In this document: positions 1 to 64,000 of the stretch, one piece after another | Layout of the letters: the number at the start of each line of letters is the position of its first letter | How positions within the stretch are numbered: position 1 is the first letter of the stretch | Origin: Candidatus Collierbacteria bacterium RIFOXYD2_FULL_45_13 | Lineage (GTDB): Bacteria; Patescibacteriota; Microgenomatia; UBA1400; MFAQ01 | Assembly: GCA_001774685.1 (NCBI GenBank) | Contig: MFAS01000001.1 | Location: forward strand, 479,557-543,556 | Direction of reading: 5' to 3' | Length of the DNA stretch: 64,000 nt | Program-made: the position numbers and the translations under genes | Notes under the pieces: generated by a model | Seen by the model: the letters and a program-made list of their open reading frames with translations, nothing else | Database searches by the model: none | Told to the model about the DNA's origin: nothing

Positions 1-3000
1 TATCCAGTACACCTCTCACTTGTACCTTCAACAACGCCCGCGATACAGGGACAATAGTTGTTTACAAAGACGTCCAGGGGCCTGCCGGGGAGGACGTTAC
101 GGATAATTCAAATTATTTTGAAGTGAGTTTGGATTCCGGCACGGGACAAACTATTTCGGACAACCTCACGGTTACTTACAATGACATACCTGTTGGAAGT
201 CACACTATTACGGAATCATTAATCGATTCAGACTACACTCTTTACGGAATAAGCAATACTGCCGGAGGATCCGGAAATACTGGCGGACTAACACTTAATG
301 TTACCACCGGAACAAACAATGTCTATGTAACCAACAGACAGAAAACCGGAAAAATAATAGTCATTAAAGATGTTGTAAATCCTAACGGTGGTGAAGTTTC
401 AGATTCTCATCCCTTTACAGCCAATCTCAGCCCGGGAGGTCAATCCTCATCAATTGCTGAAGGAAGTAACGCAGAGTTTACCGTCAATCCGGGAACATAT
501 ACTGTTTCGGAATCCGAGGATGGAGATTACACAAACTTTGGGTGTCTAACTGCCACAGGAAAAACCGACATTGTTGTCGCTTCAGGCGGGGAAGTCTCCA
601 TCACATGCAAAAATCAACAGAAACCAGCCACCATCACAGTCTATAAAAATGTTTTGAAGGCCGATGGTGTCACTGAAGTGTCCGATTCAAACGTATTCTC
701 CGTCACCTTAAGTGGTGAAACTAAAGATTTTTCGGAAGGTAACCCTGCCGTCTTCACTGTTAACCCCGGAGGTCCTTATGCTGCGGTCGAATCTCCTGAA
801 ACAAATTATCTTTGGGTTAGCCAGGACGGTTCCGTGACTGTATTTTCAAACGGCAGTGGAACTATTAATATCGTCAACAAGCAAAAAGCCGGTATCATTT
901 CCGGATATAAGTTTGACGCAACCAGCGGTTTGGGAATTTTAAATTGGGTAATCAACTTAACCGGTGCCTCAACCTTGACGACCTACACAGACGCTTCCGG
1001 TTTCTATGAATTCTTAGGTCTTAATGTTGGATCTTATACCGTTTCTGAAGATCAACCATCTGACTGGACACCAGTCGGAGTCACTTCTTACGATCTCACC
1101 GTCACTCCGGGAGATGAGCTTCTACAGAACAACTTTACCAACTTCCAAAACGGTTCTATTTCCGGTTACAAATATCATGATCTCAACCGCAACGGTACCA
1201 AAGACACAGACGAACCGGAACTTGACGGTTGGAGTATAAATCTGACTGGATCAGCATCAAATTCGGTAGTCACCGGCGCAGGCGACTGGCCTGATGGATA
1301 TTACGAATTTACCAATCTTGGACCGGGTACCTACCATGTTTCCGAGGAAAATCAAAACGGTTGGGTCCAGGAGGAACCTTCGGATAACGATCACGAAATC
1401 GTGATGACTTCAGGGGGAAATTTTACCGGCACAAACTTCGGCAATTTCCACCTTGAGCCGGAGCTATCCATCAACAAAGTCTTAGCCACTACCAGCCCCT
1501 CAGAAATTTTGGTTGGCGAGACCGCCACTTTTGAAATTACGATTACTAACGAAGGCAATGTCACTCTCCAAAATCCAATTATCTACGACACCTACGATGC
1601 AAGTTTCTTGGAATTTGTTTCCAGTTCCCCGGTCGCTCCGACCACTCACACCGGCGCAGTAGCCGACACCTCCGACTACGATGAAGATGGCGACACTACC
1701 GAGCTTATCCGCGACTTAACTTGGGAACTTCCTGTTTCCTTGGCTCCCGGAGAGTCGTACACGCTCACCGTGGTTTTCACCGCTATCCAGGCGACCGCCG
1801 AGCCTACGCTGACCGGGAACGAAGTCTATATGACCGCCTGCTACGAACAATGTGGCGATGGGCAGAGCCTTGAGACTCCTACTGATAACGCCTTTGTAGA
1901 TATTGATTCACTGGGTGGAGTATCCGGCCAAAAATGGATTGACACCGACGGGGACAGCGAATGGGACGAGAATGAGTCCACTCTCAATGGCGTTACCATA
2001 AATCTTCTCAATTCCGATGACGAAGTTACAAACACTACCACCACAGAAGATAACGGCAGCTACAGCTTCACCGATCTAGCTACCGGAACCTATACGGTTT
2101 GTGAGGAAGTTCCCACCGGACACACCCAAACTTACCCCAATGGCTGTCACAGTATCACTGTTACGGATGATGGTGACACTTTCGAGGGTAAAAACTTCGG
2201 CAACGCACCTTTAACAAATATCCACGGCTACAAATGGAGCGACGTAGACGGCAACGGTATTCGTGGGGGCGAGGGCGAAGACCTGCTTGGCGGTTGGACC
2301 ATCTTCCTGGACGAAAACGGCAATGAACGGTTGGACGAAGGTGAGCAATCGGATGTGACCGATTCAGAAGGGCATCACCTGGGTTGGTACGTCTTCAACA
2401 ACCTCATCCCCGGTGTCTATTCCATCTGCGAAATCATACAACCTGGTTGGTCTCAAACCTTCCCGATCAATAGTGAGGTTCAATCCGTCTGTCACTCCAT
2501 TACTTTGCCAAATGACGACCAACAGTCCGAAAACGGTACTGTTGGACCAGAATATCACTTTGGTAACGTCCGAATTGAGCCCGTAATTCAAATAAGTAAA
2601 ACCAACTTCGCCGGTGGAGACAAGACGCCCGGTGGGTCAGTTGGCTACCGAATTCTTATCAACATTTTGGACGCCGATGTAAACAATCTAGTCGTCAAAG
2701 ATCTTCTTCCCAAAGGTTTCGTCTACCGTACCGGCTCTTACCAAGTCGTCATCAACGAACTTGATGTTACCGGCGCCTTCTCAGCCCCTACCTACAGCTC
2801 TCCAGGTACCTGGAATCTGGGTAACGTTCACAAAGGTGACAATATCGAGCTTTTCTACACTGCCGATATTTCCTCAGATGAGTACCCCGGTACATACTTT
2901 GATGTTGCCATGGCACAAGGAAATTCTCTCAGCGGTTCAGAGGTTGTTGCCTTAGCGCAACTCGAAGGTTACATCGCTGACAACTTCGTTGGCACTAGCG

Positions 3001-3176
3001 TCAAAGTCGTCAAAGACCAGACTCGTGCCGAAGTCTACGATGTCGAGAAAAAAGTTGAAGGTCAAGTCCTCGGTGCCTCCACCAGTCTTCCGGCTACCGG
3101 AGCCAACGAACTATGGCTCCTGGCCTCGCTGATCTCCCTCTACTTTGGTCTTAGATTAATAAGAGCATCCAAATAA
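1..3176 (+). CDS. Giant LPXTG-anchored surface adhesin with DUF11 and Cna-B/SdrD-B-like repeats (5' end outside window)
   Basis: The frame is open from nt 3, and the upstream peptide TIVVYKDVQGPAGEDVTDNSNYFEV repeats the internal KIIVIKDVVNPNGGEVSD and TITVYKNVLKADGVTEVSD modules. There are repeated GYKW/GYKY..D.D.NG..D..E..L.GW SdrD-B-like units and a DUF11-like ISKTNFAGGDKTPGG..Y stretch. The C-terminus has LPATG (3087..3101) followed by a hydrophobic segment and an RLIRASK basic tail, which is a sortase cell-wall sorting signal. Confidence 0.8.
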   Translation, partial: SSTPLTCTFNNARDTGTIVVYKDVQGPAGEDVTDNSNYFEVSLDSGTGQTISDNLTVTYNDIPVGSHTITESLIDSDYTLYGISNTAGGSGNTGGLTLNVTTGTNNVYVTNRQKTGKIIVIKDVVNPNGGEVSDSHPFTANLSPGGQSSSIAEGSNAEFTVNPGTYTVSESEDGDYTNFGCLTATGKTDIVVASGGEVSITCKNQQKPATITVYKNVLKADGVTEVSDSNVFSVTLSGETKDFSEGNPAVFTVNPGGPYAAVESPETNYLWVSQDGSVTVFSNGSGTINIVNKQKAGIISGYKFDATSGLGILNWVINLTGASTLTTYTDASGFYEFLGLNVGSYTVSEDQPSDWTPVGVTSYDLTVTPGDELLQNNFTNFQNGSISGYKYHDLNRNGTKDTDEPELDGWSINLTGSASNSVVTGAGDWPDGYYEFTNLGPGTYHVSEENQNGWVQEEPSDNDHEIVMTSGGNFTGTNFGNFHLEPELSINKVLATTSPSEILVGETATFEITITNEGNVTLQNPIIYDTYDASFLEFVSSSPVAPTTHTGAVADTSDYDEDGDTTELIRDLTWELPVSLAPGESYTLTVVFTAIQATAEPTLTGNEVYMTACYEQCGDGQSLETPTDNAFVDIDSLGGVSGQKWIDTDGDSEWDENESTLNGVTINLLNSDDEVTNTTTTEDNGSYSFTDLATGTYTVCEEVPTGHTQTYPNGCHSITVTDDGDTFEGKNFGNAPLTNIHGYKWSDVDGNGIRGGEGEDLLGGWTIFLDENGNERLDEGEQSDVTDSEGHHLGWYVFNNLIPGVYSICEIIQPGWSQTFPINSEVQSVCHSITLPNDDQQSENGTVGPEYHFGNVRIEPVIQISKTNFAGGDKTPGGSVGYRILINILDADVNNLVVKDLLPKGFVYRTGSYQVVINELDVTGAFSAPTYSSPGTWNLGNVHKGDNIELFYTADISSDEYPGTYFDVAMAQGNSLSGSEVVALAQLEGYIADNFVGTSVKVVKDQTRAEVYDVEKKVEGQVLGASTSLPATGANELWLLASLISLYFGLRLIRASK

Positions 3177-3177
3177 A

Positions 3178-4143
3178 ATGAAACTAAAACTATTTCTTCT
3201 TGCTGCCCTTGCGGTATATATCTTCCCAAATGTTATTTTCGCCGCGAGTTTCTCGCTTACCATCGATCGGCCGAAATCCCCCTCAAGAATTGATAACTTC
3301 AATCTGACCGGCACATCCTTAGATCGGCCGAACGCGACTAGGAACATTACCGTTAAATGTTACAAGAAGGGTCCGTCAGACAGCAACTTCGTTCAATTTG
3401 ATACAGATCAGATTTTGATTCCGGGAGGAAATGTGTATTCATGTTCTGTCAACAATAGTACTTTGAATTCGGATGGAGTCTATTCTTTCAAAACAGTCGC
3501 CTCGGTAAGCGAACCGTCATTTGAACAGTTGACAAGCGACATTGTTAATTATGACTACAACACCTCCGGACCGAGTACTCCGGTCAATTACTCCAAAGAG
3601 CGCCTTAATAGTTGCGATTACAAGATCAAGTTTAAGACCGCCGATGATGGCAAGACCGTCAAAGTCCAGATTTTCCGTTCCGACACTCTCAGCATTCATG
3701 TCGACGCTGGTGCTGTGCTGACTTCCGTCAATATCTCACCGAACACCGAAGGGGAAATTACCAACAGTGTTCCGATTTGTGGCAAGGATTATTACTACGT
3801 TATCAGAGCTGTAGATAGCTCAGACAACGCTTCCGGCACTATCGGCGATAGTTTCACGACTACCACGACCACGAGTACCACCACCGGCTCTGTCGCCGGA
3901 AGTCAAACTGGTGGGACGGGTGCCATAGTTCTCACCGACGCTTCTGCTCAGGTCGCCGAACCGGGTCAAACAACTTCCGATACACCGGAACCAATTATCG
4001 ATAACTCTCAAGCCCCCACACCCTCGATTCTCGGTACTTCTACCGAAGACCGGAAAAAAATCACCAAGTGGTTGTTGGGAGCCGCAGCTATTATCGTCGG
4101 TTATCTGCTAATGAAGGCCCGCCGTAGATCAAAATCGAAGTAG
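3178..4143 (+). CDS. Secreted Ser/Thr-rich surface protein, Fn3-like, with C-terminal membrane anchor
   Basis: The N-terminal signal peptide is MKLKLFLLAALAVYIFPNVIFA. There is a T/S-rich linker (TTTTTSTTTGS), and the C-terminus is a hydrophobic helix plus a KARRRSKSK tail. No LPXTG motif is seen. Confidence 0.6.
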   Translation: MKLKLFLLAALAVYIFPNVIFAASFSLTIDRPKSPSRIDNFNLTGTSLDRPNATRNITVKCYKKGPSDSNFVQFDTDQILIPGGNVYSCSVNNSTLNSDGVYSFKTVASVSEPSFEQLTSDIVNYDYNTSGPSTPVNYSKERLNSCDYKIKFKTADDGKTVKVQIFRSDTLSIHVDAGAVLTSVNISPNTEGEITNSVPICGKDYYYVIRAVDSSDNASGTIGDSFTTTTTTSTTTGSVAGSQTGGTGAIVLTDASAQVAEPGQTTSDTPEPIIDNSQAPTPSILGTSTEDRKKITKWLLGAAAIIVGYLLMKARRRSKSK

Positions 4144-4152
4144 AATAGAATT

Positions 4153-4725
4153 GTGAAATATTTACTCGGCATTGCTCTCATTATCTTTGCCTTTGTTGTC
4201 TTGGGGGGAACTTTCCTCCCTGTTCTTCAGCAAGAGATCAGTTACGATCTGGCCAAGTATCAAAATCCATCCGACATCAAAGACCTCAAACCTCTGGATA
4301 CCGATTTCGGTGTCATCATTCCCAAGATTGGAGCCAACGCTCATGTCATCAAGAACGTCGATCCATACAACTCAGTCATATATCAGTCCGCACTTACCGG
4401 GGGAGTGGCTCACGCCAAAGGATCAGCCTTACCTGGCCAAACGGGTAATATCTTTTTATTTTCTCATTCTTCCGCCGATTTTCTCAACGCTACGAAATAC
4501 AACTCTATTTTCTATCTTCTAAGCAAGATGGAAAAAGATGATCCTATCAAACTATTTTACGAGGATAAAGAGTTCAGTTATCTTGTCCAAACGAAACAGA
4601 TTGTGGCTTCTGACGCCATTCAATTTTTAACCTATGAAGCCAAAGCGGAGACCCTTACTCTGATGACTTGTTGGCCCCCGGGAACATCGCTGAGGCGTCT
4701 CATCGTTCAGGCCACCAGACTGTAG
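4153..4725 (+). CDS. Sortase (transpeptidase), class A/E-like
   Basis: It has an N-terminal TM anchor, a conserved His in NIFLFSHS, the catalytic TLxTC motif (TLTLMTCWP) and a downstream conserved Arg (SLRRL). It sits directly downstream of the LPATG protein. Confidence 0.8.
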   Translation: MKYLLGIALIIFAFVVLGGTFLPVLQQEISYDLAKYQNPSDIKDLKPLDTDFGVIIPKIGANAHVIKNVDPYNSVIYQSALTGGVAHAKGSALPGQTGNIFLFSHSSADFLNATKYNSIFYLLSKMEKDDPIKLFYEDKEFSYLVQTKQIVASDAIQFLTYEAKAETLTLMTCWPPGTSLRRLIVQATRL

Positions 4726-4802
4726 TGTGCCGCACTCCCAGGTCTATTGTTTATCCTAACAATCCATCTTATAATTGCCACATTGAATTTTATCTTACAA
4801 AA

Positions 4803-6476
4803 ATGCTAATTTCAGATTCTGACCTAATCAAGCTGGTTCTCCATAAAAAGTTACTTTCCAAAAAAGACCTGGAGAACATAAAAGGGGGACAGAAGGAGTC
4901 ATCAGATTCCCTGCTCAGTCTTATTATGAACTCAGGTCTGGTCGCTGAGGAAGCCCTCTACTTGGAAATCGCTCGCAATCTTCACCTACCATACACCAAA
5001 CTCTCTCCGTCTAAAATCGAAAAAACCATTCTCGGTCTTCTTCCGGAAAAGGTCGCTAGAAATAAAAAGGCGATCGTTTTTGACCGGGATAAAAAATGTC
5101 TTAAGATAGCCGTTTCGGATTCCTCGAACAAGGAGCTCATTGGCCTCATCTCACAAAAGACCGGTCAGCGGGTTAAGCTATACTTGACCTTACCCTCCGA
5201 GATAAAAAAAATCCTCCCTCTCTATAGACTCCCTTTGCAGAAAGCGATAGATAATATTTTGAAAGACAAGTCCGATCTTGGTTTAGAAGCAGCTCCGGTT
5301 AAAAAAATTGTCGACTTACTCATTCTCTACGCTTATCAGGACGGAGCCTCCGATATTCATGTCGAGCCGGAGGAAAATAGTTTCGTCATCCGCTACCGTA
5401 TCGACGGCATTCTTCACGACGTTCTCACTCTTCCAAAAGACCTGTTGGACAGAGTCGCTACTCGTGTCAAAGTCCTGTCCCGCTTAAGAACCGATGAACA
5501 TCAAAATCCTCAAGACGGTAAGTTCAGGTTTCCCCTGGAAGAGGAGAATCTGGATCTTCGTGTTTCCATTATTCCGGTGGCCGATGGCGAAAAAGTGGTG
5601 ATGAGACTCTTAACTTCCAAGTCCCGCGAATATTCACTGGAAAATATTGGCTTTAACCCCATCGACTTAAAAACCATTCAAAAAGCCCTCAATCGTTCAT
5701 ACGGCATGATTCTTTCCACCGGACCCACAGGGTCGGGCAAGACCACCACCATCTATGCTCTAATCAAAACTCTAAACACCAGAGAAAGGAACATCACCAC
5801 AATCGAAGATCCCGTGGAGTACCGCATCAAAGGAGTGAATCAAATTCAGGTAAATCCAAAAACTAACCTCACCTTTGCCAACGGTTTGGGGTCTATTCTT
5901 CGTCAAGATCCCAATATTATCTTCGTTGGTGAAGTTCGCGATAGTGAGACAGCGGCTATTGCCGTCAATGCCGCCCTTACCGGTCACTTGGTTTTCTCCA
6001 CTCTCCACACCTCAGACGCTGTCGGGGCAGTTCCTCGTTTACTGGACATGGGGATAGAGCCCTTTCTCCTGACCTCCACCGTTAATGTTATCGTTGCCCA
6101 GAGACTTCTAAGGAAAGTGTGTGATGACTGCAAAGAATCCCTTGTTATCTCCCGCAAAGAACTAGCCAAGAATATCCCCCAGGATTCCATCAAGCGTATT
6201 TTTGGTTCTTCACAAAAAATCAAAATATTCCAGGGAAAAGGTTGCCCCACTTGTCACCAAACTGGCTATCTCGGTCGGGTGGGCATCGTTGAGGTTTTAA
6301 CCATGACCAAAAATATCAAAAAAATGATCATCGAAGGTCGAGACTCCGATCAAATATTAGAGGTTGCTGTCAAAGAAGGTATGGTTACCATGTTCGATGA
6401 TGGCCTAAAAAAAGCCGGTATGGGCATAACCACTATTGGGGAAGTGCTTCGAGTTACCAAGATTGAATCTTTATGA
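4803..6476 (+). CDS. pilB: Type IV pilus assembly ATPase PilB/GspE family
   Basis: It has a T2SSE_N-like N-terminus, Walker A GPTGSGKTT, Asp box, His box and a C-terminal tetracysteine (CDDC...CPTC). The internal ATG at 4803 was chosen because the ORF-track start at 4668 overlaps the sortase gene. Confidence 0.85.
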   Translation: MLISDSDLIKLVLHKKLLSKKDLENIKGGQKESSDSLLSLIMNSGLVAEEALYLEIARNLHLPYTKLSPSKIEKTILGLLPEKVARNKKAIVFDRDKKCLKIAVSDSSNKELIGLISQKTGQRVKLYLTLPSEIKKILPLYRLPLQKAIDNILKDKSDLGLEAAPVKKIVDLLILYAYQDGASDIHVEPEENSFVIRYRIDGILHDVLTLPKDLLDRVATRVKVLSRLRTDEHQNPQDGKFRFPLEEENLDLRVSIIPVADGEKVVMRLLTSKSREYSLENIGFNPIDLKTIQKALNRSYGMILSTGPTGSGKTTTIYALIKTLNTRERNITTIEDPVEYRIKGVNQIQVNPKTNLTFANGLGSILRQDPNIIFVGEVRDSETAAIAVNAALTGHLVFSTLHTSDAVGAVPRLLDMGIEPFLLTSTVNVIVAQRLLRKVCDDCKESLVISRKELAKNIPQDSIKRIFGSSQKIKIFQGKGCPTCHQTGYLGRVGIVEVLTMTKNIKKMIIEGRDSDQILEVAVKEGMVTMFDDGLKKAGMGITTIGEVLRVTKIESL

Positions 6477-7528
6477 AAACCTTAGACAAAGTTAGAATTA
6501 GCAACAACGACAAGTTAAACTTTCTTTCCAGCTTAGTCACCATGTTGAATGCCGGATTATCTGTTCTAGAGATAGTGGGATCTTTGGCTGAGGAGTCACA
6601 GGGTAATCTCAAAATATTTCTGGACGAACTTTACGAGGATATCTCTCAGGGACATACCATTTCGTCCACCATGTCCAAATTCCCTCGGATTTTCGACAAA
6701 ATCACCGTTAACGTTATTCGTTCCGCCGAAGAAAGCGGCACTTTGGAATCCACCATTCGGGAAGTCGAGTTAAGCCTAGAAAAATCCATCAAGTTTAACG
6801 ACAAGATCAAATCAGCGATGCTGTATCCCATGGTTGTCACCATCGTGTTCTTTGTAATTGTTATCGGTATTCTTGTTTTCGTCATCCCCAAAGTTACTTC
6901 AGTCTTTATTACTCTCAACATTGATCTGCCCTTACCCACCAAGATTCTCCTTTTTATCTCCAATATTCTAACTCAGCATACCTTGATTCTCTTAGCCTCA
7001 CTTCTCGTACTGGGTGCAGGAACCTTTTTAATCTATTTAAAGAAGCGTACCTGGTTCATCAATCGTCTAATCTCTCTTCCCTTTATCTCCAAGATTGTCG
7101 CCGATATTGATCTGGCCAGATTTTCTCACAACCTATCTCTTTTGCTGGACGCCGGCATCCCCATTATCACCAGTTTGGACTTGACCAGAGAAGTCATTAT
7201 CAGAGAAGATATCAGACTAGCCATAGAAGATACCAAAGAAATGGTTTCGTCAGGGAAAAGAATGTCCGAAGGTTTCAAAAAAGCCAAAAAGTTATTTCCC
7301 AAACTTATGGTTCTCATTGCCGATGCGGGGGAACACTCTGGATCTTTAAGTACGTCCATGGAATATATTTCCAAACATCTCGAATATCAGGTCGAGAAAA
7401 GACTGTTCTCGGCCGCCACCTTGATTGAGCCGGTCATGCTCGTCATTATTGGCTTGGTCGTTGGGGGGATGATGCTATCGATCATTAGCCCGATTTACTC
7501 TTTAATTGGCCAAATTGGACCACACTAA
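6473..7528 (+). CDS. pilC: Type IV pilus inner-membrane platform protein PilC/GspF
   Basis: It has a duplicated T2SSF domain architecture with three TM segments, and its start overlaps the pilB stop by 4 nt. Confidence 0.8.
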   Translation: MKTLDKVRISNNDKLNFLSSLVTMLNAGLSVLEIVGSLAEESQGNLKIFLDELYEDISQGHTISSTMSKFPRIFDKITVNVIRSAEESGTLESTIREVELSLEKSIKFNDKIKSAMLYPMVVTIVFFVIVIGILVFVIPKVTSVFITLNIDLPLPTKILLFISNILTQHTLILLASLLVLGAGTFLIYLKKRTWFINRLISLPFISKIVADIDLARFSHNLSLLLDAGIPIITSLDLTREVIIREDIRLAIEDTKEMVSSGKRMSEGFKKAKKLFPKLMVLIADAGEHSGSLSTSMEYISKHLEYQVEKRLFSAATLIEPVMLVIIGLVVGGMMLSIISPIYSLIGQIGPH

Positions 7529-7530
7529 AG

Positions 7531-8007
7531 ATGAGCCATCCCATCCACCATTCCGGACACACTTTAATCGAACTTCTGGTTGTCATGGGTATGTTCACTA
7601 TCCTTTTTGCCGTCTCTTCATTTAACCTTCTGGGGGCCAGATCGCACACCTCTTTGGGTACCACTGTCGACACCTTGCTTACCGATCTTCGTGGCCAACA
7701 AACCCGCGCCATGAACGGAGATACAGGCGGAAGCGGTTCTCCTTCAGACTACGGAGTCCATTTCTTGACGAATGGCTACACTCTCTTCCAAGCACCATAT
7801 TCTCCCTCCGATCCCTCAAATCTTACGGTGTCACTCGACGATGTCGTTATTACCAACACTTTTCCTTCGGACGAGGTTGTCTTTACCCGAGGCAGTGGCG
7901 AGGTTGCTGGGGGTGGTGCTTCAATCCGTCTCACCGGGACCACTTCTCCGGTAGGCCCCCTGATTATTACTCTCAATCGTTTTGGTGTTATTCAGTCAGT
8001 TAATTAA
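7531..8007 (+). CDS. Pseudopilin (GspH/FimT-like minor pilin)
   Basis: The N-terminal prepilin-type segment is GHTLIELLVVMGMFTIL (class III signal, Glu at +5). Confidence 0.65.
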   Translation: MSHPIHHSGHTLIELLVVMGMFTILFAVSSFNLLGARSHTSLGTTVDTLLTDLRGQQTRAMNGDTGGSGSPSDYGVHFLTNGYTLFQAPYSPSDPSNLTVSLDDVVITNTFPSDEVVFTRGSGEVAGGGASIRLTGTTSPVGPLIITLNRFGVIQSVN

Positions 8008-9876
8008 ATGACGAACACTAATCACAAAGGCCAGTCACTTATCGAACTTCTCGTCACCATGGGCTTGCTGACAATTTTTATGCCGGCTCTGGTCAGTGGT
8101 CTGGGTGCTTCTCGTCTCGGCAAAGCTCAACAATCACAAAGATTGGATGCTTTGGAAATACTCAAGGAAACCGAGGAAGCTACTCGCGCCGTGAGGGACA
8201 ATGACTGGGAGAATGTCAAAACCGACGGCACTTATCATCCGAACATTTCCGGAAACACCTGGATATTAAGCTCTGGAACGGATAATGTAAACGGTTTTAC
8301 CAGATCAATAGCCATTAGCGGTGTCCTGAGGGACTCTAGTACCGGAGTTATCTCTCCCACTGGTACCATTCCGGATCCCTCGGTTAAAAAAGTTGACTTA
8401 AGAATTTCTTGGACTACTCCAAATTATTCACATTTGGACACCACCTTTTATCTATCCAGATTCGTCGACAACACTGCTCTTCCAGGTTCAGGTACAATCC
8501 AACCACTTTCTGGTCACGGCGACTGGTGCAACCCTTTAACCGATAATTACAACCGTTTAAATCTTTACCACTCAAGCCAACCCAGTAGCATTATTGCCGG
8601 AATTAACAAGGTGTATGTCGGTACCACCAAAGACTCTTCGGGTTATGCCTTTGACGATGTCAGTATCGATCACAGCATAACCCCTTTTGCTCTCACTGGA
8701 GAAACAAATTACCAAAGTCCAGGATTACGGGCGAACGATGTTTTTACGGAATCAATCTATGCCTATATCGCTCCTGATAGTAACAATCAAGATGAAGTGA
8801 TCATTCTTGATGTTTCGGGAGCCAATCCCTCTCTTATTTCAGCGGTGAACTTCAACGGCAACAAAGGATCCAAGACACTTTATGTCTCGCACAACTCGAT
8901 AGTTAACAAAGATATTCTGTTCTTTGTTGCTTCCAACAACAATTTGTATTCATATGACATAACTGATCGCAATAATCCGATCGCCAAAGGCGTGCTTTTC
9001 GTTGGGGATACGAGCAGAATATTTGTAGTAGACAATTATGTCTTCTTAGCTCAAATATCCACGGCAAACCAGTTTCAAATCATCGACGCTTCGGATCCCA
9101 CTAATCTAAGAAAACCAGGAGGAAAGGGGTTCCTAAAACTAAACGACCAACCGGGGCAAGATGTGTTTGTAAATATTGATGGCACAAGAGCCTATTTTAT
9201 TACTCGAAAATCAGACTTAAATCCAGAGTTTTTTATTATAAATATTTCCGACAAAACCAATCCAGTCCAAATCGGTACCGGTTATGATACATATCTCCCT
9301 TCTGACCTCACCAAACAAATGGACCCAAAAGGGGTTACGGTAATTAACAAAAGAGCCATTGTCGTGGGTTTTGGTAGTCCACCTTATCAAGTATTTAGGA
9401 TTGAGAGTGATAATTATGATCTGTGCAAAGCAGTTACTACCCTAGGATCCTTTACTGTGGACAATTTATATGATGTTTCGTCTATTCTTAATAATGGTCA
9501 CGCTTATTCATACCTGATTGCGGACAACTCATCGGCAGAACTTCAAATAATTGAAGGGGGGAGCGGGGAACCGGGAGGTAGTGGTATGTATGAGTCGAGT
9601 ACTTTCGATGCCGGGCACGATGTTGCCTGGAACAACTTTACCGCCACGTCTGATCCAAATCTCTCTTACAAGTTCTCTCTCAAACACGGCTCTAGCGGTA
9701 GTTGTACGGGCGTAACCTTTACCGATACCGACTTTAATACTTTTACACCAGGACCTCTACCTCTTACCACTATTGGCTCAGGCTACACCAACCCGGCTCA
9801 ATGTATGCGTTATCGAGTGGTTAACTCTGGGTCGACTGCCGCCAGCTACACTATCACCATCAATTACTCACCATGA
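8008..9876 (+). CDS. Large pilin-like protein: prepilin N-terminus fused to LVIVD-type beta-propeller domain
   Basis: The N-terminus GQSLIELLVTMGLLTIF is a prepilin methylation-type helix. Residues about 195-430 carry reiterated VIILDVSGANP, IFVVDNY, FQIIDASDPTN and FFIINISDKTNP motifs, typical of LVIVD beta-propeller blades. Confidence 0.6.
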   Translation: MTNTNHKGQSLIELLVTMGLLTIFMPALVSGLGASRLGKAQQSQRLDALEILKETEEATRAVRDNDWENVKTDGTYHPNISGNTWILSSGTDNVNGFTRSIAISGVLRDSSTGVISPTGTIPDPSVKKVDLRISWTTPNYSHLDTTFYLSRFVDNTALPGSGTIQPLSGHGDWCNPLTDNYNRLNLYHSSQPSSIIAGINKVYVGTTKDSSGYAFDDVSIDHSITPFALTGETNYQSPGLRANDVFTESIYAYIAPDSNNQDEVIILDVSGANPSLISAVNFNGNKGSKTLYVSHNSIVNKDILFFVASNNNLYSYDITDRNNPIAKGVLFVGDTSRIFVVDNYVFLAQISTANQFQIIDASDPTNLRKPGGKGFLKLNDQPGQDVFVNIDGTRAYFITRKSDLNPEFFIINISDKTNPVQIGTGYDTYLPSDLTKQMDPKGVTVINKRAIVVGFGSPPYQVFRIESDNYDLCKAVTTLGSFTVDNLYDVSSILNNGHAYSYLIADNSSAELQIIEGGSGEPGGSGMYESSTFDAGHDVAWNNFTATSDPNLSYKFSLKHGSSGSCTGVTFTDTDFNTFTPGPLPLTTIGSGYTNPAQCMRYRVVNSGSTAASYTITINYSP

Positions 9877-10352
9877 AGCAAATATCTATCAACCACCCGG
9901 GTTTTACCATTGTCGAGTTGCTAATTTACATGGGGGTTTCGGCGATTATTCTGGTTTCTCTGACACAGGTTTTTGTCATGATAGGCCGCCTAAGATTAGA
10001 ATCACAATCGTACTCTCTGCTTCAACAAGACGGCGTTTATTTACTATCCAGACTTAGCTACGATGTTGCCCGGTCCGGTAGCATTTCCACCCCGATCCTT
10101 GGAGCACAGGGTAACGTTCTTCAAACAGACAAGGTTAGATATTTCTTGGATAGTAACCGTCTCCGGATCACCGACTCTGTTGGCACGGAGTTTCTTACCG
10201 GTGGCGATATCACCATCTCCAACTTAAACTTTCATCACCTGGACGGAGGCACTCATGAAAACGTCAGGGTGTCTTTCACTCTTACTAGCCAAATCAAAGA
10301 ACCATCAGGTTTACAAACAAAAGATTTTAGTACCACCGTCGGGACTAGATAA
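9873..10352 (+). CDS. Pseudopilin (PilV/PilW/GspJ-like minor pilin)
   Basis: It has the PGFTIVELLIYMGVSAIIL prepilin N-terminus and a 4-nt overlap with the upstream gene. Confidence 0.65.
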   Translation: MKQISINHPGFTIVELLIYMGVSAIILVSLTQVFVMIGRLRLESQSYSLLQQDGVYLLSRLSYDVARSGSISTPILGAQGNVLQTDKVRYFLDSNRLRITDSVGTEFLTGGDITISNLNFHHLDGGTHENVRVSFTLTSQIKEPSGLQTKDFSTTVGTR

Positions 10353-10357
10353 AGAAT

Positions 10358-10747
10358 ATGGCCAAGAAACAACCTCAAGGAAACATTTTAATCACCTTAA
10401 TCGTTTTTATGTTGATATCTTCAATCGTTGTTTCTTCTGCTGTGGCGATCATAATTACGAACTCTACCGCAGCTTCAAAAGTCGAGCAGGGGCAGATGGC
10501 TTACGAGGCGGCCGAAAGCGGTCTTGAAGAGGCCATCATTCAGTTACTTCGTAATCCGGATTTTTCAGGCACGGTCAGCCATGTTTCTACCGGACTTTCC
10601 GAATTTTCCTATACCATTGGACCTATTTATCCGAAGACCATCGATTCATACGGCTCGTATCACCAATTCACCAGACATTTAAACACCACCGCCACGTATA
10701 ATCTTCAGGGTAGTTTAATAATTGGTAGGTGGCAGGAAATCTACTAA
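10358..10747 (+). CDS. Minor pilin, PilX-N-like
   Basis: There is a hydrophobic N-terminal helix after a short basic leader, followed by an AYEAAESGLEEAI motif resembling the PilX N-terminal domain. Confidence 0.45.
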   Translation: MAKKQPQGNILITLIVFMLISSIVVSSAVAIIITNSTAASKVEQGQMAYEAAESGLEEAIIQLLRNPDFSGTVSHVSTGLSEFSYTIGPIYPKTIDSYGSYHQFTRHLNTTATYNLQGSLIIGRWQEIY

Positions 10748-10752
10748 TCTAT

Positions 10753-11775
10753 ATGAAAAACACCAATCAAAAATCCTTTCTATATCTGGACTCCGGCCAT
10801 CTTTATTTTGTTTATCCGGGCTTGGAAAAACCAATCAAGTTCAATTATCCCCCCAAAGCAATCTCTGATTTGGAAATCAATGACCGATCTTTGTTGGTTA
10901 ACGGTTTGGATGCCTCACTTTTTTCCCAGAAAGTTACTCCTGGACCCCTAATTATTATTTTGTCCAAAAACATCACTTTTCAAAAAAAGATGGAGATCGG
11001 TACCCAAGAAGAAACAAAACAAGAATTTTTGGAAAGTATCCCTTTTGAGAACGTGAGTATCAAGCACTACAATGCTCACAATGGCGGGCCTCTCCTCGTC
11101 ACCAATAAGGATTTTTTTCAGGAGTTCCAAACTATTTTTTCGGCGCGTGGATTTTCGATTGAGGCGATCATTCCTGAAGCTGTTTTGACCTCCAGTACCA
11201 ATAGTTTTAACCCAAAGCAAATAAATTCATATGCGACGCTACATCTCACAGCATCGCTAGTTCACAGTCTCAGTCTCATCGGTGTCTATAACCGCTATGA
11301 GCCCAGAATCCAAAGGATAGCCCGCAAACAATTTGCTCTCAACAAAAACTTGCGAACCTTGATCATCGTCTTCATCTTTGCTCTCCTGATTCTGGCCGGC
11401 TCCTTCGCCTATTCCCGGATTAAATATTCCCGTCCAATTCCGGAAGTATCCCGTCCTGTCGTGGTCACCCCGGTCAAAATGGTCACGGACGATCCGCTCT
11501 TAGTGAACATCCGGATCTATTATTTTGGTAAAAACGAAAAACAGGCGAGAACACTCCAAAGCAATCTTTGGGCCGCTGGTTTCAAAAATACGGACTTGGT
11601 TGCTTCCTCCTCCGCGATTATTAAATCCAATCTTTTCGTTTCTTCGCAATTATCGACCAATATAACTCAACAAATTCGTCTGGAATTGGATAAGGTGGAT
11701 CGCAATTATAGCTTGATGCAAACGTCCAATTCAGTGTCGGAATCGAGCATCTTCTTATCCTCACCTGCCAAGTGA
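10753..11775 (+). CDS. Pilus assembly protein, PilM-like N-domain fused to PilN-like TM/periplasmic domain
   Basis: It is about 340 aa, with a cytoplasmic N-half (FLYLDSGHLYFV as a possible actin-like phosphate-1 motif), a single central TM (LIIVFIFALLILAGSFAY) and a C-terminal periplasmic domain. Its position in the T4P operon supports the call. Confidence 0.4.
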   Translation: MKNTNQKSFLYLDSGHLYFVYPGLEKPIKFNYPPKAISDLEINDRSLLVNGLDASLFSQKVTPGPLIIILSKNITFQKKMEIGTQEETKQEFLESIPFENVSIKHYNAHNGGPLLVTNKDFFQEFQTIFSARGFSIEAIIPEAVLTSSTNSFNPKQINSYATLHLTASLVHSLSLIGVYNRYEPRIQRIARKQFALNKNLRTLIIVFIFALLILAGSFAYSRIKYSRPIPEVSRPVVVTPVKMVTDDPLLVNIRIYYFGKNEKQARTLQSNLWAAGFKNTDLVASSSAIIKSNLFVSSQLSTNITQQIRLELDKVDRNYSLMQTSNSVSESSIFLSSPAK

Positions 11776-11804
11776 TTGACAAGCCTGTATAAAAGTGCTT
11801 AAAT
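11776..11804 (+). promoter_or_regulatory. Sigma70-like promoter for major pilin gene (TTGACA -17 nt- TTAAAT)
   Basis: TTGACA at 11776..11781 sits immediately after the upstream stop, followed by a 17-nt spacer and TTAAAT at 11799..11804, then a 31-nt leader to the ATG at 11836. Confidence 0.45.
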
Positions 11805-11835
11805 ATGCGCAATTAATAAAAATTAGTACAAGTCT

Positions 11836-12306
11836 ATGGCTAAAACCAAACAAAATCAAAAAGGTTTTACTCTTATCGAGCTCTTAGTCGTCATGGGAAT
11901 CCTCGCCGTCCTGTTAGCCGCCGTTCTTATCGCCATCAACCCTGATCGTCAGTTCAAGCAGGCTAGAGACAGTCAACGCCGCAGTGATGTCTTGACCATC
12001 CTCAACGCCGTCCAGCAAAACATTGCAGACAACAAGGGTACCTTCTCAGGTGCCGCATTGGGAGCAGTCAAAACTATTGCCAAATCAACTCCACCCGCTG
12101 CAGGTGAGATTGATATTTGTGGCGCGATCTCTCCCGTCTACACCTCAATGCTGCCTTCAGATCCAAACTCCAGCAATCCTAATGGTGTTGTCGACTGTAC
12201 TGCCGACTACAATACCGAATACACCATTTCCCAAACCGGTGGCCGCATTACCGTTGCCGCCTCCGCTGAGACAGCAGGAGTCGATCCCATCTCGGTCACT
12301 CGATAA
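11836..12306 (+). CDS. pilA: Type IV major pilin (PilA-like)
   Basis: The leader is MAKTKQNQKG followed by FTLIELLVVMGILAVLLAAVLIA. The protein is 156 aa, with two Cys (CGAIS...DCTAD) forming a likely D-region disulfide. It has its own promoter and terminator. Confidence 0.85.
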   Translation: MAKTKQNQKGFTLIELLVVMGILAVLLAAVLIAINPDRQFKQARDSQRRSDVLTILNAVQQNIADNKGTFSGAALGAVKTIAKSTPPAAGEIDICGAISPVYTSMLPSDPNSSNPNGVVDCTADYNTEYTISQTGGRITVAASAETAGVDPISVTR

Positions 12307-12330
12307 AGTTATCAAAGCTTAACTTTTAAA

Positions 12331-12360
12331 AATACTCCGCCGAAAGGCGGAGTATTTTGT
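12331..12360 (+). terminator. Rho-independent terminator after pilin gene
   Basis: The stem AATACTCCGCC / GGCGGAGTATT flanks a GAAA loop and is followed by TTTTG. Confidence 0.65.
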
Positions 12361-12386
12361 GGATAATCTTGGCTATAATTTGCAGT

Positions 12387-12689
12387 ATGATCAGTCTCAA
12401 AAAACTCCAAAAACAAATCTACGCCAATAAAATTAAAAAGGGTTTCAATACCACCGATATTTACAAAGAGTTTTGTTTGATTCACGAAGAGGTTACCGAA
12501 GCCTGCCGTGCCCACTATCGAAAAGAATATTCCGTCGGCGAAGAGCTGGCCGATGTTGCTATATACCTTCTTGGCTTGTCGGAGATTCTCAATATCAATC
12601 TGGAGAAAGAGATCAAAAGAAAGGTTCTGAAAAATCATAAACGCGTATACAAACGAATTGGTGGCGTTTTAACCAAAACACGGGCATAA
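12387..12689 (+). CDS. MazG-like nucleotide pyrophosphohydrolase
   Basis: It has the EEVTEA...EELADVAIYLLGLSEILNINLEKEI helix pair typical of the MazG/NTP-PPase fold. The ATG at 12387 was chosen because the ORF-track TTG start overlaps the terminator. Confidence 0.55.
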   Translation: MISLKKLQKQIYANKIKKGFNTTDIYKEFCLIHEEVTEACRAHYRKEYSVGEELADVAIYLLGLSEILNINLEKEIKRKVLKNHKRVYKRIGGVLTKTRA

Positions 12690-12730
12690 CTATATTCAAA
12701 GAAATCATCCTGTGACATAATGGTTTTGTT

Positions 12731-13621
12731 ATGGCACATCCTGCCCTCACCCTGTTCTTTCCTCATCCACACAACAATCACAAGGCTAAGGTCCTCTGGC
12801 CAAAGTCCATTGTCATCTTGATCGGGCTCTTTATCATGGGCCGCTCCATTGTGGACATTACCATCGGACTTCTTCCTGGCGTTCTCGGTTATGCTTCTCA
12901 AATCGACCCCGCCAAAGTAATTGAGCTAACAAACAACGAGCGTCTCAACGCCGGGCTAACTATCGTCAAACAAAATCAGGAACTAAATCAAGCCGCTCTG
13001 GCCAAGGCTTCCGATATGTTTGCTCACAACTACTGGGCCCACGTATCTCCCGCCGGTACCGAGCCTTGGTCCTTTGTCATTTCTTCCGGTTACAAATATC
13101 AGCATGCGGGAGAAAACCTTGCTCGGGACTTTGGCAATCCTTCCGATATTGTCAAAGCTTGGATGGCCTCTCCAACCCATCGCCAAAACCTACTGGACAA
13201 TCGTTACAAAGATATTGGGGTTGCCGTCATGGATGGTTATCTCAACGGGGTCGAGACTACTATCGTTGTCCAAATGTTTGGCACACCCCAAACTTCGGTC
13301 TCCAATATTGCTTCGGATCGTGTCGAGGTCAAGCCGGCTCTAGCGGTCGAAAAGGCGGTCCTACCTGCCCAAAACACGGAAGTGGTTCCCCTGCCGTCTC
13401 CTACCAAGCTGATTCCTTCTTCCGGTTTATCTCCTTTGGATCTAAAGCGGTCATGGTCCTTGGCCTTTGCCATCATTGTTCTCTTTGCCCTTAGTTTGGA
13501 CTGGATCTTTGTCCTTAGGTACAATATCATCCGTATCTCAGGAGATACCTGGGCCCACCTAACCTACTTCTTAGGTATGGCTGCCATTTTGATTATCATT
13601 AGACAAGGCATCATACTATGA
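12731..13621 (+). CDS. CAP/SCP/PR-1 domain protein, membrane-anchored
   Basis: The CAP-domain motifs HNYWAHVSP...GENLA...W..SPTHRQNLL...IGVAV are present. It has an N-terminal TM and a C-terminal double TM. Confidence 0.7.
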   Translation: MAHPALTLFFPHPHNNHKAKVLWPKSIVILIGLFIMGRSIVDITIGLLPGVLGYASQIDPAKVIELTNNERLNAGLTIVKQNQELNQAALAKASDMFAHNYWAHVSPAGTEPWSFVISSGYKYQHAGENLARDFGNPSDIVKAWMASPTHRQNLLDNRYKDIGVAVMDGYLNGVETTIVVQMFGTPQTSVSNIASDRVEVKPALAVEKAVLPAQNTEVVPLPSPTKLIPSSGLSPLDLKRSWSLAFAIIVLFALSLDWIFVLRYNIIRISGDTWAHLTYFLGMAAILIIIRQGIIL

Positions 13622-13869
13622 AAAAGCCTATAGGAAAAATAGTTGACTATTTGATTCTCAGTTTACTAGTCTCGACCGCTATTCTTTTGACCCTTATTTT
13701 CAATGGAAACCGTACATACCAGCTAATAACTATCATTGGTGTATCTCTTATATATATCATATGGGGCATCACTCACCACTTCAAAGAGCACACCTTTTAC
13801 CCGCAAATCATCCTCGAATACCTCCTGTTTGCACTTCTCGGGTGTGTCATTGTTATAGGACTATTATAG
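13618..13869 (+). CDS. Small integral membrane protein (2-3 TM)
   Basis: The ORF has hydrophobic helices and overlaps the upstream stop by 4 nt. Confidence 0.4.
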   Translation: MKKPIGKIVDYLILSLLVSTAILLTLIFNGNRTYQLITIIGVSLIYIIWGITHHFKEHTFYPQIILEYLLFALLGCVIVIGLL

Positions 13870-13906
13870 TGAAAAAAGTTGCGCTGTATCGTATAATATA
13901 CCCTGT

Positions 13907-14989
13907 ATGAAAGCTATTATTCCCACAGGAGGAATGGGTACCAGGATGAGACCCTTAACGTTTACTGCTAACAAGCATCTTATTCCTGTGGCCAATAAAC
14001 CCTTAATTCTTTACCCCGTAGAAACAATAGCCGCTACCGGAATCAAAGAGATTGCCCTCACCTATAATCCAGGTCAATTGGATATTATCCAAAACTTTCT
14101 GGGCGATGGTTCAAAGTGGGGAGTCAAATTTACTTACATTCTTCAAGAAAATCCCCGGGGTGGACTAGCAAATATTTTTCAAGTTTGCGAAAAGTTCATC
14201 GATGGAGATTCCTTTGTCATGCATCTTGGAGATAATGTTTTTACCGGTGGTATCAAAAATCTCGCCGATCATTTTAGAAAGCACAAACCGAAGGGTTTAG
14301 TCGGGTTGGTTCATCACCCGGAGAACGTGCGTTTGGGAGTCCCGTATTTTGATGAAAACGGTAAGCTTGTCAAATATGTCGAGAAGCCTGAGAACCCGCC
14401 TCACGACTTTGCCGTTCCCGGTGTCTATTTCTTTGACCCTATTATCTTTAATTGTTTCAAAGGTAAGGAAAAGATCACTCCCTCACCCAGAGGAGAACTG
14501 GAGATTTCTTCCGCTTACCAATGGCTCATCGACCACAAGTATGACGTGGATACTCTGGAAATAGAGGGCGCCTGGTTGGATCCGGGTAAAGTCCAAGACT
14601 GGCTTGAAGCCAACTTCTACTTACTCGACTTAAACACCAAGACCAAGATCGATTCCGAGTTCGACAAGACGGTTAAGGTTACCGGTCGTGTTACTGTTGG
14701 CAAAAACTGTGTCATCACCAACTCGCATCTCAAGGGACCTCTTAATATCGGTGACAATGTCAATATCACCAATAGTACGGTTGGTCCTTTTACCTCCGTC
14801 TACAACAACTGTGTCATTATCGATAGTACAGTGACCGAATCGGTACTCATGGAATCGGTAGTCATTGATAAGGTTCGCAAGAACATCGAGAACAGTATCA
14901 TTGGCCCCAACTCCAACATTTCTCAAAGCAATCACTCAGAGCACTATTCGGAATTACTAGTCGGTGAACTTAGCAAAATCTCACTTTAA
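13907..14989 (+). CDS. rmlA: Glucose-1-phosphate thymidylyltransferase, long form with C-terminal left-handed beta-helix
   Basis: The N-terminus is IIPTGGMGTRMRPLT...NKHLIPVANKPLI and the HLGDN motif is present. C-terminal hexapeptide repeats are present. It is the first gene of the rml operon. Confidence 0.75.
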   Translation: MKAIIPTGGMGTRMRPLTFTANKHLIPVANKPLILYPVETIAATGIKEIALTYNPGQLDIIQNFLGDGSKWGVKFTYILQENPRGGLANIFQVCEKFIDGDSFVMHLGDNVFTGGIKNLADHFRKHKPKGLVGLVHHPENVRLGVPYFDENGKLVKYVEKPENPPHDFAVPGVYFFDPIIFNCFKGKEKITPSPRGELEISSAYQWLIDHKYDVDTLEIEGAWLDPGKVQDWLEANFYLLDLNTKTKIDSEFDKTVKVTGRVTVGKNCVITNSHLKGPLNIGDNVNITNSTVGPFTSVYNNCVIIDSTVTESVLMESVVIDKVRKNIENSIIGPNSNISQSNHSEHYSELLVGELSKISL

Positions 14990-14992
14990 TCT

Positions 14993-15988
14993 ATGAAATT
15001 ATTAATTACCGGCGGAGCAGGTTTCATCGGCAGTAACTTCATCCATTATTGGTTGAAGAAGCATGCCGGAGATCAGATTATCAATCTAGATAGTCTTACC
15101 TATGCCGGGCATCTGGAGTCACTCAAAGATGTGTCCCATCGTCATCATTACACCTTCGTTAAAGGAGACATCAACAACAGCGAGTTGGTTGATTCTTTAA
15201 TGTCTCAAGTCGACATTGTCGTTCACTTTGCAGCTGAGACCCATGTGGATCGTTCCATTACGGACCCCATGATCTTCACCAGGACCAACGTCATCGGTAC
15301 CCAAACCCTCCTGGAAGCCGCCAAAAAGTACGGCACCAGATTTCACCACATTTCCACCGATGAGGTTTTTGGTGCCCTCAAGCTAGAGTCCAAAAACAAA
15401 TTCAATACCAAAACCAGATATCAGCCAAACTCGCCCTACTCTGCTTCTAAGGCCGCCTCGGACCATCTCGTCATGTCCTACCACACTACTTTTGGTGTGC
15501 CGGTCACCATCACCAACTGTAGCAACAACTTTGGACCTTATCAGGATACCGAAAAATTCATTCCCAGAACGATCACCAACCTCTTGGAGGGGAAAAATAT
15601 TTTGATTTATGGTGACGGCAAATATGTCCGTGATTGGATGCACGTCGAAGATCACTGCCGTGCCATCGAGCTGGTACTTCTCAAAGGTAAAGTTGGCGCA
15701 TCTTACACCGTGGGCGGTATGAATAAGGATGTCAGCAATTTAGAAGTATCCAAGAAAATTCTCAAAATTATGAAACTCCCGGAAAGCCGTATCGACTATA
15801 TTAAAGATCGTCCCGGTCACGATCGACGCTACGCCGTCAGTTGGAAGAAAATCAACAAAGAACTTGGTTGGGAGCCGAAAGAAAAGTTCTCCAAACGTCT
15901 CAAGCAAACCATTGACTGGTATCGAGCCAATGAGTGGTGGTGGAAAGACATGAAAGTAAAATCAGAAGACTTTTATAAAACTAAATAA
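14993..15988 (+). CDS. rmlB: dTDP-glucose 4,6-dehydratase
   Basis: It has the TGGAGFIGSN Rossmann motif, the YSASKAASD catalytic YxxxK and an RmlB-like C-terminus. Confidence 0.9.
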   Translation: MKLLITGGAGFIGSNFIHYWLKKHAGDQIINLDSLTYAGHLESLKDVSHRHHYTFVKGDINNSELVDSLMSQVDIVVHFAAETHVDRSITDPMIFTRTNVIGTQTLLEAAKKYGTRFHHISTDEVFGALKLESKNKFNTKTRYQPNSPYSASKAASDHLVMSYHTTFGVPVTITNCSNNFGPYQDTEKFIPRTITNLLEGKNILIYGDGKYVRDWMHVEDHCRAIELVLLKGKVGASYTVGGMNKDVSNLEVSKKILKIMKLPESRIDYIKDRPGHDRRYAVSWKKINKELGWEPKEKFSKRLKQTIDWYRANEWWWKDMKVKSEDFYKTK

Positions 15989-15991
15989 AAA

Positions 15992-16555
15992 ATGGGATTC
16001 AAAAAGATTAGCCACAAAAATATTGCCCTACCCAAAAAGACTAAACTCTACCGTCAAACGTATGAGAAGGTCGAAGGTATCCAAAATGTTCATATTTTGA
16101 AGGCCAATACTTTTGCCGACGATTATGGTGGCTGGTTCAAAGAAACCCTCCGCCTCGACGGCCAAGGTTTCAATGTCGCCCTCAAAGAACTGGGTGTCAG
16201 TTTCCGTATGATTCAGGCGAACACCTCTTTCTTAGCACCCAAAACCAAGCGTTTTTGGCACATTCACCCGACTCAAAACGAAATCTGGACAACCAACGGC
16301 ACCATCCTTTTGGGACTAATAGATTACCGGCCGGAGTCTGTTTCCTACCAGACAAAAATGAAGGTAGTCTTATCTGCGGACAAGTGTATCTATATCCCAG
16401 CCGGTGTTGCTCATGGCTTCATGAATCCTACTCAGGATTTTGTCACCATCAACTACTTTACTGATCAGTTTTTTGTTGCCAACGAAAATACCCAGGAGTG
16501 CCGGATCGATCCCGAGACCGTCCCCTTCGATTTCGTCAAACCTGAGTTAATGTAA
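15992..16555 (+). CDS. rmlC: dTDP-4-dehydrorhamnose 3,5-epimerase (cupin)
   Basis: It is 187 aa and cupin-like, with the FWHIHP...AGVAHGF motif. It lies between rmlB and rmlD. Confidence 0.7.
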   Translation: MGFKKISHKNIALPKKTKLYRQTYEKVEGIQNVHILKANTFADDYGGWFKETLRLDGQGFNVALKELGVSFRMIQANTSFLAPKTKRFWHIHPTQNEIWTTNGTILLGLIDYRPESVSYQTKMKVVLSADKCIYIPAGVAHGFMNPTQDFVTINYFTDQFFVANENTQECRIDPETVPFDFVKPELM

Positions 16556-16560
16556 TCACT

Positions 16561-17472
16561 ATGTCCAAAACAAAAGTTCTCGTCACCGGAGCTTCAGGAT
16601 TGGTTGGCTCCCGCTTCCTGGAACTGGCTCAAGTTTTTGATTTTGTCGCCCCGGATCTGCCAGAGTTCGATCTTGCAGATGCCGAAGCGGTCAGGGTGCT
16701 AGTTGAAAAAGAAAATCCGGACTGGATTATCAACTTTGCCGCCTTTACTGATGTCAATGCCGCCGAGCAGCAAGCCGGGGATGAGAACGGACCGGCATGG
16801 AGAATAAACGTTACCGGAGTCGAAAACCTTCTCAAGGCCTTCAAATCGAAAAACTTTCTTCAGATTTCGACAGATATGGTTTTCTCTGGTGATCTGGACC
16901 AGCCCGGACCATACGACGAAACCCAAATCCCTCCGGATTCAAACGAGAAGCTTACCTGGTATGGCTGGACCAAGAATCGAGCCGAAAAGATAGTCAAAGA
17001 AAGAAATGGTTCGGTACTAAGGATCATCTATCCCGTCAGAACCGGGCATGATAAAAAACCGGACTATATCCGAGGTGCTCTCAAAAAATATGCTGACGGC
17101 AAAATGTATCCTCTCTTTATGGATCAGCAGATATGCATCGCCTTTATCGACGAAATTTCGGAAACCATTCAAAAAATCATCGAAACGGAATCAAATGGAA
17201 CCTTCCATTGTTCTTCCGACACCACCACTCCATACGAATTGATTACCTATGTCATCGACCAGTTGGGCGCCGATCCATCGGTTATCAAGTCTGCCTCTGT
17301 GTTGGAGTTCCTGAAGACTCAGACGAATCCCAATCGATACCCCGTCTGGGGAGGTCTCAAGACCAACATTACCGAAGAGCAACTCGACCTTCACCATTCA
17401 ACTTGGCAAACTATTGTCGAGCATTTAATCGGTCAGGGCCTAAGTCTGCCGGAAGCTACGCCTCAGTCATAA
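16561..17472 (+). CDS. rmlD: dTDP-4-dehydrorhamnose reductase
   Basis: It has the VLVTGASGLVGS Rossmann motif, is about 300 aa with an RmlD-like substrate domain, and is the last gene of the operon. Confidence 0.7.
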   Translation: MSKTKVLVTGASGLVGSRFLELAQVFDFVAPDLPEFDLADAEAVRVLVEKENPDWIINFAAFTDVNAAEQQAGDENGPAWRINVTGVENLLKAFKSKNFLQISTDMVFSGDLDQPGPYDETQIPPDSNEKLTWYGWTKNRAEKIVKERNGSVLRIIYPVRTGHDKKPDYIRGALKKYADGKMYPLFMDQQICIAFIDEISETIQKIIETESNGTFHCSSDTTTPYELITYVIDQLGADPSVIKSASVLEFLKTQTNPNRYPVWGGLKTNITEEQLDLHHSTWQTIVEHLIGQGLSLPEATPQS

Positions 17473-17491
17473 TCAGGTATACTATTATCAG

Positions 17492-18262
17492 ATGAGATTC
17501 CTTTACGTCATTTGTCTATCATTTATCGTCTTATTTTTTGCACCTTCTGTCCTCGCGGACGCCAAATCGGACTACGACTACCAGTACGGTCAATACCGCA
17601 CTGGGTACTCCGAGTTTGTTGTTCTCAAGCAGGACTATCTCAATACTCCCAGTTTGGACAATCAGCAAAAAGCCATGCTTTCTGCCAAGCAAACTATCCT
17701 AGCGAGAGATCTGGCCAAAGCCTCACTCCATTGGTACCTCATGGATCTCATTGCCGGCTACCAGGTGGACTATGGTCCCATCAAGCCGATTACCACGTCA
17801 TTAAATATCGCCCGGGAATATTTTCTTGCTCAAGCTCAGAAATCTCAAAGCGTGATTACCCAAGAAGATCTCAAAAAATTCACCCAAAACTATCAGAGCA
17901 CTGTTCAGGGTAACGACAGTATCATCAAGTTCGGTATTGTAGCCAACAAAATCACAGCGCTCGTCAGAATTCAGAGGGATTCAAAAACTGCCTTAGATTC
18001 AATTATTCCCAAACTTCCCACCCCCATACCCGCCAGTTTGACTGCCCGAATTCAAGAGCTCAAAGATTCCGCTCAAATTATCGATGGAAAGATCGATCTT
18101 CTGGCAAACAATCTCAACTTGGCCGATGCGGTCGCCGAATCTGTGACCGAGATATTCTTCACCGCCAGGGTCGAGAAGCTAGTCGAAATCCGTGAATTAC
18201 AGCTTGATTGGATAAACCGTCTAATCGATATTGATATAAACTATGTCCAACCCCAAATTTGA
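17492..18262 (+). CDS. Secreted hypothetical protein
   Basis: It has the signal peptide MRFLYVICLSFIVLFFAPSVLA. No recognisable domain was found. Confidence 0.45.
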   Translation: MRFLYVICLSFIVLFFAPSVLADAKSDYDYQYGQYRTGYSEFVVLKQDYLNTPSLDNQQKAMLSAKQTILARDLAKASLHWYLMDLIAGYQVDYGPIKPITTSLNIAREYFLAQAQKSQSVITQEDLKKFTQNYQSTVQGNDSIIKFGIVANKITALVRIQRDSKTALDSIIPKLPTPIPASLTARIQELKDSAQIIDGKIDLLANNLNLADAVAESVTEIFFTARVEKLVEIRELQLDWINRLIDIDINYVQPQI

Positions 18263-18608
18263 GATCACCAACCCGGAAGCCATCAAGCTTCTAAATGACA
18301 TCAAGAGTGGTGCGGCTTTCGCACCGGTGAAGGCTTGGTTGGTTCGTTATAAATGGTTTTGGATTAGTGGGCTGATGGTTATTGTTCTTTTGATCTTTTT
18401 ATCTATCGGAAAAGCCATTTCTCGGAACAGACGCCCCCCCGTTTTCTTACCGCCGGATATCGGGACCCCGGTTCCCACCACCGGGAAAACAGTCAAGTCC
18501 GATTACGAGTGGATTCGTCAAAATATACAGAACTTTAGTACCGATCTCCCCGATCCGGTGATTCCGCCATTCGACAACTCAATTGATCTTGAAAGTGTTA
18601 ATATATAA
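18243..18608 (+). CDS. Single-pass membrane hypothetical protein
   Basis: It has the TM helix WFWISGLMVIVLLIFLSIG and a proline-rich extracytoplasmic tail. Confidence 0.4.
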   Translation: MSNPKFEITNPEAIKLLNDIKSGAAFAPVKAWLVRYKWFWISGLMVIVLLIFLSIGKAISRNRRPPVFLPPDIGTPVPTTGKTVKSDYEWIRQNIQNFSTDLPDPVIPPFDNSIDLESVNI

Positions 18609-18611
18609 CCT

Positions 18612-19349
18612 ATGGCAAAATCAAAGTCTCCAAAAACAATTAATAAAGTCAAAACTGAAATGGCAGAACTCAAATCCAGAACCAAAAAACCGGTGAAGGT
18701 CATTAAAAAACTACGTGTCGACTCGAATATCGTATCTCTACCTGAGATAAAAGAAGTTAAGAAACCACCGTTTGGGTTTGCTGTAAAGCTAGTCCTGATT
18801 GTCACTTTGGGTGTCGCCCTTTACTTGCTGGCTCAAAAATATCGAGGTCACTTCTTGGCCGGGACGGTGAACTCTTCACCGATTTCACGCTGGGAACTAA
18901 ATCAAAAAATGGCCGAAAAATATGGCAAACAAACCTTTGATGAAATTGTCAACCAAAGACTTCTGGATGCAGAGCTCAAAAAGGAGAAGATCGTAGTAAC
19001 CGATAAAGAGGTTTCCGATGAAACTGCCAAGATCATCGCAGAGTATGGAGGAGAGGAAGCCTTCAAAGCAGCTTTGACTCAGTATGGATTAACCGAGGAA
19101 AAGGCCAAAGACTCTATCAAGCAAAGCCTAAGTCTCAAAAAGATTATCGAAAAGAACTACAAGATTGAGGTATCCGAGGATCAAATCAAGAAATACTTTG
19201 ATGACAACAAAACCCTCTTTTCCGGCAAGAAACTCGAGGATGTTAGTGGCGACATCAAAGACACTTTATATCAGCAAGAGGTATACACCAAAACCCAAGA
19301 ATGGTTTGCCGGTATAAGGAAAGCGGCCAAGATCGTCCCTTATATCTAA
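18612..19349 (+). CDS. Membrane-anchored SurA-N/PrsA-like chaperone domain protein
   Basis: It has a Lys-rich N-terminus, one TM, then SPISRWELNQKMAEKYGKQTFDEIVNQRLLDAELKK, which is typical of the SurA N-terminal chaperone domain. Confidence 0.5.
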   Translation: MAKSKSPKTINKVKTEMAELKSRTKKPVKVIKKLRVDSNIVSLPEIKEVKKPPFGFAVKLVLIVTLGVALYLLAQKYRGHFLAGTVNSSPISRWELNQKMAEKYGKQTFDEIVNQRLLDAELKKEKIVVTDKEVSDETAKIIAEYGGEEAFKAALTQYGLTEEKAKDSIKQSLSLKKIIEKNYKIEVSEDQIKKYFDDNKTLFSGKKLEDVSGDIKDTLYQQEVYTKTQEWFAGIRKAAKIVPYI

Positions 19350-19355
19350 AGAGCT

Positions 19356-20150
19356 GTGAAAAAAACTGCCCAACATCTATTTCTAAAGGTAACAAGCCCA
19401 CAAGTTAAGCGCTGGATTATTCCGGCGCTTACCTCTTTGGTGGTAGTCTCCATCTTCGTGGCTGTCCTACTCACTCGCCAAACAGCTCCCACGAAACAAA
19501 CACCAAATCAACCGGTGGCTACTACCACTCTCACTTCGGAAGATATTGGACTACCCTCGCCTGAATTACGTAGTGGTAACTCTATCGAAGCGGTCTTGAA
19601 AGCGAGACGCACCAGAAGAGACTTTCTAGACAAAGAGCTAACTCTCAAGCAGGTTTCGCAAATGCTCTGGGCAGGCCAGGGAGTTACTGTAGACTGGGGA
19701 GGTCGTACCGCTCCCTCCGCCAAATCTACTTATCCTTTGACTTTATTTCTGATAGCCAACAAAGTTGCCGGTCTGGAAGCGGGAGAATACCAATATATTC
19801 CGGAGGATAGGACTCCCGTCCACCGCCTCAAGCCCATCAAGGCAGTCGATCTTCAGCAAGCCATCTACGAGGCACTAAAGGAAAGCTCTTTTAAGAATGC
19901 GCCGGCCGTCATCGTCATCACCGGTAATATGGACAAGATGGCCGAGTCATATGGTGGTATCCCTCATGATAAAGAAGTCTATCTTGAAGCCGGTCATGCC
20001 GGTGAGAATCTGTACCTTCAGGCCGAAAGTCTCAAGCTGGGTATGGTTACCATTTCCGGTTTTGATGAGGCTAAGGTCAAAGACCTGGTTACAATTCCGG
20101 CCGGTGATACTATAATCTACCTCGTTCCCTTTGGAATACCTAAACAATAA
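19356..20150 (+). CDS. Membrane-anchored nitroreductase-family protein (SagB-type dehydrogenase-like)
   Basis: It has an N-terminal TM, then RRTRRDFLDKELTLKQVSQMLWAGQG and a C-terminal nitroreductase fold signature (GHAGENLYLQAESLKLG). Confidence 0.55.
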   Translation: MKKTAQHLFLKVTSPQVKRWIIPALTSLVVVSIFVAVLLTRQTAPTKQTPNQPVATTTLTSEDIGLPSPELRSGNSIEAVLKARRTRRDFLDKELTLKQVSQMLWAGQGVTVDWGGRTAPSAKSTYPLTLFLIANKVAGLEAGEYQYIPEDRTPVHRLKPIKAVDLQQAIYEALKESSFKNAPAVIVITGNMDKMAESYGGIPHDKEVYLEAGHAGENLYLQAESLKLGMVTISGFDEAKVKDLVTIPAGDTIIYLVPFGIPKQ

Positions 20151-20153
20151 GAA

Positions 20154-20396
20154 ATGGAAAACCACGAGAGAATCGTCCACAACTATTGGAGTGATCAGGA
20201 AAAGTTTAAAACTCAAGAGTTTAAGACACTAGTGGCTGATGCTGAGAAAATAGCCGAGAAAACGAAACGCTGCACTCCGGAAGAACTTCTTAAAATTGCC
20301 CGTGAGGGTCGAGCGATGACTGCCGCCGATGCTTACCAAATTTTGATTCAGGATAGAACTGCCGCTAAAGCGAGCCAGCACTGGACAGACAACTAA
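20154..20396 (+). CDS. Small hypothetical protein
   Basis: It is an 80-aa ORF, charged and helical, lying 3 nt after the upstream stop. Confidence 0.35.
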   Translation: MENHERIVHNYWSDQEKFKTQEFKTLVADAEKIAEKTKRCTPEELLKIAREGRAMTAADAYQILIQDRTAAKASQHWTDN

Positions 20397-20399
20397 CAT

Positions 20400-21035
20400 C
20401 TATTTCCCTTTTCTCCACGCGGAAATTTTCTTGTGGTCCCCTGAGAGCAACACCTCCGGCACTTTCCAGCCGTTATACTCCGCCGGACGTGTGTACTGCG
20501 GGTATTCCGTTGCCATTTCCTCACTGTAAGACTCCTCTTTTAGAGACTCCGGATTCCCCAGCACCCCGGGCATTAGCCGGCAGATACTGTCAACTACGAC
20601 CATCACCGGGAGTTCGCCACCGCTGAGGACATACGGTCCAATACTGTAAATCTCATCAGCCAGATATTCATGTACACGGTGATCGATCCCTTCAAAATGA
20701 GGCGCAATAAAGATCAGGTGCTCCTCCGTTCTCAGCATTTCGGCTGCTTTCTGATCGTACATTTTGCCCTTAGTATCCATCAAAATCACCCTAGCCTCTA
20801 CGTTTTGATTTTTTAAGTCTTTTACGGCCCTCTCTACCACATCTACCCTCATCACCATTCCTGCCCCACCACCAAAAGGCCGGTCGTCGACACTCTTATA
20901 GCCATCATCACTCCAGTCACGCAAATTACGGACGTTTATCTGTACAGCCTCGGTCCCCACAGCCCTTCCAATTATCGAGGTTTTAAACACCCCCTCAAAC
21001 ATCTCCGGAAATATGGTCAAAATATCTATCTTCAT
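20400..21035 (-). CDS. trmD: tRNA (guanine37-N1)-methyltransferase
   Basis: The protein begins MKIDILTIFPEMFEGVF and carries the GGGAGMVM and LSGGELP SPOUT-knot motifs. Confidence 0.9.
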   Translation of the reverse strand: MKIDILTIFPEMFEGVFKTSIIGRAVGTEAVQINVRNLRDWSDDGYKSVDDRPFGGGAGMVMRVDVVERAVKDLKNQNVEARVILMDTKGKMYDQKAAEMLRTEEHLIFIAPHFEGIDHRVHEYLADEIYSIGPYVLSGGELPVMVVVDSICRLMPGVLGNPESLKEESYSEEMATEYPQYTRPAEYNGWKVPEVLLSGDHKKISAWRKGK

Positions 21036-21112
21036 ACCCTAATTATACTTTTAATTTGTTTTGAGTTTTCGAATCTTTGAGTTTTTGAGCTTTAGGGTCG
21101 TATAATATCCCT

Positions 21113-21349
21113 ATGCCAAGACTTGTACAGAAGACAGCTCACGGACCTATGAAAGTGGGGGATAAAGACATTTGTATGTGTGGTTTGTCGGAGAATCAGC
21201 CGTTTTGTGACCTGTCTCACAAAAAGACCCTGCCGGAGGACGAAAACAAGCTCTACTGGTATGTTGACGGCAAGGCAGAAGAAATCGTAACCGAGAATGA
21301 CAATAGCTGTTGCGAAGAGGGCTGTTGCGGGGGCAAATGTCAACACTAA
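21113..21349 (+). CDS. CDGSH-type iron-sulfur domain protein with Cys-rich tail
   Basis: C-x-C-x(8)-P-x-C-D-x-S-H (CMCGLSENQPFCDLSH) matches the CDGSH 2Fe-2S signature. The C-terminus is CCEEGCCGGKC. Confidence 0.55.
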   Translation: MPRLVQKTAHGPMKVGDKDICMCGLSENQPFCDLSHKKTLPEDENKLYWYVDGKAEEIVTENDNSCCEEGCCGGKCQH

Positions 21350-21354
21350 TATCT

Positions 21355-22533
21355 ATGAACAAGACCCCCGTCGCCGTCATTGTCATCCCTACTTACAACG
21401 AAGCCGGCTCGATCAAAAAGATGATCGATCATTTATTCACTAATACTTTCCCCAAGACCAAAGGCTGGGACTGTCAAGTGCTGGTGGTGGACGACACCTC
21501 TCCTGATGGCACTTACAAAGTAGTCCAATCTCTGCAAAAGCGTTACAAAAAACTTTTTCTGTCACTAAGTGCCAAAAAAGCCGGTATTGGCGGTGCCTAT
21601 GTCCGTGGTTTTCGGTATGCCATGAACGAGCTCCACGCAGATGTCGTCATCGAGTTTGACGGCGATTTCCAACATCCTCCCAAGACCATCCCGGTGATGC
21701 TCGAAGGGATCTCGGAGGGTTATGATTATGTATTGGGTTCACGTAAAATCAAAGGTGGCAGCAATCCCAAAGGTTGGGGTTTCAAAAGACTCTTCTTCAG
21801 CGAGATTGGAGGAATGGTGGCACGTTTCGTCTTGTTCTTCCCGACCAAAAACTTTTTCAAAATTACCGATCCGACGACAGGTCTCAAAGCCTCAAGGGTA
21901 AAAGGATTTGTGGACACCATGGACATGGACCACCTTTACTCTCATAGTTTTGGCTACAAACTCGAGTTTCTTTATAAAATGACGGCTTTAGGAGCTAAGA
22001 TCAAAGAAGTTCCTCTTCAATTTTTCGTTCGAGAGGCAGGGGAATCCAAGATCGAACCCCAAACGGCCAAGGATATTTTCCGTACTGTTTTTTTACTCAG
22101 GCTGAACGACCCCATGACAAAAAAGTTTATTAAATTTGGCACCATCGGCTTGTTTGGTTTTGTTATTAACAAAGTCGGTCTCGATGTTTTTGCCACTCTG
22201 CTGAAGAACGTTATCGGGAGCGTGGGTATTAGAAACGCCCTGGCAAACGCCATGGCCGCCGAGATCTCCATCATCAGCAACTTTACCTTTAACAATCTCT
22301 GGACCTTCAAGAATGAGAAATTGGTCTGGGGTGCCAAATTGATCAAGAAGTTCACCACTTTTAATCTAAGTTCGGTCGTTTCCGGTATTATCCTCCCCAG
22401 TCTGGTTATCGGTGCCGGCACCCATGTTTTCGGGGATCAATATCGCTTCCTCTTCCTGATCATTGGCGTCTTCTTCATCACTGTTCCTCTTAACTGGTTT
22501 ATCTACAACGTCGTGATCTGGAAAAAGAAGTAG
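21355..22533 (+). CDS. GT2 polyprenol-phosphate sugar synthase (DPM1/Ppm1-like) fused to GtrA-like C-terminal membrane domain
   Basis: The N-terminal half has VIVIPTYNEAGSI...VLVVDDTSPDGT...FDGDFQHPP (a GT-A fold with DxD). The C-terminal roughly 130 aa has four TMs with a GtrA-family pattern (FIKFGTIGLFGFVINKVGL). Confidence 0.8.
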   Translation: MNKTPVAVIVIPTYNEAGSIKKMIDHLFTNTFPKTKGWDCQVLVVDDTSPDGTYKVVQSLQKRYKKLFLSLSAKKAGIGGAYVRGFRYAMNELHADVVIEFDGDFQHPPKTIPVMLEGISEGYDYVLGSRKIKGGSNPKGWGFKRLFFSEIGGMVARFVLFFPTKNFFKITDPTTGLKASRVKGFVDTMDMDHLYSHSFGYKLEFLYKMTALGAKIKEVPLQFFVREAGESKIEPQTAKDIFRTVFLLRLNDPMTKKFIKFGTIGLFGFVINKVGLDVFATLLKNVIGSVGIRNALANAMAAEISIISNFTFNNLWTFKNEKLVWGAKLIKKFTTFNLSSVVSGIILPSLVIGAGTHVFGDQYRFLFLIIGVFFITVPLNWFIYNVVIWKKK

Positions 22534-22590
22534 TCAAGCTCTTGCCGATCTTCTTTTTGTAGTTTTCTTACCGTAAATTCCATAAAGATA

Positions 22591-23706
22591 CTATAAATAT
22601 GGTGCCCAATCAGCTACCGGAGCGGTATTGTTTAGAAGAAAGTTCCAGGTAAAAAGCATAATCGGGACGATCAATAGGAAAGCGATCACTTTGAACTCTC
22701 TTTTTTGAACCAACTTATCCCAACCGATCAAGACGAATGGTGCAACGGGTAGAATATAACGGCTAATATCCCGGTGGGCTACAAACAGGGTGGACAGAAA
22801 AAACAAACCGGCAAAATAATACTCGATTGTTAGTTTCTTCTCCTTAAGTTTCATAATCCCGACACCAAAAACAATCCAGGTCCAAATCACATCTTCAAGC
22901 CAAAAGTTTCCGACCCACACTTGACCTTGTGGTACAAACACACTAAACGGCGGCCAAAACAAATGAATATTGTCGCCGCTGTGGAGATAAGCCCAAAGAT
23001 CTCCTGTTCGCAATTTGAAAAACCAAAACAAACCGCCAACCGCCGCTAGCTGAATCAACAGCGGCCAATATTTCCAGACAATTCGTTTCTCCTTTATCGA
23101 CTCGACCAGAGCATACACGCCATAAGCTGCCAAAAGTATCACAGCCGGACTTTTTGTAATCTGTGCCAAAGCTCCGAAGATTCCGGCTAACAAATATTTG
23201 CCTTTTTTAAAATAAAATAGACTGGCGAGAATAAAAAGTATGAACCATGGTTCCGGAGAACCGATAGCCCGGATAGCTACCCAGCGGGCAGGCAAGATCA
23301 TAAAAACGAGCGACAGCCAAAAAGGATCGAGACTGAGTTTAAATTCCGACAGGTACTTGTGAAACATCCCAAAGCACAGCAACGAGCCCAGTAGGGTTGC
23401 CAATAGCATAGCTGTCGGTCCTTTCAGGAAGGGATCCAAAACAGCGATTATAGTCGGGTAAAAAGGAAAATGTGCCGGGAAATACTCGGCCGGCTCGGTC
23501 ACCGAAAAATAATTCACAATTTTTTCTTTGTTGTACCAAGTCTTCTCCACAATCAGATAGTTCGGTCCATCATAGTTTTGCCATAGAGTAAAGTTGCCTT
23601 TGGTAAAGTCCAAATCCCAGCCAGGCAATTTTGTTTTCAGACTAAAAGGCAACCAGATTAGTAGAGAAAACAATAGAATGGTGAGTAATAAATACGCTCG
23701 TTTCAT
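22591..23706 (-). CDS. Polytopic membrane protein, GT-C-like glycosyltransferase candidate
   Basis: It is 371 aa with at least 9 TMs and aromatic-rich loops. There is no cytoplasmic GT-A domain. Confidence 0.4.
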   Translation of the reverse strand: MKRAYLLLTILLFSLLIWLPFSLKTKLPGWDLDFTKGNFTLWQNYDGPNYLIVEKTWYNKEKIVNYFSVTEPAEYFPAHFPFYPTIIAVLDPFLKGPTAMLLATLLGSLLCFGMFHKYLSEFKLSLDPFWLSLVFMILPARWVAIRAIGSPEPWFILFILASLFYFKKGKYLLAGIFGALAQITKSPAVILLAAYGVYALVESIKEKRIVWKYWPLLIQLAAVGGLFWFFKLRTGDLWAYLHSGDNIHLFWPPFSVFVPQGQVWVGNFWLEDVIWTWIVFGVGIMKLKEKKLTIEYYFAGLFFLSTLFVAHRDISRYILPVAPFVLIGWDKLVQKREFKVIAFLLIVPIMLFTWNFLLNNTAPVADWAPYL

Positions 23707-23725
23707 CTACCTCTAGTATATACTT

Positions 23726-24442
23726 GTGAGTATGTCGCGACAAATAGACAAATTATCGGTATTCTTACCTGCCTACAACGAGGGTGCCAATCTGGATAAG
23801 ACAGTCCAAAATGTGGTCACGAATCTGAAAAAAAATGTCACCGACTGGGAGCTTATTATCGTGAATGATGGCTCCAAGGATCACACCGGAAAAATCGCCG
23901 ACAGCTGGAGCAAGAAAGATAATCGTATCTCAGTCATTCATCATAGTCCAAACCGCGGTTACGGCGCCGCCCTCAAGAGTGGTTTATACGCCTGTAAATA
24001 CCCCTGGATTTCCTTTATTGATTCTGATGGTCAGTTTGACTTCTCCGAGATTAATCGCTTTATTGATACTCAGCAGAGAACCGGCGCCGACATGATTATT
24101 GGTTTCTACCTTGGCCGGAAAGTTTCATTCAGTCGTAAACTAAACACTTTTATCTGGCAAGTCATAGTTCGTCTCTTATTTGGTCTCAATGTCCGCGACA
24201 TTGATTGTGGTTTCAAGCTGATTTCCAAAAAAATTGTCGACACCATCGAACCTCTCCAAAGTGAAAGGGGTGCCTTTATAAGCAGTGAGTTCTTGATCAA
24301 ATCCAAAAAAGCAGGCTTCAAAATTATCGAGATCGGAGTCAATCATTATCCCAGGAAGCAGGGAGAAGGTACTGGAGCCAATCTCGACGTCATCATCCAA
24401 AGTTTCGTCGATCTATTTAAACTTTGGTACAAGCTTAAATAA
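23726..24442 (+). CDS. GT2 glycosyltransferase (GtrB/ArnC-like polyprenol-phosphate glycosyltransferase)
   Basis: It has the LSVFLPAYNEGANL...LIIVNDGSKDHT...DSDGQFD motifs. Confidence 0.8.
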   Translation: MSMSRQIDKLSVFLPAYNEGANLDKTVQNVVTNLKKNVTDWELIIVNDGSKDHTGKIADSWSKKDNRISVIHHSPNRGYGAALKSGLYACKYPWISFIDSDGQFDFSEINRFIDTQQRTGADMIIGFYLGRKVSFSRKLNTFIWQVIVRLLFGLNVRDIDCGFKLISKKIVDTIEPLQSERGAFISSEFLIKSKKAGFKIIEIGVNHYPRKQGEGTGANLDVIIQSFVDLFKLWYKLK

Positions 24443-24456
24443 GCCAGACTTGTGAC

Positions 24457-25944
24457 ATGATCAACTTCATCAAAAAAAACAAGCTTGAGTCTCTCTTCAT
24501 TTTATTAATCACTCTCCTGTCTCTATATCTCCGCCTGTACCGTATTGGTGAGTTTATGACTTTCTTGGGCGACGAGGGGAGAGATGTCCGTATCGTGCGG
24601 GATCTGATCACCAAAGGTAACCTTGTCTTTATTGGACCGCGAACCAGTATCGGCAACATGTATCTCGGCCCACTTTACTACTACATGATGGCCCCTGCTC
24701 TTTTTCTCTCTCGACTGAATCCAGTTGGTCCGGCCGTTCTGAACGCCATTATTGGTGCCTTTACTGTTTTTATTACATATTTTATCGGCCGAAAACTTTT
24801 CAACCGATGGTCCGGTCTGCTTGCCGCCCTACTATATGCCGTTTCACCCGTAGCTATTATTTATTCTCGTTCTTCCTGGAATCCAAACCCCATGCCTCTA
24901 TTTGCTTTGCTTTGTGTTTGGGGCATATACGAAGTTTGGCAAAACAAGCAATATTTCTGGCTTCCTCTTGTGGGGATTTTCTTTGCTTTTGCCTTGCAGA
25001 TGCATTATCTAGGCTTACTGCTGGGACCGGTTCTCGGTCTGTTTTGGTTCCTTACTCTAATTTCAGTCAATAAGTCAAAGAGCCACTCAGAGAAAAAAAC
25101 CTTTTTAAGTTTTACTCTTTTTGCGTTTTTGAGTTTTTTCATCCTTATGTCGCCACTGTTGCTATTTGACCTCAAACACCAAGGGATGAACTTCAACGCC
25201 TTCAAAATGTTTTTCACCGACAGGCAGACTACCGTCAATCTCAATCCTGCCAGATCAGATCGCTTTCTTCCCGTCATACTCATGACCGTCTCGGACCTGG
25301 TACTATCTCGGCAGACCATGTGGGCTCCGCTGGCTTCCGTTCTGACTCTTGTACTTTCCGTCTGGCTCTATCTCAAATCAAAGTGGCTCAGTCCTCTCAA
25401 AACCGTTTTTGTCTGGCTTGGCTTTGCGATACTCGGTCTTAGTATTTACAAACAGCACGTCTACATTCATTATCTTGGCTTTATTTATCCGGCTGTGTAT
25501 CTGCTGATTGGGGCCATACTCGGCTTTCTCCTCAATCAAAAAACCATCTTCAGATTGATTGCTTCCGTCTTAATCATTTTTCTCTTTACTAATAGTTTAA
25601 TTTTTAGCCCGGTAAAGGAAAACCCCAACCGTCAGCTCCAAAGGACAGAGCAGGCTGTGGATCTGATTGTTAAAGAGGCGAACGGTCAGCCCTTCAACTT
25701 CGGACTGATCGCGAAACAAAACTACGATGAGTCCTACCGTTATTTTTTGGAAAACAAAAATACGGGTTTGGTCAGGGGAGAGGATGAAATAGTCGACCAG
25801 CTTTTCGTTATCTGTGAAGATGGTGACAGTTGTCAGCCCGAAGGTCACCCTGATTGGCAGATAGCAATTTTTGGCCCGTCTCACGTTGTTGGCCAGTGGC
25901 AGATTGATTATCTAAAAATTTATCGCTTAATTCATACCAAATGA
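24457..25944 (+). CDS. PMT/ArnT-like GT-C glycosyltransferase (GT39/GT83 family)
   Basis: It has an N-terminal TM, then RLYRIGEFMTFLGDEGRD (DE loop-1 motif), about 11 TMs and a C-terminal soluble domain. Confidence 0.7.
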   Translation: MINFIKKNKLESLFILLITLLSLYLRLYRIGEFMTFLGDEGRDVRIVRDLITKGNLVFIGPRTSIGNMYLGPLYYYMMAPALFLSRLNPVGPAVLNAIIGAFTVFITYFIGRKLFNRWSGLLAALLYAVSPVAIIYSRSSWNPNPMPLFALLCVWGIYEVWQNKQYFWLPLVGIFFAFALQMHYLGLLLGPVLGLFWFLTLISVNKSKSHSEKKTFLSFTLFAFLSFFILMSPLLLFDLKHQGMNFNAFKMFFTDRQTTVNLNPARSDRFLPVILMTVSDLVLSRQTMWAPLASVLTLVLSVWLYLKSKWLSPLKTVFVWLGFAILGLSIYKQHVYIHYLGFIYPAVYLLIGAILGFLLNQKTIFRLIASVLIIFLFTNSLIFSPVKENPNRQLQRTEQAVDLIVKEANGQPFNFGLIAKQNYDESYRYFLENKNTGLVRGEDEIVDQLFVICEDGDSCQPEGHPDWQIAIFGPSHVVGQWQIDYLKIYRLIHTK

Positions 25945-26486
25945 CCACAAACTACACCAATGGTCCTCTTGTTTGGTTGGATTTGGAATTCACCGATCTC
26001 GACGTCAAAAGAGCCCAGATCGTGGAGATTGCCACGGTCATCACCGATGCCAAGCTCAACATCAAGGCCGTAGGTCCGGACTTGGTTATTCATCAGCCCG
26101 AATCGGTTCTGAGAGGGATGGTTCGCTGGAATCAAGAGCATTTTTCCCAGTCAGGGCTAATGGAGAAAATAGTCTCCTCCAAGATAACCCTGAAACGGGC
26201 CTACGAAGAAACCTTAAAGTTTGTCAAAGCCCATTGTGCCTTCAAGACTGGTGTTTTGGCCGGTTCATCGGTCTATATTGACCGTGAGTTTCTGGGAGAA
26301 TACATGCCTCTTCTTTATGACTACTTACATTTCAGGATCATTGACACCAATACCATTAAGGAGCTCATGCATCGCTGGTACCCTCGGGTTCCCGACTACC
26401 CAAAGATCGAGGCCCATCGGGCAGGAAAAGACATCATTGAGTCCATCAATGAGTTAAAATATTACCAGTCGGAGATCTTCAAGTAG
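25941..26486 (+). CDS. orn: Oligoribonuclease (DEDDh 3'-5' exonuclease)
   Basis: It has the LVWLDLEFTDLD exo I motif, an exo II/III YH..D pattern and is 181 aa. Confidence 0.85.
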   Translation: MTTNYTNGPLVWLDLEFTDLDVKRAQIVEIATVITDAKLNIKAVGPDLVIHQPESVLRGMVRWNQEHFSQSGLMEKIVSSKITLKRAYEETLKFVKAHCAFKTGVLAGSSVYIDREFLGEYMPLLYDYLHFRIIDTNTIKELMHRWYPRVPDYPKIEAHRAGKDIIESINELKYYQSEIFK

Positions 26487-26496
26487 CCGACCATTC

Positions 26497-27258
26497 ATGA
26501 AACCAATGCTTTCCATTGTTGTCAGTAACTACAACGAACACGCCAATTTAGAGCGCGGTGTCCTGGAACAAATGTATCGGCACCTTAAGGGTGTCAGTTA
26601 CTCTTGGGAAGTGATCATCAATGATGATGGTTCCACGGATGGTGGAGACAAAATTATCGAGGATTACGCCAAGAACCACCCTGGTTTTCGGATGATCAGA
26701 GGCAAACACGGTGGGAAAGCGGCCGGTATTTGGAACGGTATACAAGCCGCCAAAGGCGGGATCGTTCTCTTTACGGACATGGATCAGTCTACCCCACTAA
26801 AGGAAGTCGACAAGCTACTGCCTTCCTTTGAATTGGGCTACGATGTTGTTTTTGGTTCCCGCGGTAAAATGCGACACAATTTTTCACCTCTACGTCAAAT
26901 TTCTTCCTGGGCTTTTCGTTCCTTCAGGCGCATGCTCTTGCTTCACGACGTTGTAGATACTCAGTGTGGTTTCAAAGCTCTAAAAACGGAAGTTGCCAGG
27001 AAGATTTTTCCTTTGCTTAGTGTTATCAAAAACAAAAGAACTATCAGTAAAGGTTGGACAGTTTCCGCCTTCGATGTCGAACTACTGTTTCTAGCCGAGA
27101 AACTTGGCTTCAGGCTCAAAGAGATTGATGTCACCTGGAAAAACGAAGACACCTCTGTTAGTAAACAAAAAAGTTTCATTGGCGAGTCCGTTGACATGCT
27201 CAAACAAATTATTCAAGTGAAGATCAACGATCTCTCAGGAAAATATGACCAAAAATAA
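26497..27258 (+). CDS. GT2 glycosyltransferase (dolichyl-phosphate glucosyl/mannosyltransferase-like)
   Basis: It has the LSIVVSNYNEHANL...VIINDDGSTDGG...TDMDQSTP motifs. Confidence 0.8.
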   Translation: MKPMLSIVVSNYNEHANLERGVLEQMYRHLKGVSYSWEVIINDDGSTDGGDKIIEDYAKNHPGFRMIRGKHGGKAAGIWNGIQAAKGGIVLFTDMDQSTPLKEVDKLLPSFELGYDVVFGSRGKMRHNFSPLRQISSWAFRSFRRMLLLHDVVDTQCGFKALKTEVARKIFPLLSVIKNKRTISKGWTVSAFDVELLFLAEKLGFRLKEIDVTWKNEDTSVSKQKSFIGESVDMLKQIIQVKINDLSGKYDQK

Positions 27259-28747
27259 AATCTTTTGGCTACTCGGTTTGGCAGTTATTTCCCTAGCCCT
27301 CTTTTTATTTTTTAGGCTTTATCGTCTGGGGCAAGTCCCTGTTTTTGTTGACGAGGCCATTTATATCCGTTGGTCCCAGGTAATGCGTGCGGAGCCTACG
27401 CTTCGCTTCCTACCACTGTCGGATGGTAAACAGCCCCTCTTTATGTGGTCCACTATGCCCTTTCTCAAGTTCGTCTCAGATCCCTTGCTTGCCGGTCGTT
27501 TGGTCTCCGTCTTTACCGGTTTTGGTTCCTTGGTGGGTATAGGATTGCTGTCATTTCTACTCTTTTCAAATCCCTTTATCGCCCTTTTTTCTTCCCTAAT
27601 TTATGCCATCATTCCCTTCACCGTGTTTTTTGACCGGATGGCTCTAGCGGACAGTATGTTAGCCATGTTTGGAGTCTGGTCTCTGGTCTTTGCCGTCAAA
27701 TTTACCAAATCTCTTCAAACCGAATACGCCCTCTACCTTGGCTTCGCCATTGGAGCCGGCCTCCTGACCAAGTCTCCGGCCATGATCTTTTATTTTTGGG
27801 CCATTCTGGCGGTTTTCTTTTCTCTGGATCAAAAGAAGATTGATTCAAAATTAATCGGCAAACTTGCTTGGGGCTTGTTGCTCGTACTGATTGTCTCTCA
27901 AGCCATGTACGCCATTCTCCGGCTGGGAGTTGGGTTCCAAATGATCGGTGCCCGTAATCAAGACTACGTTTTCTCTATCAAAGAGGTCTTGTCTCACCCT
28001 TTGACACCCTTTGTCGGCAACGCCCGAACTACCCTAAACTGGTTATTCCTTTTGTTAACACCTACGGTGTTGTTGCTAGGCGGACTTGGCTACCTAAACT
28101 CAAAAGTCAGACGCCAATATGTGTTATTGATTGTTGTGGCCCTGATACCTCTCCTGTACCAGGCCTTCATCGCCAAGGTTTACACCAGTCGCTATATTTT
28201 GTATGCCGTCCTGCCTTTAATTCCACTGGCGGGACTGGGTCTTCACTGGCTCTTCAGTCGCAAAGGACTCCTTATCAAATCATCGATCGCCCTTTTTCTT
28301 TCCGTACCATTTCTCATTACTCTTGTCTATTTATTCAAGCCCACTCTAGCGCCCATGCCATTTGACATGCGTAATGGTTATTTTGAGGAATGGACTGCGG
28401 GCTACGGTCAAAGAGAAGTTGCTCAGTACTTGATTACCAAAGCTTCCCAAGGTAAGAAAATAGTCGTATTTACCGAAGGTTTCTTTGGTACACTCCCCGA
28501 TGGTCTGCAGATATACACAGAAGGTAATAAAAACATCACCATTGTTGGCTCTACCTATTATGTTTCTGAAATTCCTTCCGGACTCCTAAACACTTCCGGT
28601 GATAATCTGCGATTCTTGGTTATCAACAAATCCCGGAATCATCTTTCTGCTGCCGACTTATCTAAGTTAGAGTTAGTTAAGGAGTATCCCAAGATGGTCC
28701 GCTCCGACGGCAGTCGGGAGTTCCTCCAGTTCTTCCGCCTGAAATAA
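27245..28747 (+). CDS. PMT/ArnT-like GT-C glycosyltransferase
   Basis: It has RLYRLGQVPVFVDEAIYIRW (DE motif) and about 12 TMs. Confidence 0.7.
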   Translation: MTKNKIFWLLGLAVISLALFLFFRLYRLGQVPVFVDEAIYIRWSQVMRAEPTLRFLPLSDGKQPLFMWSTMPFLKFVSDPLLAGRLVSVFTGFGSLVGIGLLSFLLFSNPFIALFSSLIYAIIPFTVFFDRMALADSMLAMFGVWSLVFAVKFTKSLQTEYALYLGFAIGAGLLTKSPAMIFYFWAILAVFFSLDQKKIDSKLIGKLAWGLLLVLIVSQAMYAILRLGVGFQMIGARNQDYVFSIKEVLSHPLTPFVGNARTTLNWLFLLLTPTVLLLGGLGYLNSKVRRQYVLLIVVALIPLLYQAFIAKVYTSRYILYAVLPLIPLAGLGLHWLFSRKGLLIKSSIALFLSVPFLITLVYLFKPTLAPMPFDMRNGYFEEWTAGYGQREVAQYLITKASQGKKIVVFTEGFFGTLPDGLQIYTEGNKNITIVGSTYYVSEIPSGLLNTSGDNLRFLVINKSRNHLSAADLSKLELVKEYPKMVRSDGSREFLQFFRLK

Positions 28748-28778
28748 TCCTTTTCACCTGCGTATATAATTAAGCCAC

Positions 28779-30530
28779 ATGCGTTATTTTCTCCAATCTA
28801 TTTCTTATCTCGCCAAACTGGTCTGGCGCTTTCGATTGGAGTTATTCTTGTTCTTACTGTTACTTCCTGCCATTGTTGATATCTTCAAGCCAGGCTTCTT
28901 TCCGATGCACGATGATCTCCAGGTTTTTCGTCTCTACGAGGTTCATAAGTGTATTCTCGACGGTCAGATACCTTGTCGTTGGGTTCCCGATGCCGGTTAT
29001 GGTTATGGCTACCCCTTAATGCAGTTTTATCCACCCATGCCGTACTATCCCATGGAGCTCATGGTTTTATTGGGAGCCGGCTATTTCTTACCAGTCAAAA
29101 TCATGTTTGCTCTGGCCTTTTTACTCTCAGGTCTGGGGATGTATCTTTTGGCTAAGGAGTTCTTTGGTCGATGGGGAGGTGTCCTGGCCGGCGTTATCTA
29201 TGTTTACTCTCCTTATCACTCGGTCGATATTTATGTTCGCGGGGCCATGAATGAAGGGTGGGGCATGGTCTGGTTCCCGTTTGTCCTTCTATATATTTAT
29301 CGGTTAATTACCAAAGAAAAATCCAAAACCAATTTTATTCTGTTGAGCCTTGCTTTAGCTTTGCAGCTTACCTCTCACAACGTGATGACCTTGGTTTTTG
29401 CACCCACAGCCATCATCTGGGCCATTTTCTGGATGTGGAAAACCGGTAAATTTATGGCAATCAAAAATCTTTTTCTGTCCGGTCTTCTTGGAATTGGACT
29501 CTCAGCCTTTTTCTTTATTCCGGTCGTTTTGGAACAAAAATTTGTCCATGTCGATTCGATGACCGTCGGTTATTTCAATTACCTCGCCCACTTTGCCGAT
29601 ATCAAACAATTATTTTTGTCCCGTTTTTGGGGCTATGGTGGTTCCACCTGGGGCCCTGAGGATGGTATGTCTTTTTCTATCGGTCATGTCCAATGGATCG
29701 GGGCGATTCTCGTCTCGATTGTCGCTTTGGGGAGGATGTATCGAACCAAGTTTTACAAAAAAGCTATCATCACCTCGAGTATCGCCGAGAAATCACACAC
29801 ACTATCCCTGATGATTATCATGTTAGTTTCTTTTGGATTTTTATACGCCTTCCTTACTCATAGCCGCTCAAACTTTATTTGGGAACGGCTGAGCATCCTT
29901 CAGTTTGCGCAGTTTCCCTGGCGTTTAGTTGCCTTGATAGTTTTCTATTTTTCCTTCGCCACCGGTTATCTTGCCACCGTCGCTATTCCCAAGATTCTAA
30001 AACCGTTTGCCTTCTCCGTTCTTGTTGTCGGTACAATTCTTTTTAATGTTGGGTTTTTCCGCTTCGAAAGGCACGTCAGAATCACCATTCAAGAAAAGCT
30101 TTCCAGTCTTCAATGGGAACTCCAGGTTACCGGTGGGATTTTCGACTACTTACCCCGATCCGCTCCCAAGCCACCCGGCGATCCGGCCTTTACCGTTCCC
30201 CAGTTTTTGTCCGGGCAGGGTGGTATTCTAAACTTCCGGTCCGGGTCAAATTGGATGACTTTTGACGTTAACTCTTCAACCCAGGAGGTGAAGGTGATGT
30301 TACCGCTCTATACTTTTCCGGGTCTCGTTACCAAGATAGACGACCAAAAAGTTGTCACCGAGATAGATCCGAACCTGGGCCGTGTCGTGGTGACTCTCGG
30401 AAAGGGTATGCACCATGTTGATTCAAAAATACGCTATACCCGTACCAGACTATTTTCGGATCTCATCACTTTGATTTCGGCTCTTATATTATTCAAACTA
30501 ATTTCCGATGATCGAAAACACACCGCCTGA
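28779..30530 (+). CDS. Polytopic membrane protein, GT-C/YfhO-like glycosyltransferase candidate
   Basis: The N-terminal loop carries the MHDDLQVFRL motif. It has more than 10 TMs and a C-terminal soluble beta-rich domain. Confidence 0.45.
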   Translation: MRYFLQSISYLAKLVWRFRLELFLFLLLLPAIVDIFKPGFFPMHDDLQVFRLYEVHKCILDGQIPCRWVPDAGYGYGYPLMQFYPPMPYYPMELMVLLGAGYFLPVKIMFALAFLLSGLGMYLLAKEFFGRWGGVLAGVIYVYSPYHSVDIYVRGAMNEGWGMVWFPFVLLYIYRLITKEKSKTNFILLSLALALQLTSHNVMTLVFAPTAIIWAIFWMWKTGKFMAIKNLFLSGLLGIGLSAFFFIPVVLEQKFVHVDSMTVGYFNYLAHFADIKQLFLSRFWGYGGSTWGPEDGMSFSIGHVQWIGAILVSIVALGRMYRTKFYKKAIITSSIAEKSHTLSLMIIMLVSFGFLYAFLTHSRSNFIWERLSILQFAQFPWRLVALIVFYFSFATGYLATVAIPKILKPFAFSVLVVGTILFNVGFFRFERHVRITIQEKLSSLQWELQVTGGIFDYLPRSAPKPPGDPAFTVPQFLSGQGGILNFRSGSNWMTFDVNSSTQEVKVMLPLYTFPGLVTKIDDQKVVTEIDPNLGRVVVTLGKGMHHVDSKIRYTRTRLFSDLITLISALILFKLISDDRKHTA

Positions 30531-31986
30531 CGCACCATCACCGCTGGAAGTGCAGGAAGTTAAACGACGTTCTGTTTCTGGTGTTATGGCTCTAATTTCC
30601 CGGACTTTTATCATTCAGATTATTTCCTTTGTTGCCACCCTCGCCCTCACGATCTTTCTCGATCCCAAGACGTACGGAGTCTTCTATCTGGTTTCCTCGG
30701 TCGTCAATTTTCTTGCCTATTTTTCGGATGTTGGTTTGGCCGCCGCCCTCATTCAAAAGAAAGAGGGAATTACCAAGGAAGACTTGTCGACCACATTTAC
30801 CATCCAGCAGCTATTGGTCGTTTCGATTCTCGTCATTCTTTTTATTCTCTCTCCGTTTATCCGCACTCAGTACCAGATCGATCAGACCGGGATGTATCTA
30901 CTTTTTGCCATGGGGGTTTCGCTTTTCCTCAGTTCGCTAAAGACTATCCCTTCTATTATGCTGGAAAGAGAAATCAAGTTCAGCAGGCTAATTCTACCTC
31001 AGGTACTGGAAACACTTACCTTCAATGCCATTGCTGTTTATTGTGCTTGGAAAGGTTTTGGGGTTACCTCTTTTACTCTAGCAGTTCTCGGTCGGGGGGT
31101 TGTCGGTCTCATCGCTATGTACCTTGTATATCCTTGGATGCCGTCGTTTGGTATTAGCCGGTCCTCACTTTCGCACTTACTACGCTTCGGTTTACCTTAC
31201 CAGGTGAACACTTTCTTGGCCGTTCTCAAAGATGATGGCATGACCATCATCCTCACCCGCATCATTGGTACTCAAGGACTCGGTTATATCGGTTGGGCCT
31301 CGCGTTGGGCCGGCCTACCTTTAAGAATCGTTATGGACAATCTCACGAAAGTTTCTTTCCCCACCTTCGCCAGGTTGCAACACGACAAAGAAAGGCTGGC
31401 GAAAGCGGTCGAAATCAGTCTGAAGTACATGTGTTTGTTGGCGTTTCCCATTCTTGTCGGTATGGGTTTTTTGGCTCTCCCTATGACCCACCTCATTCCC
31501 CGATATGTCAAATGGCTTCCAGCCATCATTCCCCTATATATCTATCTCTACAACTCGGCCTGGGCCAGTATTAGTACCAGTCTTACTAATCTCCTCAATG
31601 CTACAGGACACATCAAGTCCACTTTCAAACTAATGCTGATGTGGACCGGTCTTACCTGGCTTATTATGCCTTTTTCGGCCCTGAAGTTTGGTTACCTGGG
31701 CGTTGCCTATGCCACCGGGATTATCGCCACCTCTTCTCTAATCACCATACTGCTTGCCAAAAAACATATAGATTTTAGTTTCTCCAATATTATTAGGACG
31801 CCCGTTTTGGCCTTGCTGCCTATGATCGCCTGGCTTTATTTCTCCGCTGGCTCAATTTCCTCTGTCTTTTCCCTCATTATTGTTATTACGTTCGCTGTCA
31901 CAATTTATACCCTAGCCATTTTGATTCTCGAGGGAAAATCATTTTTCCGGGATACTCTTAGTTACTTTAAGATAAGACATGCTTAG
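30508..31986 (+). CDS. Wzx-type oligosaccharide flippase (MOP/PST family polysaccharide biosynthesis protein)
   Basis: It has a 12-14 TM topology with a PST-family N-terminus (LISRTFIIQIISFVATLALTIFLDPKTYGVFYLVSSVVNF...AALIQKK). The real start may be an internal Met near 30586. Confidence 0.7.
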   Translation: MIENTPPDAPSPLEVQEVKRRSVSGVMALISRTFIIQIISFVATLALTIFLDPKTYGVFYLVSSVVNFLAYFSDVGLAAALIQKKEGITKEDLSTTFTIQQLLVVSILVILFILSPFIRTQYQIDQTGMYLLFAMGVSLFLSSLKTIPSIMLEREIKFSRLILPQVLETLTFNAIAVYCAWKGFGVTSFTLAVLGRGVVGLIAMYLVYPWMPSFGISRSSLSHLLRFGLPYQVNTFLAVLKDDGMTIILTRIIGTQGLGYIGWASRWAGLPLRIVMDNLTKVSFPTFARLQHDKERLAKAVEISLKYMCLLAFPILVGMGFLALPMTHLIPRYVKWLPAIIPLYIYLYNSAWASISTSLTNLLNATGHIKSTFKLMLMWTGLTWLIMPFSALKFGYLGVAYATGIIATSSLITILLAKKHIDFSFSNIIRTPVLALLPMIAWLYFSAGSISSVFSLIIVITFAVTIYTLAILILEGKSFFRDTLSYFKIRHA

Positions 31987-34900
31987 AAAATCTTTTATCA
32001 TCTTCCTTTTGCTTCTCTCTTGTTTTTCTGGAAAGGCTCACGCTTTCAAGGCAGAGACTTATATCTCTTTTGCCAACCAGGTGAGGGGGCCGGAAGGATG
32101 GAATAATTCCAAGCAGACACCTTTGGATCTGCCCATGTTTCAATATCAGGAGTCAACCCATTCGGCTTTTCCGGTAACATGGCTTCTCCGTTTTGATGCC
32201 GTAAATGATGCCACCATGTCTGCTTTTTTCAACCGCTTGGTCGGCAAAGACAAAAACCAATCATTAGGTGCCCTCCTGGAAATTACACCATCTTTATCCG
32301 AAGCTGCCAATGTCGTGTATCCGCCGGGCAACTCTCTTCTAAACGCCAATCGCCTATTCCTTTCCGGGTACTCTATTTTAGATAGAGAGCTGTTGATTGA
32401 TACCTACATGGATATCTTCTTTGCTCGTTTCGGTTATTATCCAAAGTCTGTTTCCGCTCACCATCTGGATAGTTATTCTCTGCAGTATCTCCAATCCAAA
32501 TATTCCGTTCTGACGGCGATGAGTGGGGGAGAAGCATACCAAAGCCCATATTTCCCGGACAAGCACAATTCTTCAATCCCGGCCGGCAGTTTTGCAAATC
32601 GGGTCAACCTCGTACTCGTTCCCCGGAATCCCGGTCCTGGCCAAGAGACTCTTGATTCTCTTCTGAACTTTTTTTCCCAAAGGGGTTTCAACGAGTTTTC
32701 ATTCGTGAACCTTGGTTTGGAAAATGATTTGGATCTCAGTCTGTTCAAAAAAGATATCGAGTCAACCAACCGAACTGTGGCCGAGACTCGGGGAAAATAT
32801 GACCTCCACCCCATCGGCCTGGCCGAGTTTGGAGATTGGATGAAAAGCCGTTACCCCGAAAGCTCACCCGCTTATTTCTACCATTCCCCGGACGCCACCT
32901 CTATTGTGCCAGTCAAGATTTACTGGTATCAAAGTCCTTTTTACCGCCTGGGTCTAAAGTCCGTCAGTGGAAAGACATATATCACCGATTTCCGGGTCTA
33001 CAACCGCGAAATCTATGAAGATTATTTTGTCACCCCAAATCAGGACCTCAATCTACACCGTGAAATTCCCGCCATTATTGATTCAGAGAAGTTTCCTTCC
33101 ACTGAAGTTAGTCTGGACATAGATCTGAAAAATGCCGACATCGTCCGCTCCAAGCAATGGGATTATTGGCAGACTGCTCTATGGGTGGATGGCAAAATGC
33201 TCACTCTTCAGCCGGACAAAATTGTTTTCTCCAATTTTCAAGCTCCACCGGTCAACTCAAAAGATATCAAACTCTTGGTTACCAAGGCCCAGACCGTTTG
33301 GGAACTCACGCCCCATACACCATTCAAAAATACCTCCAGACCCACTTGGCTCCTCTGGTTACTCATTGCGGTTGTCGTACTCAAACTGCTAAAGCGCAAC
33401 AAAGGTTCCAGGAAGCCCCGCCTTCCTGTTTATTTGATTGTTGGCGTGTTAATTTCTTTAATTGGCGGTCTGACGGTTTTTCGCAGCGGTCTCCATTATC
33501 CCTTTGGAATGGGTTTCTGGGGTCCCAATGGCCATGACGCCCTATTTCATTTGTCTTTAATCGAAAAGTTCTCCGCCAATCCTTTTAGTTTTTCCCATCC
33601 CCAGATTGCCGGTGAAAAGATCACCAACTATCATTTTCTTTTCGACTTTATTTCCGGGATCATTGCTAAACTTTCCGGTCTCTCCGCCTTAGATCTCTAT
33701 TTCCGTGTCTTTCCTGTTTTGGCCGGCATAGCTATCGTTTTGCTACTGGACCGACTTCTCACCACTTGGCAGTACTCCCGACCCGTGAGGCTATTGTCCA
33801 TGCTGTTGGTATTCTTGGCCGGCTCCTTCGGCTTCATCCCCAAACTACTGATGGGTCAGGATATATTCACCGGAGAATCGGCTTTCTGGTCCAATCAGTC
33901 TATCTCAATTTTCTTAAACCCTCCCTACACCCTGTCTATCATCATCCTCCTTCTCTTCCTGAACAAGCTAAATGGTAAACCAAGAACCAATAACTCTGAA
34001 CTAATAACTCTCTCCCTCATCGGTGGTCTTCTGGCCCAGACCAAAGTTTACGCCTTTATCCTTTTACTCGGAGCACTTTTGCTTAGTAAGAAATACAAAC
34101 TCTTCTTTGGGGTTCTTGCCGTCGGTATTCTAATATCTTTGCCATTTATCACTCTGGGCGGGCCGGCTCCTTTTATTTTTTCTCCGTTATGGTTCCCTCG
34201 CAGTCTATTCGCCTCGTTCGATCGCGCCTATTGGCCTCGTCTGGTGGAAGCCTGGCAGGCTTACGAAGCCTCAGGCAACTTCATCAAACTTAGTTTAATC
34301 AACTTGTTTGCTCTAATGGTATTCTTGGTGGGCAATCTCGGAGTCCGCCTGCTTGGACTAATTGATATTAGCCGGACCAAGTCACGTTTTGACTCGGAAA
34401 CAATAGTTCGTTGGCTAATCTTTCTTGGTCTATTATTACCCCTCCTCTTCGTCCAAAATATCAATCCCTGGAACACCATCCAGTTTATGTATTACGCTCT
34501 GTTCTTCTTGGGCATTTTTACCGCTAAGTATATTTCTTCGTTGCGGCCATTTTTCGTCACAATTCTCCTCCTTCTCGCCGTTGCCTCCAGTGTCGGTACT
34601 CTCAAAGACTACATTGGTTACTTCTCATCTTCTCGAATAAGCTATTCCGAACTCTTATCCCTGGATACACTCCGAGATCTGCCGAAGGGGGTTGTCCTAT
34701 CTCCACTCTATGACGAGGTCTCAGCCAGTCGTGTTTCAACCCCCAAACCACTATATGCCTACGTTTCTACTGCATATATCTCCGCCCTTTCCGGTCAGCC
34801 GGAATTCTTGGCCGATACTATCAATCTTGACATCACCGGATTTGATTATGCGGAGAGAGCCAGAGACGCCCAAAGATTTTTTGACACCCAGGACGCAAAC

Positions 34901-35041
34901 TGGGCCATATCCTTTTTGCAAAACAACCATATCCGATATGTTTACGAAACTAGAATCAAGAAAATGAAACTTACTCCAGCAGACCTAAACTTAGTAAAAA
35001 TCTTTGACTCTGGTGAAGTCACCGTATATAACTTTAACTAA
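31979..35041 (+). CDS. Large bipartite membrane protein: N-terminal extracytoplasmic domain plus C-terminal GT-C-like polytopic domain
   Basis: It is 1020 aa, with a signal or TM segment, then an approximately 440-aa soluble domain, then at least 12 TMs beginning GHDALFHLSLIEKF. Confidence 0.5.
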   Translation: MLRKSFIIFLLLLSCFSGKAHAFKAETYISFANQVRGPEGWNNSKQTPLDLPMFQYQESTHSAFPVTWLLRFDAVNDATMSAFFNRLVGKDKNQSLGALLEITPSLSEAANVVYPPGNSLLNANRLFLSGYSILDRELLIDTYMDIFFARFGYYPKSVSAHHLDSYSLQYLQSKYSVLTAMSGGEAYQSPYFPDKHNSSIPAGSFANRVNLVLVPRNPGPGQETLDSLLNFFSQRGFNEFSFVNLGLENDLDLSLFKKDIESTNRTVAETRGKYDLHPIGLAEFGDWMKSRYPESSPAYFYHSPDATSIVPVKIYWYQSPFYRLGLKSVSGKTYITDFRVYNREIYEDYFVTPNQDLNLHREIPAIIDSEKFPSTEVSLDIDLKNADIVRSKQWDYWQTALWVDGKMLTLQPDKIVFSNFQAPPVNSKDIKLLVTKAQTVWELTPHTPFKNTSRPTWLLWLLIAVVVLKLLKRNKGSRKPRLPVYLIVGVLISLIGGLTVFRSGLHYPFGMGFWGPNGHDALFHLSLIEKFSANPFSFSHPQIAGEKITNYHFLFDFISGIIAKLSGLSALDLYFRVFPVLAGIAIVLLLDRLLTTWQYSRPVRLLSMLLVFLAGSFGFIPKLLMGQDIFTGESAFWSNQSISIFLNPPYTLSIIILLLFLNKLNGKPRTNNSELITLSLIGGLLAQTKVYAFILLLGALLLSKKYKLFFGVLAVGILISLPFITLGGPAPFIFSPLWFPRSLFASFDRAYWPRLVEAWQAYEASGNFIKLSLINLFALMVFLVGNLGVRLLGLIDISRTKSRFDSETIVRWLIFLGLLLPLLFVQNINPWNTIQFMYYALFFLGIFTAKYISSLRPFFVTILLLLAVASSVGTLKDYIGYFSSSRISYSELLSLDTLRDLPKGVVLSPLYDEVSASRVSTPKPLYAYVSTAYISALSGQPEFLADTINLDITGFDYAERARDAQRFFDTQDANWAISFLQNNHIRYVYETRIKKMKLTPADLNLVKIFDSGEVTVYNFN

Positions 35042-35043
35042 AC

Positions 35044-35961
35044 ATGGCCAGGATAAAAATTTCAGCAGTAGTCAATACCCGAAATGAATCGGAAAACATT
35101 TTTGATTGTCTAAAAACACTCGGATTTTGTGATGAGATCGTGGTGGTCGATATGGAGTCGGAAGACAACACCAAGGAAATCGTCAAGCAGTTTACCGACC
35201 GCATTTATGACCACAAGATGGTGGGCTTTGTCGAGCCGGCCAGAAACTTTGCCATTAAAAAGGCATTGGGAGACTGGATCTTCATCGTCGACGCCGACGA
35301 GCGTGTGCCCAAAACTTTAGCCGCGAAATTAATTGAGATTGCCGACAAGAACGAAGTTGATTTCGTCCGCGTTCCTAGGAAAAACCTTGTTTTCGGCCAC
35401 TGGTTACAGCACTCCCGCTGGTGGCCAGACTATAATATACGCTTCTTCAAAAAGGGCTCGGTCGACTGGCAAGATGAGATTCATTCCGTCCCTATTACTT
35501 ATGGCAACGGCATCAATTTGGACGTAGAGCAGGGAACAGCATTAGAACATCACCACTACCGCACTATCGATGAATACTTCATCCGAGCTCTTCGTTATTC
35601 CGATCAGCAGTCCAAAGAGCTGATTGAATCAGGCTACAAATTTGATCCGGTCGATCTGATCAAAAAACCCACAGGCGAGTTTCTCTCTCGCTTCTTTGCC
35701 GGTGAAGGTTACAAAGACGGTCTCCACGGACTCGTTGTTGCCGTGCTTCAGTTTTTCTCGATCTTGCTTATTTATCTTAAAGTTTGGCAGAATGAAGGTA
35801 GCAAGCCAGTCAGTGAAAGAGTGTTTACCCAAACCTGGCAGTCAGTTTTTCTCGAAAAGTTCAAAGAGTTCCGCTACTGGTTCCTTACCTCCAAGATCCA
35901 AAACTCCAAAAACAAGACCGAAGCCTTCCTCCTCAAGCTCCAGCGACGCCTCCTGAAATAG
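35044..35961 (+). CDS. GT2 glycosyltransferase (LPS-core/KdtX-like subfamily)
   Basis: It has the ISAVVNTRNESENI...DEIVVVDMESEDNT motifs. It is paralogous to the GT2 genes at 37988 and 61333. Confidence 0.75.
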   Translation: MARIKISAVVNTRNESENIFDCLKTLGFCDEIVVVDMESEDNTKEIVKQFTDRIYDHKMVGFVEPARNFAIKKALGDWIFIVDADERVPKTLAAKLIEIADKNEVDFVRVPRKNLVFGHWLQHSRWWPDYNIRFFKKGSVDWQDEIHSVPITYGNGINLDVEQGTALEHHHYRTIDEYFIRALRYSDQQSKELIESGYKFDPVDLIKKPTGEFLSRFFAGEGYKDGLHGLVVAVLQFFSILLIYLKVWQNEGSKPVSERVFTQTWQSVFLEKFKEFRYWFLTSKIQNSKNKTEAFLLKLQRRLLK

Positions 35962-35988
35962 ACGATTTGTCTGATATATAATACCTTT

Positions 35989-37041
35989 ATGCATTTTTCC
36001 CAAGTATCGGCGGAATTCGCCGATAAATTTTTTGAGCTTGTTGATTCGGTAAACAACATCGTGGTGACTGCCCACGTCTCCCCGGATAGTGATTCTATCG
36101 CTTCGGTGTTATCGGTTTACGAAATTCTCACCACCAGAAATCCCCAAAAAAACATTCGTATTATTTATTCGGCAGAGCCCCAAGATCATTTCTGCGTTTT
36201 TCAAAACCACGAAAAGATCGAATTTGTACAAGATAACGCTGACCATCTCGATCAAACCGAACTTCTCATCATGCTGGATGGGGGCCAGTACTCCAGGTTC
36301 TCTATATATCCGGAAAAGCTCCAGCGCATTCCTTACACAGTCTGCATAGATCATCACTCTTCTCCTATCTCCGACTTTTCCCTCAGTCTGGTTGTTCCTT
36401 CGTCGTCTTCTTGTGCCCAGCTCGTTTATTCGGCTTTATGTGGTGATCTGACCATTAGTCCGCGGTTGGCCGAGGTGTTTCTGTTAGGCATCTTGGGAGA
36501 TACCGGCAACTTCAACTATCTCAAGCCGACCCAAACCGACACATTGATGATAGCCAAAAAAATGATAGAAATTGCTAACGTCGAAATTCAAGAGTTTCAA
36601 TCCAGATACCAATCAATCCCTAAGAGGGCTTTTGAATTGGTCAAAGTGCTCATGAAGAACACCGCCTTCTCGTCATCTCCAAACTGGCCGGACTACCAAT
36701 ATAGTTATATTGGTAAAGCGGTTATAGATACCGGAGAATTTTCCGATTCCGAAGTTAGCGAAGCCTGTGGTATCTATCTCTCGCATTTTCTACGGACCGT
36801 TACAGGCTTTACTTGGGGTTTTGTCATTACCCCTCGATCCTCAGGGGAGTGTAGTATTTCGCTCCGTTCTCTTCCCCGGTCTGTCAGTGTCCGGGATCTT
36901 ATGGAAAGGATGGGGCTGGGTGGAGGTCACGACCGTGCCGCCGGGGGTACTTTTAAGAAAACGGCTAAGGTTGTTCTAGTCTCCAAATGCCTCAAACAGA
37001 TCAGGGCATGGCTGAACCTCCACGATCCGGTCCTGGTTTAG
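35989..37041 (+). CDS. nrnA: DHH/DHHA1 phosphoesterase (NrnA-like nanoRNase/pAp phosphatase)
   Basis: It has the DHH motifs VVTAHVSPDSDSIAS and CIDHHSS, and the DHHA1 motif LGGGHDRAAGG. Confidence 0.75.
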   Translation: MHFSQVSAEFADKFFELVDSVNNIVVTAHVSPDSDSIASVLSVYEILTTRNPQKNIRIIYSAEPQDHFCVFQNHEKIEFVQDNADHLDQTELLIMLDGGQYSRFSIYPEKLQRIPYTVCIDHHSSPISDFSLSLVVPSSSSCAQLVYSALCGDLTISPRLAEVFLLGILGDTGNFNYLKPTQTDTLMIAKKMIEIANVEIQEFQSRYQSIPKRAFELVKVLMKNTAFSSSPNWPDYQYSYIGKAVIDTGEFSDSEVSEACGIYLSHFLRTVTGFTWGFVITPRSSGECSISLRSLPRSVSVRDLMERMGLGGGHDRAAGGTFKKTAKVVLVSKCLKQIRAWLNLHDPVLV

Positions 37042-37056
37042 GCTATAATTAAGTCA

Positions 37057-37986
37057 ATGAAACTTGGCTTTATTACGGTTAACTTTCACAGTGACGAGGA
37101 TACTATCGGAGTTGTCTCTCAGCTCGAGGAAAGCCTTTTGCCAAAAGGAGTGGAGATAATCACATACTGTGTGGACAACTCTCTCTCAGAAAGTCTTCCC
37201 AAAAAATTAGCCCAATACCCCCACGCGGTGTATCTGAATTCTCCCGGCAATGTGGGGTTCGCCGCCGGCAACAATATTGGTTTCCGGCGTGCCCTCAAAG
37301 ACAAGGTCGATATCGTGGTGCTAATTAATAATGACACGGTTGCCCCCAAAGATTTGGTGAAAAACATTCTTTCGTCGCCCATTTCCGATGAAAAGGTTGG
37401 AGTTGTCGGGGGACTCATCTATTTCGCCAAAGGTTTTGAGTTTAGGGAAAATTATTCATCCTCAGATCTGGGAAAAGTTATCTGGTATGCTGGTGGTATT
37501 CATGACTGGAATAATGTCTACGCCAGCCACTTGGGTGTCGACGAAGTTGATCATGGGCAGTTTGACGGTGTCCGCACCACCGATTTTGTGACCGGTTGCC
37601 TTTTTATCGTCAGGCGGGAAGTTCTGGAGAGGGTAGGATTTTTTGACGAACGTTATTGTCTTTATTTCGAAGATTCCGACCTGGGTAAAAGAATCGAGAA
37701 GGTTGGTCTCAGACTGGTCATCGACCCCAGAATCAAACTTTGGCACAAAGTAGCCCAAAGTTCTGGCATCGGCTCGCCCCTAAACGACTATTTTCTGACG
37801 AGAAACAGACTCCTTTTTGGCACCACTTATGCTACCACTCGCACCAAGTTCGCCCTTCTCCGCGAAGCTGTGAAAAAATTATTTATCGGCACACCGGCCC
37901 AAAAGATTGCCGTAAGGGATTTCTTTATGCGGAACTTTGGCTGGGGTAGCTGGAACAAAAAAGTCTCAGTACCCGGGAAACAATAA
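37057..37986 (+). CDS. GT2 glycosyltransferase (rhamnosyltransferase-like)
   Basis: It has the LGFITVNFHS...VVLINNDTV...YFEDSDL motifs. Confidence 0.8.
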   Translation: MKLGFITVNFHSDEDTIGVVSQLEESLLPKGVEIITYCVDNSLSESLPKKLAQYPHAVYLNSPGNVGFAAGNNIGFRRALKDKVDIVVLINNDTVAPKDLVKNILSSPISDEKVGVVGGLIYFAKGFEFRENYSSSDLGKVIWYAGGIHDWNNVYASHLGVDEVDHGQFDGVRTTDFVTGCLFIVRREVLERVGFFDERYCLYFEDSDLGKRIEKVGLRLVIDPRIKLWHKVAQSSGIGSPLNDYFLTRNRLLFGTTYATTRTKFALLREAVKKLFIGTPAQKIAVRDFFMRNFGWGSWNKKVSVPGKQ

Positions 37987-37987
37987 T

Positions 37988-38794
37988 ATGAAACTATCTG
38001 TCATTATCCTTACGTACAATGTCGAAGATGAGATTATTCCTGCCATCAAGTCATCTCAGTTTGCCGACGAAATTATCGCCGTGGATACCGGCTCTACGGA
38101 CGGGACCTTGGATATTTGCCGCAAGAATGGCGTAAAGATCGTCCATACCACTACCGATAGTTTTGCCAAATGGCGCAATGATGGTGCCAAAGCAGCCAAA
38201 GGGGACTGGCTTCTTTACCTGGACTCCGACGAAAGAATTCCGGTTAAGTTAGCTGATGAGATCTTGTCCACCATTCAAAATCCGTCCCATGATGCCTATA
38301 CCATTAGCCGTTACGAGGTTTTTTTGGGAAAACATCTCAGCCATTGGGGGGATCCCCGCGTCCTCCGGTTTATGAAACGGTCTGCCCTCAAACGCTGGGA
38401 AGGTAAGCTTCACGAACAGCCCAAAATTGACGGTACCGTTGGAGACCTGAGACAGCAAATGGTTCATCTCTCCCACAAAAACATTGACGAAAAACTACCC
38501 AATACTCTTCTCTGGTCAAAAACCGAGGCTTCCATGCTTTTTAATGCTGGTCATCCACCAATGGTTGGCTGGAGGTTTATCAGGATAATGTTTACCGAAT
38601 TTTGGGACCGTTGTATCAAACAGGGACTCTGGAAGGATGGTACCGAAGGCTGGATAGAAATCATTTATCAGATGTTTAGTAAGTTCGTGACCTACGAGCG
38701 TTTGTGGGAGATGCAGAGACAGCCATCTCTCAAAGAGACTTACAGAGATGTTGATAAGCAAATCTTGACTGAATGGGAAAAACAAAAAAAGTAA
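37988..38794 (+). CDS. GT2 glycosyltransferase (KdtX-like subfamily)
   Basis: It has LSVIILTYNVEDEI...DEIIAVDTGSTDGT. The ATG at 37988 was chosen because the ORF-track start at 37937 overlaps the upstream gene. Confidence 0.75.
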   Translation: MKLSVIILTYNVEDEIIPAIKSSQFADEIIAVDTGSTDGTLDICRKNGVKIVHTTTDSFAKWRNDGAKAAKGDWLLYLDSDERIPVKLADEILSTIQNPSHDAYTISRYEVFLGKHLSHWGDPRVLRFMKRSALKRWEGKLHEQPKIDGTVGDLRQQMVHLSHKNIDEKLPNTLLWSKTEASMLFNAGHPPMVGWRFIRIMFTEFWDRCIKQGLWKDGTEGWIEIIYQMFSKFVTYERLWEMQRQPSLKETYRDVDKQILTEWEKQKK

Positions 38795-40407
38795 GCCTCC
38801 TGGTTTTGTTAGTCTTAGCCGTTATTTTAGCCTCTCCTTTACTGGTTAGCTCGGTCCGTCCCGATGGTTCCATGCTCATCAATGGTAGTGGCGATAATTT
38901 GTGGCATCTTAGTTTGTCGGCCGAGGTCACCAAACAATTTCCACCCACCTTCCCCGGCATGAGTGGAGTAACTCTCCAAAACTATCATTACTTTAGCGAT
39001 GCTCTTTGGGGTATTTTAGGTGGCCTTACCGGTTTACCGATTCCTGTCATTTATTTTCAGGTTGGATCACTGCTCGTTTGTTTTTTACTGGTTTGGCTTG
39101 TTTTTAAGTTAGCCAAAGTGTATTCTCTAAATGATTTTTGGTCCATAGTTTGTGTGATTACCACTTTATTTGTCGGTTCGGCTGCCTTCATCAAGCCTCT
39201 CTTCATTAAGGATACGGCTTGGAGCGGAAACGCTTTTATGCTGGATCAGCCGTATGACCAGCTTATCAATTTGCACACCGGCATAGGTTATATCTTGTTA
39301 ATCTTAGGTACTCTATTCATGTTTAAGTGGTTCTCCACTAGATCAGTCAAGTTTGGATACCTGGCAGCTGCGGTTCTCTCTCTCCTTTTCGGTTTCAAAA
39401 TCTTTTTTGCCATTCCCATCGCGCTCGCTTTTGGAGTTACCTGTTTACTTCAGGTCAAGAGAAGTAGTTTTAGCAGTCTACTTCCGGCGTTATTGCTTTT
39501 TGTGCTCTCTACACTAATTTATTATCTGATTGTAGACACTACCGGCCCAGTACACTCCCCACCGATCTCATTTAGACCAGGGTGGCTTTTGACCAAGATG
39601 GTGGAGGATCCCGAGAGATTTAGTCTGGAAGGTTTCTATCTTAAATATCTTCATTACCAATCAAAAGGTAACTGGTTCAGAATTACCCAAATGGAAATCG
39701 AAAAAATTATTATTTATCTTTTGGGGAACTTTTGGGTCAAGTTGCTGGGTTTATTATATTTAGTCAAAACGTTCCGGAAACATATCTCGGCAAATATCTT
39801 TATTTCTCTAAGTATTCTATTTTCATTATCTATGCCACTCTTCATTACTCCTCAACCAGATCCTTTTAACGCCGTTCAGTTTGGTCAAGTAGCTGTCCTC
39901 TTCACGGGTTTTTCTCTTGGACTATTTCTATCTTCAGTTAATAAAGGGAAACTGCTGCTTTTATTACTTGCGCCAGTATTTATCTTCAGTCTCAGTAAAG
40001 ATTTTTTTAACTCCAACAAGTTTCACGAATACGTTATCACCAAGGATGAATACTCGGCTTTGCGGTACTTAAAAGAGAACACGGATAGATACTCGGTTGT
40101 CATGGTTGACCCGGTATTTGACAACAAAAAAATGAAAGTCACCGCTCTGGCTGAAAGACGAACCTTTTATTCCGGAGGCAATATAGCCTGGCTCTTAGGA
40201 GCTTATGATAGCCAGCGCGGGAGCATTCAGGAGTTATTCTTTGCCTCCGCTTCCGATAGTGCTTACATCAAGGGCATTGTGAACCAATATGGAATCAACT
40301 ATATTTACACCTCTACAGCGCCCAAATTCGGAAACACCGATTACCCGCTTGTTTTTTCAAACCCCACCGTTTCCATTTTTCAGACAGAAACTTCCTATTT
40401 AGACTAG
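38773..40407 (+). CDS. Polytopic membrane protein, GT-C-like candidate
   Basis: It is 544 aa with at least 12 TMs, and its N-terminal loop GSGDNLWHLSLSAEV resembles the loop of the 28779 and 31979 proteins. Confidence 0.45.
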   Translation: MGKTKKVSLLVLLVLAVILASPLLVSSVRPDGSMLINGSGDNLWHLSLSAEVTKQFPPTFPGMSGVTLQNYHYFSDALWGILGGLTGLPIPVIYFQVGSLLVCFLLVWLVFKLAKVYSLNDFWSIVCVITTLFVGSAAFIKPLFIKDTAWSGNAFMLDQPYDQLINLHTGIGYILLILGTLFMFKWFSTRSVKFGYLAAAVLSLLFGFKIFFAIPIALAFGVTCLLQVKRSSFSSLLPALLLFVLSTLIYYLIVDTTGPVHSPPISFRPGWLLTKMVEDPERFSLEGFYLKYLHYQSKGNWFRITQMEIEKIIIYLLGNFWVKLLGLLYLVKTFRKHISANIFISLSILFSLSMPLFITPQPDPFNAVQFGQVAVLFTGFSLGLFLSSVNKGKLLLLLLAPVFIFSLSKDFFNSNKFHEYVITKDEYSALRYLKENTDRYSVVMVDPVFDNKKMKVTALAERRTFYSGGNIAWLLGAYDSQRGSIQELFFASASDSAYIKGIVNQYGINYIYTSTAPKFGNTDYPLVFSNPTVSIFQTETSYLD

Positions 40408-40420
40408 AATATACATACCT

Positions 40421-41488
40421 GTGATGAAAAAAGCCTTAATATTTGATCCATATCTGGACACGCTCGGAGGAGGTGAGCGCTATGTCCTTACCTTTGCTCT
40501 TGGGCTTATCAAAAATAACTACGCCGTCACTCTCGCTTGGCCGGATAGAAAAGAACTGGATCTGGCACAGACCCGTTTTGGTCTGGATCTATCCCCAGTC
40601 GCCATTGACTCGGAAGCTTATGGACTATGCAGTCAAAAAACAGCTTATGCTGAGAGACTCAAGTTCACCAAGGACTACGATCTAATTTTCTGGGTCAGCG
40701 ATGGTAGCTTGCCTTTTTTATTCTCCAAAAATAATCTGATTCATCTCCAAGTTCCTTTTAAAAAGTTGGGAGGCAACTCTACTATCAACAACTTGAAAAC
40801 CGTCTTTATCAAGAAATTTGTTTACAACTCGAACTTCACCAGAAACGTACTTGAAAAAAATCTACAGAAAGACAAAGGCTTTGTGCTCTATCCCCCGATT
40901 GACACCAATGGCTTTGTCCCCGGTAAAAAGGAAAATATAATTCTCTCCGTTGCCCGGTTTGATTCACCGTCCCACAGTAAACGACAGGATATCTTGGTTG
41001 AGGCCTTTAGAGCTCTTTCGGAAAAGGTAAAAGGCTACACCCTGGTCCTGGCTGGTGGCTTAAAAGGGGACGAGATTCTCATGCAAAAACTAAGGACTTC
41101 TGCAAAGGGTTTAGCTGTAGAATTTCTCATCAATCCGGACTTCAATGAACTAAAGAAACTTTATTCCCAAGCCAAGTTCTTTTGGCACGCCGCGGGTTTT
41201 GGGATCAACGAACAAACAGACCCGGAAAAGGTTGAACATTTTGGCATGACTACTGTCGAGGCTATGGCTTCCGACTGTATTCCTGTGGTCATAAATAAAG
41301 GTGGTCAGAAAGAAATCATTACTGCAGGAACCGGCTATTTAGTTGAGGATAGCGACGAAATGGCGGAAAAAACGTTCGAACTAATAGGGAACCCGAAGGC
41401 TCTTACGAAAATGTCCAAAGCCGCCATCGACCGGTCTCAATTTTTTTCTATGGGTAATTTTTTTGAAAAAATAAAATTATTGTTATAA
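40421..41488 (+). CDS. GT4 (GT-B fold) glycosyltransferase
   Basis: It has the C-terminal EHFGMTTVEAMASDCIPVV..KGG motif (E-x7-E). Confidence 0.8.
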   Translation: MMKKALIFDPYLDTLGGGERYVLTFALGLIKNNYAVTLAWPDRKELDLAQTRFGLDLSPVAIDSEAYGLCSQKTAYAERLKFTKDYDLIFWVSDGSLPFLFSKNNLIHLQVPFKKLGGNSTINNLKTVFIKKFVYNSNFTRNVLEKNLQKDKGFVLYPPIDTNGFVPGKKENIILSVARFDSPSHSKRQDILVEAFRALSEKVKGYTLVLAGGLKGDEILMQKLRTSAKGLAVEFLINPDFNELKKLYSQAKFFWHAAGFGINEQTDPEKVEHFGMTTVEAMASDCIPVVINKGGQKEIITAGTGYLVEDSDEMAEKTFELIGNPKALTKMSKAAIDRSQFFSMGNFFEKIKLLL

Positions 41489-41492
41489 AAAG

Positions 41493-43157
41493 ATGCTCAG
41501 TCTTTTGAAGAAACACTGGTCCTTAATTTTCCTGTTGGTTATCCTCACCGCTAGCTCAGTCCTCAAGGTGCTGGAGGTTAGTCGCTATAATTTTCCTTTT
41601 ACCACCGACCAGGGCCGAGACATGGTGGATATGCGCCACATGGTCGTCACTCACACCCCTCGTTTGGTCGGTCCCACTACCAGTATCAATGGCGTCCTTC
41701 TGGGACCATTCTGGTATTACTTCAATATAATTCCTTTTGTTACCGGGGGAGGCGATCCGTCGTACATAGTCTACTGGCAGATACTCTGGTATCAGCTTTC
41801 GGTAGTTGCTTTATGGTATGTCTTGAAGAAGAACCACCCCTCACTGGCGATCTTAGTCTCTGTTTTACTACTTCTAATGCCCACTGGCTTTAACACCGCC
41901 AGATATTTTTGGAACGCCAACTCAATGGTCTTTTTTACTATTTTTTATTTTGCTTCCTTTCTTTGGTCTTTGGTTGCTTACAAATCCGAAACACTCCACG
42001 CGTCATTGCGAGGAGGTATTCCGACGTGGCAATCTCACACCACGAAGTTATTCATGCTCGGTCTTATCTCCGGCTTGGCCATGCAGATCGAAGCAGCCTT
42101 CGGCATTCTTTTCTTCCCCTTCGCCTTTCTCTATTTTGTGATCTCCTCGTGGCCGCGCGGCATGGCATGGTGGAAATCCATCAAAATTATTTTCAAACAA
42201 ACTCTCCCCTTGGTTGCCGGCTTTGGCCTTACACTACTTCCACAAATCCTCTTCGAACTCAAACACGGTTTTATCATGACAAAAATTCTCTTTGGAGAAT
42301 TTTCCGGCCAAGGCACTATGCTCGGAGAAAAAATTACTTTTGCCGAAAAATTGGCTCAGCGTTGGGAGCATTTTCAACTATTAATTCTCCGTTCCACCCA
42401 TCTGCCACCAAACTATGTTCCCTATTTATATCTTTCTGCCTTAGCTTTATTCTTATATCTCTATGTCACCTCCAAAAAATCAAAGTCAGAGGCTATCAAG
42501 CTTTGGTGTATTTCTTATTGGTTCATCTTATTTGCCGCTGTGTTTTATCTTCTCTTTCCTCAGAAGCTCAAGGAGTGGTATACCCTTGGACTTTCAGTTC
42601 CACTGGTGTTATTTCTTGGGTGCCTTCTGAGCTACCTTTGGGAGAGAAAATCCGTCATTCTCAAGACATTAATAATTGTTCTCATGAGTATGACGGTTTA
42701 TTACTCGCTTAAGTCTCAGTGGGACTACACCCGCGACGTTGCCTTCAAGCCTTCAGATGACCGTAGTAATATGAGAAACGAAATTGCCGCCCTTGACTGG
42801 GTCTATCAAAACGCCGAAGGCCAAGGGTTTAAAGTCTATAGCTACCTACCCTCTGTCTATGACTATCCATACAATCATCTCTTCTGGTGGTACGGCAACC
42901 ACAAATATGGCTACGAGCCCGTCGAAACAGCTTATTTACCCGGTCAGCCGGAATATATTCGGGACGTTGATAAAATCTGGACCAACAAGAGAGAACTAGG
43001 TTCTCAAGAGTTAGTTTTTCTCATCATCGAAGAGGATATGGATATGCCCAAAAGGACAGAAGCTTGGTTAGGAAACTTTTCGAAGCTCTGCCTACTCAAA
43101 GAGCAAGTTTTTCCCTGGCACGCCTCAGTCCGCCTGCTGTCTCCGTGTTCTAAATAG
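41493..43157 (+). CDS. PMT/ArnT-like GT-C glycosyltransferase (divergent, DQ loop)
   Basis: It has an N-terminal TM, then RYNFPFTTDQGRDMVDMRH and more than 11 TMs. Confidence 0.65.
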   Translation: MLSLLKKHWSLIFLLVILTASSVLKVLEVSRYNFPFTTDQGRDMVDMRHMVVTHTPRLVGPTTSINGVLLGPFWYYFNIIPFVTGGGDPSYIVYWQILWYQLSVVALWYVLKKNHPSLAILVSVLLLLMPTGFNTARYFWNANSMVFFTIFYFASFLWSLVAYKSETLHASLRGGIPTWQSHTTKLFMLGLISGLAMQIEAAFGILFFPFAFLYFVISSWPRGMAWWKSIKIIFKQTLPLVAGFGLTLLPQILFELKHGFIMTKILFGEFSGQGTMLGEKITFAEKLAQRWEHFQLLILRSTHLPPNYVPYLYLSALALFLYLYVTSKKSKSEAIKLWCISYWFILFAAVFYLLFPQKLKEWYTLGLSVPLVLFLGCLLSYLWERKSVILKTLIIVLMSMTVYYSLKSQWDYTRDVAFKPSDDRSNMRNEIAALDWVYQNAEGQGFKVYSYLPSVYDYPYNHLFWWYGNHKYGYEPVETAYLPGQPEYIRDVDKIWTNKRELGSQELVFLIIEEDMDMPKRTEAWLGNFSKLCLLKEQVFPWHASVRLLSPCSK

Positions 43158-45380
43158 TGCTATCAAAGTAAGAAAGGCGCTAACTATGCTTATCTTTAAC
43201 CCCAGCCAAAAGCTGGCTGGCTGATAGTCAAAAACCACCTCTCCACTTTCATCTGTCAAATTAAGGCAACGAAAAATACTGTTACATTTTTCAATGTTTA
43301 CTTCTTTATTGTTTACAAAAGCTTTCCAGTCCGGGTACCAGGTGTCAGCTAACAACAGCGTTTTATTGGCGCCATCACTGTAGGTAATCTTTATCGTATT
43401 CGGGGTATAGGAGGTGATCTTTATTTCTCCGTCTTCATCACCCACATATCTGGCCCTGGGTTGGTAATCCAAGTTCTCCAGTACGGCCGTGGCTTCCGAT
43501 TCGTAAACCTTTTTCCATCTTTTTTGGTCAATAGAGTAGGTAATGTTGTTGCCTCCCAATTTACCCACAGAATCCCTTTTAACGGCCAGCAGATATTTAA
43601 CGTTAAAGTTACCCAGTGCTTTCGAGTCATATCTTTCCAGTTCCGAATATCTTCCAACCTGTCCACTCAGATTGCCATTTATTTCCTCCTGATAGGCCTT
43701 AGCGTAGTCCTTAATCGCCATTGGGTCATATCCAGATGGACTCATGAAACGGTACTGCATCCAGGTCGCCGGTGGCATAACCTCCGCTCTTTCTCGATCA
43801 ATTCTGAAGACTTCTGTTTTGGCTTTCTCTTTCAAAAAGGTGATTACCGGGGTATCGGGGTAGACGATTCTTTCCGGCACAAAAGGAATGTACTTCCAGC
43901 CAAATCGGAACATTTCCAAACAAATCACCACTATCAGCACACCGGTCAAGCCCTTCCATTTCTTTGTCAAAAGGAATATCAGTGAATAGAGACCGACAAA
44001 AGCACCGGGTAAAATCAGGTTCCTCATGGTTACGGCTCGTCTCTGGGCTAATAGCATATTGGGATTATTGGGCGACAGGAGTATCTCATCGGTAAAACGA
44101 GCTAAGTAATAAATGGTCACGTAGGCCACACTAAGCACCCCGACAGTGAAAACTATTTTCTTAAAGCTAATCTTTTCCAGGTTGGACAAAACAATTCCCG
44201 ATAAAACAGCCAAGCTCATGGAGAAGATCACTGCTATCCGGCCAGCAGCGCTGGTCGACAGCCCGGGTACGTTAAAGGTATAGACGGCCTTCCCGAGTGG
44301 TGTATCGAAGCCAAACAAAAAGGCGATGATTGCGGTCACCACGAAGAATCGGACATATTTATTGGATCTAAATAGAAAAAGAGACAGAACAAAACAGAAA
44401 ACCGCTAATACACCGGTATAAAAGATCGCTTCATGATAATTGAAGACTCCAAAAAAGTTTCCTGTAGCCGGGTTGCCAAAATAATCAGGCGCTATTAAGG
44501 TAGTTAAGTATTTTATGGGTAGCAAGCCGTAATTGTATCCAGAGATATAATTTTCGACCGATCTCAGGCCATATTTAGTTAGTTCCAGAGTCGGTAACAT
44601 TTGAAAGGCGGCCAACCCGAGCGTCAGTAGTCCGGGAATAATGGTCGCTAAGATCAGCTTAAAGTGCTTTTCCTCCAACCATTTCCAAACAAAATAGAAA
44701 ACCGTCAACACTGAGATGTAGACCATTATCTGGAAATGTCCTGAGGTAATCAGCAAAAAGAAGATAATCGGTAGGGAGAAAAGATAGTAAGTCTTTTTCG
44801 AATCGAAGAATTTTTCCAAAACAATAAATATTAATGGCATCCAGATCATGGCATGAGCCGCGGTTACAAACTGGGCCCAGCTGATGGCAAAGCCGGAATA
44901 AGCATATATTAGGCCACCTACCACCGCTCCAACAGTCTTTACTTTTATTTGACGGAGATATAAATACATGGTGATGGCAGTGGCAAACGCAGGCAGGACC
45001 ACCAAAAAGTCCCAGCCCTTAATATCTCCCAGCAGGAGGTACAGAAAGCCAAGTGGATAAAATGCACCTGAGTGAAAATTAGCCATCAAAGGGTAACCTG
45101 AATACGAGAACGGATTCCAAAGAGGGATCTGTAGATGTCTCCATGATTCGGCCACCAAACTTTTCCACATATAGAACTGTGAAAAGATATCCGATATCAG
45201 TGGGTTTTTTACCGGCACACCGGTGGGGAACCCCCATTTGTTTTCCAGCCAAGGCAGATAGGCCCCCACCATCAGGTCTCCGGGGAAGGGGACATCACCC
45301 CTAAAAAACACCTTCCAATAATAAACCAGACAAGCAACAGCAAATACCAAAAACGGCCAAAACTTTAATATCTTTTTCAT
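43125..45380 (-). CDS. YfhO-like GT-C membrane glycosyltransferase
   Basis: It is 751 aa, with the N-terminal loop FPGDLMVGAYLPW...WNPFSYSGYPLMANFHSGAFYPL typical of the YfhO family, at least 13 TMs and a C-terminal soluble domain. It converges on the upstream + gene with a 33-nt overlap. Confidence 0.55.
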   Translation of the reverse strand: MKKILKFWPFLVFAVACLVYYWKVFFRGDVPFPGDLMVGAYLPWLENKWGFPTGVPVKNPLISDIFSQFYMWKSLVAESWRHLQIPLWNPFSYSGYPLMANFHSGAFYPLGFLYLLLGDIKGWDFLVVLPAFATAITMYLYLRQIKVKTVGAVVGGLIYAYSGFAISWAQFVTAAHAMIWMPLIFIVLEKFFDSKKTYYLFSLPIIFFLLITSGHFQIMVYISVLTVFYFVWKWLEEKHFKLILATIIPGLLTLGLAAFQMLPTLELTKYGLRSVENYISGYNYGLLPIKYLTTLIAPDYFGNPATGNFFGVFNYHEAIFYTGVLAVFCFVLSLFLFRSNKYVRFFVVTAIIAFLFGFDTPLGKAVYTFNVPGLSTSAAGRIAVIFSMSLAVLSGIVLSNLEKISFKKIVFTVGVLSVAYVTIYYLARFTDEILLSPNNPNMLLAQRRAVTMRNLILPGAFVGLYSLIFLLTKKWKGLTGVLIVVICLEMFRFGWKYIPFVPERIVYPDTPVITFLKEKAKTEVFRIDRERAEVMPPATWMQYRFMSPSGYDPMAIKDYAKAYQEEINGNLSGQVGRYSELERYDSKALGNFNVKYLLAVKRDSVGKLGGNNITYSIDQKRWKKVYESEATAVLENLDYQPRARYVGDEDGEIKITSYTPNTIKITYSDGANKTLLLADTWYPDWKAFVNNKEVNIEKCNSIFRCLNLTDESGEVVFDYQPASFWLGLKISIVSAFLTLIALFRTRRQQAD

Positions 45381-45444
45381 CTTTCACAATTATATCTCTT
45401 AGAATATTAGTCTAGTACCAATGTACCCTTTAACCGGTCTAAGC

Positions 45445-45473
45445 TTGCCACACTGATATAGAAGTTGTAAAGT
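45445..45473 (+). promoter_or_regulatory. Putative sigma70 promoter of DUF4256 gene (TTGCCA -17- TAAAGT)
   Basis: The hexamers are spaced 17 nt apart, and the -10 ends 9 nt before the ATG at 45483. Confidence 0.35.
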
Positions 45474-45482
45474 AAAAAAACC

Positions 45483-46043
45483 ATGTCTCACCCAACACTT
45501 TCTGCGGACCACCGCAAAGAACTACTCGGGATCCTGAAAACCCGTTTTGAAAAAAATCCAAAGCGTCACATGGGTATTGAATGGGAAAAAGTGCTAGGCA
45601 GGTTGGAAGCCAATGCCGAAAAGCTTTGGTCTCTAAATGAGATGGAGAGAACCGGCGGTGAGCCAGATGTTGCCGGGCAAGACGCAAAGACCGGCGATTA
45701 TCTTTTTTACGATTGTTCGGCCGAGTCGCCCAAAGATCGCCGAAATGTCTGTTATGACCATGATGCCCTGGAGGCAAGGAAAACCTTTAAGCCCAAAGAT
45801 AGTGCCACGAATATTGCTTCAGTGATGGGTATCGAACTTTTGACGGAATCGCAGTATCGGGAGTTACAGAAACTTGGAGCATTTGATACAAAAACTTCAA
45901 GCTGGTTAAAGACCCATGCCGATATCAGGAAGCTCGGTGGAGCTGTCTTTGGAGACCGTCGCTACGATACTGTCTTTGTGTATCACAACGGAGCAGAGTC
46001 TTACTATGGTTCAAGAGGTTTTCGTGGCTGTCTAAGAATTTGA
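45483..46043 (+). CDS. DUF4256-family protein
   Basis: It is 186 aa and carries the strongly conserved LWSLNEMERTGGEPDV...YLFYDCSAESPK...RYDTVFVYHNGAESYY blocks that I recognise as DUF4256 (function unknown). Confidence 0.55.
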   Translation: MSHPTLSADHRKELLGILKTRFEKNPKRHMGIEWEKVLGRLEANAEKLWSLNEMERTGGEPDVAGQDAKTGDYLFYDCSAESPKDRRNVCYDHDALEARKTFKPKDSATNIASVMGIELLTESQYRELQKLGAFDTKTSSWLKTHADIRKLGGAVFGDRRYDTVFVYHNGAESYYGSRGFRGCLRI

Positions 46044-46079
46044 TGGGCTCACTTTTGGTTCCACCTATCCCATAACAAA

Positions 46080-46133
46080 TTGACACTTGCCTTGTCTGGG
46101 TGTAAAATACGGCAAGCACAATAACATTGGAGG
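46080..46133 (+). promoter_or_regulatory. Canonical sigma70 promoter (TTGACA -17- TAAAAT) plus GGAGG Shine-Dalgarno for TIR-like gene
   Basis: TTGACA is at 46080..46085 and TAAAAT at 46103..46108. GGAGG is at 46129..46133, 7 nt before the ATG at 46141. Confidence 0.5.
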
Positions 46134-46140
46134 TTAAAAT

Positions 46141-46644
46141 ATGAATATAGTTAGTAGTATCTCTCAGGCTCTTGGAGAGCTGAAGTTCCCCAAATGCAAG
46201 ATCTTTGTTCTTAACGCCTCTTCGGATGACAGACTCGCCTGGGAAATGATTGCGATGTTCCGTCGGCATGGCATTCTTTGCTGGGACAGTCAAAATTCCT
46301 TGATGCCTGGTAGCGACCGACATAATGAACAGGAAAAAGCCATGTACGAAGCCGATTTCATTGTTGCCATCTTTTCGCGAGGTTCTCAGAGTGCCGAAGG
46401 CAGATATGCCAAACTCTTGAAGGTTGCCTTCGATGCTCAGTTAGAGAAATTAGACGGCGGTATCAAACTGATTTCTATCCTGGTTGAGACATGCGATCTT
46501 CCGTATGAATATAAAAAGTATCTTCCGCTAGACATGTCAGAGCCAGACAGCGCAGAAAAAATAATCAGATCCTTTCAGTACGAGTATGCGCGCCGTACTC
46601 GGCTGAATATTAAACCCACCAAGCCTCAAGCCATCTGGCTGTAA
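46141..46644 (+). CDS. Standalone TIR-like domain protein
   Basis: Its secondary-structure-ordered motifs match TIR/TIR_2: betaA KIFVLNASSDD, alphaA RLAWEMIAMFRRHGI, betaB LCWDS, BB-loop LMPGSD, betaC FIVAIFSRGSQSAEGRY and betaD LISILVETCDLP. Confidence 0.5.
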   Translation: MNIVSSISQALGELKFPKCKIFVLNASSDDRLAWEMIAMFRRHGILCWDSQNSLMPGSDRHNEQEKAMYEADFIVAIFSRGSQSAEGRYAKLLKVAFDAQLEKLDGGIKLISILVETCDLPYEYKKYLPLDMSEPDSAEKIIRSFQYEYARRTRLNIKPTKPQAIWL

Positions 46645-46706
46645 CATCAAAAGTCCTCGATAAACGATCGGGGGCTTTTCTTATGTCCTGATATACTTTA
46701 GGCAGG

Positions 46707-47582
46707 ATGAAACCAACTGTCGATGTCATTATTCCCAGCTTCAACGGCAAGTATCTGCTGGAAAAACATCTCCCCAAGGTCATTCGATACACCGAATATC
46801 TTAATAAAGTGATCATTATCGAAAACGGGAGTACCGACGAGACTATCCCTTGGCTCCAAAAGAACTTTCCGGAGGTGGTTGTTGTCAAAAACAATTCCAA
46901 TCTCGGCTTTACTAAGCCGGTTAATCAGGGGGTTGCCGTTTCCAAATCAGACTACCTCATACTTCTAAATAACGATGTTGAGCCCAAAAAGGATTATCTA
47001 AAAAATATCTTTGACTACTTCAAAGACGAGATGGTTTTTGCCGTTTCCTTTAACGAAGACGGTTCCTCATGGCCATTGGTTTCCTGGCACGATGGCAAGC
47101 TTCAATTCATCAGAGGAGTGGACAAGGCTCAGCCAATGTATTCGGCTTGGGCCTCAGGCGGTAGTGGCATCTTTCGCCGGAGTATCTGGGACAAGTTGGG
47201 CGGACTAAACGAAATCTATGCACCTTTCTACTGGGAAGATATCGGTATTGGTTACCGGGCCTGGAAAATGGGTTACAAAATCATTTGGGACAACCGCTCT
47301 ATTGTGTATCATCAGCATGAATCCACCGCCAACAAAATCAACCAAAATTATGTCAAACTTATCAGGCAAAGAAACGAGCTCCTATTCAATTGGATAAATA
47401 TCACCGACAAAGACTTACTCAGATCTCATTTATACTTCCTCATTCGACATTCTTTAAGACATCCCCGCTACCTTCAGGTGATCTTCGCGGCCTTGTTTAG
47501 ACTGCCACAAAACCGACAAAGCAAAGATTTTGTCATATCTGACAGTGAAGTCTTAAGTAGAGTCAACAAAAAATATGAATAA
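46707..47582 (+). CDS. GT2 glycosyltransferase
   Basis: It has the VIIPSFNGKYLL...VIIIENGSTDET...LNNDVEP motifs. Confidence 0.75.
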   Translation: MKPTVDVIIPSFNGKYLLEKHLPKVIRYTEYLNKVIIIENGSTDETIPWLQKNFPEVVVVKNNSNLGFTKPVNQGVAVSKSDYLILLNNDVEPKKDYLKNIFDYFKDEMVFAVSFNEDGSSWPLVSWHDGKLQFIRGVDKAQPMYSAWASGGSGIFRRSIWDKLGGLNEIYAPFYWEDIGIGYRAWKMGYKIIWDNRSIVYHQHESTANKINQNYVKLIRQRNELLFNWINITDKDLLRSHLYFLIRHSLRHPRYLQVIFAALFRLPQNRQSKDFVISDSEVLSRVNKKYE

Positions 47583-48393
47583 AGTAGAACTATCCATTAT
47601 TACCGTAGGTTACAAATCCGAGGATACCATCGTGCCTTTTCTGGATTCCATTCAGAAAAATCGCGACAAAATCACTAAGGAAATCATCGTAGTTGATAAC
47701 TATCCTGGAGACAAAGGAGCCGACAAAGCTCAGAAGCATCCATTAAAGCCGACTGTCATTCGAAATACCGAAAATATTGGTTTTTCCAAGGCCATCAACC
47801 AAGGTATTAAGATCTGTCATGGAGAGTATGTTCTAATCATCAACCCGGACACTCGCATAGTTGGCTCTGCCTTGAAATATTTGTTGGACTTTGCCAGAAA
47901 AACTTCCAAGCTTGGCGCGGTCGCCCCTCGTCTTCTTAATAACGACGGCAACATTCAGCCATCGTGTTTCAAATTCCCCACCATCTGGAACGCCATTCGG
48001 TATTACTTTTTTGGTTGTAAAGATTGTTTTAACAAATATAACCCTGGCGATGAAATCACCACCGTCGATGTCGCTGTCATGGCCGCCTTTCTGGTCCCTA
48101 AGTCAGTCATTGATTATGTCGGAGGGTTGGATGAGCGCTTTTTCCTCTACTACGAGGACGTTGAGTATTGCCGGCGACTTCGTCAATTTGGTTTACCTGT
48201 TTACTACTTACCAAAAGCCAAAGTTCAACACGCCCATGGTGTCAGTGGTAACTTCACCAATCATCTAAAGTCCCCTTTGGCCAGATCGGCTCAGATTTAT
48301 CACGGTGTACTTGGATCGGCCCTTCTCAACTTTGTACTGCGTGTAGGCCAAAGATGGCAGAAGATAATTAAGTACCGTAAGTTCCGTGGTTAA
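47575..48393 (+). CDS. GT2 glycosyltransferase
   Basis: It has the LSIITVGYKSEDTI...IIVVDNYPGD...IINPDTR...YYEDVEY motifs. Confidence 0.75.
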   Translation: MNKVELSIITVGYKSEDTIVPFLDSIQKNRDKITKEIIVVDNYPGDKGADKAQKHPLKPTVIRNTENIGFSKAINQGIKICHGEYVLIINPDTRIVGSALKYLLDFARKTSKLGAVAPRLLNNDGNIQPSCFKFPTIWNAIRYYFFGCKDCFNKYNPGDEITTVDVAVMAAFLVPKSVIDYVGGLDERFFLYYEDVEYCRRLRQFGLPVYYLPKAKVQHAHGVSGNFTNHLKSPLARSAQIYHGVLGSALLNFVLRVGQRWQKIIKYRKFRG

Positions 48394-48430
48394 TTTATAG
48401 ACGGCAAAATTGCTATACTAAATCATCTAA

Positions 48431-49681
48431 ATGAAACTTACCAAGTCCCTTTGGGTCTCTCTAATTATCGCCATCATACTGAGGCTAGTCATTTCGGGTT
48501 TCACTTTTCATCCCGATTTATCCGGACAGGTGCTTACTAGCTATTTTTTTGGATACAAAAACGTCTTCAACATTTACGACCATCTTGTAAGTCTCCCGGA
48601 CACTCATCCGTTGGTTCAGAACTTCGGAATTGGTGATATTTTCATCTACCCACCTCTGACATACTTCACATTAGGTGGTTTTCTCAAATTTTTCTCCTGG
48701 ATTATTCCCGAAAAGTTCTTTTTGGATTTGATGAATGGAGTGTCGGTATATACTCTTCCCAATTTATCTTTTAATCTAATTCTGATAAAACTCCCATATC
48801 TTCTGATCGATATCGGTATGGCTTTTGGTTTGGCCTCTCTCTTTGATGAGGAGAAGCAAAAGAGGTGGGCTTTCCTGCTCTGGTTATTTAATCCGGTCAC
48901 TTTCTACGCTACTTTTTCCATGGGTGTTTTCGATATTATCCCGGCTCTTTTCACCGTCCTTTCTCTCTACTTCGCCAAAAAGAAAAATCTTTATTTGGCG
49001 GCTATCATGATCTCTCTCGGTGCGGCGTACAAACAATATCCCATTTTTCTCCTGCCCTTTATTGTCTTTGCCGGTAAAGATTTCTGGGAGCGTCTGAAGA
49101 TCGCCCTTTGCGGTTTAATTCCTTATCTCCTTACCGTTGCTCCATTTCTATCCTCCTCAGCTTTCAAATACATGGTTTTTGGGGCCAAATCACAAAAGAT
49201 GTTCTATATGGAATGGATGGTAACAGCCGCCGAAGGCGTCTATCCTTATCTTCTCGGAGTGGTCCTCATCTATTTACACGCTTTCAGGGCTTCCCACCCA
49301 ATTCAGAAATTATGGAAATATTATCTGGGTTATTTCCTTCTTCTATTTGCGGTCACTCATTATCACCCTCAGTGGTTTCTTTGGATTTCTCCTTTTATCA
49401 TTATTGAGTTGGTCGCCAATCGATGGCGCAACCTTTGGCTCAATTTAACGTTACTTGCCTGTTACATCTTTATTGTACTTACCTTCGATAACTCTCTTTC
49501 GGTAGGGCTCTTCGCTGTGGCCAATCAAAGCTTAAATAATTTTCCCGGTATCGACAAACTCTTAGCAGCCAAAACCGACTTGGTTTTCTTGAAAAGTTCG
49601 GTGAGAAGCCTATTCGCAGGTGTTAGCCTTTTTCTACTATTTGACCTTCTTCAGACAAGAAGGAGGGGGCACCTTAAATAG
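48431..49681 (+). CDS. Polytopic membrane protein, GT-C-like (DUF2029/GT87-like) candidate
   Basis: It is 416 aa with about 11 TMs and carries WLFNPVTFYATF and YPP loop motifs. Confidence 0.4.
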   Translation: MKLTKSLWVSLIIAIILRLVISGFTFHPDLSGQVLTSYFFGYKNVFNIYDHLVSLPDTHPLVQNFGIGDIFIYPPLTYFTLGGFLKFFSWIIPEKFFLDLMNGVSVYTLPNLSFNLILIKLPYLLIDIGMAFGLASLFDEEKQKRWAFLLWLFNPVTFYATFSMGVFDIIPALFTVLSLYFAKKKNLYLAAIMISLGAAYKQYPIFLLPFIVFAGKDFWERLKIALCGLIPYLLTVAPFLSSSAFKYMVFGAKSQKMFYMEWMVTAAEGVYPYLLGVVLIYLHAFRASHPIQKLWKYYLGYFLLLFAVTHYHPQWFLWISPFIIIELVANRWRNLWLNLTLLACYIFIVLTFDNSLSVGLFAVANQSLNNFPGIDKLLAAKTDLVFLKSSVRSLFAGVSLFLLFDLLQTRRRGHLK

Positions 49682-49683
49682 GT

Positions 49684-50388
49684 ATGCCAAAAATCGGCCT
49701 CTTAGGCATTCTCTATCTTTTCTTAGTACCCTTTATTGTCTTTTCTGGGCAACCGCCTTTTCTTCTCTTTCTCTCTTTATTGCTTGGCTATCTGCTTTAT
49801 TGTCTTTTCCAAAAACCATCTCTCAGTCAATTTCTTATTTTCCTGGCAATCGTCGTCCTTGCTCTCATCATTCTCAGGCCACATCTTGGTCTTGATATGG
49901 GTTTACTAAATGCTATCAATTCCCAAAGAGGGGAACACCCAGATTTTCAAAACAGTATTATCTCTCGTCTCGTTCATAACAAGTCGGAACTGGCCCATTC
50001 TTTTATTTCCAATTTCAATAAACTTTTATCACCGGTAGCCATTTTTGCTTCAGGATTTTGGCACTGGCTCGATCCATATTATCCACTGGGTTATCTTTTT
50101 CCGTGGGATATCTATTTTATTTATCGCTATTTTCGAAATACCCATCAAGGCAAAACTAACAGCAATCTAGCCTTTTTTGTTCCAGCCCTAAGCATTCTCC
50201 TCTTAGTCACCGGTTTGATCTATGTGGACCAAGCCATTGTCTTCAGTTTTGCCATTCTCTTTTTTCTCGCCTTACTTTCAGTTATTGGCTACTCCACCAC
50301 TTCGAAAAAAAACCAACTCGGTTTCCTGGTTGCCAACATCGTTTATCTTCTATACCAGCTAAATATCACTGCCTACTTTAAGTTATGA
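49684..50388 (+). CDS. Integral membrane hypothetical protein
   Basis: It is 234 aa with at least 6 TMs, and it overlaps the downstream gene by 4 nt. Confidence 0.35.
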   Translation: MPKIGLLGILYLFLVPFIVFSGQPPFLLFLSLLLGYLLYCLFQKPSLSQFLIFLAIVVLALIILRPHLGLDMGLLNAINSQRGEHPDFQNSIISRLVHNKSELAHSFISNFNKLLSPVAIFASGFWHWLDPYYPLGYLFPWDIYFIYRYFRNTHQGKTNSNLAFFVPALSILLLVTGLIYVDQAIVFSFAILFFLALLSVIGYSTTSKKNQLGFLVANIVYLLYQLNITAYFKL

Positions 50389-52067
50389 CCAAACAGAGAA
50401 TCTTATTTTGGGTCATCATCCTCGTTATCATCTTTTTTACCCGTTTTTATCGGCTGACAGAGTATCCTCCACATCTAACCATAGATGAAGTCTCCATTGG
50501 TTATAACGCTTTTTCTATTTTGAAAACTGGTAGAGATGAGTGGGGAACCCCCTTCCCTGTCTCGTTCCGTTCAGTAGGGGATTACAAGGCTCCCGTTCTC
50601 GTTTATCTCACCATTCCTTTTGTTTGGCTTCTGGGTCTAAACGAGTTGAGTGTGCGGCTTCCGGTGGCCATCTTCTCCGCCTTCAACGTTTTTTTGGTTT
50701 GGTATCTCATTCGTCGTCATATCTTTGATCACAAATACTCCTACTTGTCTTACCTCGCCGCCATTATTTTCTCGCTATCACCTTGGTTAACGATCTTTTC
50801 TCGCTCCGGTTTCGAGGCTGTTATTGCCCTTACTTTTTTGTTGGCCAATGTCCTCTTTGCCTTTGAGTTTCGAAAGTCAGGATATCTAATCCACTTCTTT
50901 TATATGTTTGTCTTTGCTTATCTCTCGGCAATTGCCTACCACTCCACCAAGATTGTTGTTCCTCTGCTGAACCTTTTCTTTATTTTGACCAACTACCATT
51001 TCTTTCTTAATTGTGTCACCGGGTGGTATGCCCGGAAAAAGTTTACCTTTCTGTTCGCCATCCTTCTCTTAGTCGGTGTTACTGTCTTTTTTCTCCAAAA
51101 CTTTATACTCGGACCCGGTGCCTCCAGAGCCGGCATGACCTTTCTATCAAAAGATTACGACTTTACCAATGGTCTTCTGCCGAAGTTTTCTGGCCATCCC
51201 ATGGCTTCACTTACCTCCACCGTCGGCCTCGCTGGTTTATGGTTCAAAAGATATCTGGAATATTTTTCCGCCAATTTTTATCTTTCAAACGGCCTAGGCC
51301 TAGCGACACCCGGGCACCCCGGGCAAGGAGTGATCTTTGCCGTTGAATACCCCTTTCTAATCATTGGATTCTTTATCTTACTTTTTGGTCGCCGTTTCTT
51401 TGCTTCTTCCGTTTCCCATTATTTTGTCACCACCATTCTCACCGGCTGGTTTTTCTTCTCTTTATTACCGGCCTCAATTACCAACAATAGCCAGCACGCT
51501 TTACGGACTCTAAACATCGTCCCGGTAATCTCTATCCTTATTACCATAGGGTTTATTTATTGTTTTGAATTTTTCCGATCGAAACTAGCTAAGTCTCTCT
51601 TGGTTTCTTTTGTTATCCTTGGCTATCTATTCGGTCTCATCAGATTTACCGATTACTACACACTTCATTACCCAATTGAGCTTTCGGAAACCCGTTCCTA
51701 TGGCTGGAAACAAATCGCTATTTTTGCCAATGACCATTACACGGAGTATGACCATGTTTATGTCGATCCTCAGTTTGGGACTCAAGGTCCCTACACTTAC
51801 GGCGTACCCTATTTGTATTTCCTATTCTACTCACGGTACGACCCTAATCTATACAATTCCGATCCTCGCCGGAGACTTGGCGGTAGTGACTTTGAAAATT
51901 ACCTTTTTACGCCAATCAACTGGCCAGACCTCGACCACAGTCAAAATAATTTATACATTGCCAGCCCCTGGAGTCTCCCCAAAGAGATGATCGGATCTTC
52001 CCGACAAAAATACTACGTACCATTTCTCAATCAATCCTCAGGCTTATATGTCGTTTCCGATCGATAA
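50385..52067 (+). CDS. PMT/ArnT-like GT-C glycosyltransferase
   Basis: It has RFYRLTEYPPHLTIDEVSIGYNAFSILKTGRDEWGTPFPV. Confidence 0.75.
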   Translation: MTKQRILFWVIILVIIFFTRFYRLTEYPPHLTIDEVSIGYNAFSILKTGRDEWGTPFPVSFRSVGDYKAPVLVYLTIPFVWLLGLNELSVRLPVAIFSAFNVFLVWYLIRRHIFDHKYSYLSYLAAIIFSLSPWLTIFSRSGFEAVIALTFLLANVLFAFEFRKSGYLIHFFYMFVFAYLSAIAYHSTKIVVPLLNLFFILTNYHFFLNCVTGWYARKKFTFLFAILLLVGVTVFFLQNFILGPGASRAGMTFLSKDYDFTNGLLPKFSGHPMASLTSTVGLAGLWFKRYLEYFSANFYLSNGLGLATPGHPGQGVIFAVEYPFLIIGFFILLFGRRFFASSVSHYFVTTILTGWFFFSLLPASITNNSQHALRTLNIVPVISILITIGFIYCFEFFRSKLAKSLLVSFVILGYLFGLIRFTDYYTLHYPIELSETRSYGWKQIAIFANDHYTEYDHVYVDPQFGTQGPYTYGVPYLYFLFYSRYDPNLYNSDPRRRLGGSDFENYLFTPINWPDLDHSQNNLYIASPWSLPKEMIGSSRQKYYVPFLNQSSGLYVVSDR

Positions 52068-52091
52068 CGAATATAATTCTATTAGACTAAC

Positions 52092-52907
52092 ATGAAGAAT
52101 CTAATTTTTTGGACATCCACCATTCTCATATTTGTCTTCTGGCCGTTTTCATTTGTTCTTTCGAATCGGTCCGACTCGGTCATCTTTATCCTCGCTGCCT
52201 TAGTTTTGTTGGTGGACCGGTTTCTTTATCTTCGGAAGTACCAATATCACTATTTTACTTACCTGGTTTTGCCGTTACTTCATCCGGCCTACTTATTCTT
52301 TCCGATAGTCGCCATTCTTTTTTACTGGTCTGATATCAAAAAAATGTCTCTGGTTATTTACGCCGTATTCTTGATATTTATCTCCCTGTTTTCCTGGCAA
52401 TCCTTTTACGCCTACTCCATCTTTACTCCCGATCCGCTAGCCTTCGACACTCTAAACAAAAAAATCTCCCTTATTCCGAACAGGAACCTTGCCCGAATCT
52501 TTCACAACAAAACCGACCTTTTTCAGGATAAATTCAAGTCAAACGTTTTAACTTCTCTAGATCCAAACAACTATTTTTTTGCTCTTCACCCTCGGGAAAT
52601 TTTTGAAAACCAAAATCTCCACAAGTTCCCCTTCTTGGCCATAGTTCTCTTCTTGATTGGACTCTATCTCTTGATCAAGAGCCAGGATAGACTGTGGATA
52701 GTGTCTACACTCTTAGCCGGAATATTTTCCATTGCTCTGATCAATAATCAAGACAAGTTCGATCTGATTTTATATCTGCCCATCGCTCTCATCTGTTTAA
52801 TTGGCTTGAGAAAAATCTTTACTCTTTGCCAAGCATATTACCTTATTTTTTCCTTTCTCTTCTTACCTCTATCAATTATCGAACTGGCTCGCATAATCTT
52901 TAGATAA
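52092..52907 (+). CDS. Integral membrane hypothetical protein
   Basis: It is 271 aa with at least 7 TMs, and sits immediately upstream of the PMT-like tandem array. Confidence 0.35.
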   Translation: MKNLIFWTSTILIFVFWPFSFVLSNRSDSVIFILAALVLLVDRFLYLRKYQYHYFTYLVLPLLHPAYLFFPIVAILFYWSDIKKMSLVIYAVFLIFISLFSWQSFYAYSIFTPDPLAFDTLNKKISLIPNRNLARIFHNKTDLFQDKFKSNVLTSLDPNNYFFALHPREIFENQNLHKFPFLAIVLFLIGLYLLIKSQDRLWIVSTLLAGIFSIALINNQDKFDLILYLPIALICLIGLRKIFTLCQAYYLIFSFLFLPLSIIELARIIFR

Positions 52908-54581
52908 ATGAAGTTCTCGCATAAATATCTGCCGACCATTCTCATACTATTTGCTTTCTTGATTGGAGCTTTCTTCCGTTTTTACAAACTGGGGGAAACC
53001 CCCATAGGCCTCTATGTGGATGAAGCTTCACTTGGCTACAACGCCTATTCTGTCTACAAAACCGGCCTGGACGAATACGGTAAAAGTTTTCCTGTGATGT
53101 TCCGCTCCTTTTCCACCTTTCAGAGCCCAATATATTCTTACCTTCTGATTCCTGTTATTCACTTTCTGGATCTATCAATTTTTTCGGTGCGGCTACCCTC
53201 AGCCTTGTTCGGAGTTCTTACCATACCCTTAATTTATTTACTCGTCCGCCAACTTGCACCTCGCACTAAATACTTCGCACCAATCTCCGCCTTTCTCCTC
53301 GCAATTTCCCCGTGGCATATCAACTATAGCCGTACTGCCTATGAAGCAAATGTGGCCTTGTTTTTCTTGTTGCTGGGTTCCCTCTTTCTTCTAAATGCTC
53401 TCAAAAAATCTTGGTTCTTTCTCCCCGCCGCTTTATCATTCGTTATCTCCATGATGGCTTATCGGGCGGAAATAATCATCGTGCCGCTACTGGTCATCAC
53501 TTTCGCCCTTCGTTTTTCTGGCACAATCCTAGCTGAATCAAAACGGTATGCGTTACCCATCTTTATCAGTCTGGTCTTAGCCTTCGTCATTTTTTTTCCG
53601 ACTCTTCAAATTATGGGGACGCCGGGTTTCCAGGCCAGATCTTCTGTCCTCAATATTTTTGCCACCTCAGGACAACGTCCTTGGGGTGTTGGTGAAGGGC
53701 AGGGTCTGGTCCATGCTTTCACAAACAATCCTCAGATATTGGCAATCAGAGAGTTTCTCTCGCTATATAGTTCCTATCTGTCTCCTCGGTATATGTTTTC
53801 ACTTGGAGATTCTGGGCCTCGTCTGCCTTATCCCGGTATGGGCACCTTTTTTGTTTGGCAGTTTCCGCTTTATTTAATCGGTTTATATTTTTTGATCAAA
53901 GAGAAACAGCTGAAAGAGCTTACCTTCTTTATTTTCACCTTTCTCCTAGCCTCTCCCATTCCAGCCGCTCTTACCAGAGATCCATACTCCACACTTAGAT
54001 CACTTCCTTTAGTTATACCGCAGATACTGATTATTTCTTTTGGTTTGGTTAAACTCTGGGAACTACTTCCCTCCCTTTCTTCAAAAATGAAGTATTTGGT
54101 AGTTATCTTTGCCGTCAGTTTTTCCTCGGTCAGAATGTTCATCTCTATTTTCTACTTTAATGATTATTTCAACTCCAAGTTCTGGAACTACGGCTGGGAA
54201 ACAGTAGCCAAGGAAATTAAAGAGCTAGATCCCAGACTTCCGGTGGTGGTCGATAGTTCCCGCGGAGACAGCTATATCCTGATGATGTTCTTCCTTAAGT
54301 ACGACCCCTCCCTCTATCAGCGAGATAACTTTGAAGTCTCACCAGCAGAGTACTACACCAGCCTCACTAGAAAAGAGTCTAAAAATTTAGGAAACATTAC
54401 CATCAAGAGTATTGTCTGGGGTCCGGATACCGACGAGACAGAGCAGTTCTTGGTGGCAGATTATTTGGCCATGTCGGAAGTTCAGATTGATGCCCACAAT
54501 TTGACTATAATCAAAGAGATACCCTTCCCAGACGGCAAGGTGGCCTTGAGGATATTAAAAACAAATCCAAAGCGAAAATGA
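52908..54581 (+). CDS. PMT/ArnT-like GT-C glycosyltransferase (tandem array member 1)
   Basis: It has RFYKLGETPIGLYVDEASLGYNAYSVYKTGLDEYGKSFPV and an ISPWH loop. Confidence 0.75.
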   Translation: MKFSHKYLPTILILFAFLIGAFFRFYKLGETPIGLYVDEASLGYNAYSVYKTGLDEYGKSFPVMFRSFSTFQSPIYSYLLIPVIHFLDLSIFSVRLPSALFGVLTIPLIYLLVRQLAPRTKYFAPISAFLLAISPWHINYSRTAYEANVALFFLLLGSLFLLNALKKSWFFLPAALSFVISMMAYRAEIIIVPLLVITFALRFSGTILAESKRYALPIFISLVLAFVIFFPTLQIMGTPGFQARSSVLNIFATSGQRPWGVGEGQGLVHAFTNNPQILAIREFLSLYSSYLSPRYMFSLGDSGPRLPYPGMGTFFVWQFPLYLIGLYFLIKEKQLKELTFFIFTFLLASPIPAALTRDPYSTLRSLPLVIPQILIISFGLVKLWELLPSLSSKMKYLVVIFAVSFSSVRMFISIFYFNDYFNSKFWNYGWETVAKEIKELDPRLPVVVDSSRGDSYILMMFFLKYDPSLYQRDNFEVSPAEYYTSLTRKESKNLGNITIKSIVWGPDTDETEQFLVADYLAMSEVQIDAHNLTIIKEIPFPDGKVALRILKTNPKRK

Positions 54582-56281
54582 AATTCAAAAACATCCTTAG
54601 CCGATACTGGCCCCTTCTTTTAGTTCTTCTTCTGGGCGCCACTCTCAGACTCTATGGCTTACTTCAAAATCCAATCAGTCTATTTTCCGATGAGGTGGAC
54701 ATTGGTTATCAAGCATATTCCTTTTTATCCACTGGCAAGGATTATCAGGGGAACTGGCTACCTTTACAATTCCACTCCTTCTCCGACGTTCGTACGGCTT
54801 TACCCATCTACGCGACAGCTCTCGTCTCCCTCATCCCCAATGTGAGTTTGGATCTAGCCATTCGTCTTACGCCAGCTATCTTCGCTATTCTCGGCCTACT
54901 GGTAATCTATTTTTTGGCCAATAACATTTCCGAGCTGTTTGGACTTGGTGCCCGTGGCAATCTACTTTCTCTCGGTTTCTGGTCTACACTGATTTTATCG
55001 GTACTCCCTTGGCACTTCACTTATTCACGGATTGGTTTCGAACTTTCTATGCTAATTACGTTTTATCTGTTGGGTTTATTTTTCTACACACATTTCTTAA
55101 TCCACAATAGAGTCTGGGCTTTCATAGTCTCTTTGATATTGTTTTCGCTCACTCCCATGATTTACAGCACAGCCAAGCTTGCTCTGATATTTGTTCCTCT
55201 GACTTTATATATCCTTCCCGGTGCCAAAGAACTTTTGTGGGGTAAGAAGATCTCCCTTTGGCTTCTGCTACTGTTTATACCGCTCGGTTTTATTTTTATA
55301 AACGGAGGCGCGGCTCAACGTTTCAGTGAGATATCCATTTTTACGGACCCCACGACTCCCACCGAAATTAATTTTTTAAGAAAAGAGGACTTGGGTCCGC
55401 AGGCCCCTGTTGGATCACAGACCAACTTCTTTAGTAAAGCCATCCACAACAAAGTCATTTATCCTCTGGATGTTTTTCTAAAGAACATAGTAAGACCTCT
55501 TTCTTTTGACTATCTTTTTCTTCAGGGAGACACCAACCCCAGACATGCGGTTCAAGGCTGGGGCATGATGGAAAAAGCCCTCATTATTCCGCTTCTATTT
55601 GGTCTCTACAAGTTGGCTGAAGGCAAGCAAAAAAGGTTCCTCGTTTTTCTTTTCATACTAACGGTTGCCGCTATTATTCCTTCCGCTCTGACTCGAGATG
55701 GCGCCACCCATTCCTCTAGAACGTTTATGCTTATACTGCCTTTGGTCTTGGTCACCTCCTTTGGTTTTTATAATCTTTTTTCATCTTCGAGGTGGTTGGC
55801 TCTTTTGATTTTCTTGATGCTTCTGGTAGACACTTCTTACTACCTTCATGACTACTGGTCCCATTATCGGTACACGTCAGAGAGGTCTTGGAGTGCCGGC
55901 ATGAAAGGATTGATGGAATCAGTTGGTAAACACCCTGATCAGCCGGTAACTATCTCTCCAAAGTACGAGTATCCACTCATCTTCTATTTGTATTACACCC
56001 GCTTAGATCCACGAAAATTCCAAGCTTACTCCCAAAACCATACTGTTTATAACTCTACCTCAGGAAACTTTAACCTGGATGGCAACCGGATCGGGGACTC
56101 CAATTTCTACATTGCTTCGCTGGTGGATTACAAAAACAAACCTTCCGCATTATTACCAAACGCAGTTTATTACCTCACCAGGTCCGAGGTTGACACCAGT
56201 GCAATTGGTTCTGTGGCGACGATCGATGACATTATTAGTTTGCCCTCCGGCGAACCACTTTATTATGAACTCCATTACTAA
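54578..56281 (+). CDS. PMT/ArnT-like GT-C glycosyltransferase (array member 2)
   Basis: It has RLYGLLQNPISLFSDEVDIGYQAYSFLSTGKDYQGNWLP and an LPWH loop. Confidence 0.75.
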   Translation: MKFKNILSRYWPLLLVLLLGATLRLYGLLQNPISLFSDEVDIGYQAYSFLSTGKDYQGNWLPLQFHSFSDVRTALPIYATALVSLIPNVSLDLAIRLTPAIFAILGLLVIYFLANNISELFGLGARGNLLSLGFWSTLILSVLPWHFTYSRIGFELSMLITFYLLGLFFYTHFLIHNRVWAFIVSLILFSLTPMIYSTAKLALIFVPLTLYILPGAKELLWGKKISLWLLLLFIPLGFIFINGGAAQRFSEISIFTDPTTPTEINFLRKEDLGPQAPVGSQTNFFSKAIHNKVIYPLDVFLKNIVRPLSFDYLFLQGDTNPRHAVQGWGMMEKALIIPLLFGLYKLAEGKQKRFLVFLFILTVAAIIPSALTRDGATHSSRTFMLILPLVLVTSFGFYNLFSSSRWLALLIFLMLLVDTSYYLHDYWSHYRYTSERSWSAGMKGLMESVGKHPDQPVTISPKYEYPLIFYLYYTRLDPRKFQAYSQNHTVYNSTSGNFNLDGNRIGDSNFYIASLVDYKNKPSALLPNAVYYLTRSEVDTSAIGSVATIDDIISLPSGEPLYYELHY

Positions 56282-57992
56282 AAATCGACCACTCCTCTTC
56301 CTCTTTTTGTTCACCTTGCTCGGTGGTCTGCTCCGTTTTTGGAAATTAGACTCCTTTCCCGTTTCCCCAAACTGGGATGAAGCAAGTCACGGTTATAACG
56401 CTTTCTCGATTTTATTGACTGGCAAGGACGAATGGGGGGTCAGACTTCCTCTAATTTTTCGAGCCTTTGGTGATTACAAGCTACCTCTATATATCTACCT
56501 CACTGCTATACCTGTTTGGTTATTCGGATTAACCACCTTTTCGGTCCGCTTCATTTCTGCCTTGGCCGGCACTCTTGCCATCCCAGGCATTTACTTATTA
56601 ACCCGTGAGCTCTTTTCTCCATCACCAACCACTTCGCACTCCGCACCTCGCACTAACTACTCACTTTTCTCCGCTCTCCTCTTGGCCCTTTCTCCCTGGC
56701 ACTTTTTCATTTCCCGCCCGGCTTTGGAAGCCAACCTTTCTCTTACCTTAATCATTTTCGGCTTCTATTTCTTACTTAAATTCTTCCACTCAATTTCTCG
56801 CACCAATCACTACGCACTAATCACTTCTGTGGTTCTTCTCGGTCTCTCTCTCCATACTTACAATACGGCACGAGTCTTCGTGCCCTTACTCGTCATCGCG
56901 TCGTTTCTTATTTTTCGCCCCTCGTTCCGTGCACTTCGCACTCCGCACCTCGCACTAATAAGTTCCACCTTTCTTGCCCTTCTTTTCTCCGGTCTGGTTA
57001 TCTTTCAAGTATTTCTTGGTGCTGGTACCGCCCGTTATGAGAAACTCAAGATACTTTCTCCGGCCACTGTCTTCCAAATAGGGGAACAGAGAGCCCACAG
57101 CACTCTTAGTCCGCTCATCTCCAAATTAGTCCATAACCGCCCCATCTATTTCTTATCTGCTTTTACCAAAAATTATCTTGGATATTTCTCGCCACAATTT
57201 TTTTCTCAGCAATGGGGAGCCCAGTTCCAATTCGCCATTCCCGGTCAAAGTCTCTTAACTCTCCCCATCTTTCTTCTTGCTCTTCTCGGTTTTTCATTAC
57301 ACCTGCCGTCACTACGAGGTTCCTGGTCTTCGTTAAAATTCCTTTACGCTTGGTTACTTCTTTCCCCAGTAGCGGCCAGTCTTACTATCGACCCTCCCCA
57401 GGCACTCCGTCCGAATCCCATGATCCCGGCCATCATTATTTTTGCGGGTCTTGGTTTGTCTTGGCTGTTGACTGTTATTCCTGCCAAATTCATTAAACTC
57501 TTTACGATACTACTAGTACTATGGATCGGTGTCTCTTTTGGCTATTATCTCAGACAGTATTTTGGGAGCTATGCCTTGACGTATTCTTCTTCCTGGCAAT
57601 ACGGCTACGCCGAAGCCATGAACTTTGTTAAGGATCATCGGAATGAATATGATCGTGTTTTTATTACCAAACGTTTCGGAGAACCACACATTTTCTATGC
57701 CTTTTTCAATAGAGTTTCTCCACTATCAATACAACCAGGTGGGGACAATATTCGTTTTCAAAAATCGGATTGGTACTGGACGGATAAGATAGATAACATC
57801 TATTTCATCAATGATTGGCAAATTCCGGTCACTTCCATCAAGACTCTTCCTTTGGAGAGTGGGGGAGAGGTATCAACCCAAAAGAGCCTCTTAATTACTT
57901 CTGCCGGTCATGTCCCTGTCAACGCCCATGTCATTAAGACAGTCAATTTTCTCGATGGATCCCCAGCGTTTATAATTACCTCAGTACCTTAG
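56265..57992 (+). CDS. PMT/ArnT-like GT-C glycosyltransferase (array member 3)
   Basis: It has RFWKLDSFPVSPNWDEASHGYNAFSILLTGKDEWGVRLP. The ATG at 56265 is used because the ORF-track N-extension overlaps the upstream gene in another frame. Confidence 0.7.
   Translation: MNSITKNRPLLFLFLFTLLGGLLRFWKLDSFPVSPNWDEASHGYNAFSILLTGKDEWGVRLPLIFRAFGDYKLPLYIYLTAIPVWLFGLTTFSVRFISALAGTLAIPGIYLLTRELFSPSPTTSHSAPRTNYSLFSALLLALSPWHFFISRPALEANLSLTLIIFGFYFLLKFFHSISRTNHYALITSVVLLGLSLHTYNTARVFVPLLVIASFLIFRPSFRALRTPHLALISSTFLALLFSGLVIFQVFLGAGTARYEKLKILSPATVFQIGEQRAHSTLSPLISKLVHNRPIYFLSAFTKNYLGYFSPQFFSQQWGAQFQFAIPGQSLLTLPIFLLALLGFSLHLPSLRGSWSSLKFLYAWLLLSPVAASLTIDPPQALRPNPMIPAIIIFAGLGLSWLLTVIPAKFIKLFTILLVLWIGVSFGYYLRQYFGSYALTYSSSWQYGYAEAMNFVKDHRNEYDRVFITKRFGEPHIFYAFFNRVSPLSIQPGGDNIRFQKSDWYWTDKIDNIYFINDWQIPVTSIKTLPLESGGEVSTQKSLLITSAGHVPVNAHVIKTVNFLDGSPAFIITSVP
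56630..56958 (+). repeat. Exact 27-nt direct repeat CACTTCGCACTCCGCACCTCGCACTAA (56630..56656 and 56932..56958) inside one PMT-like gene
   Basis: The two copies are identical and lie 302 nt apart, so they are read in different frames (TSHSAPRTN versus ALRTPHLAL). Degenerate relatives occur at about 56796..56825 and in the paralog at 53256..53281. Confidence 0.7.
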
Positions 57993-59666
57993 GTGCTACT
58001 CATGAAGAAATACTTACTCTTAATTACCGCTCTAGTCATTGGCGCTTTCCTCCGCCTTTGGATGCTTTCTTCGGTTCCCAACGGACTAACCTGGGACGAG
58101 GCCGCCATTGGCTACAACGCCTACTCTCTTTTGAAGACCGGGCGCGATGAGCATGGCGCCATATTACCCATTGTTTTCAAAAGTTTTGGTGATTTCAAAC
58201 CTGGTGCTTACATTTACCTGACAGTACCATCGGTGGCCATCTTTGGTCTAAATGAGTTTGCTGTGCGTTTCCCCAGTGCTCTTGCCGGCATCCTAGCTAT
58301 TTGGGGTATTTATCTCCTAACTCGCGAAATCTTCGCAACCTTTGCAAAAGAACACAGTAACCAATTGGCTTCCTTTGCCGCCCTCGCCTTGGCCTTGTCA
58401 CCTTGGCATGTACATTTTAGTCACGGAGCTTGGGAGGTTAACGTTTTCACCACCCTGACCATCTTCGCCCTTTACTACTTTCTCAGGTTTGTCAAAGGCA
58501 AGTCCACACTCTATCCCACGCTCTTCTTCGCTTGTTTCTCGCTTGCCATGTATCAAGCGGCCAAACTTTTGACACCCCTAGTGTACTTACTTTTTGTCAT
58601 CCCTTTCTGGAAAGAGTTCTGGTATCAGCTGACCCCATATTTCAAGCCCAAAAAAATTCTACTAACTTCCCCCTTTATTCTATTTGGTCTCTGGATCTTC
58701 TTTGGTTCGTTGTTCGGTAGCGCGGGCAACCGACTGACCACCCTGAGTATCTTCAACTACAAACCAGGAATATCCGCCGAAACGAAGGCCATAGACAATC
58801 AAAATCCGGTTACTTTAGATCTGTTTCATAACCAAAAAGAGCTTTCTACCAGACTTGTTCTTTCCCGCTACTTGTATCACTTTTCACCGGAGGTCCTTTT
58901 CTATGAAGGCCCCATTGTCTCCGAGAGAGGCCATCTCCCTGGTCTCGGGGTCCTTAATCCCTTAGAGTTCATCTGGTTAGTAATTGGTTTTATCTGGCTG
59001 GTCAAAAGTCTCTCCCCTGGAAGTCACGACACACCGGACAGATCCACCGCCTTGGTTTTGGGGTTGCTTCTCGTCGCCCCCATTCCTGCTTCGTTGACCC
59101 TAGCCGAATTTTCTACCGTTCGAGCACTATTCATGGCCGTCCCTCTAGCCATGATCTCAGGCGTCGGTATCTACTATCTATATACAAACTCGAAAATATT
59201 TTTCTCCCTTTTCGCCGGTGTCTATATACTTTGCACCATATATGTTTTTGATAACTATTTCTTTCACTCCCAAACCGTTTTCGCCAAGGAGTTCAACTAC
59301 GGCTACAAACAAGTAATTCAAATAATCAAAGAAAATCCAACCAAACGAGTAGTCTTTACCGATGTCTATGGCCAGCCATACATCTACTATGTGTTCTATA
59401 CGGCTTATGATCCTGCTACCTACCAAAAAAATAACGAATTTATCAGTGGTGGTTTGGATGTCGGCCGAGTGGATCACGTTGGGAATGTTGAGTTCCATCA
59501 ATTTGGCTCATCGGATATGATGACGCAACCAGACACCCTCTTTATCGGTTCCGAAGGGAATATTAATAACCAATTCGACATCGCCGGGCCAAAAGTTGAC
59601 CTTTTTAGACAAATCGAAACTCCGGACCATCACATTCTTTTCCGGGTCATTAAAACCAAACCTTAA
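57993..59666 (+). CDS. PMT/ArnT-like GT-C glycosyltransferase (array member 4)
   Basis: It has RLWMLSSVPNGLTWDEAAIGYNAYSLLKTGRDEHGAILPIVF. Confidence 0.75.
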   Translation: MLLMKKYLLLITALVIGAFLRLWMLSSVPNGLTWDEAAIGYNAYSLLKTGRDEHGAILPIVFKSFGDFKPGAYIYLTVPSVAIFGLNEFAVRFPSALAGILAIWGIYLLTREIFATFAKEHSNQLASFAALALALSPWHVHFSHGAWEVNVFTTLTIFALYYFLRFVKGKSTLYPTLFFACFSLAMYQAAKLLTPLVYLLFVIPFWKEFWYQLTPYFKPKKILLTSPFILFGLWIFFGSLFGSAGNRLTTLSIFNYKPGISAETKAIDNQNPVTLDLFHNQKELSTRLVLSRYLYHFSPEVLFYEGPIVSERGHLPGLGVLNPLEFIWLVIGFIWLVKSLSPGSHDTPDRSTALVLGLLLVAPIPASLTLAEFSTVRALFMAVPLAMISGVGIYYLYTNSKIFFSLFAGVYILCTIYVFDNYFFHSQTVFAKEFNYGYKQVIQIIKENPTKRVVFTDVYGQPYIYYVFYTAYDPATYQKNNEFISGGLDVGRVDHVGNVEFHQFGSSDMMTQPDTLFIGSEGNINNQFDIAGPKVDLFRQIETPDHHILFRVIKTKP

Positions 59667-61336
59667 TGAAAAAAAACCTTCCCATTATTCTTATCTTGAT
59701 ATTAGCCGCCGCTCTTAGACTCTTTGCTTTAGACAAGTTTCCTGCTGGACTAAATGCTGACGAGGCGGCCATCGGTTACAACGCTTGGTCTCTGATCCAG
59801 ACAGGGAAAGATGAACATGCCATGTCTTGGCCACTCGTGTTTCGGTCTTTTGATGACTACAAACCCCCAATTTATTTTTACCTAGTTGTTCCCTTTGTAA
59901 AAATTCTTGGACTAAATGTTTGGTCTGTCCGTCTCCCATCAGCTCTACTCGGCACAGCCACTGTTTATTTGCTGTACTTAGTGGTCTATCTTTTATTCAA
60001 GAAAAAAACTACCGACGAGTCCTGCCACATCAAAACAAATAATTTTGCACTGATAACTGCCCTTATTTTGGCAGTGTCCCCATGGCATCTACAGTTTTCT
60101 CGTGGAGGATGGGAAGTCAACGCTGCTTTGTTTTTTATCCTTTTGGGTATTTGGGGGTTTTTAAAAGGCTTGGAGAAGCCAAGATATTTCTTCTTATACG
60201 TCACTTCAATGGCCATCAGTCTTTATACTTATCACTCGGCCCGTGTAATTTCACCACTTATCTCTCTTACTCTGATCATTCTTTATTGGAAATCTCTTTT
60301 CCCAATTTCGTCGTTGCGCTTGCCCACCAAAACCTTTCTCCTTTCCTGTCTTGTTGGAGTTTTATTAGCTCTTCCCCTTGCCTCTCAATTATTATCCAAA
60401 GAAGGACAATCCCGCTTTACCGGTGTTTCAGTCTTTTCCGATACCGGCCCTCTTTGGCAAGCATTGGAGATGCGCCGAGCTCATCAGGGAGATACGGTCT
60501 ATGTCAAAGCTCTTCACAATCAATACCTTTCTTATGGTCTTAGATTCGTCAAGAATTACTTGTCTCATTTTTCACCCAGATTCCTATTTGTTACAGGGGA
60601 TGAAATTGCCAGAAGCAAAGTCCCCGAAATGGGACAAACCTACTTATTTCTGATCCCATTTTATTTTCTTGGTCTCTTTTCTCTTTTAAAGTTAGACTCC
60701 AAGGGCAAGGTATTCACTCTGGTTTGGATTTTGATCGCCCCACTCGCGGCCGCACTTACCTTCCAGTCCCCTCACGCCCTCAGGTCGCAGAACATGGTCA
60801 TTCCTCTGAGTATCATTTCCGGTTTGGGTTTTTCGGTGGTTCTCAATCTTTTATTCAGGTCCGGTAAAAAGTGGCTTGTAGGATCCATCTCCGCCCTCTT
60901 GCTCATTCTTGGTGGGTATTCGGTTGGCAGATACCTACATCTCTATTATGTTCACTACCCCAAAACACTACCTTATGCTTGGCAATACGGTTTTGACCAG
61001 ATTGCTGATTATGTGGGTCAGCAGTATTACAACTACGACCGAATCCTCATCTCCGACCGTTACGATCAGCCATATATCCTCATGGCATTTTTCCTGAAGT
61101 ATGATCCAAGAGTGCTTCAGCAAGAGCTGGTCATGACTCCCCGAGACAAGTTTGGCTTTTCCACTGTCAGAAAGTTCGGCAGGATGGAGTTCCGTCAGAT
61201 AAATTACCAGGAAGACAAAAAACTATCCAATACCCTTATAATCTCAGCTGATGAGCCGGTAGATGACAAGGCCGTTATTTATACCATAAACGACCCCGCC
61301 GGCCTCCCCATGTACAAATTCGTCTCCACCAAATGA
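59666..61336 (+). CDS. PMT/ArnT-like GT-C glycosyltransferase (array member 5)
   Basis: It has RLFALDKFPAGLNADEAAIGYNAWSLIQTGKDEHAMSWPLVF. Confidence 0.75.
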   Translation: MKKNLPIILILILAAALRLFALDKFPAGLNADEAAIGYNAWSLIQTGKDEHAMSWPLVFRSFDDYKPPIYFYLVVPFVKILGLNVWSVRLPSALLGTATVYLLYLVVYLLFKKKTTDESCHIKTNNFALITALILAVSPWHLQFSRGGWEVNAALFFILLGIWGFLKGLEKPRYFFLYVTSMAISLYTYHSARVISPLISLTLIILYWKSLFPISSLRLPTKTFLLSCLVGVLLALPLASQLLSKEGQSRFTGVSVFSDTGPLWQALEMRRAHQGDTVYVKALHNQYLSYGLRFVKNYLSHFSPRFLFVTGDEIARSKVPEMGQTYLFLIPFYFLGLFSLLKLDSKGKVFTLVWILIAPLAAALTFQSPHALRSQNMVIPLSIISGLGFSVVLNLLFRSGKKWLVGSISALLLILGGYSVGRYLHLYYVHYPKTLPYAWQYGFDQIADYVGQQYYNYDRILISDRYDQPYILMAFFLKYDPRVLQQELVMTPRDKFGFSTVRKFGRMEFRQINYQEDKKLSNTLIISADEPVDDKAVIYTINDPAGLPMYKFVSTK

Positions 61337-62214
61337 AACCAAAACGACAAACTATCTCCGTCACCATGGCTTCGTTTAATAACGAGGACTGTATTACCGA
61401 TTGTCTTACTTCGGTGAAGGGTTGGGTCGATGAGATCATCGTGGTCGACGGCACCTCTACGGATAAGACAGCCGAGATTGCCAAAAAAACGGGTGCCAAA
61501 GTCCTGATTAGAGAAAACAATCCAGTTTTTCATATCCAGAAGAATATTGCCAATCAAGAAGCCAAATCCGACTGGATTCTTCAGCTGGACACAGACGAAC
61601 GAGTTACACCAGGAATGAAAAAAGAAATACTCGGTATTCTGGAAGGAAAATATTTTGGATATGATGGCTGGATCTCTCCCTTGCGGGCGTCAATTAACAA
61701 AATCGTCAAATTATTTCCGGAGCCAAACAAATTAACCCAACCTGCAGCAGCCTACTGGTTGCCCAGAAAAAACTTTTTTTTGAATCGATACCAAAAATAC
61801 GGTGGTCAGTACCCCGATCCGGTGATTCGTCTTTTTCAAAGAGGCAAAGCCGAGTTACCGGCCAAGGATGTCCACGAGCAAATGGTCGTCCGTGGAGTTA
61901 CCGGCTGGTTGGTATCGGACCTGGATCATTACGCCACCCCGACCTTCTCGCGATATTTACTCCGGGAAAATCGTTATTCAAGCTTGAAGGCTACTCAAAT
62001 GAAAGCCGCCGGAGTCAAAATCACAGTCTTTAATACCTTAAATTATTTATTTTTCAAACCTTTTGGCACCTTCTTTAGTCTCTACTTCCGTTACCGCGGT
62101 TTCCTGGATGGTTTTCCCGGTTTTGTTTTTTCACTCTACTCCGGTCTGCATCATGCTTTTTCCTATATGAAGCTCTGGGAATTATATAAAGATGAAGAAT
62201 ATGCCCACCGTTAA
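61333..62214 (+). CDS. GT2 glycosyltransferase (KdtX-like subfamily)
   Basis: It has the ISVTMASFNNEDCI...DEIIVVDGTSTDKT motifs and is the third paralog of this subfamily in the window. Confidence 0.75.
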   Translation: MKPKRQTISVTMASFNNEDCITDCLTSVKGWVDEIIVVDGTSTDKTAEIAKKTGAKVLIRENNPVFHIQKNIANQEAKSDWILQLDTDERVTPGMKKEILGILEGKYFGYDGWISPLRASINKIVKLFPEPNKLTQPAAAYWLPRKNFFLNRYQKYGGQYPDPVIRLFQRGKAELPAKDVHEQMVVRGVTGWLVSDLDHYATPTFSRYLLRENRYSSLKATQMKAAGVKITVFNTLNYLFFKPFGTFFSLYFRYRGFLDGFPGFVFSLYSGLHHAFSYMKLWELYKDEEYAHR

Positions 62215-63223
62215 AATCTATATCGCCGGCAGCGATCACTCTTCAGGTAGGGGAGTGGGCATCTATGCCGACCACTTAATTCAGTCTTTGGGCAAACTCT
62301 CTGACATCATATTGACAGATAAAGATCCGGATATTATTCACTACCCCTTTTTTGATCTTTTCTATCCAACTCTTCCACTAAAGAAAGAAAAACCAACCAT
62401 AGTCACCATCCACGATCTTACTCCACTGGTGATGTCCGACCGCTACCCGAAAGGAATTAGGGGAACTATCAATCTACTTCGACAGTGGTACTCACTGCGC
62501 TCTGTCTCCGCCATAATTACCGACTCCGAAAGCTCCAAGAGAGATATCGAAAAATATTTTCGCGTTTCCCCTGAAAAAATATTTGTTACCCCACTTGCCG
62601 TGGATGACGATTACAAGAAGTTGCCTTCAGCTTCAAAGCTGGCCGATGTTAAAGCAAAATATCACCTACCGGACAAGTTTGTTCTTACTTTGGCGGCTGG
62701 ACCAAACCCCAACAAGAATCTACCTTCACTGGCAGAAGTGACCGATCGGCTGGGAATCCCGCTGGTGATCGTTGGCAAAGGAATGCTCAAAGAAGTGGTC
62801 AAGCCGGTACACCCGGAGCTCATCGATCTAGTCCGTCTGCAGGTCTACAACCATGTGCTCTATCCAGGGTTTGTCAGCAACGAAGATTTCAGTGCAATGT
62901 TTCACCTGACCTCCCTCTATGCCCAACCTTCCTATTACGAAGGCTTTGGTTTACCGCTACTGGAGGCCATGACCTCCGGTTGTCTCATTGCTAGCTCCAA
63001 AACTTCCAGTTTGCCGGAGATATATCATGATGAAGCTATCACTTTTAATCCTCGGAAACTAAAATCTATGGAAAAAGCGATTAAAAAAGCCTTGAGTCTT
63101 TCCCCGTCAGCCAAAGCCAAACAAATTTCTCTGGCCAAAGATAAAGCCAAGACGTTTTCTTGGTCCAAAACCGCCAAGCTTACCCTCGATATCTACCAAA
63201 AATGTCTAGCCTCCGAAGTTTAA
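62192..63223 (+). CDS. GT4 (GT-B fold) glycosyltransferase
   Basis: It has the YYEGFGLPLLEAMTSGCLIASS motif (E-x7-E). Confidence 0.8.
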   Translation: MKNMPTVKIYIAGSDHSSGRGVGIYADHLIQSLGKLSDIILTDKDPDIIHYPFFDLFYPTLPLKKEKPTIVTIHDLTPLVMSDRYPKGIRGTINLLRQWYSLRSVSAIITDSESSKRDIEKYFRVSPEKIFVTPLAVDDDYKKLPSASKLADVKAKYHLPDKFVLTLAAGPNPNKNLPSLAEVTDRLGIPLVIVGKGMLKEVVKPVHPELIDLVRLQVYNHVLYPGFVSNEDFSAMFHLTSLYAQPSYYEGFGLPLLEAMTSGCLIASSKTSSLPEIYHDEAITFNPRKLKSMEKAIKKALSLSPSAKAKQISLAKDKAKTFSWSKTAKLTLDIYQKCLASEV

Positions 63224-63235
63224 CTAATTCATAAA

Positions 63236-63703
63236 ATGCCGACTTTAACGGAGATTGTGAACCATATTGTCGATAAGGGAAATGAAATGGTTACCGGTTC
63301 ATTTCCTCACGAACATTTTGTTCTCGACTTTGTGGCGATCTTCACCAAAGACGAAAATGAAAAAAATAGTCTGGAACATGAAATTAATAATTTGGGCAGC
63401 ATTGTTCATACTACCTCTACCGGTAATATTTACCGGCTAACATCACCACTCGAAACATCGGCAGGTAAAGTATTCTTAATTCAACTTCGCAACCCTGATA
63501 GTACTAGACCTCAAAGAGGGGAGCCGGATTTTAGGGTTAAGGATTATGAACAGTTCAAGCATAAATACGGTCAGCTCCCTGGCATGAGGTTAATCGAAAG
63601 ACCAGAATATGAAATGTTGGAACTGCGAGATCCCCAGTCAGATGTCTTAGTTTATTTTCCGAACAAGCCACTAGGTCTAGAGTTGGGAGTTGATGGCCAA
63701 TGA
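63236..63703 (+). CDS. Hypothetical cytoplasmic protein
   Basis: It is a 155-aa ORF with no recognisable motif. Confidence 0.35.
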   Translation: MPTLTEIVNHIVDKGNEMVTGSFPHEHFVLDFVAIFTKDENEKNSLEHEINNLGSIVHTTSTGNIYRLTSPLETSAGKVFLIQLRNPDSTRPQRGEPDFRVKDYEQFKHKYGQLPGMRLIERPEYEMLELRDPQSDVLVYFPNKPLGLELGVDGQ

Positions 63704-63708
63704 CGATC

Positions 63709-64000
63709 TTACAACTTTTTTACTAGCGCAAAATATTCCATGAAAATTTGATAAGTGACGGTATCTCTTGGCGCGTTTGGGTCAGTCAAAAACCGGAAGG
63801 CTAGATTCTTATACTGCCTAACAGCCTTGGAAGATAAAAAAGATGATAAGCGCTTTGAGGTTAGTTCAATGAAATATTTCACTTCTGTTTCCAAAATTAG
63901 CTTCTCGATGCTCACACGATCTTCCTCTTCGCGCCCATCTCTAATTGCATCAATACCATATCTTCCCATCTCCATAAGCAGTCGATCTTTATACTCAAAG
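63709..64000 (-). CDS. Hypothetical protein, 3' portion (start lies beyond window end)
   Basis: The minus-strand frame is open to the window edge and the C-terminus ends at 63709. It converges on the upstream + gene. Confidence 0.3.
   Translation of the reverse strand, partial: FEYKDRLLMEMGRYGIDAIRDGREEEDRVSIEKLILETEVKYFIELTSKRLSSFLSSKAVRQYKNLAFRFLTDPNAPRDTVTYQIFMEYFALVKKL

What the first reader, a model, noticed from the sequence alone, without database searches (positions are those of the whole stretch)
1..4725. Adhesin-sortase module: giant LPATG protein, Ser/Thr-rich Fn3-like protein and sortase directly upstream of the pilus operon
The sequence directly shows a 1017-aa or longer repeat protein ending in LPATG, a hydrophobic segment and a basic tail, followed two genes later by a TLxTC sortase. 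Sortase-mediated anchoring next to a type IV pilus operon points to a Gram-positive-like or unusual envelope in a small-genome organism. Together they look like an attachment island.
Basis: partly seen in the sequence, partly recalled or inferred. Interest (0 to 1): 0.55.

Follow-up and report, generated by a model that had tools for sequence, protein, structure and literature searches.

The report
Conserved adhesin–partner–sortase cassette in Collierbacteria
A tiny-genome groundwater bacterium (Candidatus Collierbacteria) carries a three-gene unit: a giant fast-evolving surface adhesin with a cell-wall sorting signal, a membrane-anchored two-domain partner protein, and their own sortase; the unit recurs across its relatives, often with adhesin and partner fused into one protein, while the pilus operon next to it is a local accident.

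Summary
Window 1-3176 is the C-terminal 1057 aa of a 1674-aa secreted protein made of SpaA/SdrD_B/DUF11 beta-sandwich repeats. It ends in LPATG, a hydrophobic segment and a basic tail. Gene 3178-4143 encodes a signal peptide, two FnIII-like domains, a Ser/Thr-rich linker and a C-terminal membrane anchor, with no LPXTG. Gene 4153-4725 is a genuine sortase (PF04203; His105, Cys173 and Arg182 intact; sortase fold). It reaches no class A-F threshold.

In 81 related genome loci, adhesin, partner and sortase are almost always contiguous (79 loci). All 73 sorting signals in 1.22 Mb lie directly upstream of the sortase. In 33 of 79 loci, and in 93 of 140 family representatives, adhesin and partner form one ORF with an internal LPxTG. 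Both proteins share a GxVLG motif of unknown role.

The type IV pilus linkage is not conserved. It occurs in 4 of 80 other loci. The closest relative is collinear but lacks the 7.7-kb pilus operon.

Sortases and type IV pili in these candidate-phyla (CPR) bacteria are already known. The obligate partner, the extended signal and the polyprotein form did not turn up in my literature searches. Most likely the sortase anchors the adhesin to the cell wall, which is inferred, with the partner as a membrane-tethered co-factor. Ligation of the adhesin to the partner is not excluded.

The parts
1..3176 (+). C-terminal 1057 aa (residues 618-1674) of a 1674-aa secreted modular adhesin (G1). It consists of tandem SpaA_2/Cna_B-like and SdrD_B beta-sandwich domains plus two DUF11 domains.
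   Evidence: Each roughly 95-aa repeat carries a Lys-strand (GxIxVxK), an E-box (YxVxE) and an Asn-strand (FxN). Orthologs range from 885 to 2324 aa and are 37-47% identical between genomes whose flanking genes are 85-98% identical.
3060..3083 (+). GQVLGAST: conserved extension of the sorting signal. Family consensus is G-[EQ]-V-L-G-A-[ST]-T-x-LPxTG-A-x-x-x-W.
   Evidence: Position-by-position counts over 75 signals.
3087..3101 (+). LPATG sortase recognition motif.
   Evidence: It is the only LPxTG sorting signal in the 64-kb window. Across 75 signals Pro and Gly are invariant, Leu occurs in 71 and Thr in 73.
3111..3173 (+). Hydrophobic segment LWLLASLISLYFGL (3111-3152) and basic tail RLIRASK (3153-3173). 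The stop codon TAA is at 3174-3176.
3178..4143 (+). Partner protein (gene2, 321 aa). Layout: signal peptide aa 1-22; FnIII-like domain 1 aa 25-127; FnIII-like domain 2 aa 136-231; Ser/Thr-rich disordered linker aa 226-290; TM aa 298-312; basic tail KARRRSKSK. No LPXTG. The start codon lies 1 nt after the adhesin stop.
   Evidence: Four Cys plus G84, P132, D157, T160 and S219 are invariant in 74 modules. The family has 809 representatives at E<=1e-3.
4027..4035 (+). ILG of the conserved (E)G-x-[VI]-L-G-[ET]-x-T motif in the partner's linker, 11-35 aa before the TM.
   Evidence: The Gly is 97% conserved in 74 modules. It is the same core motif that precedes LPATG in the adhesin.
4153..4725 (+). 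Sortase (190 aa, GTG start 9 nt after the gene2 stop). N-terminal TM helix aa 2-36. Catalytic His105 (nt 4465-4467), TLMTC with Cys173 (nt 4657-4671), Arg182 (nt 4696-4698). No lid and no C-terminal TM.
   Evidence: Pfam PF04203 at 9.4e-21. TIGR01076 scores 40.9 against a cut-off of 39.35, and no class model reaches its cut-off. Best PDB sequence hits are class C sortases at 2.6e-06. The triad is conserved. AF2 pLDDT is 83.8, and Foldseek matches class D, C, E and A structures about equally at roughly 1e-10.
4803..12306 (+). Neighbouring type IV pilus operon: PilB, PilC, several N_methyl (pseudo)pilins including a 622-aa pilin with an LVIVD repeat, and major-pilin-like 11836-12306. It is not part of the cassette; it is inserted here relative to the closest relatives.

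Best explanation
Window 1-4725 is one copy of a three-gene surface-display cassette that is conserved across Microgenomates, WWE3 and Moranbacteria.

Shown:
- A Sec-exported, fast-evolving giant adhesin built of Cna_B/SpaA/SdrD_B-type stalk domains ends in an extended sorting signal: GxVLGASTxLPATGA, then a TM segment, then a basic tail.
- The next gene encodes a Sec-exported protein with two FnIII-like domains, a Ser/Thr-rich stalk and a permanent C-terminal membrane anchor.
- The third gene encodes a membrane-anchored sortase with an intact His-Cys-Arg triad.
- The three genes are separated by 1 nt and 9 nt here. In many lineages the first two are a single ORF.

Inferred:
- The sortase cleaves the adhesin between Thr and Gly of LPATG. 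It then transfers the adhesin to an amine of the peptidoglycan precursor, fixing it covalently to the Gram-positive-like wall of the CPR cell.
- The partner stays in the membrane beside it, in a presumed 1:1 ratio, as a scaffold or docking factor for sorting or display. It may engage the sortase through the shared GxVLG motif.
- In the fused versions, sortase cleavage at the internal LPxTG and signal-peptidase cleavage after the second TM would give the same two products.

The adjacent type IV pilus operon is a separate machine that landed here through a lineage-specific rearrangement.
For: Component identity:
- Domain content and the sorting signal of the adhesin.
- Sortase family, catalytic triad and fold.

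Linkage:
- 79 of 81 loci around sortase homologs have a gene2 module directly upstream of the sortase.
- All 73 true sorting signals found in 1.22 Mb of these loci lie within two genes upstream of the sortase. The only two other regex hits were membrane proteins.
- The sorting signal is conserved position by position.

Fusion:
- 33 of 79 loci have adhesin and partner in one ORF. This was checked with the ORF listing on L050 (2631 aa) and L041 (2411 aa).
- 93 of 140 family representatives are long proteins. 90 of them carry LPxTG plus a TM 339-429 aa from the C-terminus.
- The junctions read LPxTG-TM-basic-hydrophobic-AxA-partner, which is topologically consistent with a TM hairpin.

Partner protein:
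- Confident two-domain beta-sandwich model with RbmA/FnIII-pair matches.
- None of the 47 free-standing representatives has LPxTG in its last 60 aa.

Background and pilus operon:
- Searches show the pilus operon is not a conserved neighbour.
Against: - No biochemical step is shown. The acceptor nucleophile is unknown, and I could not examine this genome's peptidoglycan genes or cross-bridge.
- The sortase fits none of classes A-F, so its chemistry cannot be read off from a characterised class. Its best sequence matches are pilin-polymerising class C enzymes.
- Strict coupling and frequent fusion with a membrane-anchored partner is not a feature of ordinary housekeeping anchoring. It hints at a more specific relationship.
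- The role of the GxVLG motif is unexplained.
- Only 70 kb of the 1.09-Mb genome was visible, so other sortases or substrates elsewhere cannot be excluded.
Confidence: 0.6

Rival explanations
1. Protein-to-protein ligation. The sortase joins the adhesin's LPAT-threonine to an amine on the partner protein (a Lys side chain or its new N-terminus after signal-peptide removal). This would build a covalent two-part fibre tethered to the membrane by the partner's C-terminal TM: a minimal, membrane-based version of a sortase-assembled pilus with a basal subunit.
For: - There is near-obligate adhesin-partner-sortase synteny, and the first two are fused into one ORF in most of the family, a Rosetta-stone type of argument.
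- The best NCBIfam and PDB sequence matches of the sortase are class C pilin polymerases.
- The partner has no LPXTG and keeps a permanent anchor.
- Its architecture (signal peptide, two FnIII-like domains, C-terminal TM) is the one proposed for the pilus-terminating anchor PamR in another CPR pilus (bioRxiv 10.64898/2026.03.03.709456).
- A 'QPK(S/T)P' motif near the mature N-terminus superficially recalls the YPK pilin motif.
Against: - No Lys is universally conserved in 74 partner modules. K140 is at 85%, and K33 of 'QPK' is at 69% overall and 44% in fused forms.
- The predicted mature N-terminal residue varies.
- The sortase lacks the class C lid and the C-terminal TM, and scores 53 bits against a class C cut-off of 160.
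- No YPK pilin motif occurs in the adhesin.
Confidence: 0.2
2. Attachment island. The adhesin-sortase genes and the type IV pilus operon form one co-selected, co-regulated functional unit for attachment to a host or surface.
For: - All genes are on the same strand, and only 77 nt separate the sortase stop from the pilB start, with no terminator-like site between them.
- pilB-pilC directly follow, or flank, the sortase in four other loci from different lineages: L011, L012, L017 and L041. That is more often than random adjacency would predict.
- Both systems plausibly serve host contact in episymbiotic CPR bacteria (PMC11623550 abstract).
Against: - 76 of 80 other loci have no pilB/pilC within the fetched flanks. 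68 of these loci have at least 3 kb downstream.
- The closest relatives (L004, L009, L023) go straight from the sortase to the gene that lies after the pilus operon in the window.
- No pilus protein carries a sorting signal.
Confidence: 0.1
3. Release rather than anchoring. The sortase acts mainly as a processing protease, with water or a soluble amine as acceptor. It frees the adhesin from its membrane-bound precursor or polyprotein, so the adhesin is shed or held non-covalently by the partner.
For: - The polyprotein forms need a cleavage at the internal LPxTG to separate the two ectodomains.
- Sortases can hydrolyse their acyl-enzyme slowly (general knowledge).
Against: - Free-standing adhesin genes keep the full signal even though no separation is needed.
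- Transpeptidation to wall precursors is the established outcome for every characterised LPXTG, TM and basic-tail signal (general knowledge).
- There is no direct evidence either way.
Confidence: 0.07

Closest known systems
Housekeeping sortase with LPXTG-anchored MSCRAMM-type adhesins (e.g. Staphylococcus aureus SrtA with SdrC/SdrD)
   Same: - Tripartite C-terminal sorting signal: LPXTG, hydrophobic stretch, basic tail.
- SdrD_B and Cna_B-like stalk domains.
- Membrane-anchored sortase with a TLxTC Cys, a His and an Arg, and the sortase fold.
   Different: - The sortase reaches no class A-F model cut-off.
- It is encoded next to its substrate instead of serving many scattered substrates.
- The signal is extended by a conserved GxVLGAST block.
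- There is an obligate two-FnIII membrane partner, often fused to the adhesin.
- There is no MSCRAMM A-domain or SD repeat; the SdrD model scores 64.7 bits against a cut-off of 2500.
Sortase-assembled pilus gene clusters of Gram-positive bacteria (e.g. Corynebacterium diphtheriae spaABC-srtA; class C sortases)
   Same: - A compact cluster of a large SpaA/Cna_B-domain LPXTG protein, a second smaller surface protein and a dedicated sortase.
- The best sequence matches of the sortase are class C enzymes.
   Different: - There is no lid (DP[WFY] N-terminal to strand 1) and no C-terminal TM on the sortase.
- There is no YPK pilin motif in the adhesin.
- The second protein has no LPXTG and stays membrane-anchored.
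- There is no evidence of polymerisation.
PamR of the Pam pilus of CPR bacteria (Troman et al., bioRxiv 10.64898/2026.03.03.709456)
   Same: - The partner protein has the architecture described for PamR: a signal peptide, two tandem FnIII-like domains with RbmA as the best structural match, and a C-terminal TM helix proposed to tether a surface fibre to the membrane.
- Both are restricted to CPR bacteria.
   Different: - Pam pili are described as donor-strand-exchange fibres with FimC-like chaperones and no sortase.
- In the window, no family hit or 77 pointed to such chaperones or pilins, though that is a weak test for a novel family.
- The tandem FnIII fold is generic (TM-scores 0.2-0.35).
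Gram-positive-type (secretin-less) type IV pili of CPR bacteria
   Same: - The neighbouring operon has PilB, PilC and several N-methyl pilins, and no secretin. This matches what is reported for Microgenomates (PMC7143001).
   Different: - It is a neighbour, not a component.
- The linkage is found in 4 of 80 related loci.

Membership tests
Sortase superfamily (PF04203) | Profile match above the curated threshold | tested here: met
   Pfam Sortase scores 74.3 bits against a cut-off of 26.6, E 9.4e-21. TIGR01076 scores 40.9 against 39.35.
Sortase superfamily (PF04203) | Catalytic His, Cys (TLxTC) and Arg | tested here: met
   H105 and R182 are invariant in 28 homologs. C173 in TLMTC is nearly invariant (one homolog, P0037, has Thr). 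H105 and R182 align with the His of GHS and the Arg of class C structures.
Sortase superfamily (PF04203) | Eight-stranded sortase beta-barrel fold with an N-terminal membrane anchor | tested here: met
   AF2 pLDDT is 83.8, with helix 2-36 followed by a beta-barrel. Foldseek returns 138 PDB matches at E<=1e-3; all 50 listed are sortases, the best at 8.7e-11.
Class C (pilin-polymerising) sortase | Class-specific HMM score | tested here: not met
   NF033745 scores 53.3 bits against a cut-off of 160.
Class C (pilin-polymerising) sortase | Lid with a DP(W/F/Y) motif N-terminal to the barrel, and a C-terminal TM helix | tested here: not met
   The protein ends right after the last strand (…RRLIVQATRL). 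The only DPY (aa 70-72) lies after strand 2, not in a lid. The segment between the TM and strand 1 is short and unconserved.
Class A, B, D, E, F or GN sortase | Class-specific HMM score | tested here: not met
   Class D scores 48.5 against 165, SrtD 51.3 against 140, class E 33.1 against 160, class F 18.6 against 166 and class GN 28.1 against 158. Classes A and B are not among the hits. Structure matches to D, C, E and A are equally good. No phylogeny with reference sequences was built.
LPXTG cell-wall sorting signal | LPXTG, then a hydrophobic segment, then a positively charged tail at the C-terminus | tested here: met
   The sequence is LPATG-ANE-LWLLASLISLYFGL-RLIRASK. The signal is conserved in 73 orthologous signals.
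LPXTG cell-wall sorting signal | Cleavage between Thr and Gly and amide linkage to peptidoglycan | not testable with these tools
   This needs biochemistry or mass spectrometry.
MSCRAMM Sdr-family adhesin | Full-length family model (A-domain, B-repeats and SD repeats) | tested here: not met
   SdrD scores 64.7 bits against a cut-off of 2500, and SdrC 45.7 against 1700. Only the B-repeat region matches.
Sortase-assembled pilin (SpaA type) | Pilin motif (…YPK) providing the nucleophile Lys | tested here: not met
   There is no [YFQ]PK in the adhesin. The 'QPK' Lys of the partner is only 69% conserved.
Sortase-assembled pilin (SpaA type) | Cna_B/SpaA-type domains with a Lys / E-box Glu / Asn triad (intramolecular isopeptide) | tested here: inconclusive
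   The motif triads recur in about 8 domains, and SpaA and SpaA_2 Pfam hits are present. Bond formation itself cannot be tested.
PamR-like membrane anchor of CPR Pam pili | Signal peptide, two RbmA-like FnIII domains and a C-terminal TM helix | tested here: met
   AF2 model. The top Foldseek hit is RbmA 4be5 at 2.4e-06.
PamR-like membrane anchor of CPR Pam pili | Sequence homology to PamR and location in a pam operon with PamA/B pilins and PamC/D chaperones | not tested
   The PamR sequence could not be obtained. No such neighbours are recognisable in the window.

The most novel reading that the evidence does not exclude
The cassette could be a previously undescribed kind of sortase system. 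In this reading the enzyme's real job is to couple a hypervariable giant adhesin to a dedicated membrane-anchored FnIII stalk protein, either covalently or through a GxVLG-mediated ternary complex. That would give a wall-independent, membrane-tethered fibre. The widespread single-ORF form would then be a self-contained 'sortase-processed polyprotein' with an internal sorting signal. I found no precedent for this in the literature I could search.
Probability: 0.2. Interest if true: 0.7.

Novelty: new variant of a known kind. Interest (0 to 1): 0.5.

Why it matters
CPR/Patescibacteria make up a large share of bacterial diversity and appear to live attached to other cells, yet the molecules that mediate attachment are mostly unknown. 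Earlier genome surveys noted only that sortases and type IV pili are present.

This analysis adds three things:
- In Microgenomates and their neighbours the sortase has essentially one nearby client. That client is a fast-evolving giant adhesin, a plausible host-range determinant.
- The sortase always travels with an uncharacterised two-FnIII membrane protein.
- The adhesin and this partner are frequently made as one polyprotein with an internal sorting signal.

Together these give a concrete, testable three-protein system, with defined peptides, a small soluble enzyme domain and a small partner ectodomain. It can be used to study how wall-anchored or membrane-tethered adhesins are built in organisms that mostly cannot be cultured.

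The analysis also corrects the tempting reading that sortase and pilus genes form a conserved island.

Tried and rejected
1. My first pass over the related loci read the long upstream proteins as adhesin-partner fusions lacking LPXTG. Printing the junctions showed an internal LPxTG, TM and basic stretch followed by the partner's signal peptide, so that reading was wrong and was dropped.

2. I considered the 'QPK(S/T)P' motif near the partner's mature N-terminus as a pilin-motif-like nucleophile. The Lys is only 69% conserved (44% in fused forms) and no other Lys is universal, so it is not supported.

3. I considered the DPY at sortase aa 70-72 as a class C lid. It is in the wrong position, after strand 2.

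4. I considered the upstream S8 subtilase (L001 2713-3933) as part of the unit. It is not conserved near the sortase.

5. A homolog search with the last 231 aa of the adhesin returned only 3 proteins. It was uninformative about the GxVLG motif outside CPR.

7. Literature searches for LPXTG in CPR bacteria, and for internal sorting signals or sortase polyproteins, found nothing relevant.

8. No tRNA or obvious mobile-element marker was found that could explain the pilus-operon insertion. The junctions were not analysed further.

9. A sortase phylogeny with reference class A-F sequences was not built, because no reference set was available offline. Class was judged from NCBIfam class models and structure matches instead.

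Full report
**What is in the window**

The ORF listing shows three consecutive + strand ORFs at 123-3176, 3178-4143 and 4153-4725, followed by a long + strand gene array. The first ORF is open to the window edge.

An exact-protein look-up placed the window on GCA_001774675.1, contig MFAP01000001.1 (1.09 Mb), and in two other assemblies. Window 1-600 is 100% identical to L001 5849-6448. The source names for the three proteins are Candidatus Collierbacteria, from Rifle groundwater genomes.

**The adhesin (G1)**

The full first gene (L001 4000-9024) encodes 1674 aa. In order, it has:
- a signal peptide (MKQKISKKILSVILTFNLVLQSFSPFLVSPVYA/DD);
- a Pro/Thr-rich linker of about 130 aa;
- an unassigned region;
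- a long series of beta-sandwich domains.

Pfam finds SdrD_B (1.3e-35, four stretches), SpaA, CarboxypepD_reg, DUF11 (two stretches) and SpaA_2. The repeats carry recurring GxIxVxK, YxVxE and FxN motifs. This is the Lys / E-box / Asn pattern of Cna_B/SpaA-type stalk domains. Isopeptide formation is inferred only.

The C-terminus is ...GQVLGASTSLPATG-ANE-LWLLASLISLYFGL-RLIRASK. It is the only LPxTG sorting signal in the 64-kb window.

**The middle gene (gene2)**

Gene2 encodes 321 aa and starts 1 nt after the adhesin stop. It has no Pfam or NCBIfam hit. Its parts are a signal peptide, a poly-Thr/Ser linker, and a C-terminal TM followed by KARRRSKSK.

A 36-sequence alignment shows four invariant Cys and a conserved C-terminal 'TP(S/E)(V/I)LG(T/S)xT' motif, but no LPXTG. 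AlphaFold2 with that alignment gave pLDDT 78.9. It shows two confident beta-sandwich domains (aa 25-127 and 136-231), a disordered linker and a terminal helix.

The best Foldseek matches in the PDB are the Vibrio cholerae biofilm scaffold RbmA (2.4e-06) and tandem FnIII pairs, with FimC/YadV chaperones further down. TM-scores are low (0.2-0.35) because domain orientation differs.

**The sortase**

Gene 4153-4725 matches Pfam Sortase at 74 bits against a cut-off of 26.6. It just passes the generic TIGR01076 model. It stays far below every class-specific NCBIfam cut-off: class C 53 against 160, class D 48 against 165, class E 33 against 160, class F 19 against 166.

PDB sequence hits are weak. 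They are led by class C enzymes at 2.6e-06.

In 28 homologs, His105 (FLFSHSS) and Arg182 are invariant. Cys173 (TLMTCWPPGT) is nearly invariant; one homolog has Thr.

The AF2 model (pLDDT 83.8) is an N-terminal TM helix plus a sortase barrel. It has no lid and no C-terminal TM. It matches class D, C, E and A structures about equally, at roughly 1e-10.

It is a genuine sortase of an unclassified, CPR-typical clade.

**Surroundings**

Downstream lie PilB (T2SSE, 4e-128), PilC, five or six N_methyl (pseudo)pilins and a major-pilin-like gene, with no secretin. Next come a small MazG-like gene and a CAP-domain membrane protein. After those come dTDP-rhamnose genes, then about 40 kb of GT2, GT4 and PMT_2-type glycosyltransferases, a flippase and YfhO.

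**Survey of related genomes**

A scan of one genome per species with the sortase alignment found more than 547 relatives; 80 loci with up to 10-kb flanks were kept. They span Collier-, Gottesman-, Davies-, Chisholm-, Levy-, Roizman-, Shapiro- and Woesebacteria, WWE3 and Moranbacteria. I called ORFs and compared them with the window's proteins. Results:

1. 79 of 81 loci have a gene2 module directly upstream of the sortase.
2. All 73 true LPxTG, TM and basic-tail signals in 1.22 Mb lie within two genes upstream of the sortase.
3. The signal is conserved well beyond LPxTG. The consensus is G-[EQ]-V-L-G-A-[ST]-T-x-L-P-[AS]-T-G-A-x-x-x-W.
4. The partner's linker carries the same G-x-[VI]-L-G core 11-35 aa before its TM. 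The Gly is 97% conserved, as well as the fold core.
5. pilB/pilC adjoin the sortase in only 4 of the 80 other loci: L011, L012, L017 and L041.
6. A CAP-domain gene follows the sortase in about 14 loci.

**Polyprotein forms**

In 33 of 79 loci the adhesin and the partner are one uninterrupted ORF. I confirmed this independently with the ORF listing: L050 2092-9987 (2631 aa) and L041 2698-9933 (2411 aa).

I first misread these proteins as lacking LPXTG. The junctions in fact read ...VLGASTxLPATGAxxxW-TM-KKxK-hydrophobic-AxA-[partner]. The sorting signal is therefore internal, and its basic tail doubles as the n-region of the partner's signal peptide. This gives a topologically consistent TM hairpin.

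A profile search of 1.84 billion representatives found 809 family members at E<=1e-3. Of 140 newly retrieved top representatives, 93 are long proteins with the module at the extreme C-terminus. Of those, 90 have an LPxTG-type motif plus a TM 339-429 aa from the end. None of the 47 free-standing partners has LPxTG in its last 60 aa.

The fused form is thus the commoner one across the family's diversity. The window carries the split form.

**The pilus operon is not part of the unit**

The closest relative, L004, has a sortase 79% identical and flanking proteins 78-98% identical. It is collinear with window 1-4725 and then with 12387-22362. In L004 the sortase is followed after 9 nt by the ortholog of window 12387-12689. 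L009 and L023 show the same arrangement.

The 7.7-kb pilus operon is therefore an insertion or rearrangement in this lineage. Its recurrence at the same side of the sortase in four other lineages is noted but unexplained.

**Evolutionary behaviour of the adhesin**

Between the window genome and L004 the adhesin is only 37-47% identical, and its length differs (1674 against 2324 aa). Across other relatives it ranges from 885 to 1773 aa. The N-terminal ~265 aa and the C-terminal 200-430 aa are conserved, and the middle repeats are variable. This is typical of a surface protein under diversifying pressure.

**Mechanism**

The sequence features and linkage are shown. The chemistry is inferred from the established sortase paradigm: Sec export, retention by the TM and basic tail, cleavage at LPAT|G, and transfer to an amine of the wall precursor. 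[quoted passage not shown]

The partner is most simply a membrane-tethered scaffold or docking factor. I infer it is made in a 1:1 ratio and next to the adhesin's sorting signal.

The alternative is that the sortase ligates the adhesin to the partner. It is attractive because of the fusions, the class C-like affinities and the PamR-like architecture. It lacks a conserved nucleophile Lys, a lid and a pilin motif. I give it about 0.2.

**Novelty**

Already published:
- sortases in CPR genomes and the inference of a Gram-positive-like envelope;
- type IV pili in these organisms (PMC6744442, PMC7143001, PMC5220378 listed).

I found nothing in the searchable literature on the obligate FnIII partner, the extended GxVLG...LPxTG signal or the internal-signal polyprotein. 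That library is incomplete, so this is absence of evidence only.

I rate the feature a new variant of a known kind, of moderate interest.

Noticed in passing
window 4726-12386: The whole type IV pilus operon (PilB, PilC, pseudopilins, major pilin) sits between the sortase and a MazG-like gene. In the closest relatives (L004, L009, L023) these two flanks are adjacent, 9 nt apart in L004. This looks like a 7.7-kb lineage-specific insertion or rearrangement. No tRNA was found in the window, and no repeats or mobile-element genes were looked for at the junctions.
   Followed up: partly
L011, L012, L027, L035-L037, L041, L047-L051, L053, L055, L058-L060, L063-L065, L068, L070-L072, L074-L082 (e.g. 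L050 2092-9987; L041 2698-9933): In Roizman-, Shapiro- and Woesebacteria, WWE3, Moranbacteria and others, the adhesin and the FnIII partner are one ORF. An internal LPxTG, TM and basic stretch is followed by a signal-peptide-like TM with an AxA site. This implies a polyprotein that would be cut by sortase and signal peptidase.
   Followed up: yes
window 3060-3083 and 4027-4035; gene2 aa 248-250: The adhesin and its partner share a short linear motif, G-x-[VI]-L-G-[AET]-x-T, and the partner's otherwise variable linker has a second conserved 'GAI' motif. Both are as conserved as the fold core. Their function is unknown.
   Followed up: partly
window 8008-9876: A 622-aa protein has an N-terminal pilin-type methylation motif and an LVIVD-repeat hit. 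It is an unusually large minor pilin, possibly a pilus-tip adhesin.
   Followed up: no
window 12731-13621: A CAP/SCP (PR-1-like) domain protein has N- and C-terminal hydrophobic segments. Its orthologs lie directly downstream of the sortase in about 14 related loci, so it may be a looser fourth member of the neighbourhood.
   Followed up: partly
window 13907-17472 and 21310-63223: dTDP-rhamnose synthesis genes (RmlA/B/C/D-like) are followed by about 40 kb of envelope-glycan genes. These include at least seven PMT_2/GT-C membrane glycosyltransferases (three of them in a tandem run of ~557-aa ORFs at 52908-61336, with one more at 52908), seven or more GT2, two GT4, GT87, YfhO and a flippase. The PMT-like enzymes could O-glycosylate the Ser/Thr- and Pro/Thr-rich linkers of the two surface proteins; this is speculation.
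   Followed up: partly
window 31979-35041; also 38773-40407, 41493-43157, 50385-52067, 54578-56281: These are large ORFs (1020, 544, 554, 560 and 567 aa) with no Pfam match, embedded in the glycosyltransferase region.
   Followed up: no
whole window: GC skew is negative in all but one 2-kb bin (44001-46000, +0.009; cumulative -3.43), while nearly all genes are on the + strand. This is a strong strand compositional bias of the kind reported for another Microgenomates genome (PMC7143001 title).
   Followed up: no
P0037 (Candidatus Collierbacteria GW2011_GWB1_44_6 sortase homolog); L008 and L012: One sortase homolog has Thr in place of the catalytic Cys (TLMTTWPPGT). Two loci carry two sortase genes flanking or following the cassette.
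   Followed up: no
L001 2713-3933 (upstream of the window): A secreted subtilisin (Inhibitor_I9 plus Peptidase_S8) is encoded immediately upstream of the adhesin gene in this genome. It is not conserved at this position in relatives.
   Followed up: partly

What the first reader, a model, noticed from the sequence alone, without database searches (positions are those of the whole stretch)
8008..9876. Pilin N-terminus fused to an LVIVD beta-propeller: candidate pilus-tip adhesin
A class III prepilin helix (GQSLIELLVTMGLL) is followed by about 590 aa. Residues about 195-430 (nt about 8590..9300) carry at least four copies of an hydrophobic-IIDxSxP blade motif typical of LVIVD repeats. A pseudopilin carrying a beta-propeller would be presented at the pilus tip and could mediate host or surface binding.
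Basis: partly seen in the sequence, partly recalled or inferred. Interest (0 to 1): 0.65.

Follow-up and report, generated by a model that had tools for sequence, protein, structure and literature searches.

The report
Propeller-carrying minor pilin of Microgenomates
This gene encodes a type IV pilus subunit whose pilin stalk carries a seven-bladed LVIVD beta-propeller and a small beta-sandwich; it is a conserved core part of the pilus operon of ultrasmall Microgenomates (CPR) bacteria and probably sits at the pilus tip, but pilins with grafted binding modules are an already known kind.

Summary
ORF 8008-9876 (622 aa) has a class III signal peptide (NHKG|QSLIE, Glu at +5) and a long N-terminal helix with a pilin beta-sheet (aa 9-165). 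A seven-bladed propeller (aa 181-517) matches Pfam LVIVD above its cut-off, and a 105-aa beta-sandwich ends the protein. The AlphaFold2 model has mean pLDDT 87.

The sequence is identical to a "hypothetical protein" of Candidatus Collierbacteria. The gene is second of four minor pilin genes in the operon PilB-PilC-(GspH-like)-THIS-(GspJ-like)-(GspK-like, no Glu5)-orf348-major pilin. That order is kept in 83 related loci, and 180 species-representative genomes encode a relative.

Stand-alone relatives of the pilin module score best against PilV, so this is a PilV/GspI/ComGE-type minor pilin with cargo. Other lineages put different cargo on the same carrier in the same slot. The C-terminal domain has no Pfam or PDB match and recurs in giant lectin-rich surface proteins.

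Tip display follows from anatomy and synteny. Adhesion rests only on analogy with PilY1, Saccharibacteria PilX2 and Streptococcus sanguinis PilB. All modules evolve at the same moderate rate, which argues against a fast-diversifying host-specificity factor. The N_methyl+LVIVD architecture was catalogued in 2021 (30 proteins, function unknown). Verdict: a new, uncharacterised member of a known kind.

The parts
8008..9876 (+). Whole gene: 622-aa modular minor pilin (pilin module + LVIVD propeller + C-terminal beta-sandwich). Identical to hypothetical protein A3K29_02690 of Candidatus Collierbacteria RIFOXYB2_FULL_46_14.
8008..8031 (+). Leader peptide MTNTNHKG of the class III (prepilin) signal, ending in the Gly that precedes the predicted prepilin-peptidase cut.
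   Evidence: G|Q..[IV]E conserved; leader length varies from 2 to about 30 aa in the family
8032..8202 (+). Alpha-1 helix of the mature pilin (aa 9-65): Gln+1, Glu+5 and a hydrophobic N-terminal half.
   Evidence: AlphaFold2 helix 7-65; weak profile matches to the N-terminal helices of solved pilins (Thermus PilA 6xxd, geopilin)
8203..8502 (+). [quoted passage not shown]
   Evidence: strands 74-164; stand-alone homologues score best against TIGR02523 PilV; the target's own best NCBIfam hit is ComGE
8548..9558 (+). Seven-bladed LVIVD beta-propeller (aa 181-517). Strand 181-184 probably closes blade 7. Cys174 and Cys473 are both conserved in the family.
9562..9873 (+). C-terminal ~105-aa beta-sandwich (aa 519-622) with conserved Cys566/Cys599 and the C-terminal signature NYSP. 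No Pfam, PDB or viral-structure match. The same domain is repeated in giant lectin-rich surface proteins.
4668..6476 (+). PilB/GspE-type assembly ATPase, first gene of the conserved operon. The true start codon is uncertain.
6473..7528 (+). PilC/GspF platform protein.
7531..8007 (+). Minor pilin 1, GspH/FimU/ComGD-like (HHSG|HTLIE).
   Evidence: the orthologue in L084 has a weak Pfam GspH hit
9873..10352 (+). Minor pilin 3, GspJ/PilW-like by position (NHPG|FTIVE).
10358..10747 (+). Minor pilin 4, GspK/PilX/ComGG-like: PilX_N match and no Glu at +5 (QPQG|NILIT).
10729..11775 (+). 348-aa bitopic membrane protein of unknown family, conserved in the operon (68 of 83 loci). Possibly a PilM/N/O- or GspL-like assembly component; this is inference only.
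   Evidence: no family or PDB match
11836..12306 (+). Probable major pilin (NQKG|FTLIELLVVMG). It has the strongest N_methyl match and is the most conserved pilin of the operon.

Best explanation
The gene encodes a modular minor pilin of the type IV pilus of a Microgenomates (CPR) bacterium.

Shown by computation:
- a prepilin signal, an alpha-1 helix and a pilin beta-sheet (aa 1-165);
- a seven-bladed LVIVD propeller (aa 181-517);
- a C-terminal beta-sandwich (aa 519-622);
- a fixed place as the second of four minor pilin genes in an operon kept across the class.

Inferred:
- A prepilin peptidase cuts after Gly8.
- The protein joins the GspH-, GspJ- and GspK-like minor pilins on the PilC platform to prime polymerisation of the major pilin by PilB. 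It therefore ends up at the pilus tip, where it occupies the PilV/GspI/ComGE position.
- There it displays roughly 50 kDa of propeller plus sandwich. This would be a covalent counterpart of the non-pilin propeller protein PilY1 that caps proteobacterial pili.
- The displayed module binds a conserved ligand on a partner cell or surface, most plausibly a glycan or envelope component.
For: Pilin features.

LVIVD propeller.

Operon PilB-PilC-mp1-THIS-mp3-mp4-orf348-major pilin, in the same order and strand in 83 loci (present in 71, 76, 80, 83, 80, 74, 68 and 75 of them). 180 species-representative genomes encode a relative.

PilV-type carrier:
- Stand-alone homologues of the pilin module (E 1e-22 to 1e-10) score best against TIGR02523 PilV.
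- The target's own best hit is ComGE.
- The neighbours are GspH-like upstream and, two genes downstream, a Glu5-less PilX_N protein.

Carrier and cargo logic:
- P0269 has the same pilin module in the same slot with non-LVIVD cargo.
- P0092 has two propellers in tandem.

Extracellular binding context: the C-terminal domain recurs in giant proteins with Laminin_G_3, H_lectin, FG-GAP, DUF2341 and Kelch domains.

Precedents:
- TM7x PilX2, a propeller-bearing minor pilin whose deletion halves host binding (PMC11623550).
- Modular pilins and PilY1 (PMC8179133).
- Type IV pili without a secretin are widespread in CPR bacteria (PMC6744442).
Against: - There are no experimental data for any family member.
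- No ligand is known for any LVIVD domain.
- No prepilin peptidase, PilT or PilM was found among the window ORFs scanned.
- N_methyl scores just below Pfam's cut-off in this protein.
- Gln at +1 is, to my knowledge, uncommon for pilins.
- The PilV assignment is transitive and below NCBIfam's trusted cut-off.
- The propeller evolves at the same rate as the stalk (p-distance 0.54 against 0.53).
- The protein shows no specific co-variation with the major or other minor pilins (partial r 0.02-0.11).
- The orientation of the modules in the model is uncertain (pTM 0.67).
Confidence: 0.6

Rival explanations
1. The operon builds a competence-type (Com-like) pilus whose job is DNA capture. The propeller and sandwich cargo would then be the DNA receptor or only an assembly primer, not an adhesin for cells or surfaces.
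For: - The target's best NCBIfam hit is the competence minor pilin ComGE. The gene order resembles comGA-GB-...-GD-GE-GF-GG, and neighbours hit ComGD and ComGA/ComGB.
- CPR bacteria lack nucleotide synthesis and are thought to scavenge DNA through pili (PMC6744442).
- Even conservation of all modules fits a universal ligand such as DNA.
Against: - The ATPase and platform score better as PilB/GspE and PilC/GspF than as ComGA/ComGB.
- The ComGE match covers only the N-terminal helix and is far below the cut-off.
- Nothing in the propeller or sandwich resembles a known DNA-binding pilin module.
- The C-terminal domain keeps company with lectin-type domains.
- In TM7x, mutants of the propeller-pilin system kept normal competence.
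Confidence: 0.15
2. The pilin-like N-terminus serves only as a membrane anchor and export signal. The protein would stay on the cell surface as a receptor or binding protein, as in archaeal bindosome proteins with class III signals, and would not enter a filament.
For: - The cargo is very large for a filament subunit.
- Gln+1 is atypical, and N_methyl is below the cut-off.
- There is no co-variation with the other pilins.
Against: - The position inside the minor-pilin block is strictly conserved, with translational coupling to both neighbours.
- Glu5 is conserved.
- The pilin beta-sheet module is complete and homologous to stand-alone PilV-like pilins.
- Large modular pilins are known to be incorporated into pili (PMC8179133).
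Confidence: 0.12
3. The propeller is an enzyme, for example a lactonase-like or glycan- or peptidoglycan-modifying activity, delivered on the pilus to act on the partner's envelope.
For: - Fold matches include lactonase-type seven-bladed propellers (3hfq, 4qrj).
- Raynaud et al. list pilins with peptidase modules.
Against: - These matches are generic propeller similarity at 7-13% identity, no better than WD40 scaffolds.
- There is no profile match to any enzyme family.
- To my knowledge LVIVD has no known catalytic members.
- The invariant residues listed are mostly Trp, Gly, Pro, Tyr and Cys, which are typical structural positions.
Confidence: 0.06

Closest known systems
PilX2 of Nanosynbacter lyticus TM7x (Saccharibacteria)
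   Same: A CPR minor pilin with a C-terminal seven-bladed beta-propeller, encoded next to the major pilin and other minor pilins. It is proposed as the tip adhesin, and its deletion halves host binding (PMC11623550).
   Different: - PilX2's propeller is built of RCC1 repeats, not LVIVD.
- PilX2 is reported to lack a recognisable PilD signal, whereas this family keeps G|Q...E.
- Here the carrier is PilV-type, and a third beta-sandwich module follows.
- No sequence relationship was seen in any search here.
PilY1/PilC of Pseudomonas, Neisseria and Myxococcus type IVa pili
   Same: A beta-propeller protein encoded with fimU-pilV-pilW-pilX. It joins the minor-pilin priming complex and is displayed at the tip for adhesion (as summarised in PMC8179133, and PMC11623550).
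   Different: - PilY1 is not a pilin; it docks non-covalently.
- Its propeller belongs to another family (IPR008707). No Pfam hit other than LVIVD and N_methyl was reported for the target or dominated its relatives.
- Here the propeller is covalently fused to the PilV-like subunit.
Modular pilins PilB (vWA) and PilC (lectin) of Streptococcus sanguinis; the modular-pilin catalogue of Raynaud et al. 2021
   Same: A small pilin module with a grafted functional module in a monoderm-type pilus. The catalogue already lists N_methyl (IPR012902) + LVIVD (IPR013211) architectures for 30 proteins.
   Different: The LVIVD class was listed only as a motif of unknown function. Its propeller fold, its operon slot, its C-terminal module and its spread across Microgenomates were not described there.
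LVIVD repeat proteins (Pfam PF08309)
   Same: Matches the profile above the cut-off. The repeats of about 45 aa each form a four-stranded blade, as predicted for the family, and the context is extracellular.
   Different: Typical members are cell-surface proteins of archaea and bacteria with ordinary signal peptides. Here the repeats are carried on a pilin. Only 3 of the 7 blades of the window protein are recognisable to the profile.
PilV / GspI / ComGE core minor pilins
   Same: The slot in the H-I-J-K gene order. Stand-alone homologues of the pilin module score best against TIGR02523 PilV, and the target itself scores best against ComGE.
   Different: All scores are below the curated cut-offs. 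Known PilV, GspI and ComGE proteins are small (about 80-190 aa) and carry no cargo.
CofB/TcpB of type IVb pili
   Same: An initiator minor pilin with extra C-terminal beta domains displayed at the tip (as summarised in PMC8179133).
   Different: The pilus class and the added domains differ (beta-repeat plus beta-sandwich, no propeller). No sequence or fold match was found here.

Membership tests
Type IV pilin / pseudopilin | Class III signal peptide: short polar leader ending in Gly, then about 20 hydrophobic residues with Glu at +5 | tested here: met
   MTNTNHKG|QSLIELLVTMGLLTIFMPAL. The motif is present in 80 of 83 orthologues. Pfam N_methyl scores 19.9 bits against a cut-off of 21.2 in this protein and matches 22 of 58 relatives at E<=0.01.
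Type IV pilin / pseudopilin | Long N-terminal alpha-helix packed on an antiparallel beta-sheet | tested here: met
   The AlphaFold2 model has a helix at 7-65 and strands at 74-164, with pLDDT mostly 80-96. This is a prediction, not an experimental structure.
Type IV pilin / pseudopilin | Encoded with the assembly ATPase, the platform protein and other pilins | tested here: met
   PilB, PilC, three other minor pilins and a major pilin lie in one co-directional block, conserved in 83 loci.
Type IV pilin / pseudopilin | Processing by a prepilin peptidase and incorporation into a filament | not testable with these tools
   No Peptidase_A24 gene was found among the window ORFs scanned. The rest of the genome was not available.
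LVIVD repeat family (PF08309) | Profile match at or above the Pfam gathering score | tested here: met
   23.5 bits for the whole protein and 27.8 bits for aa 170-521, against a cut-off of 20.2. 48 of 58 relatives match, the best at E 4.8e-30.
LVIVD repeat family (PF08309) | Tandem repeats of about 42 aa, each a four-stranded blade of a beta-propeller | tested here: met
   Seven blades of four strands. The Foldseek top hits are beta-propellers, mostly seven-bladed. The motif [ILV][ILV][DN]x[ST]xxxxP occurs at aa 265, 316, 358 and 410.
PilV / GspI / ComGE-type core minor pilin | Profile match to TIGR02523, TIGR01707 or NF041013 above the curated cut-off | tested here: not met
   The target scores 17.6-20.3 bits against ComGE (cut-off 49). 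Its stand-alone homologues score 24-39 bits against PilV (cut-off 52.2). It is similar to the family but is not a certified member.
PilV / GspI / ComGE-type core minor pilin | Gene position between the GspH/FimU-like and the GspJ/PilW-like minor pilin genes | tested here: met
   The order is mp1 (GspH hits), target, mp3, then mp4 (PilX_N, no Glu5), in the window and in 74-80 of 83 loci.
PilY1/PilC tip adhesin family | PilY1-type C-terminal propeller domain (IPR008707 / Pfam Neisseria_PilC) | tested here: not met
   Pfam scans at E<=0.1 (target) and E<=0.01 (58 relatives) returned LVIVD, N_methyl, Beta_propel and two single-member families, and no PilY1 family. No PilY1 structure is among the 50 best PDB fold matches.
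Modular pilins (Raynaud et al. 2021) | An N-terminal pilin module (IPR012902) followed by a domain not specific to pilus biology | tested here: met
   Pilin module plus LVIVD propeller plus beta-sandwich. The IPR012902-IPR013211 architectures are listed in that paper's Dataset S1, and IPR013211 is LVIVD.
Pilus tip adhesin (functional class) | Located at the filament tip and binds a ligand | not testable with these tools
   Only inference from synteny, size and analogy is available.

The most novel reading that the evidence does not exclude
Two linked readings are not excluded.

1. In Microgenomates the propeller is an obligatory, covalently built-in cap of the pilus rather than an optional adhesin. 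It would be a PilV-PilY1 equivalent in a single polypeptide, needed both to prime assembly and to recognise a conserved partner ligand. A propeller-capped type IV pilus would then have arisen independently at least three times (PilY1, the Saccharibacteria RCC1 pilin, the Microgenomates LVIVD pilin).

2. The conserved C-terminal domain, together with the short 'ETT..F..GT' segment that precedes the cargo in most relatives, is an undescribed split beta-sandwich 'display cassette'. CPR and other bacteria would use it to mount propellers and lectins on pilins and on giant surface proteins.
Probability: 0.3. Interest if true: 0.6.

Novelty: new member of a known kind. Interest (0 to 1): 0.4.

Why it matters
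CPR bacteria are thought to live attached to other microbes. Type IV pili are their best candidate for finding and holding a host, yet outside Saccharibacteria no pilus component has been tied to that task.

This family gives Microgenomates a concrete, conserved and easily recognised candidate for the pilus tip:
- It defines which minor pilin carries the cargo.
- It shows that the same carrier slot holds other cargo in other lineages.
- It points to an unannotated ~105-aa domain shared with giant lectin-rich surface proteins.

The soluble propeller and sandwich module could be expressed for ligand screens or used as a probe for host cells in enrichment cultures.

Tried and rejected
1. C-terminal domain identity led nowhere specific. 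The profile search against PDB sequences found only chance antibody hits (E>=0.085). Foldseek against PDB (best E 0.042) and against viral structures (best E 0.024) gave only weak jelly-roll-like similarities. There is no Pfam or NCBIfam match.

3. The pilin-module profile against PDB sequences matched only the N-terminal helix of major pilins, so it gave no minor-pilin class.

4. The LVIVD pilin gave partial r 0.09 with the major pilin and 0.02-0.11 with the other minor pilins, while the three small minor pilins co-vary with each other (0.26-0.33). This is no signal; the method is weak at these distances, so the result is inconclusive rather than negative.

5. orf348 (10729-11775) has no Pfam, NCBIfam or PDB sequence match. 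A PilM/N/O-like role remains a guess.

6. The promoter and terminator scan of 4000-13000 found counts close to those in shuffled sequence and is not informative.

7. The first profile scan of genomes with the 58-sequence alignment failed for lack of conserved stretches. It succeeded with 11 sequences.

8. The upstream sortase and its LPATG substrate are not part of the system: neither the sortase nor the downstream CAP protein was found beside the operon in any of the 83 related loci.

9. Membership in the PilY1 family was rejected.
Full report
**1. What is there**

ORF 8008-9876 (+) encodes 622 aa. Its ATG follows the stop codon of the preceding pilin gene directly, and its stop overlaps the start of the next gene (ATGA). 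The three genes are therefore tightly coupled. The window has about 45% G+C and no tRNA or Rfam match. The protein is identical to "hypothetical protein A3K29_02690" of Candidatus Collierbacteria bacterium RIFOXYB2_FULL_46_14, a member of the Microgenomates group of the Candidate Phyla Radiation.

**2. Check of the observation**

- *Pilin N-terminus.* The N-terminus reads MTNTNHKG|QSLIELLVTMGLLTIFMPAL: a polar leader ending in Gly, Glu at +5, and a hydrophobic stretch. Pfam N_methyl scores 19.9 bits, just below the 21.2 cut-off. Across orthologues from 83 loci the motif G|xxx[IVL]E is present in 80, with Gln at +1 in 67 (N-termini listed).
- *Blade motif.* It occurs at aa 265, 316, 358 and 410.
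- *LVIVD profile.* Pfam LVIVD scores 23.5 bits for the protein and 27.8 bits (three stretches) for the propeller region, against a cut-off of 20.2. Blade 4 alone reaches 22.1 bits. Of 58 aligned relatives, 48 match LVIVD, the best at E 4.8e-30.
- *Structure prediction.* AlphaFold2 on the 58-sequence alignment (mean pLDDT 87.2, pTM 0.67) predicts four parts: a helix at 7-65, a pilin beta-sheet at 74-164, seven four-stranded blades between 181 and 517, and a beta-sandwich at 526-621.
- *Fold matches.* The best PDB fold matches are beta-propellers, mostly seven-bladed: FBXW11 at E 2.8e-9, lactonase-like 3hfq and 4qrj, and Leptospira Lp49.

Two corrections apply: the propeller has seven blades over aa 181-517, and there is a third module.

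**3. Surroundings**

The gene lies in a co-directional block:

| Coordinates | Gene | Main evidence |
|---|---|---|
| 4668-6476 | PilB/GspE ATPase | Pfam and NCBIfam matches |
| 6473-7528 | PilC/GspF platform | Pfam and NCBIfam matches |
| 7531-8007 | Minor pilin 1 | GspH and ComGD hits |
| 8008-9876 | The target | See above |
| 9873-10352 | Minor pilin 3 | Class III signal; GspJ-like by position |
| 10358-10747 | Minor pilin 4 | PilX_N hit; QPQG\|NILIT, no Glu5 (a lack known, to my knowledge, for GspK/PilX/ComGG) |
| 10729-11775 | Bitopic membrane protein, 348 aa | No family match |
| 11836-12306 | Probable major pilin | Best N_methyl match |

The same order and strand are found next to three distant homologues. 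They are also found in the 80 best of 180 species-representative genomes that encode a relative. Presence counts in the 83 loci are PilB 71, PilC 76, mp1 80, target 83, mp3 80, mp4 74, orf348 68 and major pilin 75; several loci are limited by contig ends. Record titles are Roizman-, Woese-, Levy-, Gottesman-, Ames- and Microgenomates bacteria, plus some MAGs labelled Gammaproteobacteria that look mislabelled.

Neither the upstream sortase nor the downstream CAP protein was found beside the operon in any of these loci. No prepilin peptidase, PilT or PilM was found among the window ORFs scanned.

**4. Which pilin it is**

- The pilin-module profile finds stand-alone pilins of 150-220 aa in other CPR lineages, at E 1e-22 to 1e-10 and about 95% coverage. 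NCBI names one of them a PilV family protein.
- Their best NCBIfam match is TIGR02523 PilV (E 1e-9 to 3e-5, below the cut-off). The target itself best matches ComGE.
- Together with the H-[this]-J-K gene order, this places the carrier in the PilV/GspI/ComGE class. It is a resemblance, not certified membership.

**5. Carrier and cargo**

- Relatives keep the pilin module and the C-terminal domain but vary the middle. P0092 (957 aa) has two propellers in tandem, and P0087 and P0096 have long inserts.
- P0269 (1215 aa) has the same pilin module (hhalign probability 99.4%). It sits in the same slot after PilC and a GspH-like pilin, but it carries non-LVIVD cargo.
- Mature lengths in 79 orthologues are 594-676 aa, with one of 935 aa. 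62 of them end in NYSP.

**6. The third module**

- Modelled alone, the C-terminal domain has pLDDT 92.
- It has no significant match in PDB sequences, PDB folds or viral folds. The similarity is only to generic jelly-roll-like folds.
- An exhaustive HMMER search of 1.84 billion representatives finds 3123 proteins at E<=1e-3 and 750 at E<=1e-10. These include giant proteins of 1300-4373 aa with 3-8 copies.
- Those giants carry Laminin_G_3, H_lectin, FG-GAP, DUF2341, Kelch and GH115_C domains, while the repeated domain itself has no Pfam model.
- Their sequences show a recurring pattern: a short 'TT..DF..GT' segment, then cargo, then this domain. Most LVIVD pilins have the same segment before the propeller (consensus). 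A split sandwich that hosts cargo is an idea only; it was not tested.

**7. Evolutionary rate**

- Median identity to the window protein is 34%, over 99% of its length. For comparison: 35-37% for the other minor pilins, 49% for the major pilin and 54% for PilB.
- In 39 complete operons its mean p-distance (0.54) is the lowest of the four minor pilins.
- Helix, pilin sheet, propeller and C-terminal domain evolve alike (0.53, 0.54, 0.54 and 0.58).
- Mirror-tree partial correlations with the major pilin (0.09) and with the other minor pilins (0.02-0.11) show no specific co-variation. The method is weak.

**8. Mechanism**

- *Shown:* the anatomy, the operon and the family distribution.
- *Inferred from established type IV filament biology:* cleavage after Gly8; assembly with the three other minor pilins into a priming complex on PilC; extension by the major pilin driven by PilB; hence display of the propeller and sandwich at the tip.
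- *Inferred by analogy only:* binding of a partner-cell or surface ligand. The analogues are PilY1, Streptococcus sanguinis PilB/PilC and TM7x PilX2, whose deletion halves host binding.

The even, moderate conservation suggests a conserved ligand or a structural role rather than a rapidly changing specificity determinant. The rivals are a competence pilus with a DNA receptor, a cell-anchored receptor that does not enter the filament, and an enzymatic propeller. None is excluded, and each has less support.

**9. Comparison and novelty**

- Pilins with grafted modules are an established kind. Raynaud et al. 2021 list IPR012902-IPR013211 architectures for 30 proteins and call the motif of unknown function. 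IPR013211 is the LVIVD repeat.
- A propeller-bearing minor pilin has been studied genetically in Saccharibacteria.
- Type IV pili without a secretin are known to be widespread in CPR bacteria.
- A full-text search for LVIVD together with pilin returned one unrelated preprint. I found no description of this family's fold, operon slot, third module or distribution.

The verdict is a new, uncharacterised member of a known kind, of moderate interest.

Noticed in passing
window 9562-9873 (aa 519-622 of the target); proteins P0139, P0145, P0160, P0183, P0216, P0268: The ~105-aa C-terminal beta-sandwich has no Pfam, PDB or viral-fold match. It is nevertheless found in 3123 representative proteins (750 at E<=1e-10), including giant 1300-4373-aa proteins with 3-8 copies interleaved with lectin, FG-GAP, DUF2341 and Kelch modules. 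A 'TT..DF..GT' segment recurs before each cargo. It looks like an undescribed, widespread extracellular domain, possibly a split cargo-hosting sandwich.
   Followed up: partly
window 123-4725: A 1017-aa surface protein (SdrD_B, SpaA, DUF11 domains) ends in LPATG, a TM segment and a basic tail. It is followed by a Thr-rich 321-aa membrane-anchored protein and a sortase, directly upstream of PilB. The sortase was not found beside the pilus operon in any of the 83 related loci.
   Followed up: partly
window 10729-11775: A 348-aa bitopic membrane protein with no family or PDB match is conserved inside the pilus operon (68 of 83 loci), but only about 44% of its length aligns. It may be a fused PilM/N/O- or GspL-like assembly component. 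The counterpart in L003 has a weak LytR_C hit.
   Followed up: partly
window 13907-62214: A very long co-directional envelope-glycan region. It holds RmlA-D rhamnose genes; about nine GT2, one GT1 and one GT87 genes; at least five PMT_2/GT-C paralogues (24457, 27245, 28779, 52908, 56079); YfhO; and a Wzx-like flippase. Several 500-1020-aa ORFs have no Pfam hit (31979-35041, 38773-40407, 41493-43157, 50385-52067, 54578-56281). A link to pilin or surface-protein glycosylation is speculation.
   Followed up: no
window 45483-46644: A DUF4256 protein (E 7e-86) and a small TIR_2-domain protein sit inside the glycosyltransferase region. They may be a defence or signalling element.
   Followed up: no
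window 12731-13621: A CAP/SCP-domain protein with C-terminal transmembrane segments lies just after the major pilin gene. It is not conserved at that position in related loci.
   Followed up: partly
loci L012-L016, L022, L024, L026 and others: Many public MAG records that carry this Microgenomates-type operon are titled 'uncultured Gammaproteobacteria' or 'Pseudomonadales'. One isolate name contains 'PATE'. The record titles look like taxonomic mislabels.
   Followed up: no
L003 8001-10874 (P0092); L084 1297-4944 (P0269): Variants of the same minor-pilin slot. One has two LVIVD propellers in tandem (957 aa). The other (1215 aa) has a GH115_C-like module and several copies of the C-terminal domain in place of LVIVD.
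   Followed up: partly

Follow-up and report, generated by a model that had tools for sequence, protein, structure and literature searches.

Several bacterial pathways rely on membrane-embedded glycosyltransferases of the GT-C superfamily. In actinobacterial protein O-mannosylation by the Ppm1/Pmt system (GT39), which moves mannose from a polyprenol-phosphate donor to Ser/Thr residues of translocated proteins, Pmt is a single gene, and the ArnC/ArnT system (GT83), which adds aminoarabinose to lipid A, has one ArnT gene. Mycobacterial and corynebacterial envelopes involve sets of GT-Cs (embCAB, AftA-D, PimE, MptA-C) that make LM/LAM and arabinogalactan. Firmicute three-component systems (CsbB/GtrB + GtcA/GtrA + YfhO; GacI/GacL; S. 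mutans Pgf; GtrB/PgtC2) pair a GT2 that makes undecaprenyl-phosphate sugars with a GtrA-type element and, in each pathway, one or two GT-Cs. The acceptor of a GT-C family cannot be assigned from sequence: among YfhO relatives, the glycosylated target is teichoic acid in some species and Ser/Thr-rich protein in others (bioRxiv 10.1101/2024.05.05.592596).

Here we analyzed a 64,000-nucleotide stretch (the window) from a Candidatus Collierbacteria genome (Microgenomates, CPR), a small genome from groundwater. The window contains about 15 GT-C-superfamily genes, which take up ~26 kb, and two truncated derivatives. Proteins identical to those of the window were found on contigs as long as 1.09 Mb, and the organism has a genome of ~1.1 Mb; GT-C coding sequence corresponds to ~2.4% of 1.09 Mb. 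A single co-directional gene string extends from 46707 to 63223 and includes a tandem row of GT-C genes. Genes described below are on the plus strand unless stated otherwise.

The original prediction listed nine PMT/ArnT-like paralogs, here numbered G1 to G9, and all nine open reading frames were found where it had placed them. They encode polytopic proteins of 495–575 aa with 9–13 hydrophobic segments apiece, consistent with the ~550-aa layout that had been described. G1 (24457..25944, 495 aa), G2 (27245..28747, 500 aa), G3 (41493..43157, 554 aa), and G4 (50385..52067, 560 aa, IDEVSIGYNAFS) are followed by the five-gene row of G5 (52908..54581, 557 aa), G6 (54578..56281, 567 aa), G7 (56265..57992, 575 aa), G8 (57993..59666, 557 aa), and G9 (59666..61336, 556 aa). 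The G7 gene is real, but its start had been over-extended to 56079; the true start is the ATG at 56265. This start, set against the preceding stop at 56281, fits the 17-nt overlap quoted before, and the four junctions of the row are −4, −17, 0, and −1 nt.

The Pfam family PMT_2 (PF13231, gathering threshold 26.1 bits) was found above threshold in six of the nine proteins, namely G1 (E 1.2e-12), G2 (1.6e-9), G5 (3e-8), G7 (4e-9), G8 (3e-10), and G9. G3, G4 (PMT_2 score of only 15.7 bits), and G6 had no Pfam hit of their own. G4 and G6 matched the tandem paralogs over their full lengths (BLASTP E 1e-16 to 1e-49), with E values of 6e-49 and 9e-44 for G4 against G9 and G5, and 1e-32 to 1e-34 for G6 against G5, G9, and G8. 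G3 matched G1 (BLASTP E 9e-12), its family profile (A2) aligned with the tandem-family profile (A1) at an hhalign probability of 96.6% (E 6e-10), and PF13231 is present in many of the G3 orthologs. G1 and G2 were linked to the tandem family at 97.4% and 96.5% (hhalign).

The GT-C fold was recognizable from an N-terminal transmembrane module, juxtamembrane helices in the first outer loop, ~13 transmembrane segments, and a C-terminal outer domain, and all nine proteins conserve acidic residues in the first extracytoplasmic loop. The loop motif is D-E in eight of them (GDEGRD in G1, VDEA in G2) and D-Q in G3. In the G3 orthogroup D39 was invariant among 41 sequences and Q40 at least 90% conserved, and the D-Q is thus fixed in this group and not a mistake in the sequence. 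In the tandem family D32, E33, and D49 were invariant across 44 sequences, with the catalytic loop intact in all six tandem paralogs. The first outer loop was by far the best-conserved segment, and 15 of its 37 residues were common to the G7, G8, and G9 orthogroups. The nine are GT-C enzymes with an intact acidic motif, none being placed in a non-glycosyltransferase family. Pairwise identity between paralogs was only 25–33% (BLASTP), showing that they are old and diverged rather than recently duplicated, as had been proposed.

The count of nine was too low. A tenth GT-C (28779..30530, 583 aa) reached PTPS_related and PMT_2 at threshold, matched the YfhO gene by BLASTP (E 1e-8), and its family profile aligned with the GT87, A1, and A2 profiles at 87–91%. 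The YfhO-family GT-C itself (43125..45380, minus strand, 751 aa) carries PF09586 (E 6e-19). A GT87-family GT-C at 48431 passed its family model (28.6 bits against a cut-off of 25) and stands outside the nine. A protein of 371 aa (22591..23706, minus strand) is probably a small PIG-V/GT87-like GT-C: it had no Pfam hit of its own, its family profile aligned with GT87 at 96.9% (hhalign), and weak homologs (23–28% identity, 38–50 bits) that follow the GT4 in other loci carried PF04188 above the cut-off in three of five cases. A 1020-aa protein (31979..35041) without a Pfam hit joins an outer domain of ~450 aa to a 12-TM GT-C-like module; its family profile aligned with the 28779 family at 95.7% and the tandem family at 90.4%. 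Its C-terminal half was homologous (BLASTP 4e-17) to a 544-aa GT-C-like polytopic protein (38773..40407), which shares its profile links and likewise lacked a Pfam hit, and which is narrowly distributed, with only 11 homologs found. Two shorter membrane proteins probably derive from a tandem-family GT-C. One of 234 aa (49684..50388) aligned with A1 residues 258–349 (profile hhalign 94.3%, E 1e-7; single-sequence 44%), as if taken from the middle of such an enzyme, and lacks TM1 and the catalytic loop. The other, of 271 aa (52092..52907), aligned with the central and C-terminal transmembrane part (A1 residues 189–422; profile hhalign 90.8%, E 1e-6; single-sequence 69%) and also lacks the catalytic loop.

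The claim that polyprenol-phosphate-sugar synthases lie beside the GT-Cs was borne out. A polyprenol-phosphate-hexose synthase (21310..22533) fuses a GT2 domain (PF00535) to a GtrA-type 4-TM domain (PF04138, E 1.8e-10) and aligned along its entire length with 5MLZ, the Dol-P-Man synthase of Pyrococcus furiosus (residues 23–389, E 1.2e-42). A GtrA-type transmembrane domain in a Dol-P-Man synthase belongs to the synthase, and no free-standing GtrA was found in the window. A short synthase-like GT2 (GT2a, 23726..24442; PF00535 E 1.6e-31) lies 14 nt upstream of G1, and showed full-length matches to the ArnC, GtrB, and Dol-P-Man synthase structures while scoring below every NCBIfam equivalog cut-off. 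A second (GT2b, 26497..27258; PF00535 E 7e-22) shares its last 14 nt with the beginning of G2 and resembles PgfS, ArnC, and Dol-P-hexose transferase in NCBIfam at scores below the cut-offs. Synthases are thus encoded with GT-Cs (21310, GT2a with G1, GT2b with G2), as in the three-component systems.

The link to actinobacterial Pmt was weak. As in that system, a Dol-P-Man-synthase-like GT2 (21310) accompanies GT-Cs with a D-E loop, G2 passed the PMT family PF02366 (39.8 bits, E 5e-10), and G3 was structurally nearest to Pmt4 and Pmt2. However, the other eight proteins had no PF02366 hit at E ≤ 0.01, all nine lacked the PMT C-terminal 4-TM domain (PF16192) and the MIR domain of eukaryotic members at the same threshold, and there are multiple paralogs here. 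The nearest solved structures were mixed, with ArnT and ALG12 for G9 and Pmt4, ALG12, and Pmt2 for G3; sequence searches with the paralogs matched no PDB chain significantly. Likeness to ArnT was not significant at the sequence level (hhalign against Escherichia coli ArnT 0.2%; at best 18.6 bits for the ArnT equivalog PRK13279, whose cut-off is 567). No Pfam domain pointed to ArnA, ArnB, or ArnD among window ORFs of at least 150 aa, a size below which ArnE and ArnF fall, and six tandem paralogs stand here in place of the one ArnT gene. Lipid A is generally considered to be absent from CPR bacteria.

Like the Firmicute three-component systems, the window holds a YfhO homolog. The nine paralogs, in contrast, are of the PMT_2 type, with no YfhO type among them, and form part of a conserved multi-paralog operon. 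The window also encodes a Wzx-type flippase (30508..31986; Polysacc_synt_3 E 7e-50), which belongs to another kind of pathway than a GtrA-type flippase element. Unlike the mycobacterial and corynebacterial GT-Cs, no gene had an Emb or Aft Pfam hit and none of the nine fell in GT53, GT85, GT87, or GT89. Nothing points to a mycolate envelope in the host, a CPR bacterium with a genome of ~1.1 Mb. Other glycan genes in the window include rmlA/B/C/D-like genes for dTDP-rhamnose supply (13907..17472; Pfam NTP_transferase, GDP_Man_Dehyd/Epimerase, dTDP_sugar_isom, RmlD_sub_bind), three cytoplasmic GT2 genes (35044, 37057, 37937; 35044..38794) with a DHH/DHHA1 gene (35989) in between, a GT4 (Glycos_transf_1, 40421..41488), and two GT2 genes (46707, 47575) that, with the GT87 gene, open the co-directional string (46707..49681). 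Two of the GT2s resembled rhamnosyltransferases (37057, TIGR01556 E 1e-16) or rhamnosyl-/galactofuranosyl-transferases (47575, by NCBIfam comparison). By analogy with the three-component systems, the dTDP-rhamnose genes and the rhamnosyltransferase-like GT2s hint that the acceptor could be a polymer containing rhamnose.

To place the tandem row, we compared 53 Microgenomates loci, none of them shorter than 19 kb. The core order G7-G8-G9-GT2-GT4 was kept with one-to-one orthologs in 46–47 of them: G9 was followed by a cytoplasmic GT2 (61333..62214; PF00535) and a cytoplasmic GT4 (62192..63223; Glycos_transf_1, Glyco_transf_4) in 47, and the two upstream GT-Cs were present in 46. The median intergenic distance in this operon was −4 nt, and a synthase-like GT2 lay at most four genes downstream of the core in 44 of the 53 loci. 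In a neighbor-joining tree of 254 sequences, genes at position 0 fell in the G9 clade in 50 of 51 cases, those at position −1 in the G8 clade in 46 of 50, and those at position −2 in the G7 clade in 45 of 46. Such positional one-to-one orthologs came from loci attributed to Collier-, Woese-, Shapiro-, and Daviesbacteria, and those of G9, the best-conserved member, were 56–90% identical. The expression "massively expanded", which implies a lineage-specific burst, therefore does not describe this family; G7, G8, and G9 are old enzymes, each conserved in its own right, and G4 to G9 are not redundant copies. Upstream of G7, the array differed by lineage in the number and type of its genes (G4/G5/G6-like, GT87-like, and 28779-like). 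The G6 orthogroup contained 40 sequences, and those of G4 and G5 were small and mostly restricted to Collierbacteria. Altogether, the system is larger and older than the original prediction supposed.

We consider that the locus is a cell-envelope glycosylation super-locus, whose GT-Cs build a conserved envelope glycan or lipoglycan step by step, with a probability of about 0.5. This reading is favored because the tandem core is consistently accompanied by a cytoplasmic GT2 and GT4, and the rml genes, the Wzx flippase, the rhamnosyltransferase-like GT2s, and the GT87 enzyme in the same locus also count for it. Cytoplasmic GT2s (21310, 23726, 26497) would load sugars from nucleotide sugars onto polyprenol phosphate, and the lipid-linked sugars would reach the outer face through the fused GtrA domain of 21310 (putatively) or other carriers. 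There, each GT-C paralog would pass a lipid-linked sugar to an acceptor outside the membrane, with the aspartate in the first outer loop of the enzyme serving in catalysis. The GT4 and GT2 would make a lipid-anchored primer inside the cell, and after its export G7, G8, and G9 would each add a particular residue or linkage. Enzymes of the G4–G6, GT87, and 28779 types would likewise each add a residue or linkage, the set varying by lineage, and the GT2a-G1 and GT2b-G2 pairs would be separate two-gene decoration modules, some perhaps acting on proteins. By analogy with mycobacterial LM/LAM and arabinogalactan assembly, the tandem genes are most likely such a stepwise assembly line; we infer the sequential extension from the conserved order, the presence of GT4 and GT2 partners, and the catalytic loops that the paralogs keep.

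The original prediction had instead proposed expanded protein O-glycosylation. On this view the GT-Cs would move polyprenol-phosphate sugars onto Ser/Thr residues of proteins that are secreted or anchored in the membrane, such as pilins, sortase substrates, or Ser/Thr-rich linkers, and the paralogs would divide acceptors, sugars, or elongation steps among them. We regard this as a serious though less probable alternative. Several observations count against an envelope glycan: the best PDB matches of the core GT2 were the protein/peptide glycosyltransferases GmaR and SunS, over its N-terminal 95 residues only; the best structural match of G3 was Pmt4, marginally; no priming phosphoglycosyltransferase of the WecA/MraY or WbaP type was present among window ORFs of at least 150 aa; and the window encodes plausible protein acceptors, one a sortase substrate with LPATG and the other a protein that is anchored in the membrane and contains a poly-Thr tract. 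However, these candidates are 20–50 kb away, the PMT C-terminal domain is missing from all nine, and both ArnT and ALG12, nearest to G9, have lipid-linked acceptors. Known bacterial protein O-glycosylation systems need one or two GT-Cs and not a fixed series of six. No secreted-protein gene was conserved in the operon across the compared loci, where the universal core partners are the two cytoplasmic glycosyltransferases, and nothing in the sequence demonstrates a protein acceptor.

It is improbable that G7, G8, and G9, perhaps with the 234- and 271-aa proteins, form one multi-subunit transferase like Pmt1-Pmt2 or EmbA-EmbB that performs a single reaction or a coupled pair. The overlapping, translationally coupled genes, their strict co-conservation, and the retention of only non-catalytic transmembrane parts in the two short proteins would suit such a hetero-oligomer, but every paralog keeps a full catalytic loop, which is unexpected for purely structural subunits. 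Interchangeable side-chain modifiers that diversify the surface against phages or hosts, like Gtr O-antigen cassettes, would account for the lineage-dependent array upstream of G7 and the narrow G4 and G5 orthogroups, but are unlikely given that the fixed core order and the 56–90% identity of G9 orthologs do not fit fast-turnover cassettes.

Next to nothing is known about what the cell envelope of CPR/Patescibacteria is made of, although it is with this envelope that these ultra-small bacteria attach to the hosts they live off. The share of the genome given to GT-Cs, and an order of several GT-C genes kept in most of the Microgenomates loci compared, argue for an extracytoplasmic glycan that is conserved and probably important. 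The row of old, order-conserved paralogs points to an elaborate sugar coat on the cell exterior, whose targets may be proteins or a wall or lipid polymer. G7, G8, G9, and their GT2 and GT4 partners are concrete orthologous targets for work on the envelope glycan, and the diverged paralogs with one common catalytic loop provide a natural series for the evolution of acceptor specificity in the GT-C fold. More speculatively, Microgenomates, and perhaps other CPR, might possess a conserved, complex lipoglycan or wall heteropolysaccharide built nearly wholly outside the membrane by at least three to seven ordered GT-Cs (G7, G8, and G9 with members that vary by lineage), maybe as a hetero-oligomer with truncated, non-catalytic GT-C subunits. 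If true, Microgenomates would represent an independently arisen, mycobacterium-like mode of envelope building in ultra-small episymbiotic bacteria.

Nine genes of the window had been predicted to encode GT-C glycosyltransferases (G1 to G9, starting at 24457, 27245, 41493, 50385, 52908, 54578, 56265, 57993 and 59666, respectively), and all nine proved to be real open reading frames. As predicted, every product was polytopic, with 9–13 hydrophobic segments, and carried an acidic pair just after TM1, in the first outer loop (loop-1), which was D-E in eight proteins and D-Q in G3. In the G3 orthogroup, D39 was invariant and Q40 was at least 90% conserved, indicating that D-Q is a fixed trait. For the tandem family (G4–G9, 50385–61336), an alignment of 44 sequences that included all six tandem paralogs showed that D32, E33, and D49 were invariant. 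Their common loop-1 consensus (DEaaiGYNAyS..TGkDEhG...P..FrSf.DYKPP) was the most conserved segment of the protein and contributed 15 of the 37 positions conserved across all G7, G8, and G9 orthogroups. The invariant catalytic loop ruled out that the paralogs are pseudo-enzymes. Since only five residues were orthogroup-specific, the region for acceptor specificity could not be placed in G7, G8, and G9.

One gene boundary had to be corrected. The ORF given as starting at 56079 was over-extended, and the in-frame ATG at 56265 yielded a 575-aa protein with a paralog-like N-terminus (MNSITKNRPLLF...) and a 17-nt overlap with the preceding stop codon. The overlaps of 1–17 nt expected in the five-gene row G5–G9 were found at junctions of −4, −17, and −1 nt, but one junction measured 0 nt. 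The tandem genes are part of a co-directional string (46707–63223) in which no two neighbors are more than 37 nt apart. Between 45 and 64 kb, promoter-like sites (22 vs. 30 expected from shuffling) and terminator-like sites (24 vs. 20) were not above expectation and were uninformative on transcription units. ORFs of at least 150 aa in other frames within or overlapping the GT-C genes (41909–42712, 43461–43985, and 60082–60543) are almost certainly spurious.

The Pfam PMT_2 gathering score was exceeded by six of the nine proteins, and G2 also passed PF02366 (PMT). Of those with no Pfam match of their own, G4 and G6 showed full-length similarity to the tandem paralogs (E values of 1e-16 to 1e-49), and G3 was similar to G1 (E = 9e-12). 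Many G3 orthologs carried PF13231, and the G3 family profile (41 sequences) matched the tandem-family profile at 96.6%; this hhalign comparison succeeded only profile against profile and failed when the G4–G9 profile was aligned with the single G3 sequence (1.3%). By these similarities, the nine paralogs are assigned to the GT-C/PMT_2 superfamily. The closer kinship to GT39 and GT83 in the original prediction could not be demonstrated: one of the nine matched PF02366, none had a match to the C-terminal PMT domain, and the GT83 ArnT score was 18.6 bits against a cut-off of 567. Some orthologs already carry the NCBI name "glycosyltransferase family 39 protein". An Agl23 identity (TIGR03663) from NCBIfam was set aside at ~35 bits against a cut-off of 126. 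The tandem loop-1 layout resembles the Escherichia coli ArnT loop (PDETRYAEISREMLASGDW...YFEKP) by eye only, and hhalign of the family profiles against this ArnT was not significant.

When G9, G2, and the G9 family profile (44 sequences) were searched against all PDB chains, no sequence match was returned, and these proteins were linked to solved GT-Cs through fold comparison only. AlphaFold models built on family alignments were confident for both G9 (pLDDT 89.1, pTM 0.90) and G3 (pLDDT 87.8, pTM 0.90). By fold, the proteins are thus GT-C enzymes of the ArnT/PMT/STT3 kind, at 10–14% identity, and neither protein-modifying nor lipid-modifying relatives were clearly favored.

In a scan with one genome per species, the confirmed relatives numbered at least 567. 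By gene content, the 80 best loci all belonged to Microgenomates or unclassified Patescibacteria, and every ORF of these loci was mapped back onto the window. The core G7-G8-G9-GT2(61333–62214)-GT4(62192–63223) was found at 35–90% identity in loci assigned to Collier-, Woese-, Shapiro-, and Daviesbacteria, and a similar cluster occurred in a record labelled Wildermuthbacteria. Among the 53 loci of at least 19 kb, G9-GT2-GT4 was present in 47, one GT-C gene lay directly 5' of G9 in 51 and two in 46, and a synthase-like GT2 followed within four genes downstream in 44; the median intergenic distance was −4 nt. In a neighbor-joining tree of 254 sequences without outgroups, genes at the G9 position grouped with G9 (50/51), those one gene upstream with G8 (46/50), and those two genes upstream with G7 (45/46). 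The G6 orthogroup had 40 members, and those of G4 and G5 were small. Upstream of G7, the number and type of array genes varied. Positional orthology and synteny thus identify the tandem row as an old, order-preserving operon and rule out a recent lineage-specific expansion, in agreement with the earlier view that the paralogs did not arise by recent duplication. The best matches came from Candidatus Collierbacteria (Microgenomates, CPR/Patescibacteria), with identical proteins in Collierbacteria GW2011_GWA2_46 and RIFOXYB2_FULL_46_14; the RIFOXYB2_FULL_46_14 contig that encodes them is 1,089,561 bp long. This Microgenomates operon also occurs, at 40–78% identity, in many public entries (including loci L005, L008, L013, L015–L021, and L023) under the titles "uncultured Pseudomonadales" or "uncultured Gammaproteobacteria", and these titles look like taxonomic mislabels.

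Including six genes beyond the nine, the window is estimated from sequence to hold about 15 GT-C-superfamily genes, covering roughly 26 kb. Pfam identified 28779 (PTPS_related/PMT_2), 43125 on the minus strand (YfhO), and 48431 (GT87). For 49684, 52092, 22591 (minus strand), 31979, 38773, and 63236, Pfam gave nothing usable at E ≤ 5, and they were classed solely via orthologs and profiles. The 22591 profile matched the GT87 family at 96.9%; its similarity to relatives placed after GT4 in other genomes was weak (23–28% identity), and three of five relatives tested matched PF04188 (PIG-V). Gene 38773 and the C-terminal half of 31979 matched the profiles of the 28779 family (95.7%) and the tandem family (90.4%). 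The 31979–35041 product (1020 aa) joins an outer domain of ~450 aa, whose orthologs weakly match DUF3863, to a GT-C-like 12-TM module; no family was assigned, and the gene directly follows that of a Wzx flippase. Directly 5' of G4 and G5 lie genes for small polytopic proteins (49684–50388, 234 aa; 52092–52907, 271 aa), which map to TM segments in the middle and at the C-terminus of tandem-family proteins (profile matches of 94% and 91%), have neither TM1 nor the catalytic D-E loop, and are kept in Collierbacteria loci at 53–87% identity. Both were apparently derived from the tandem family by truncation and may be non-catalytic partner subunits.

Three candidate donor synthases are encoded in the window. 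The 21310 product combines a GT2 with a GtrA/DPMS TM domain, and its residues 23–389 matched the Pyrococcus furiosus Dol-P-Man synthase 5MLZ (E = 1.2e-42). The GT2 at 23726, 14 nt 5' of G1, had full-length matches to ArnC, GtrB, and DPMS, and the GT2 at 26497, whose gene runs into the start of G2, is similar to PgfS, ArnC, and Dol-P-hexose transferases. All three fell below the NCBIfam equivalog cut-offs, so their sugars cannot be named. In the operon, the N-terminal 95 residues of the GT2 at 61333 best matched the solved structures of Listeria GmaR (E = 1e-12), a flagellin O-GlcNAc transferase, and SunS, a peptide S-glycosyltransferase; its C-terminal two-thirds matched no solved structure. 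The adjoining GT4 is generic.

The window opens with genes for an LPATG surface protein, a sortase, PilB/PilC and pilins, and a CAP protein, followed by rmlABCD. Adjoining the sortase and LPATG genes, 3178–4143 encodes a 321-aa protein with no Pfam match. It combines a signal peptide with a poly-Thr/Ser/Pro tract (SFTTTTTTSTTTGS...TPEPIIDNSQAPTPS), and a TM segment with a basic tail anchors it at the C-terminus; such Ser/Thr-rich membrane-proximal regions are O-glycosylated in streptococci. From ~21 kb to the window end, the glycosylation region is almost unbroken, with only a few housekeeping genes between. Among these are genes for TrmD (20400–21035, minus strand), an RNase T-like exonuclease (25941–26486), and a DHH/DHHA1 phosphoesterase (35989–37041), which apparently belong to the same co-directional strings as the glycosylation genes. 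Genes for a DUF4256 protein and a TIR_2-domain protein (167 aa) lie at 45483–46644, between the YfhO gene and the glycosyltransferase string, and could form a small inserted island with a role in defence or NADase activity. The sole near-consensus sigma-70-like site in 45–64 kb (46080–46108, 11/12) is just 5' of the TIR gene.

The analysis established that the proteins have a GT-C fold, that the catalytic loop is intact throughout the tandem paralogs, that genes for polyprenol-phosphate-sugar-synthase homologs lie next to them, that the operon is tight, and that orthology is positional. We give a probability of about 0.5 to the tandem enzymes and their GT2/GT4 partners forming a stepwise assembly line for a conserved envelope glycan or lipoglycan. 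This reading is preferred for two reasons. Six paralogs that keep both an intact catalytic loop and a fixed order are consistent with non-redundant steps, and the partners conserved universally are all cytoplasmic glycosyltransferases, with no secreted protein among them. However, no priming phosphoglycosyltransferase was found among the ORFs of at least 150 aa in the window, which does encode plausible protein acceptors, namely the LPATG protein and the C-terminally anchored poly-Thr protein. Protein O-glycosylation, as in the original prediction, is possible though less probable, and has real precedent in the Ppm1/Pmt system and in GtrB/PgtC2 and Pgf of streptococci. Family membership cannot decide the acceptor, since YfhO, one GT-C family, acts on teichoic acids or on proteins depending on the species (bioRxiv 10.1101/2024.05.05.592596). 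A hetero-oligomer of GT-C paralogs, compatible with the other readings, would fit the gene coupling and the truncated relatives, but we consider it improbable. Variable surface decoration is equally doubtful and fits only the lineage-variable upstream members.

No paper was found on this operon or on a GT-C expansion in CPR bacteria, and the multi-GT-C operon with GT2 and GT4 partners conserved in Microgenomates, the GT-C gene density in a ~1.1 Mb genome, and the truncated GT-C-derived small proteins all appear to be undescribed. On the basis of GT87 and Dol-P-Man synthase genes, a saccharibacterium was independently suggested to have PIM-like glycolipids (Starr et al. 2018, PMC6031116). Like this row, the mycobacterial embCAB is an operon of tandem paralogs. 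GT-C enzymes take sugars from lipid-phosphate donors and transfer them at the outer face, and this established mechanism would apply here as well. In the proposed assembly line, a lipid-anchored primer would be made inside the cell by the conserved GT4 and GT2, both cytoplasmic, and the synthase–GT-C pairs 23726-G1 and 26497-G2 would be separate decoration modules. After export, the envelope glycan or lipoglycan would gain one defined residue from each of G7, G8, G9, and the variable enzymes encoded upstream, analogous to the stepwise synthesis of mycobacterial LM/LAM and arabinogalactan.
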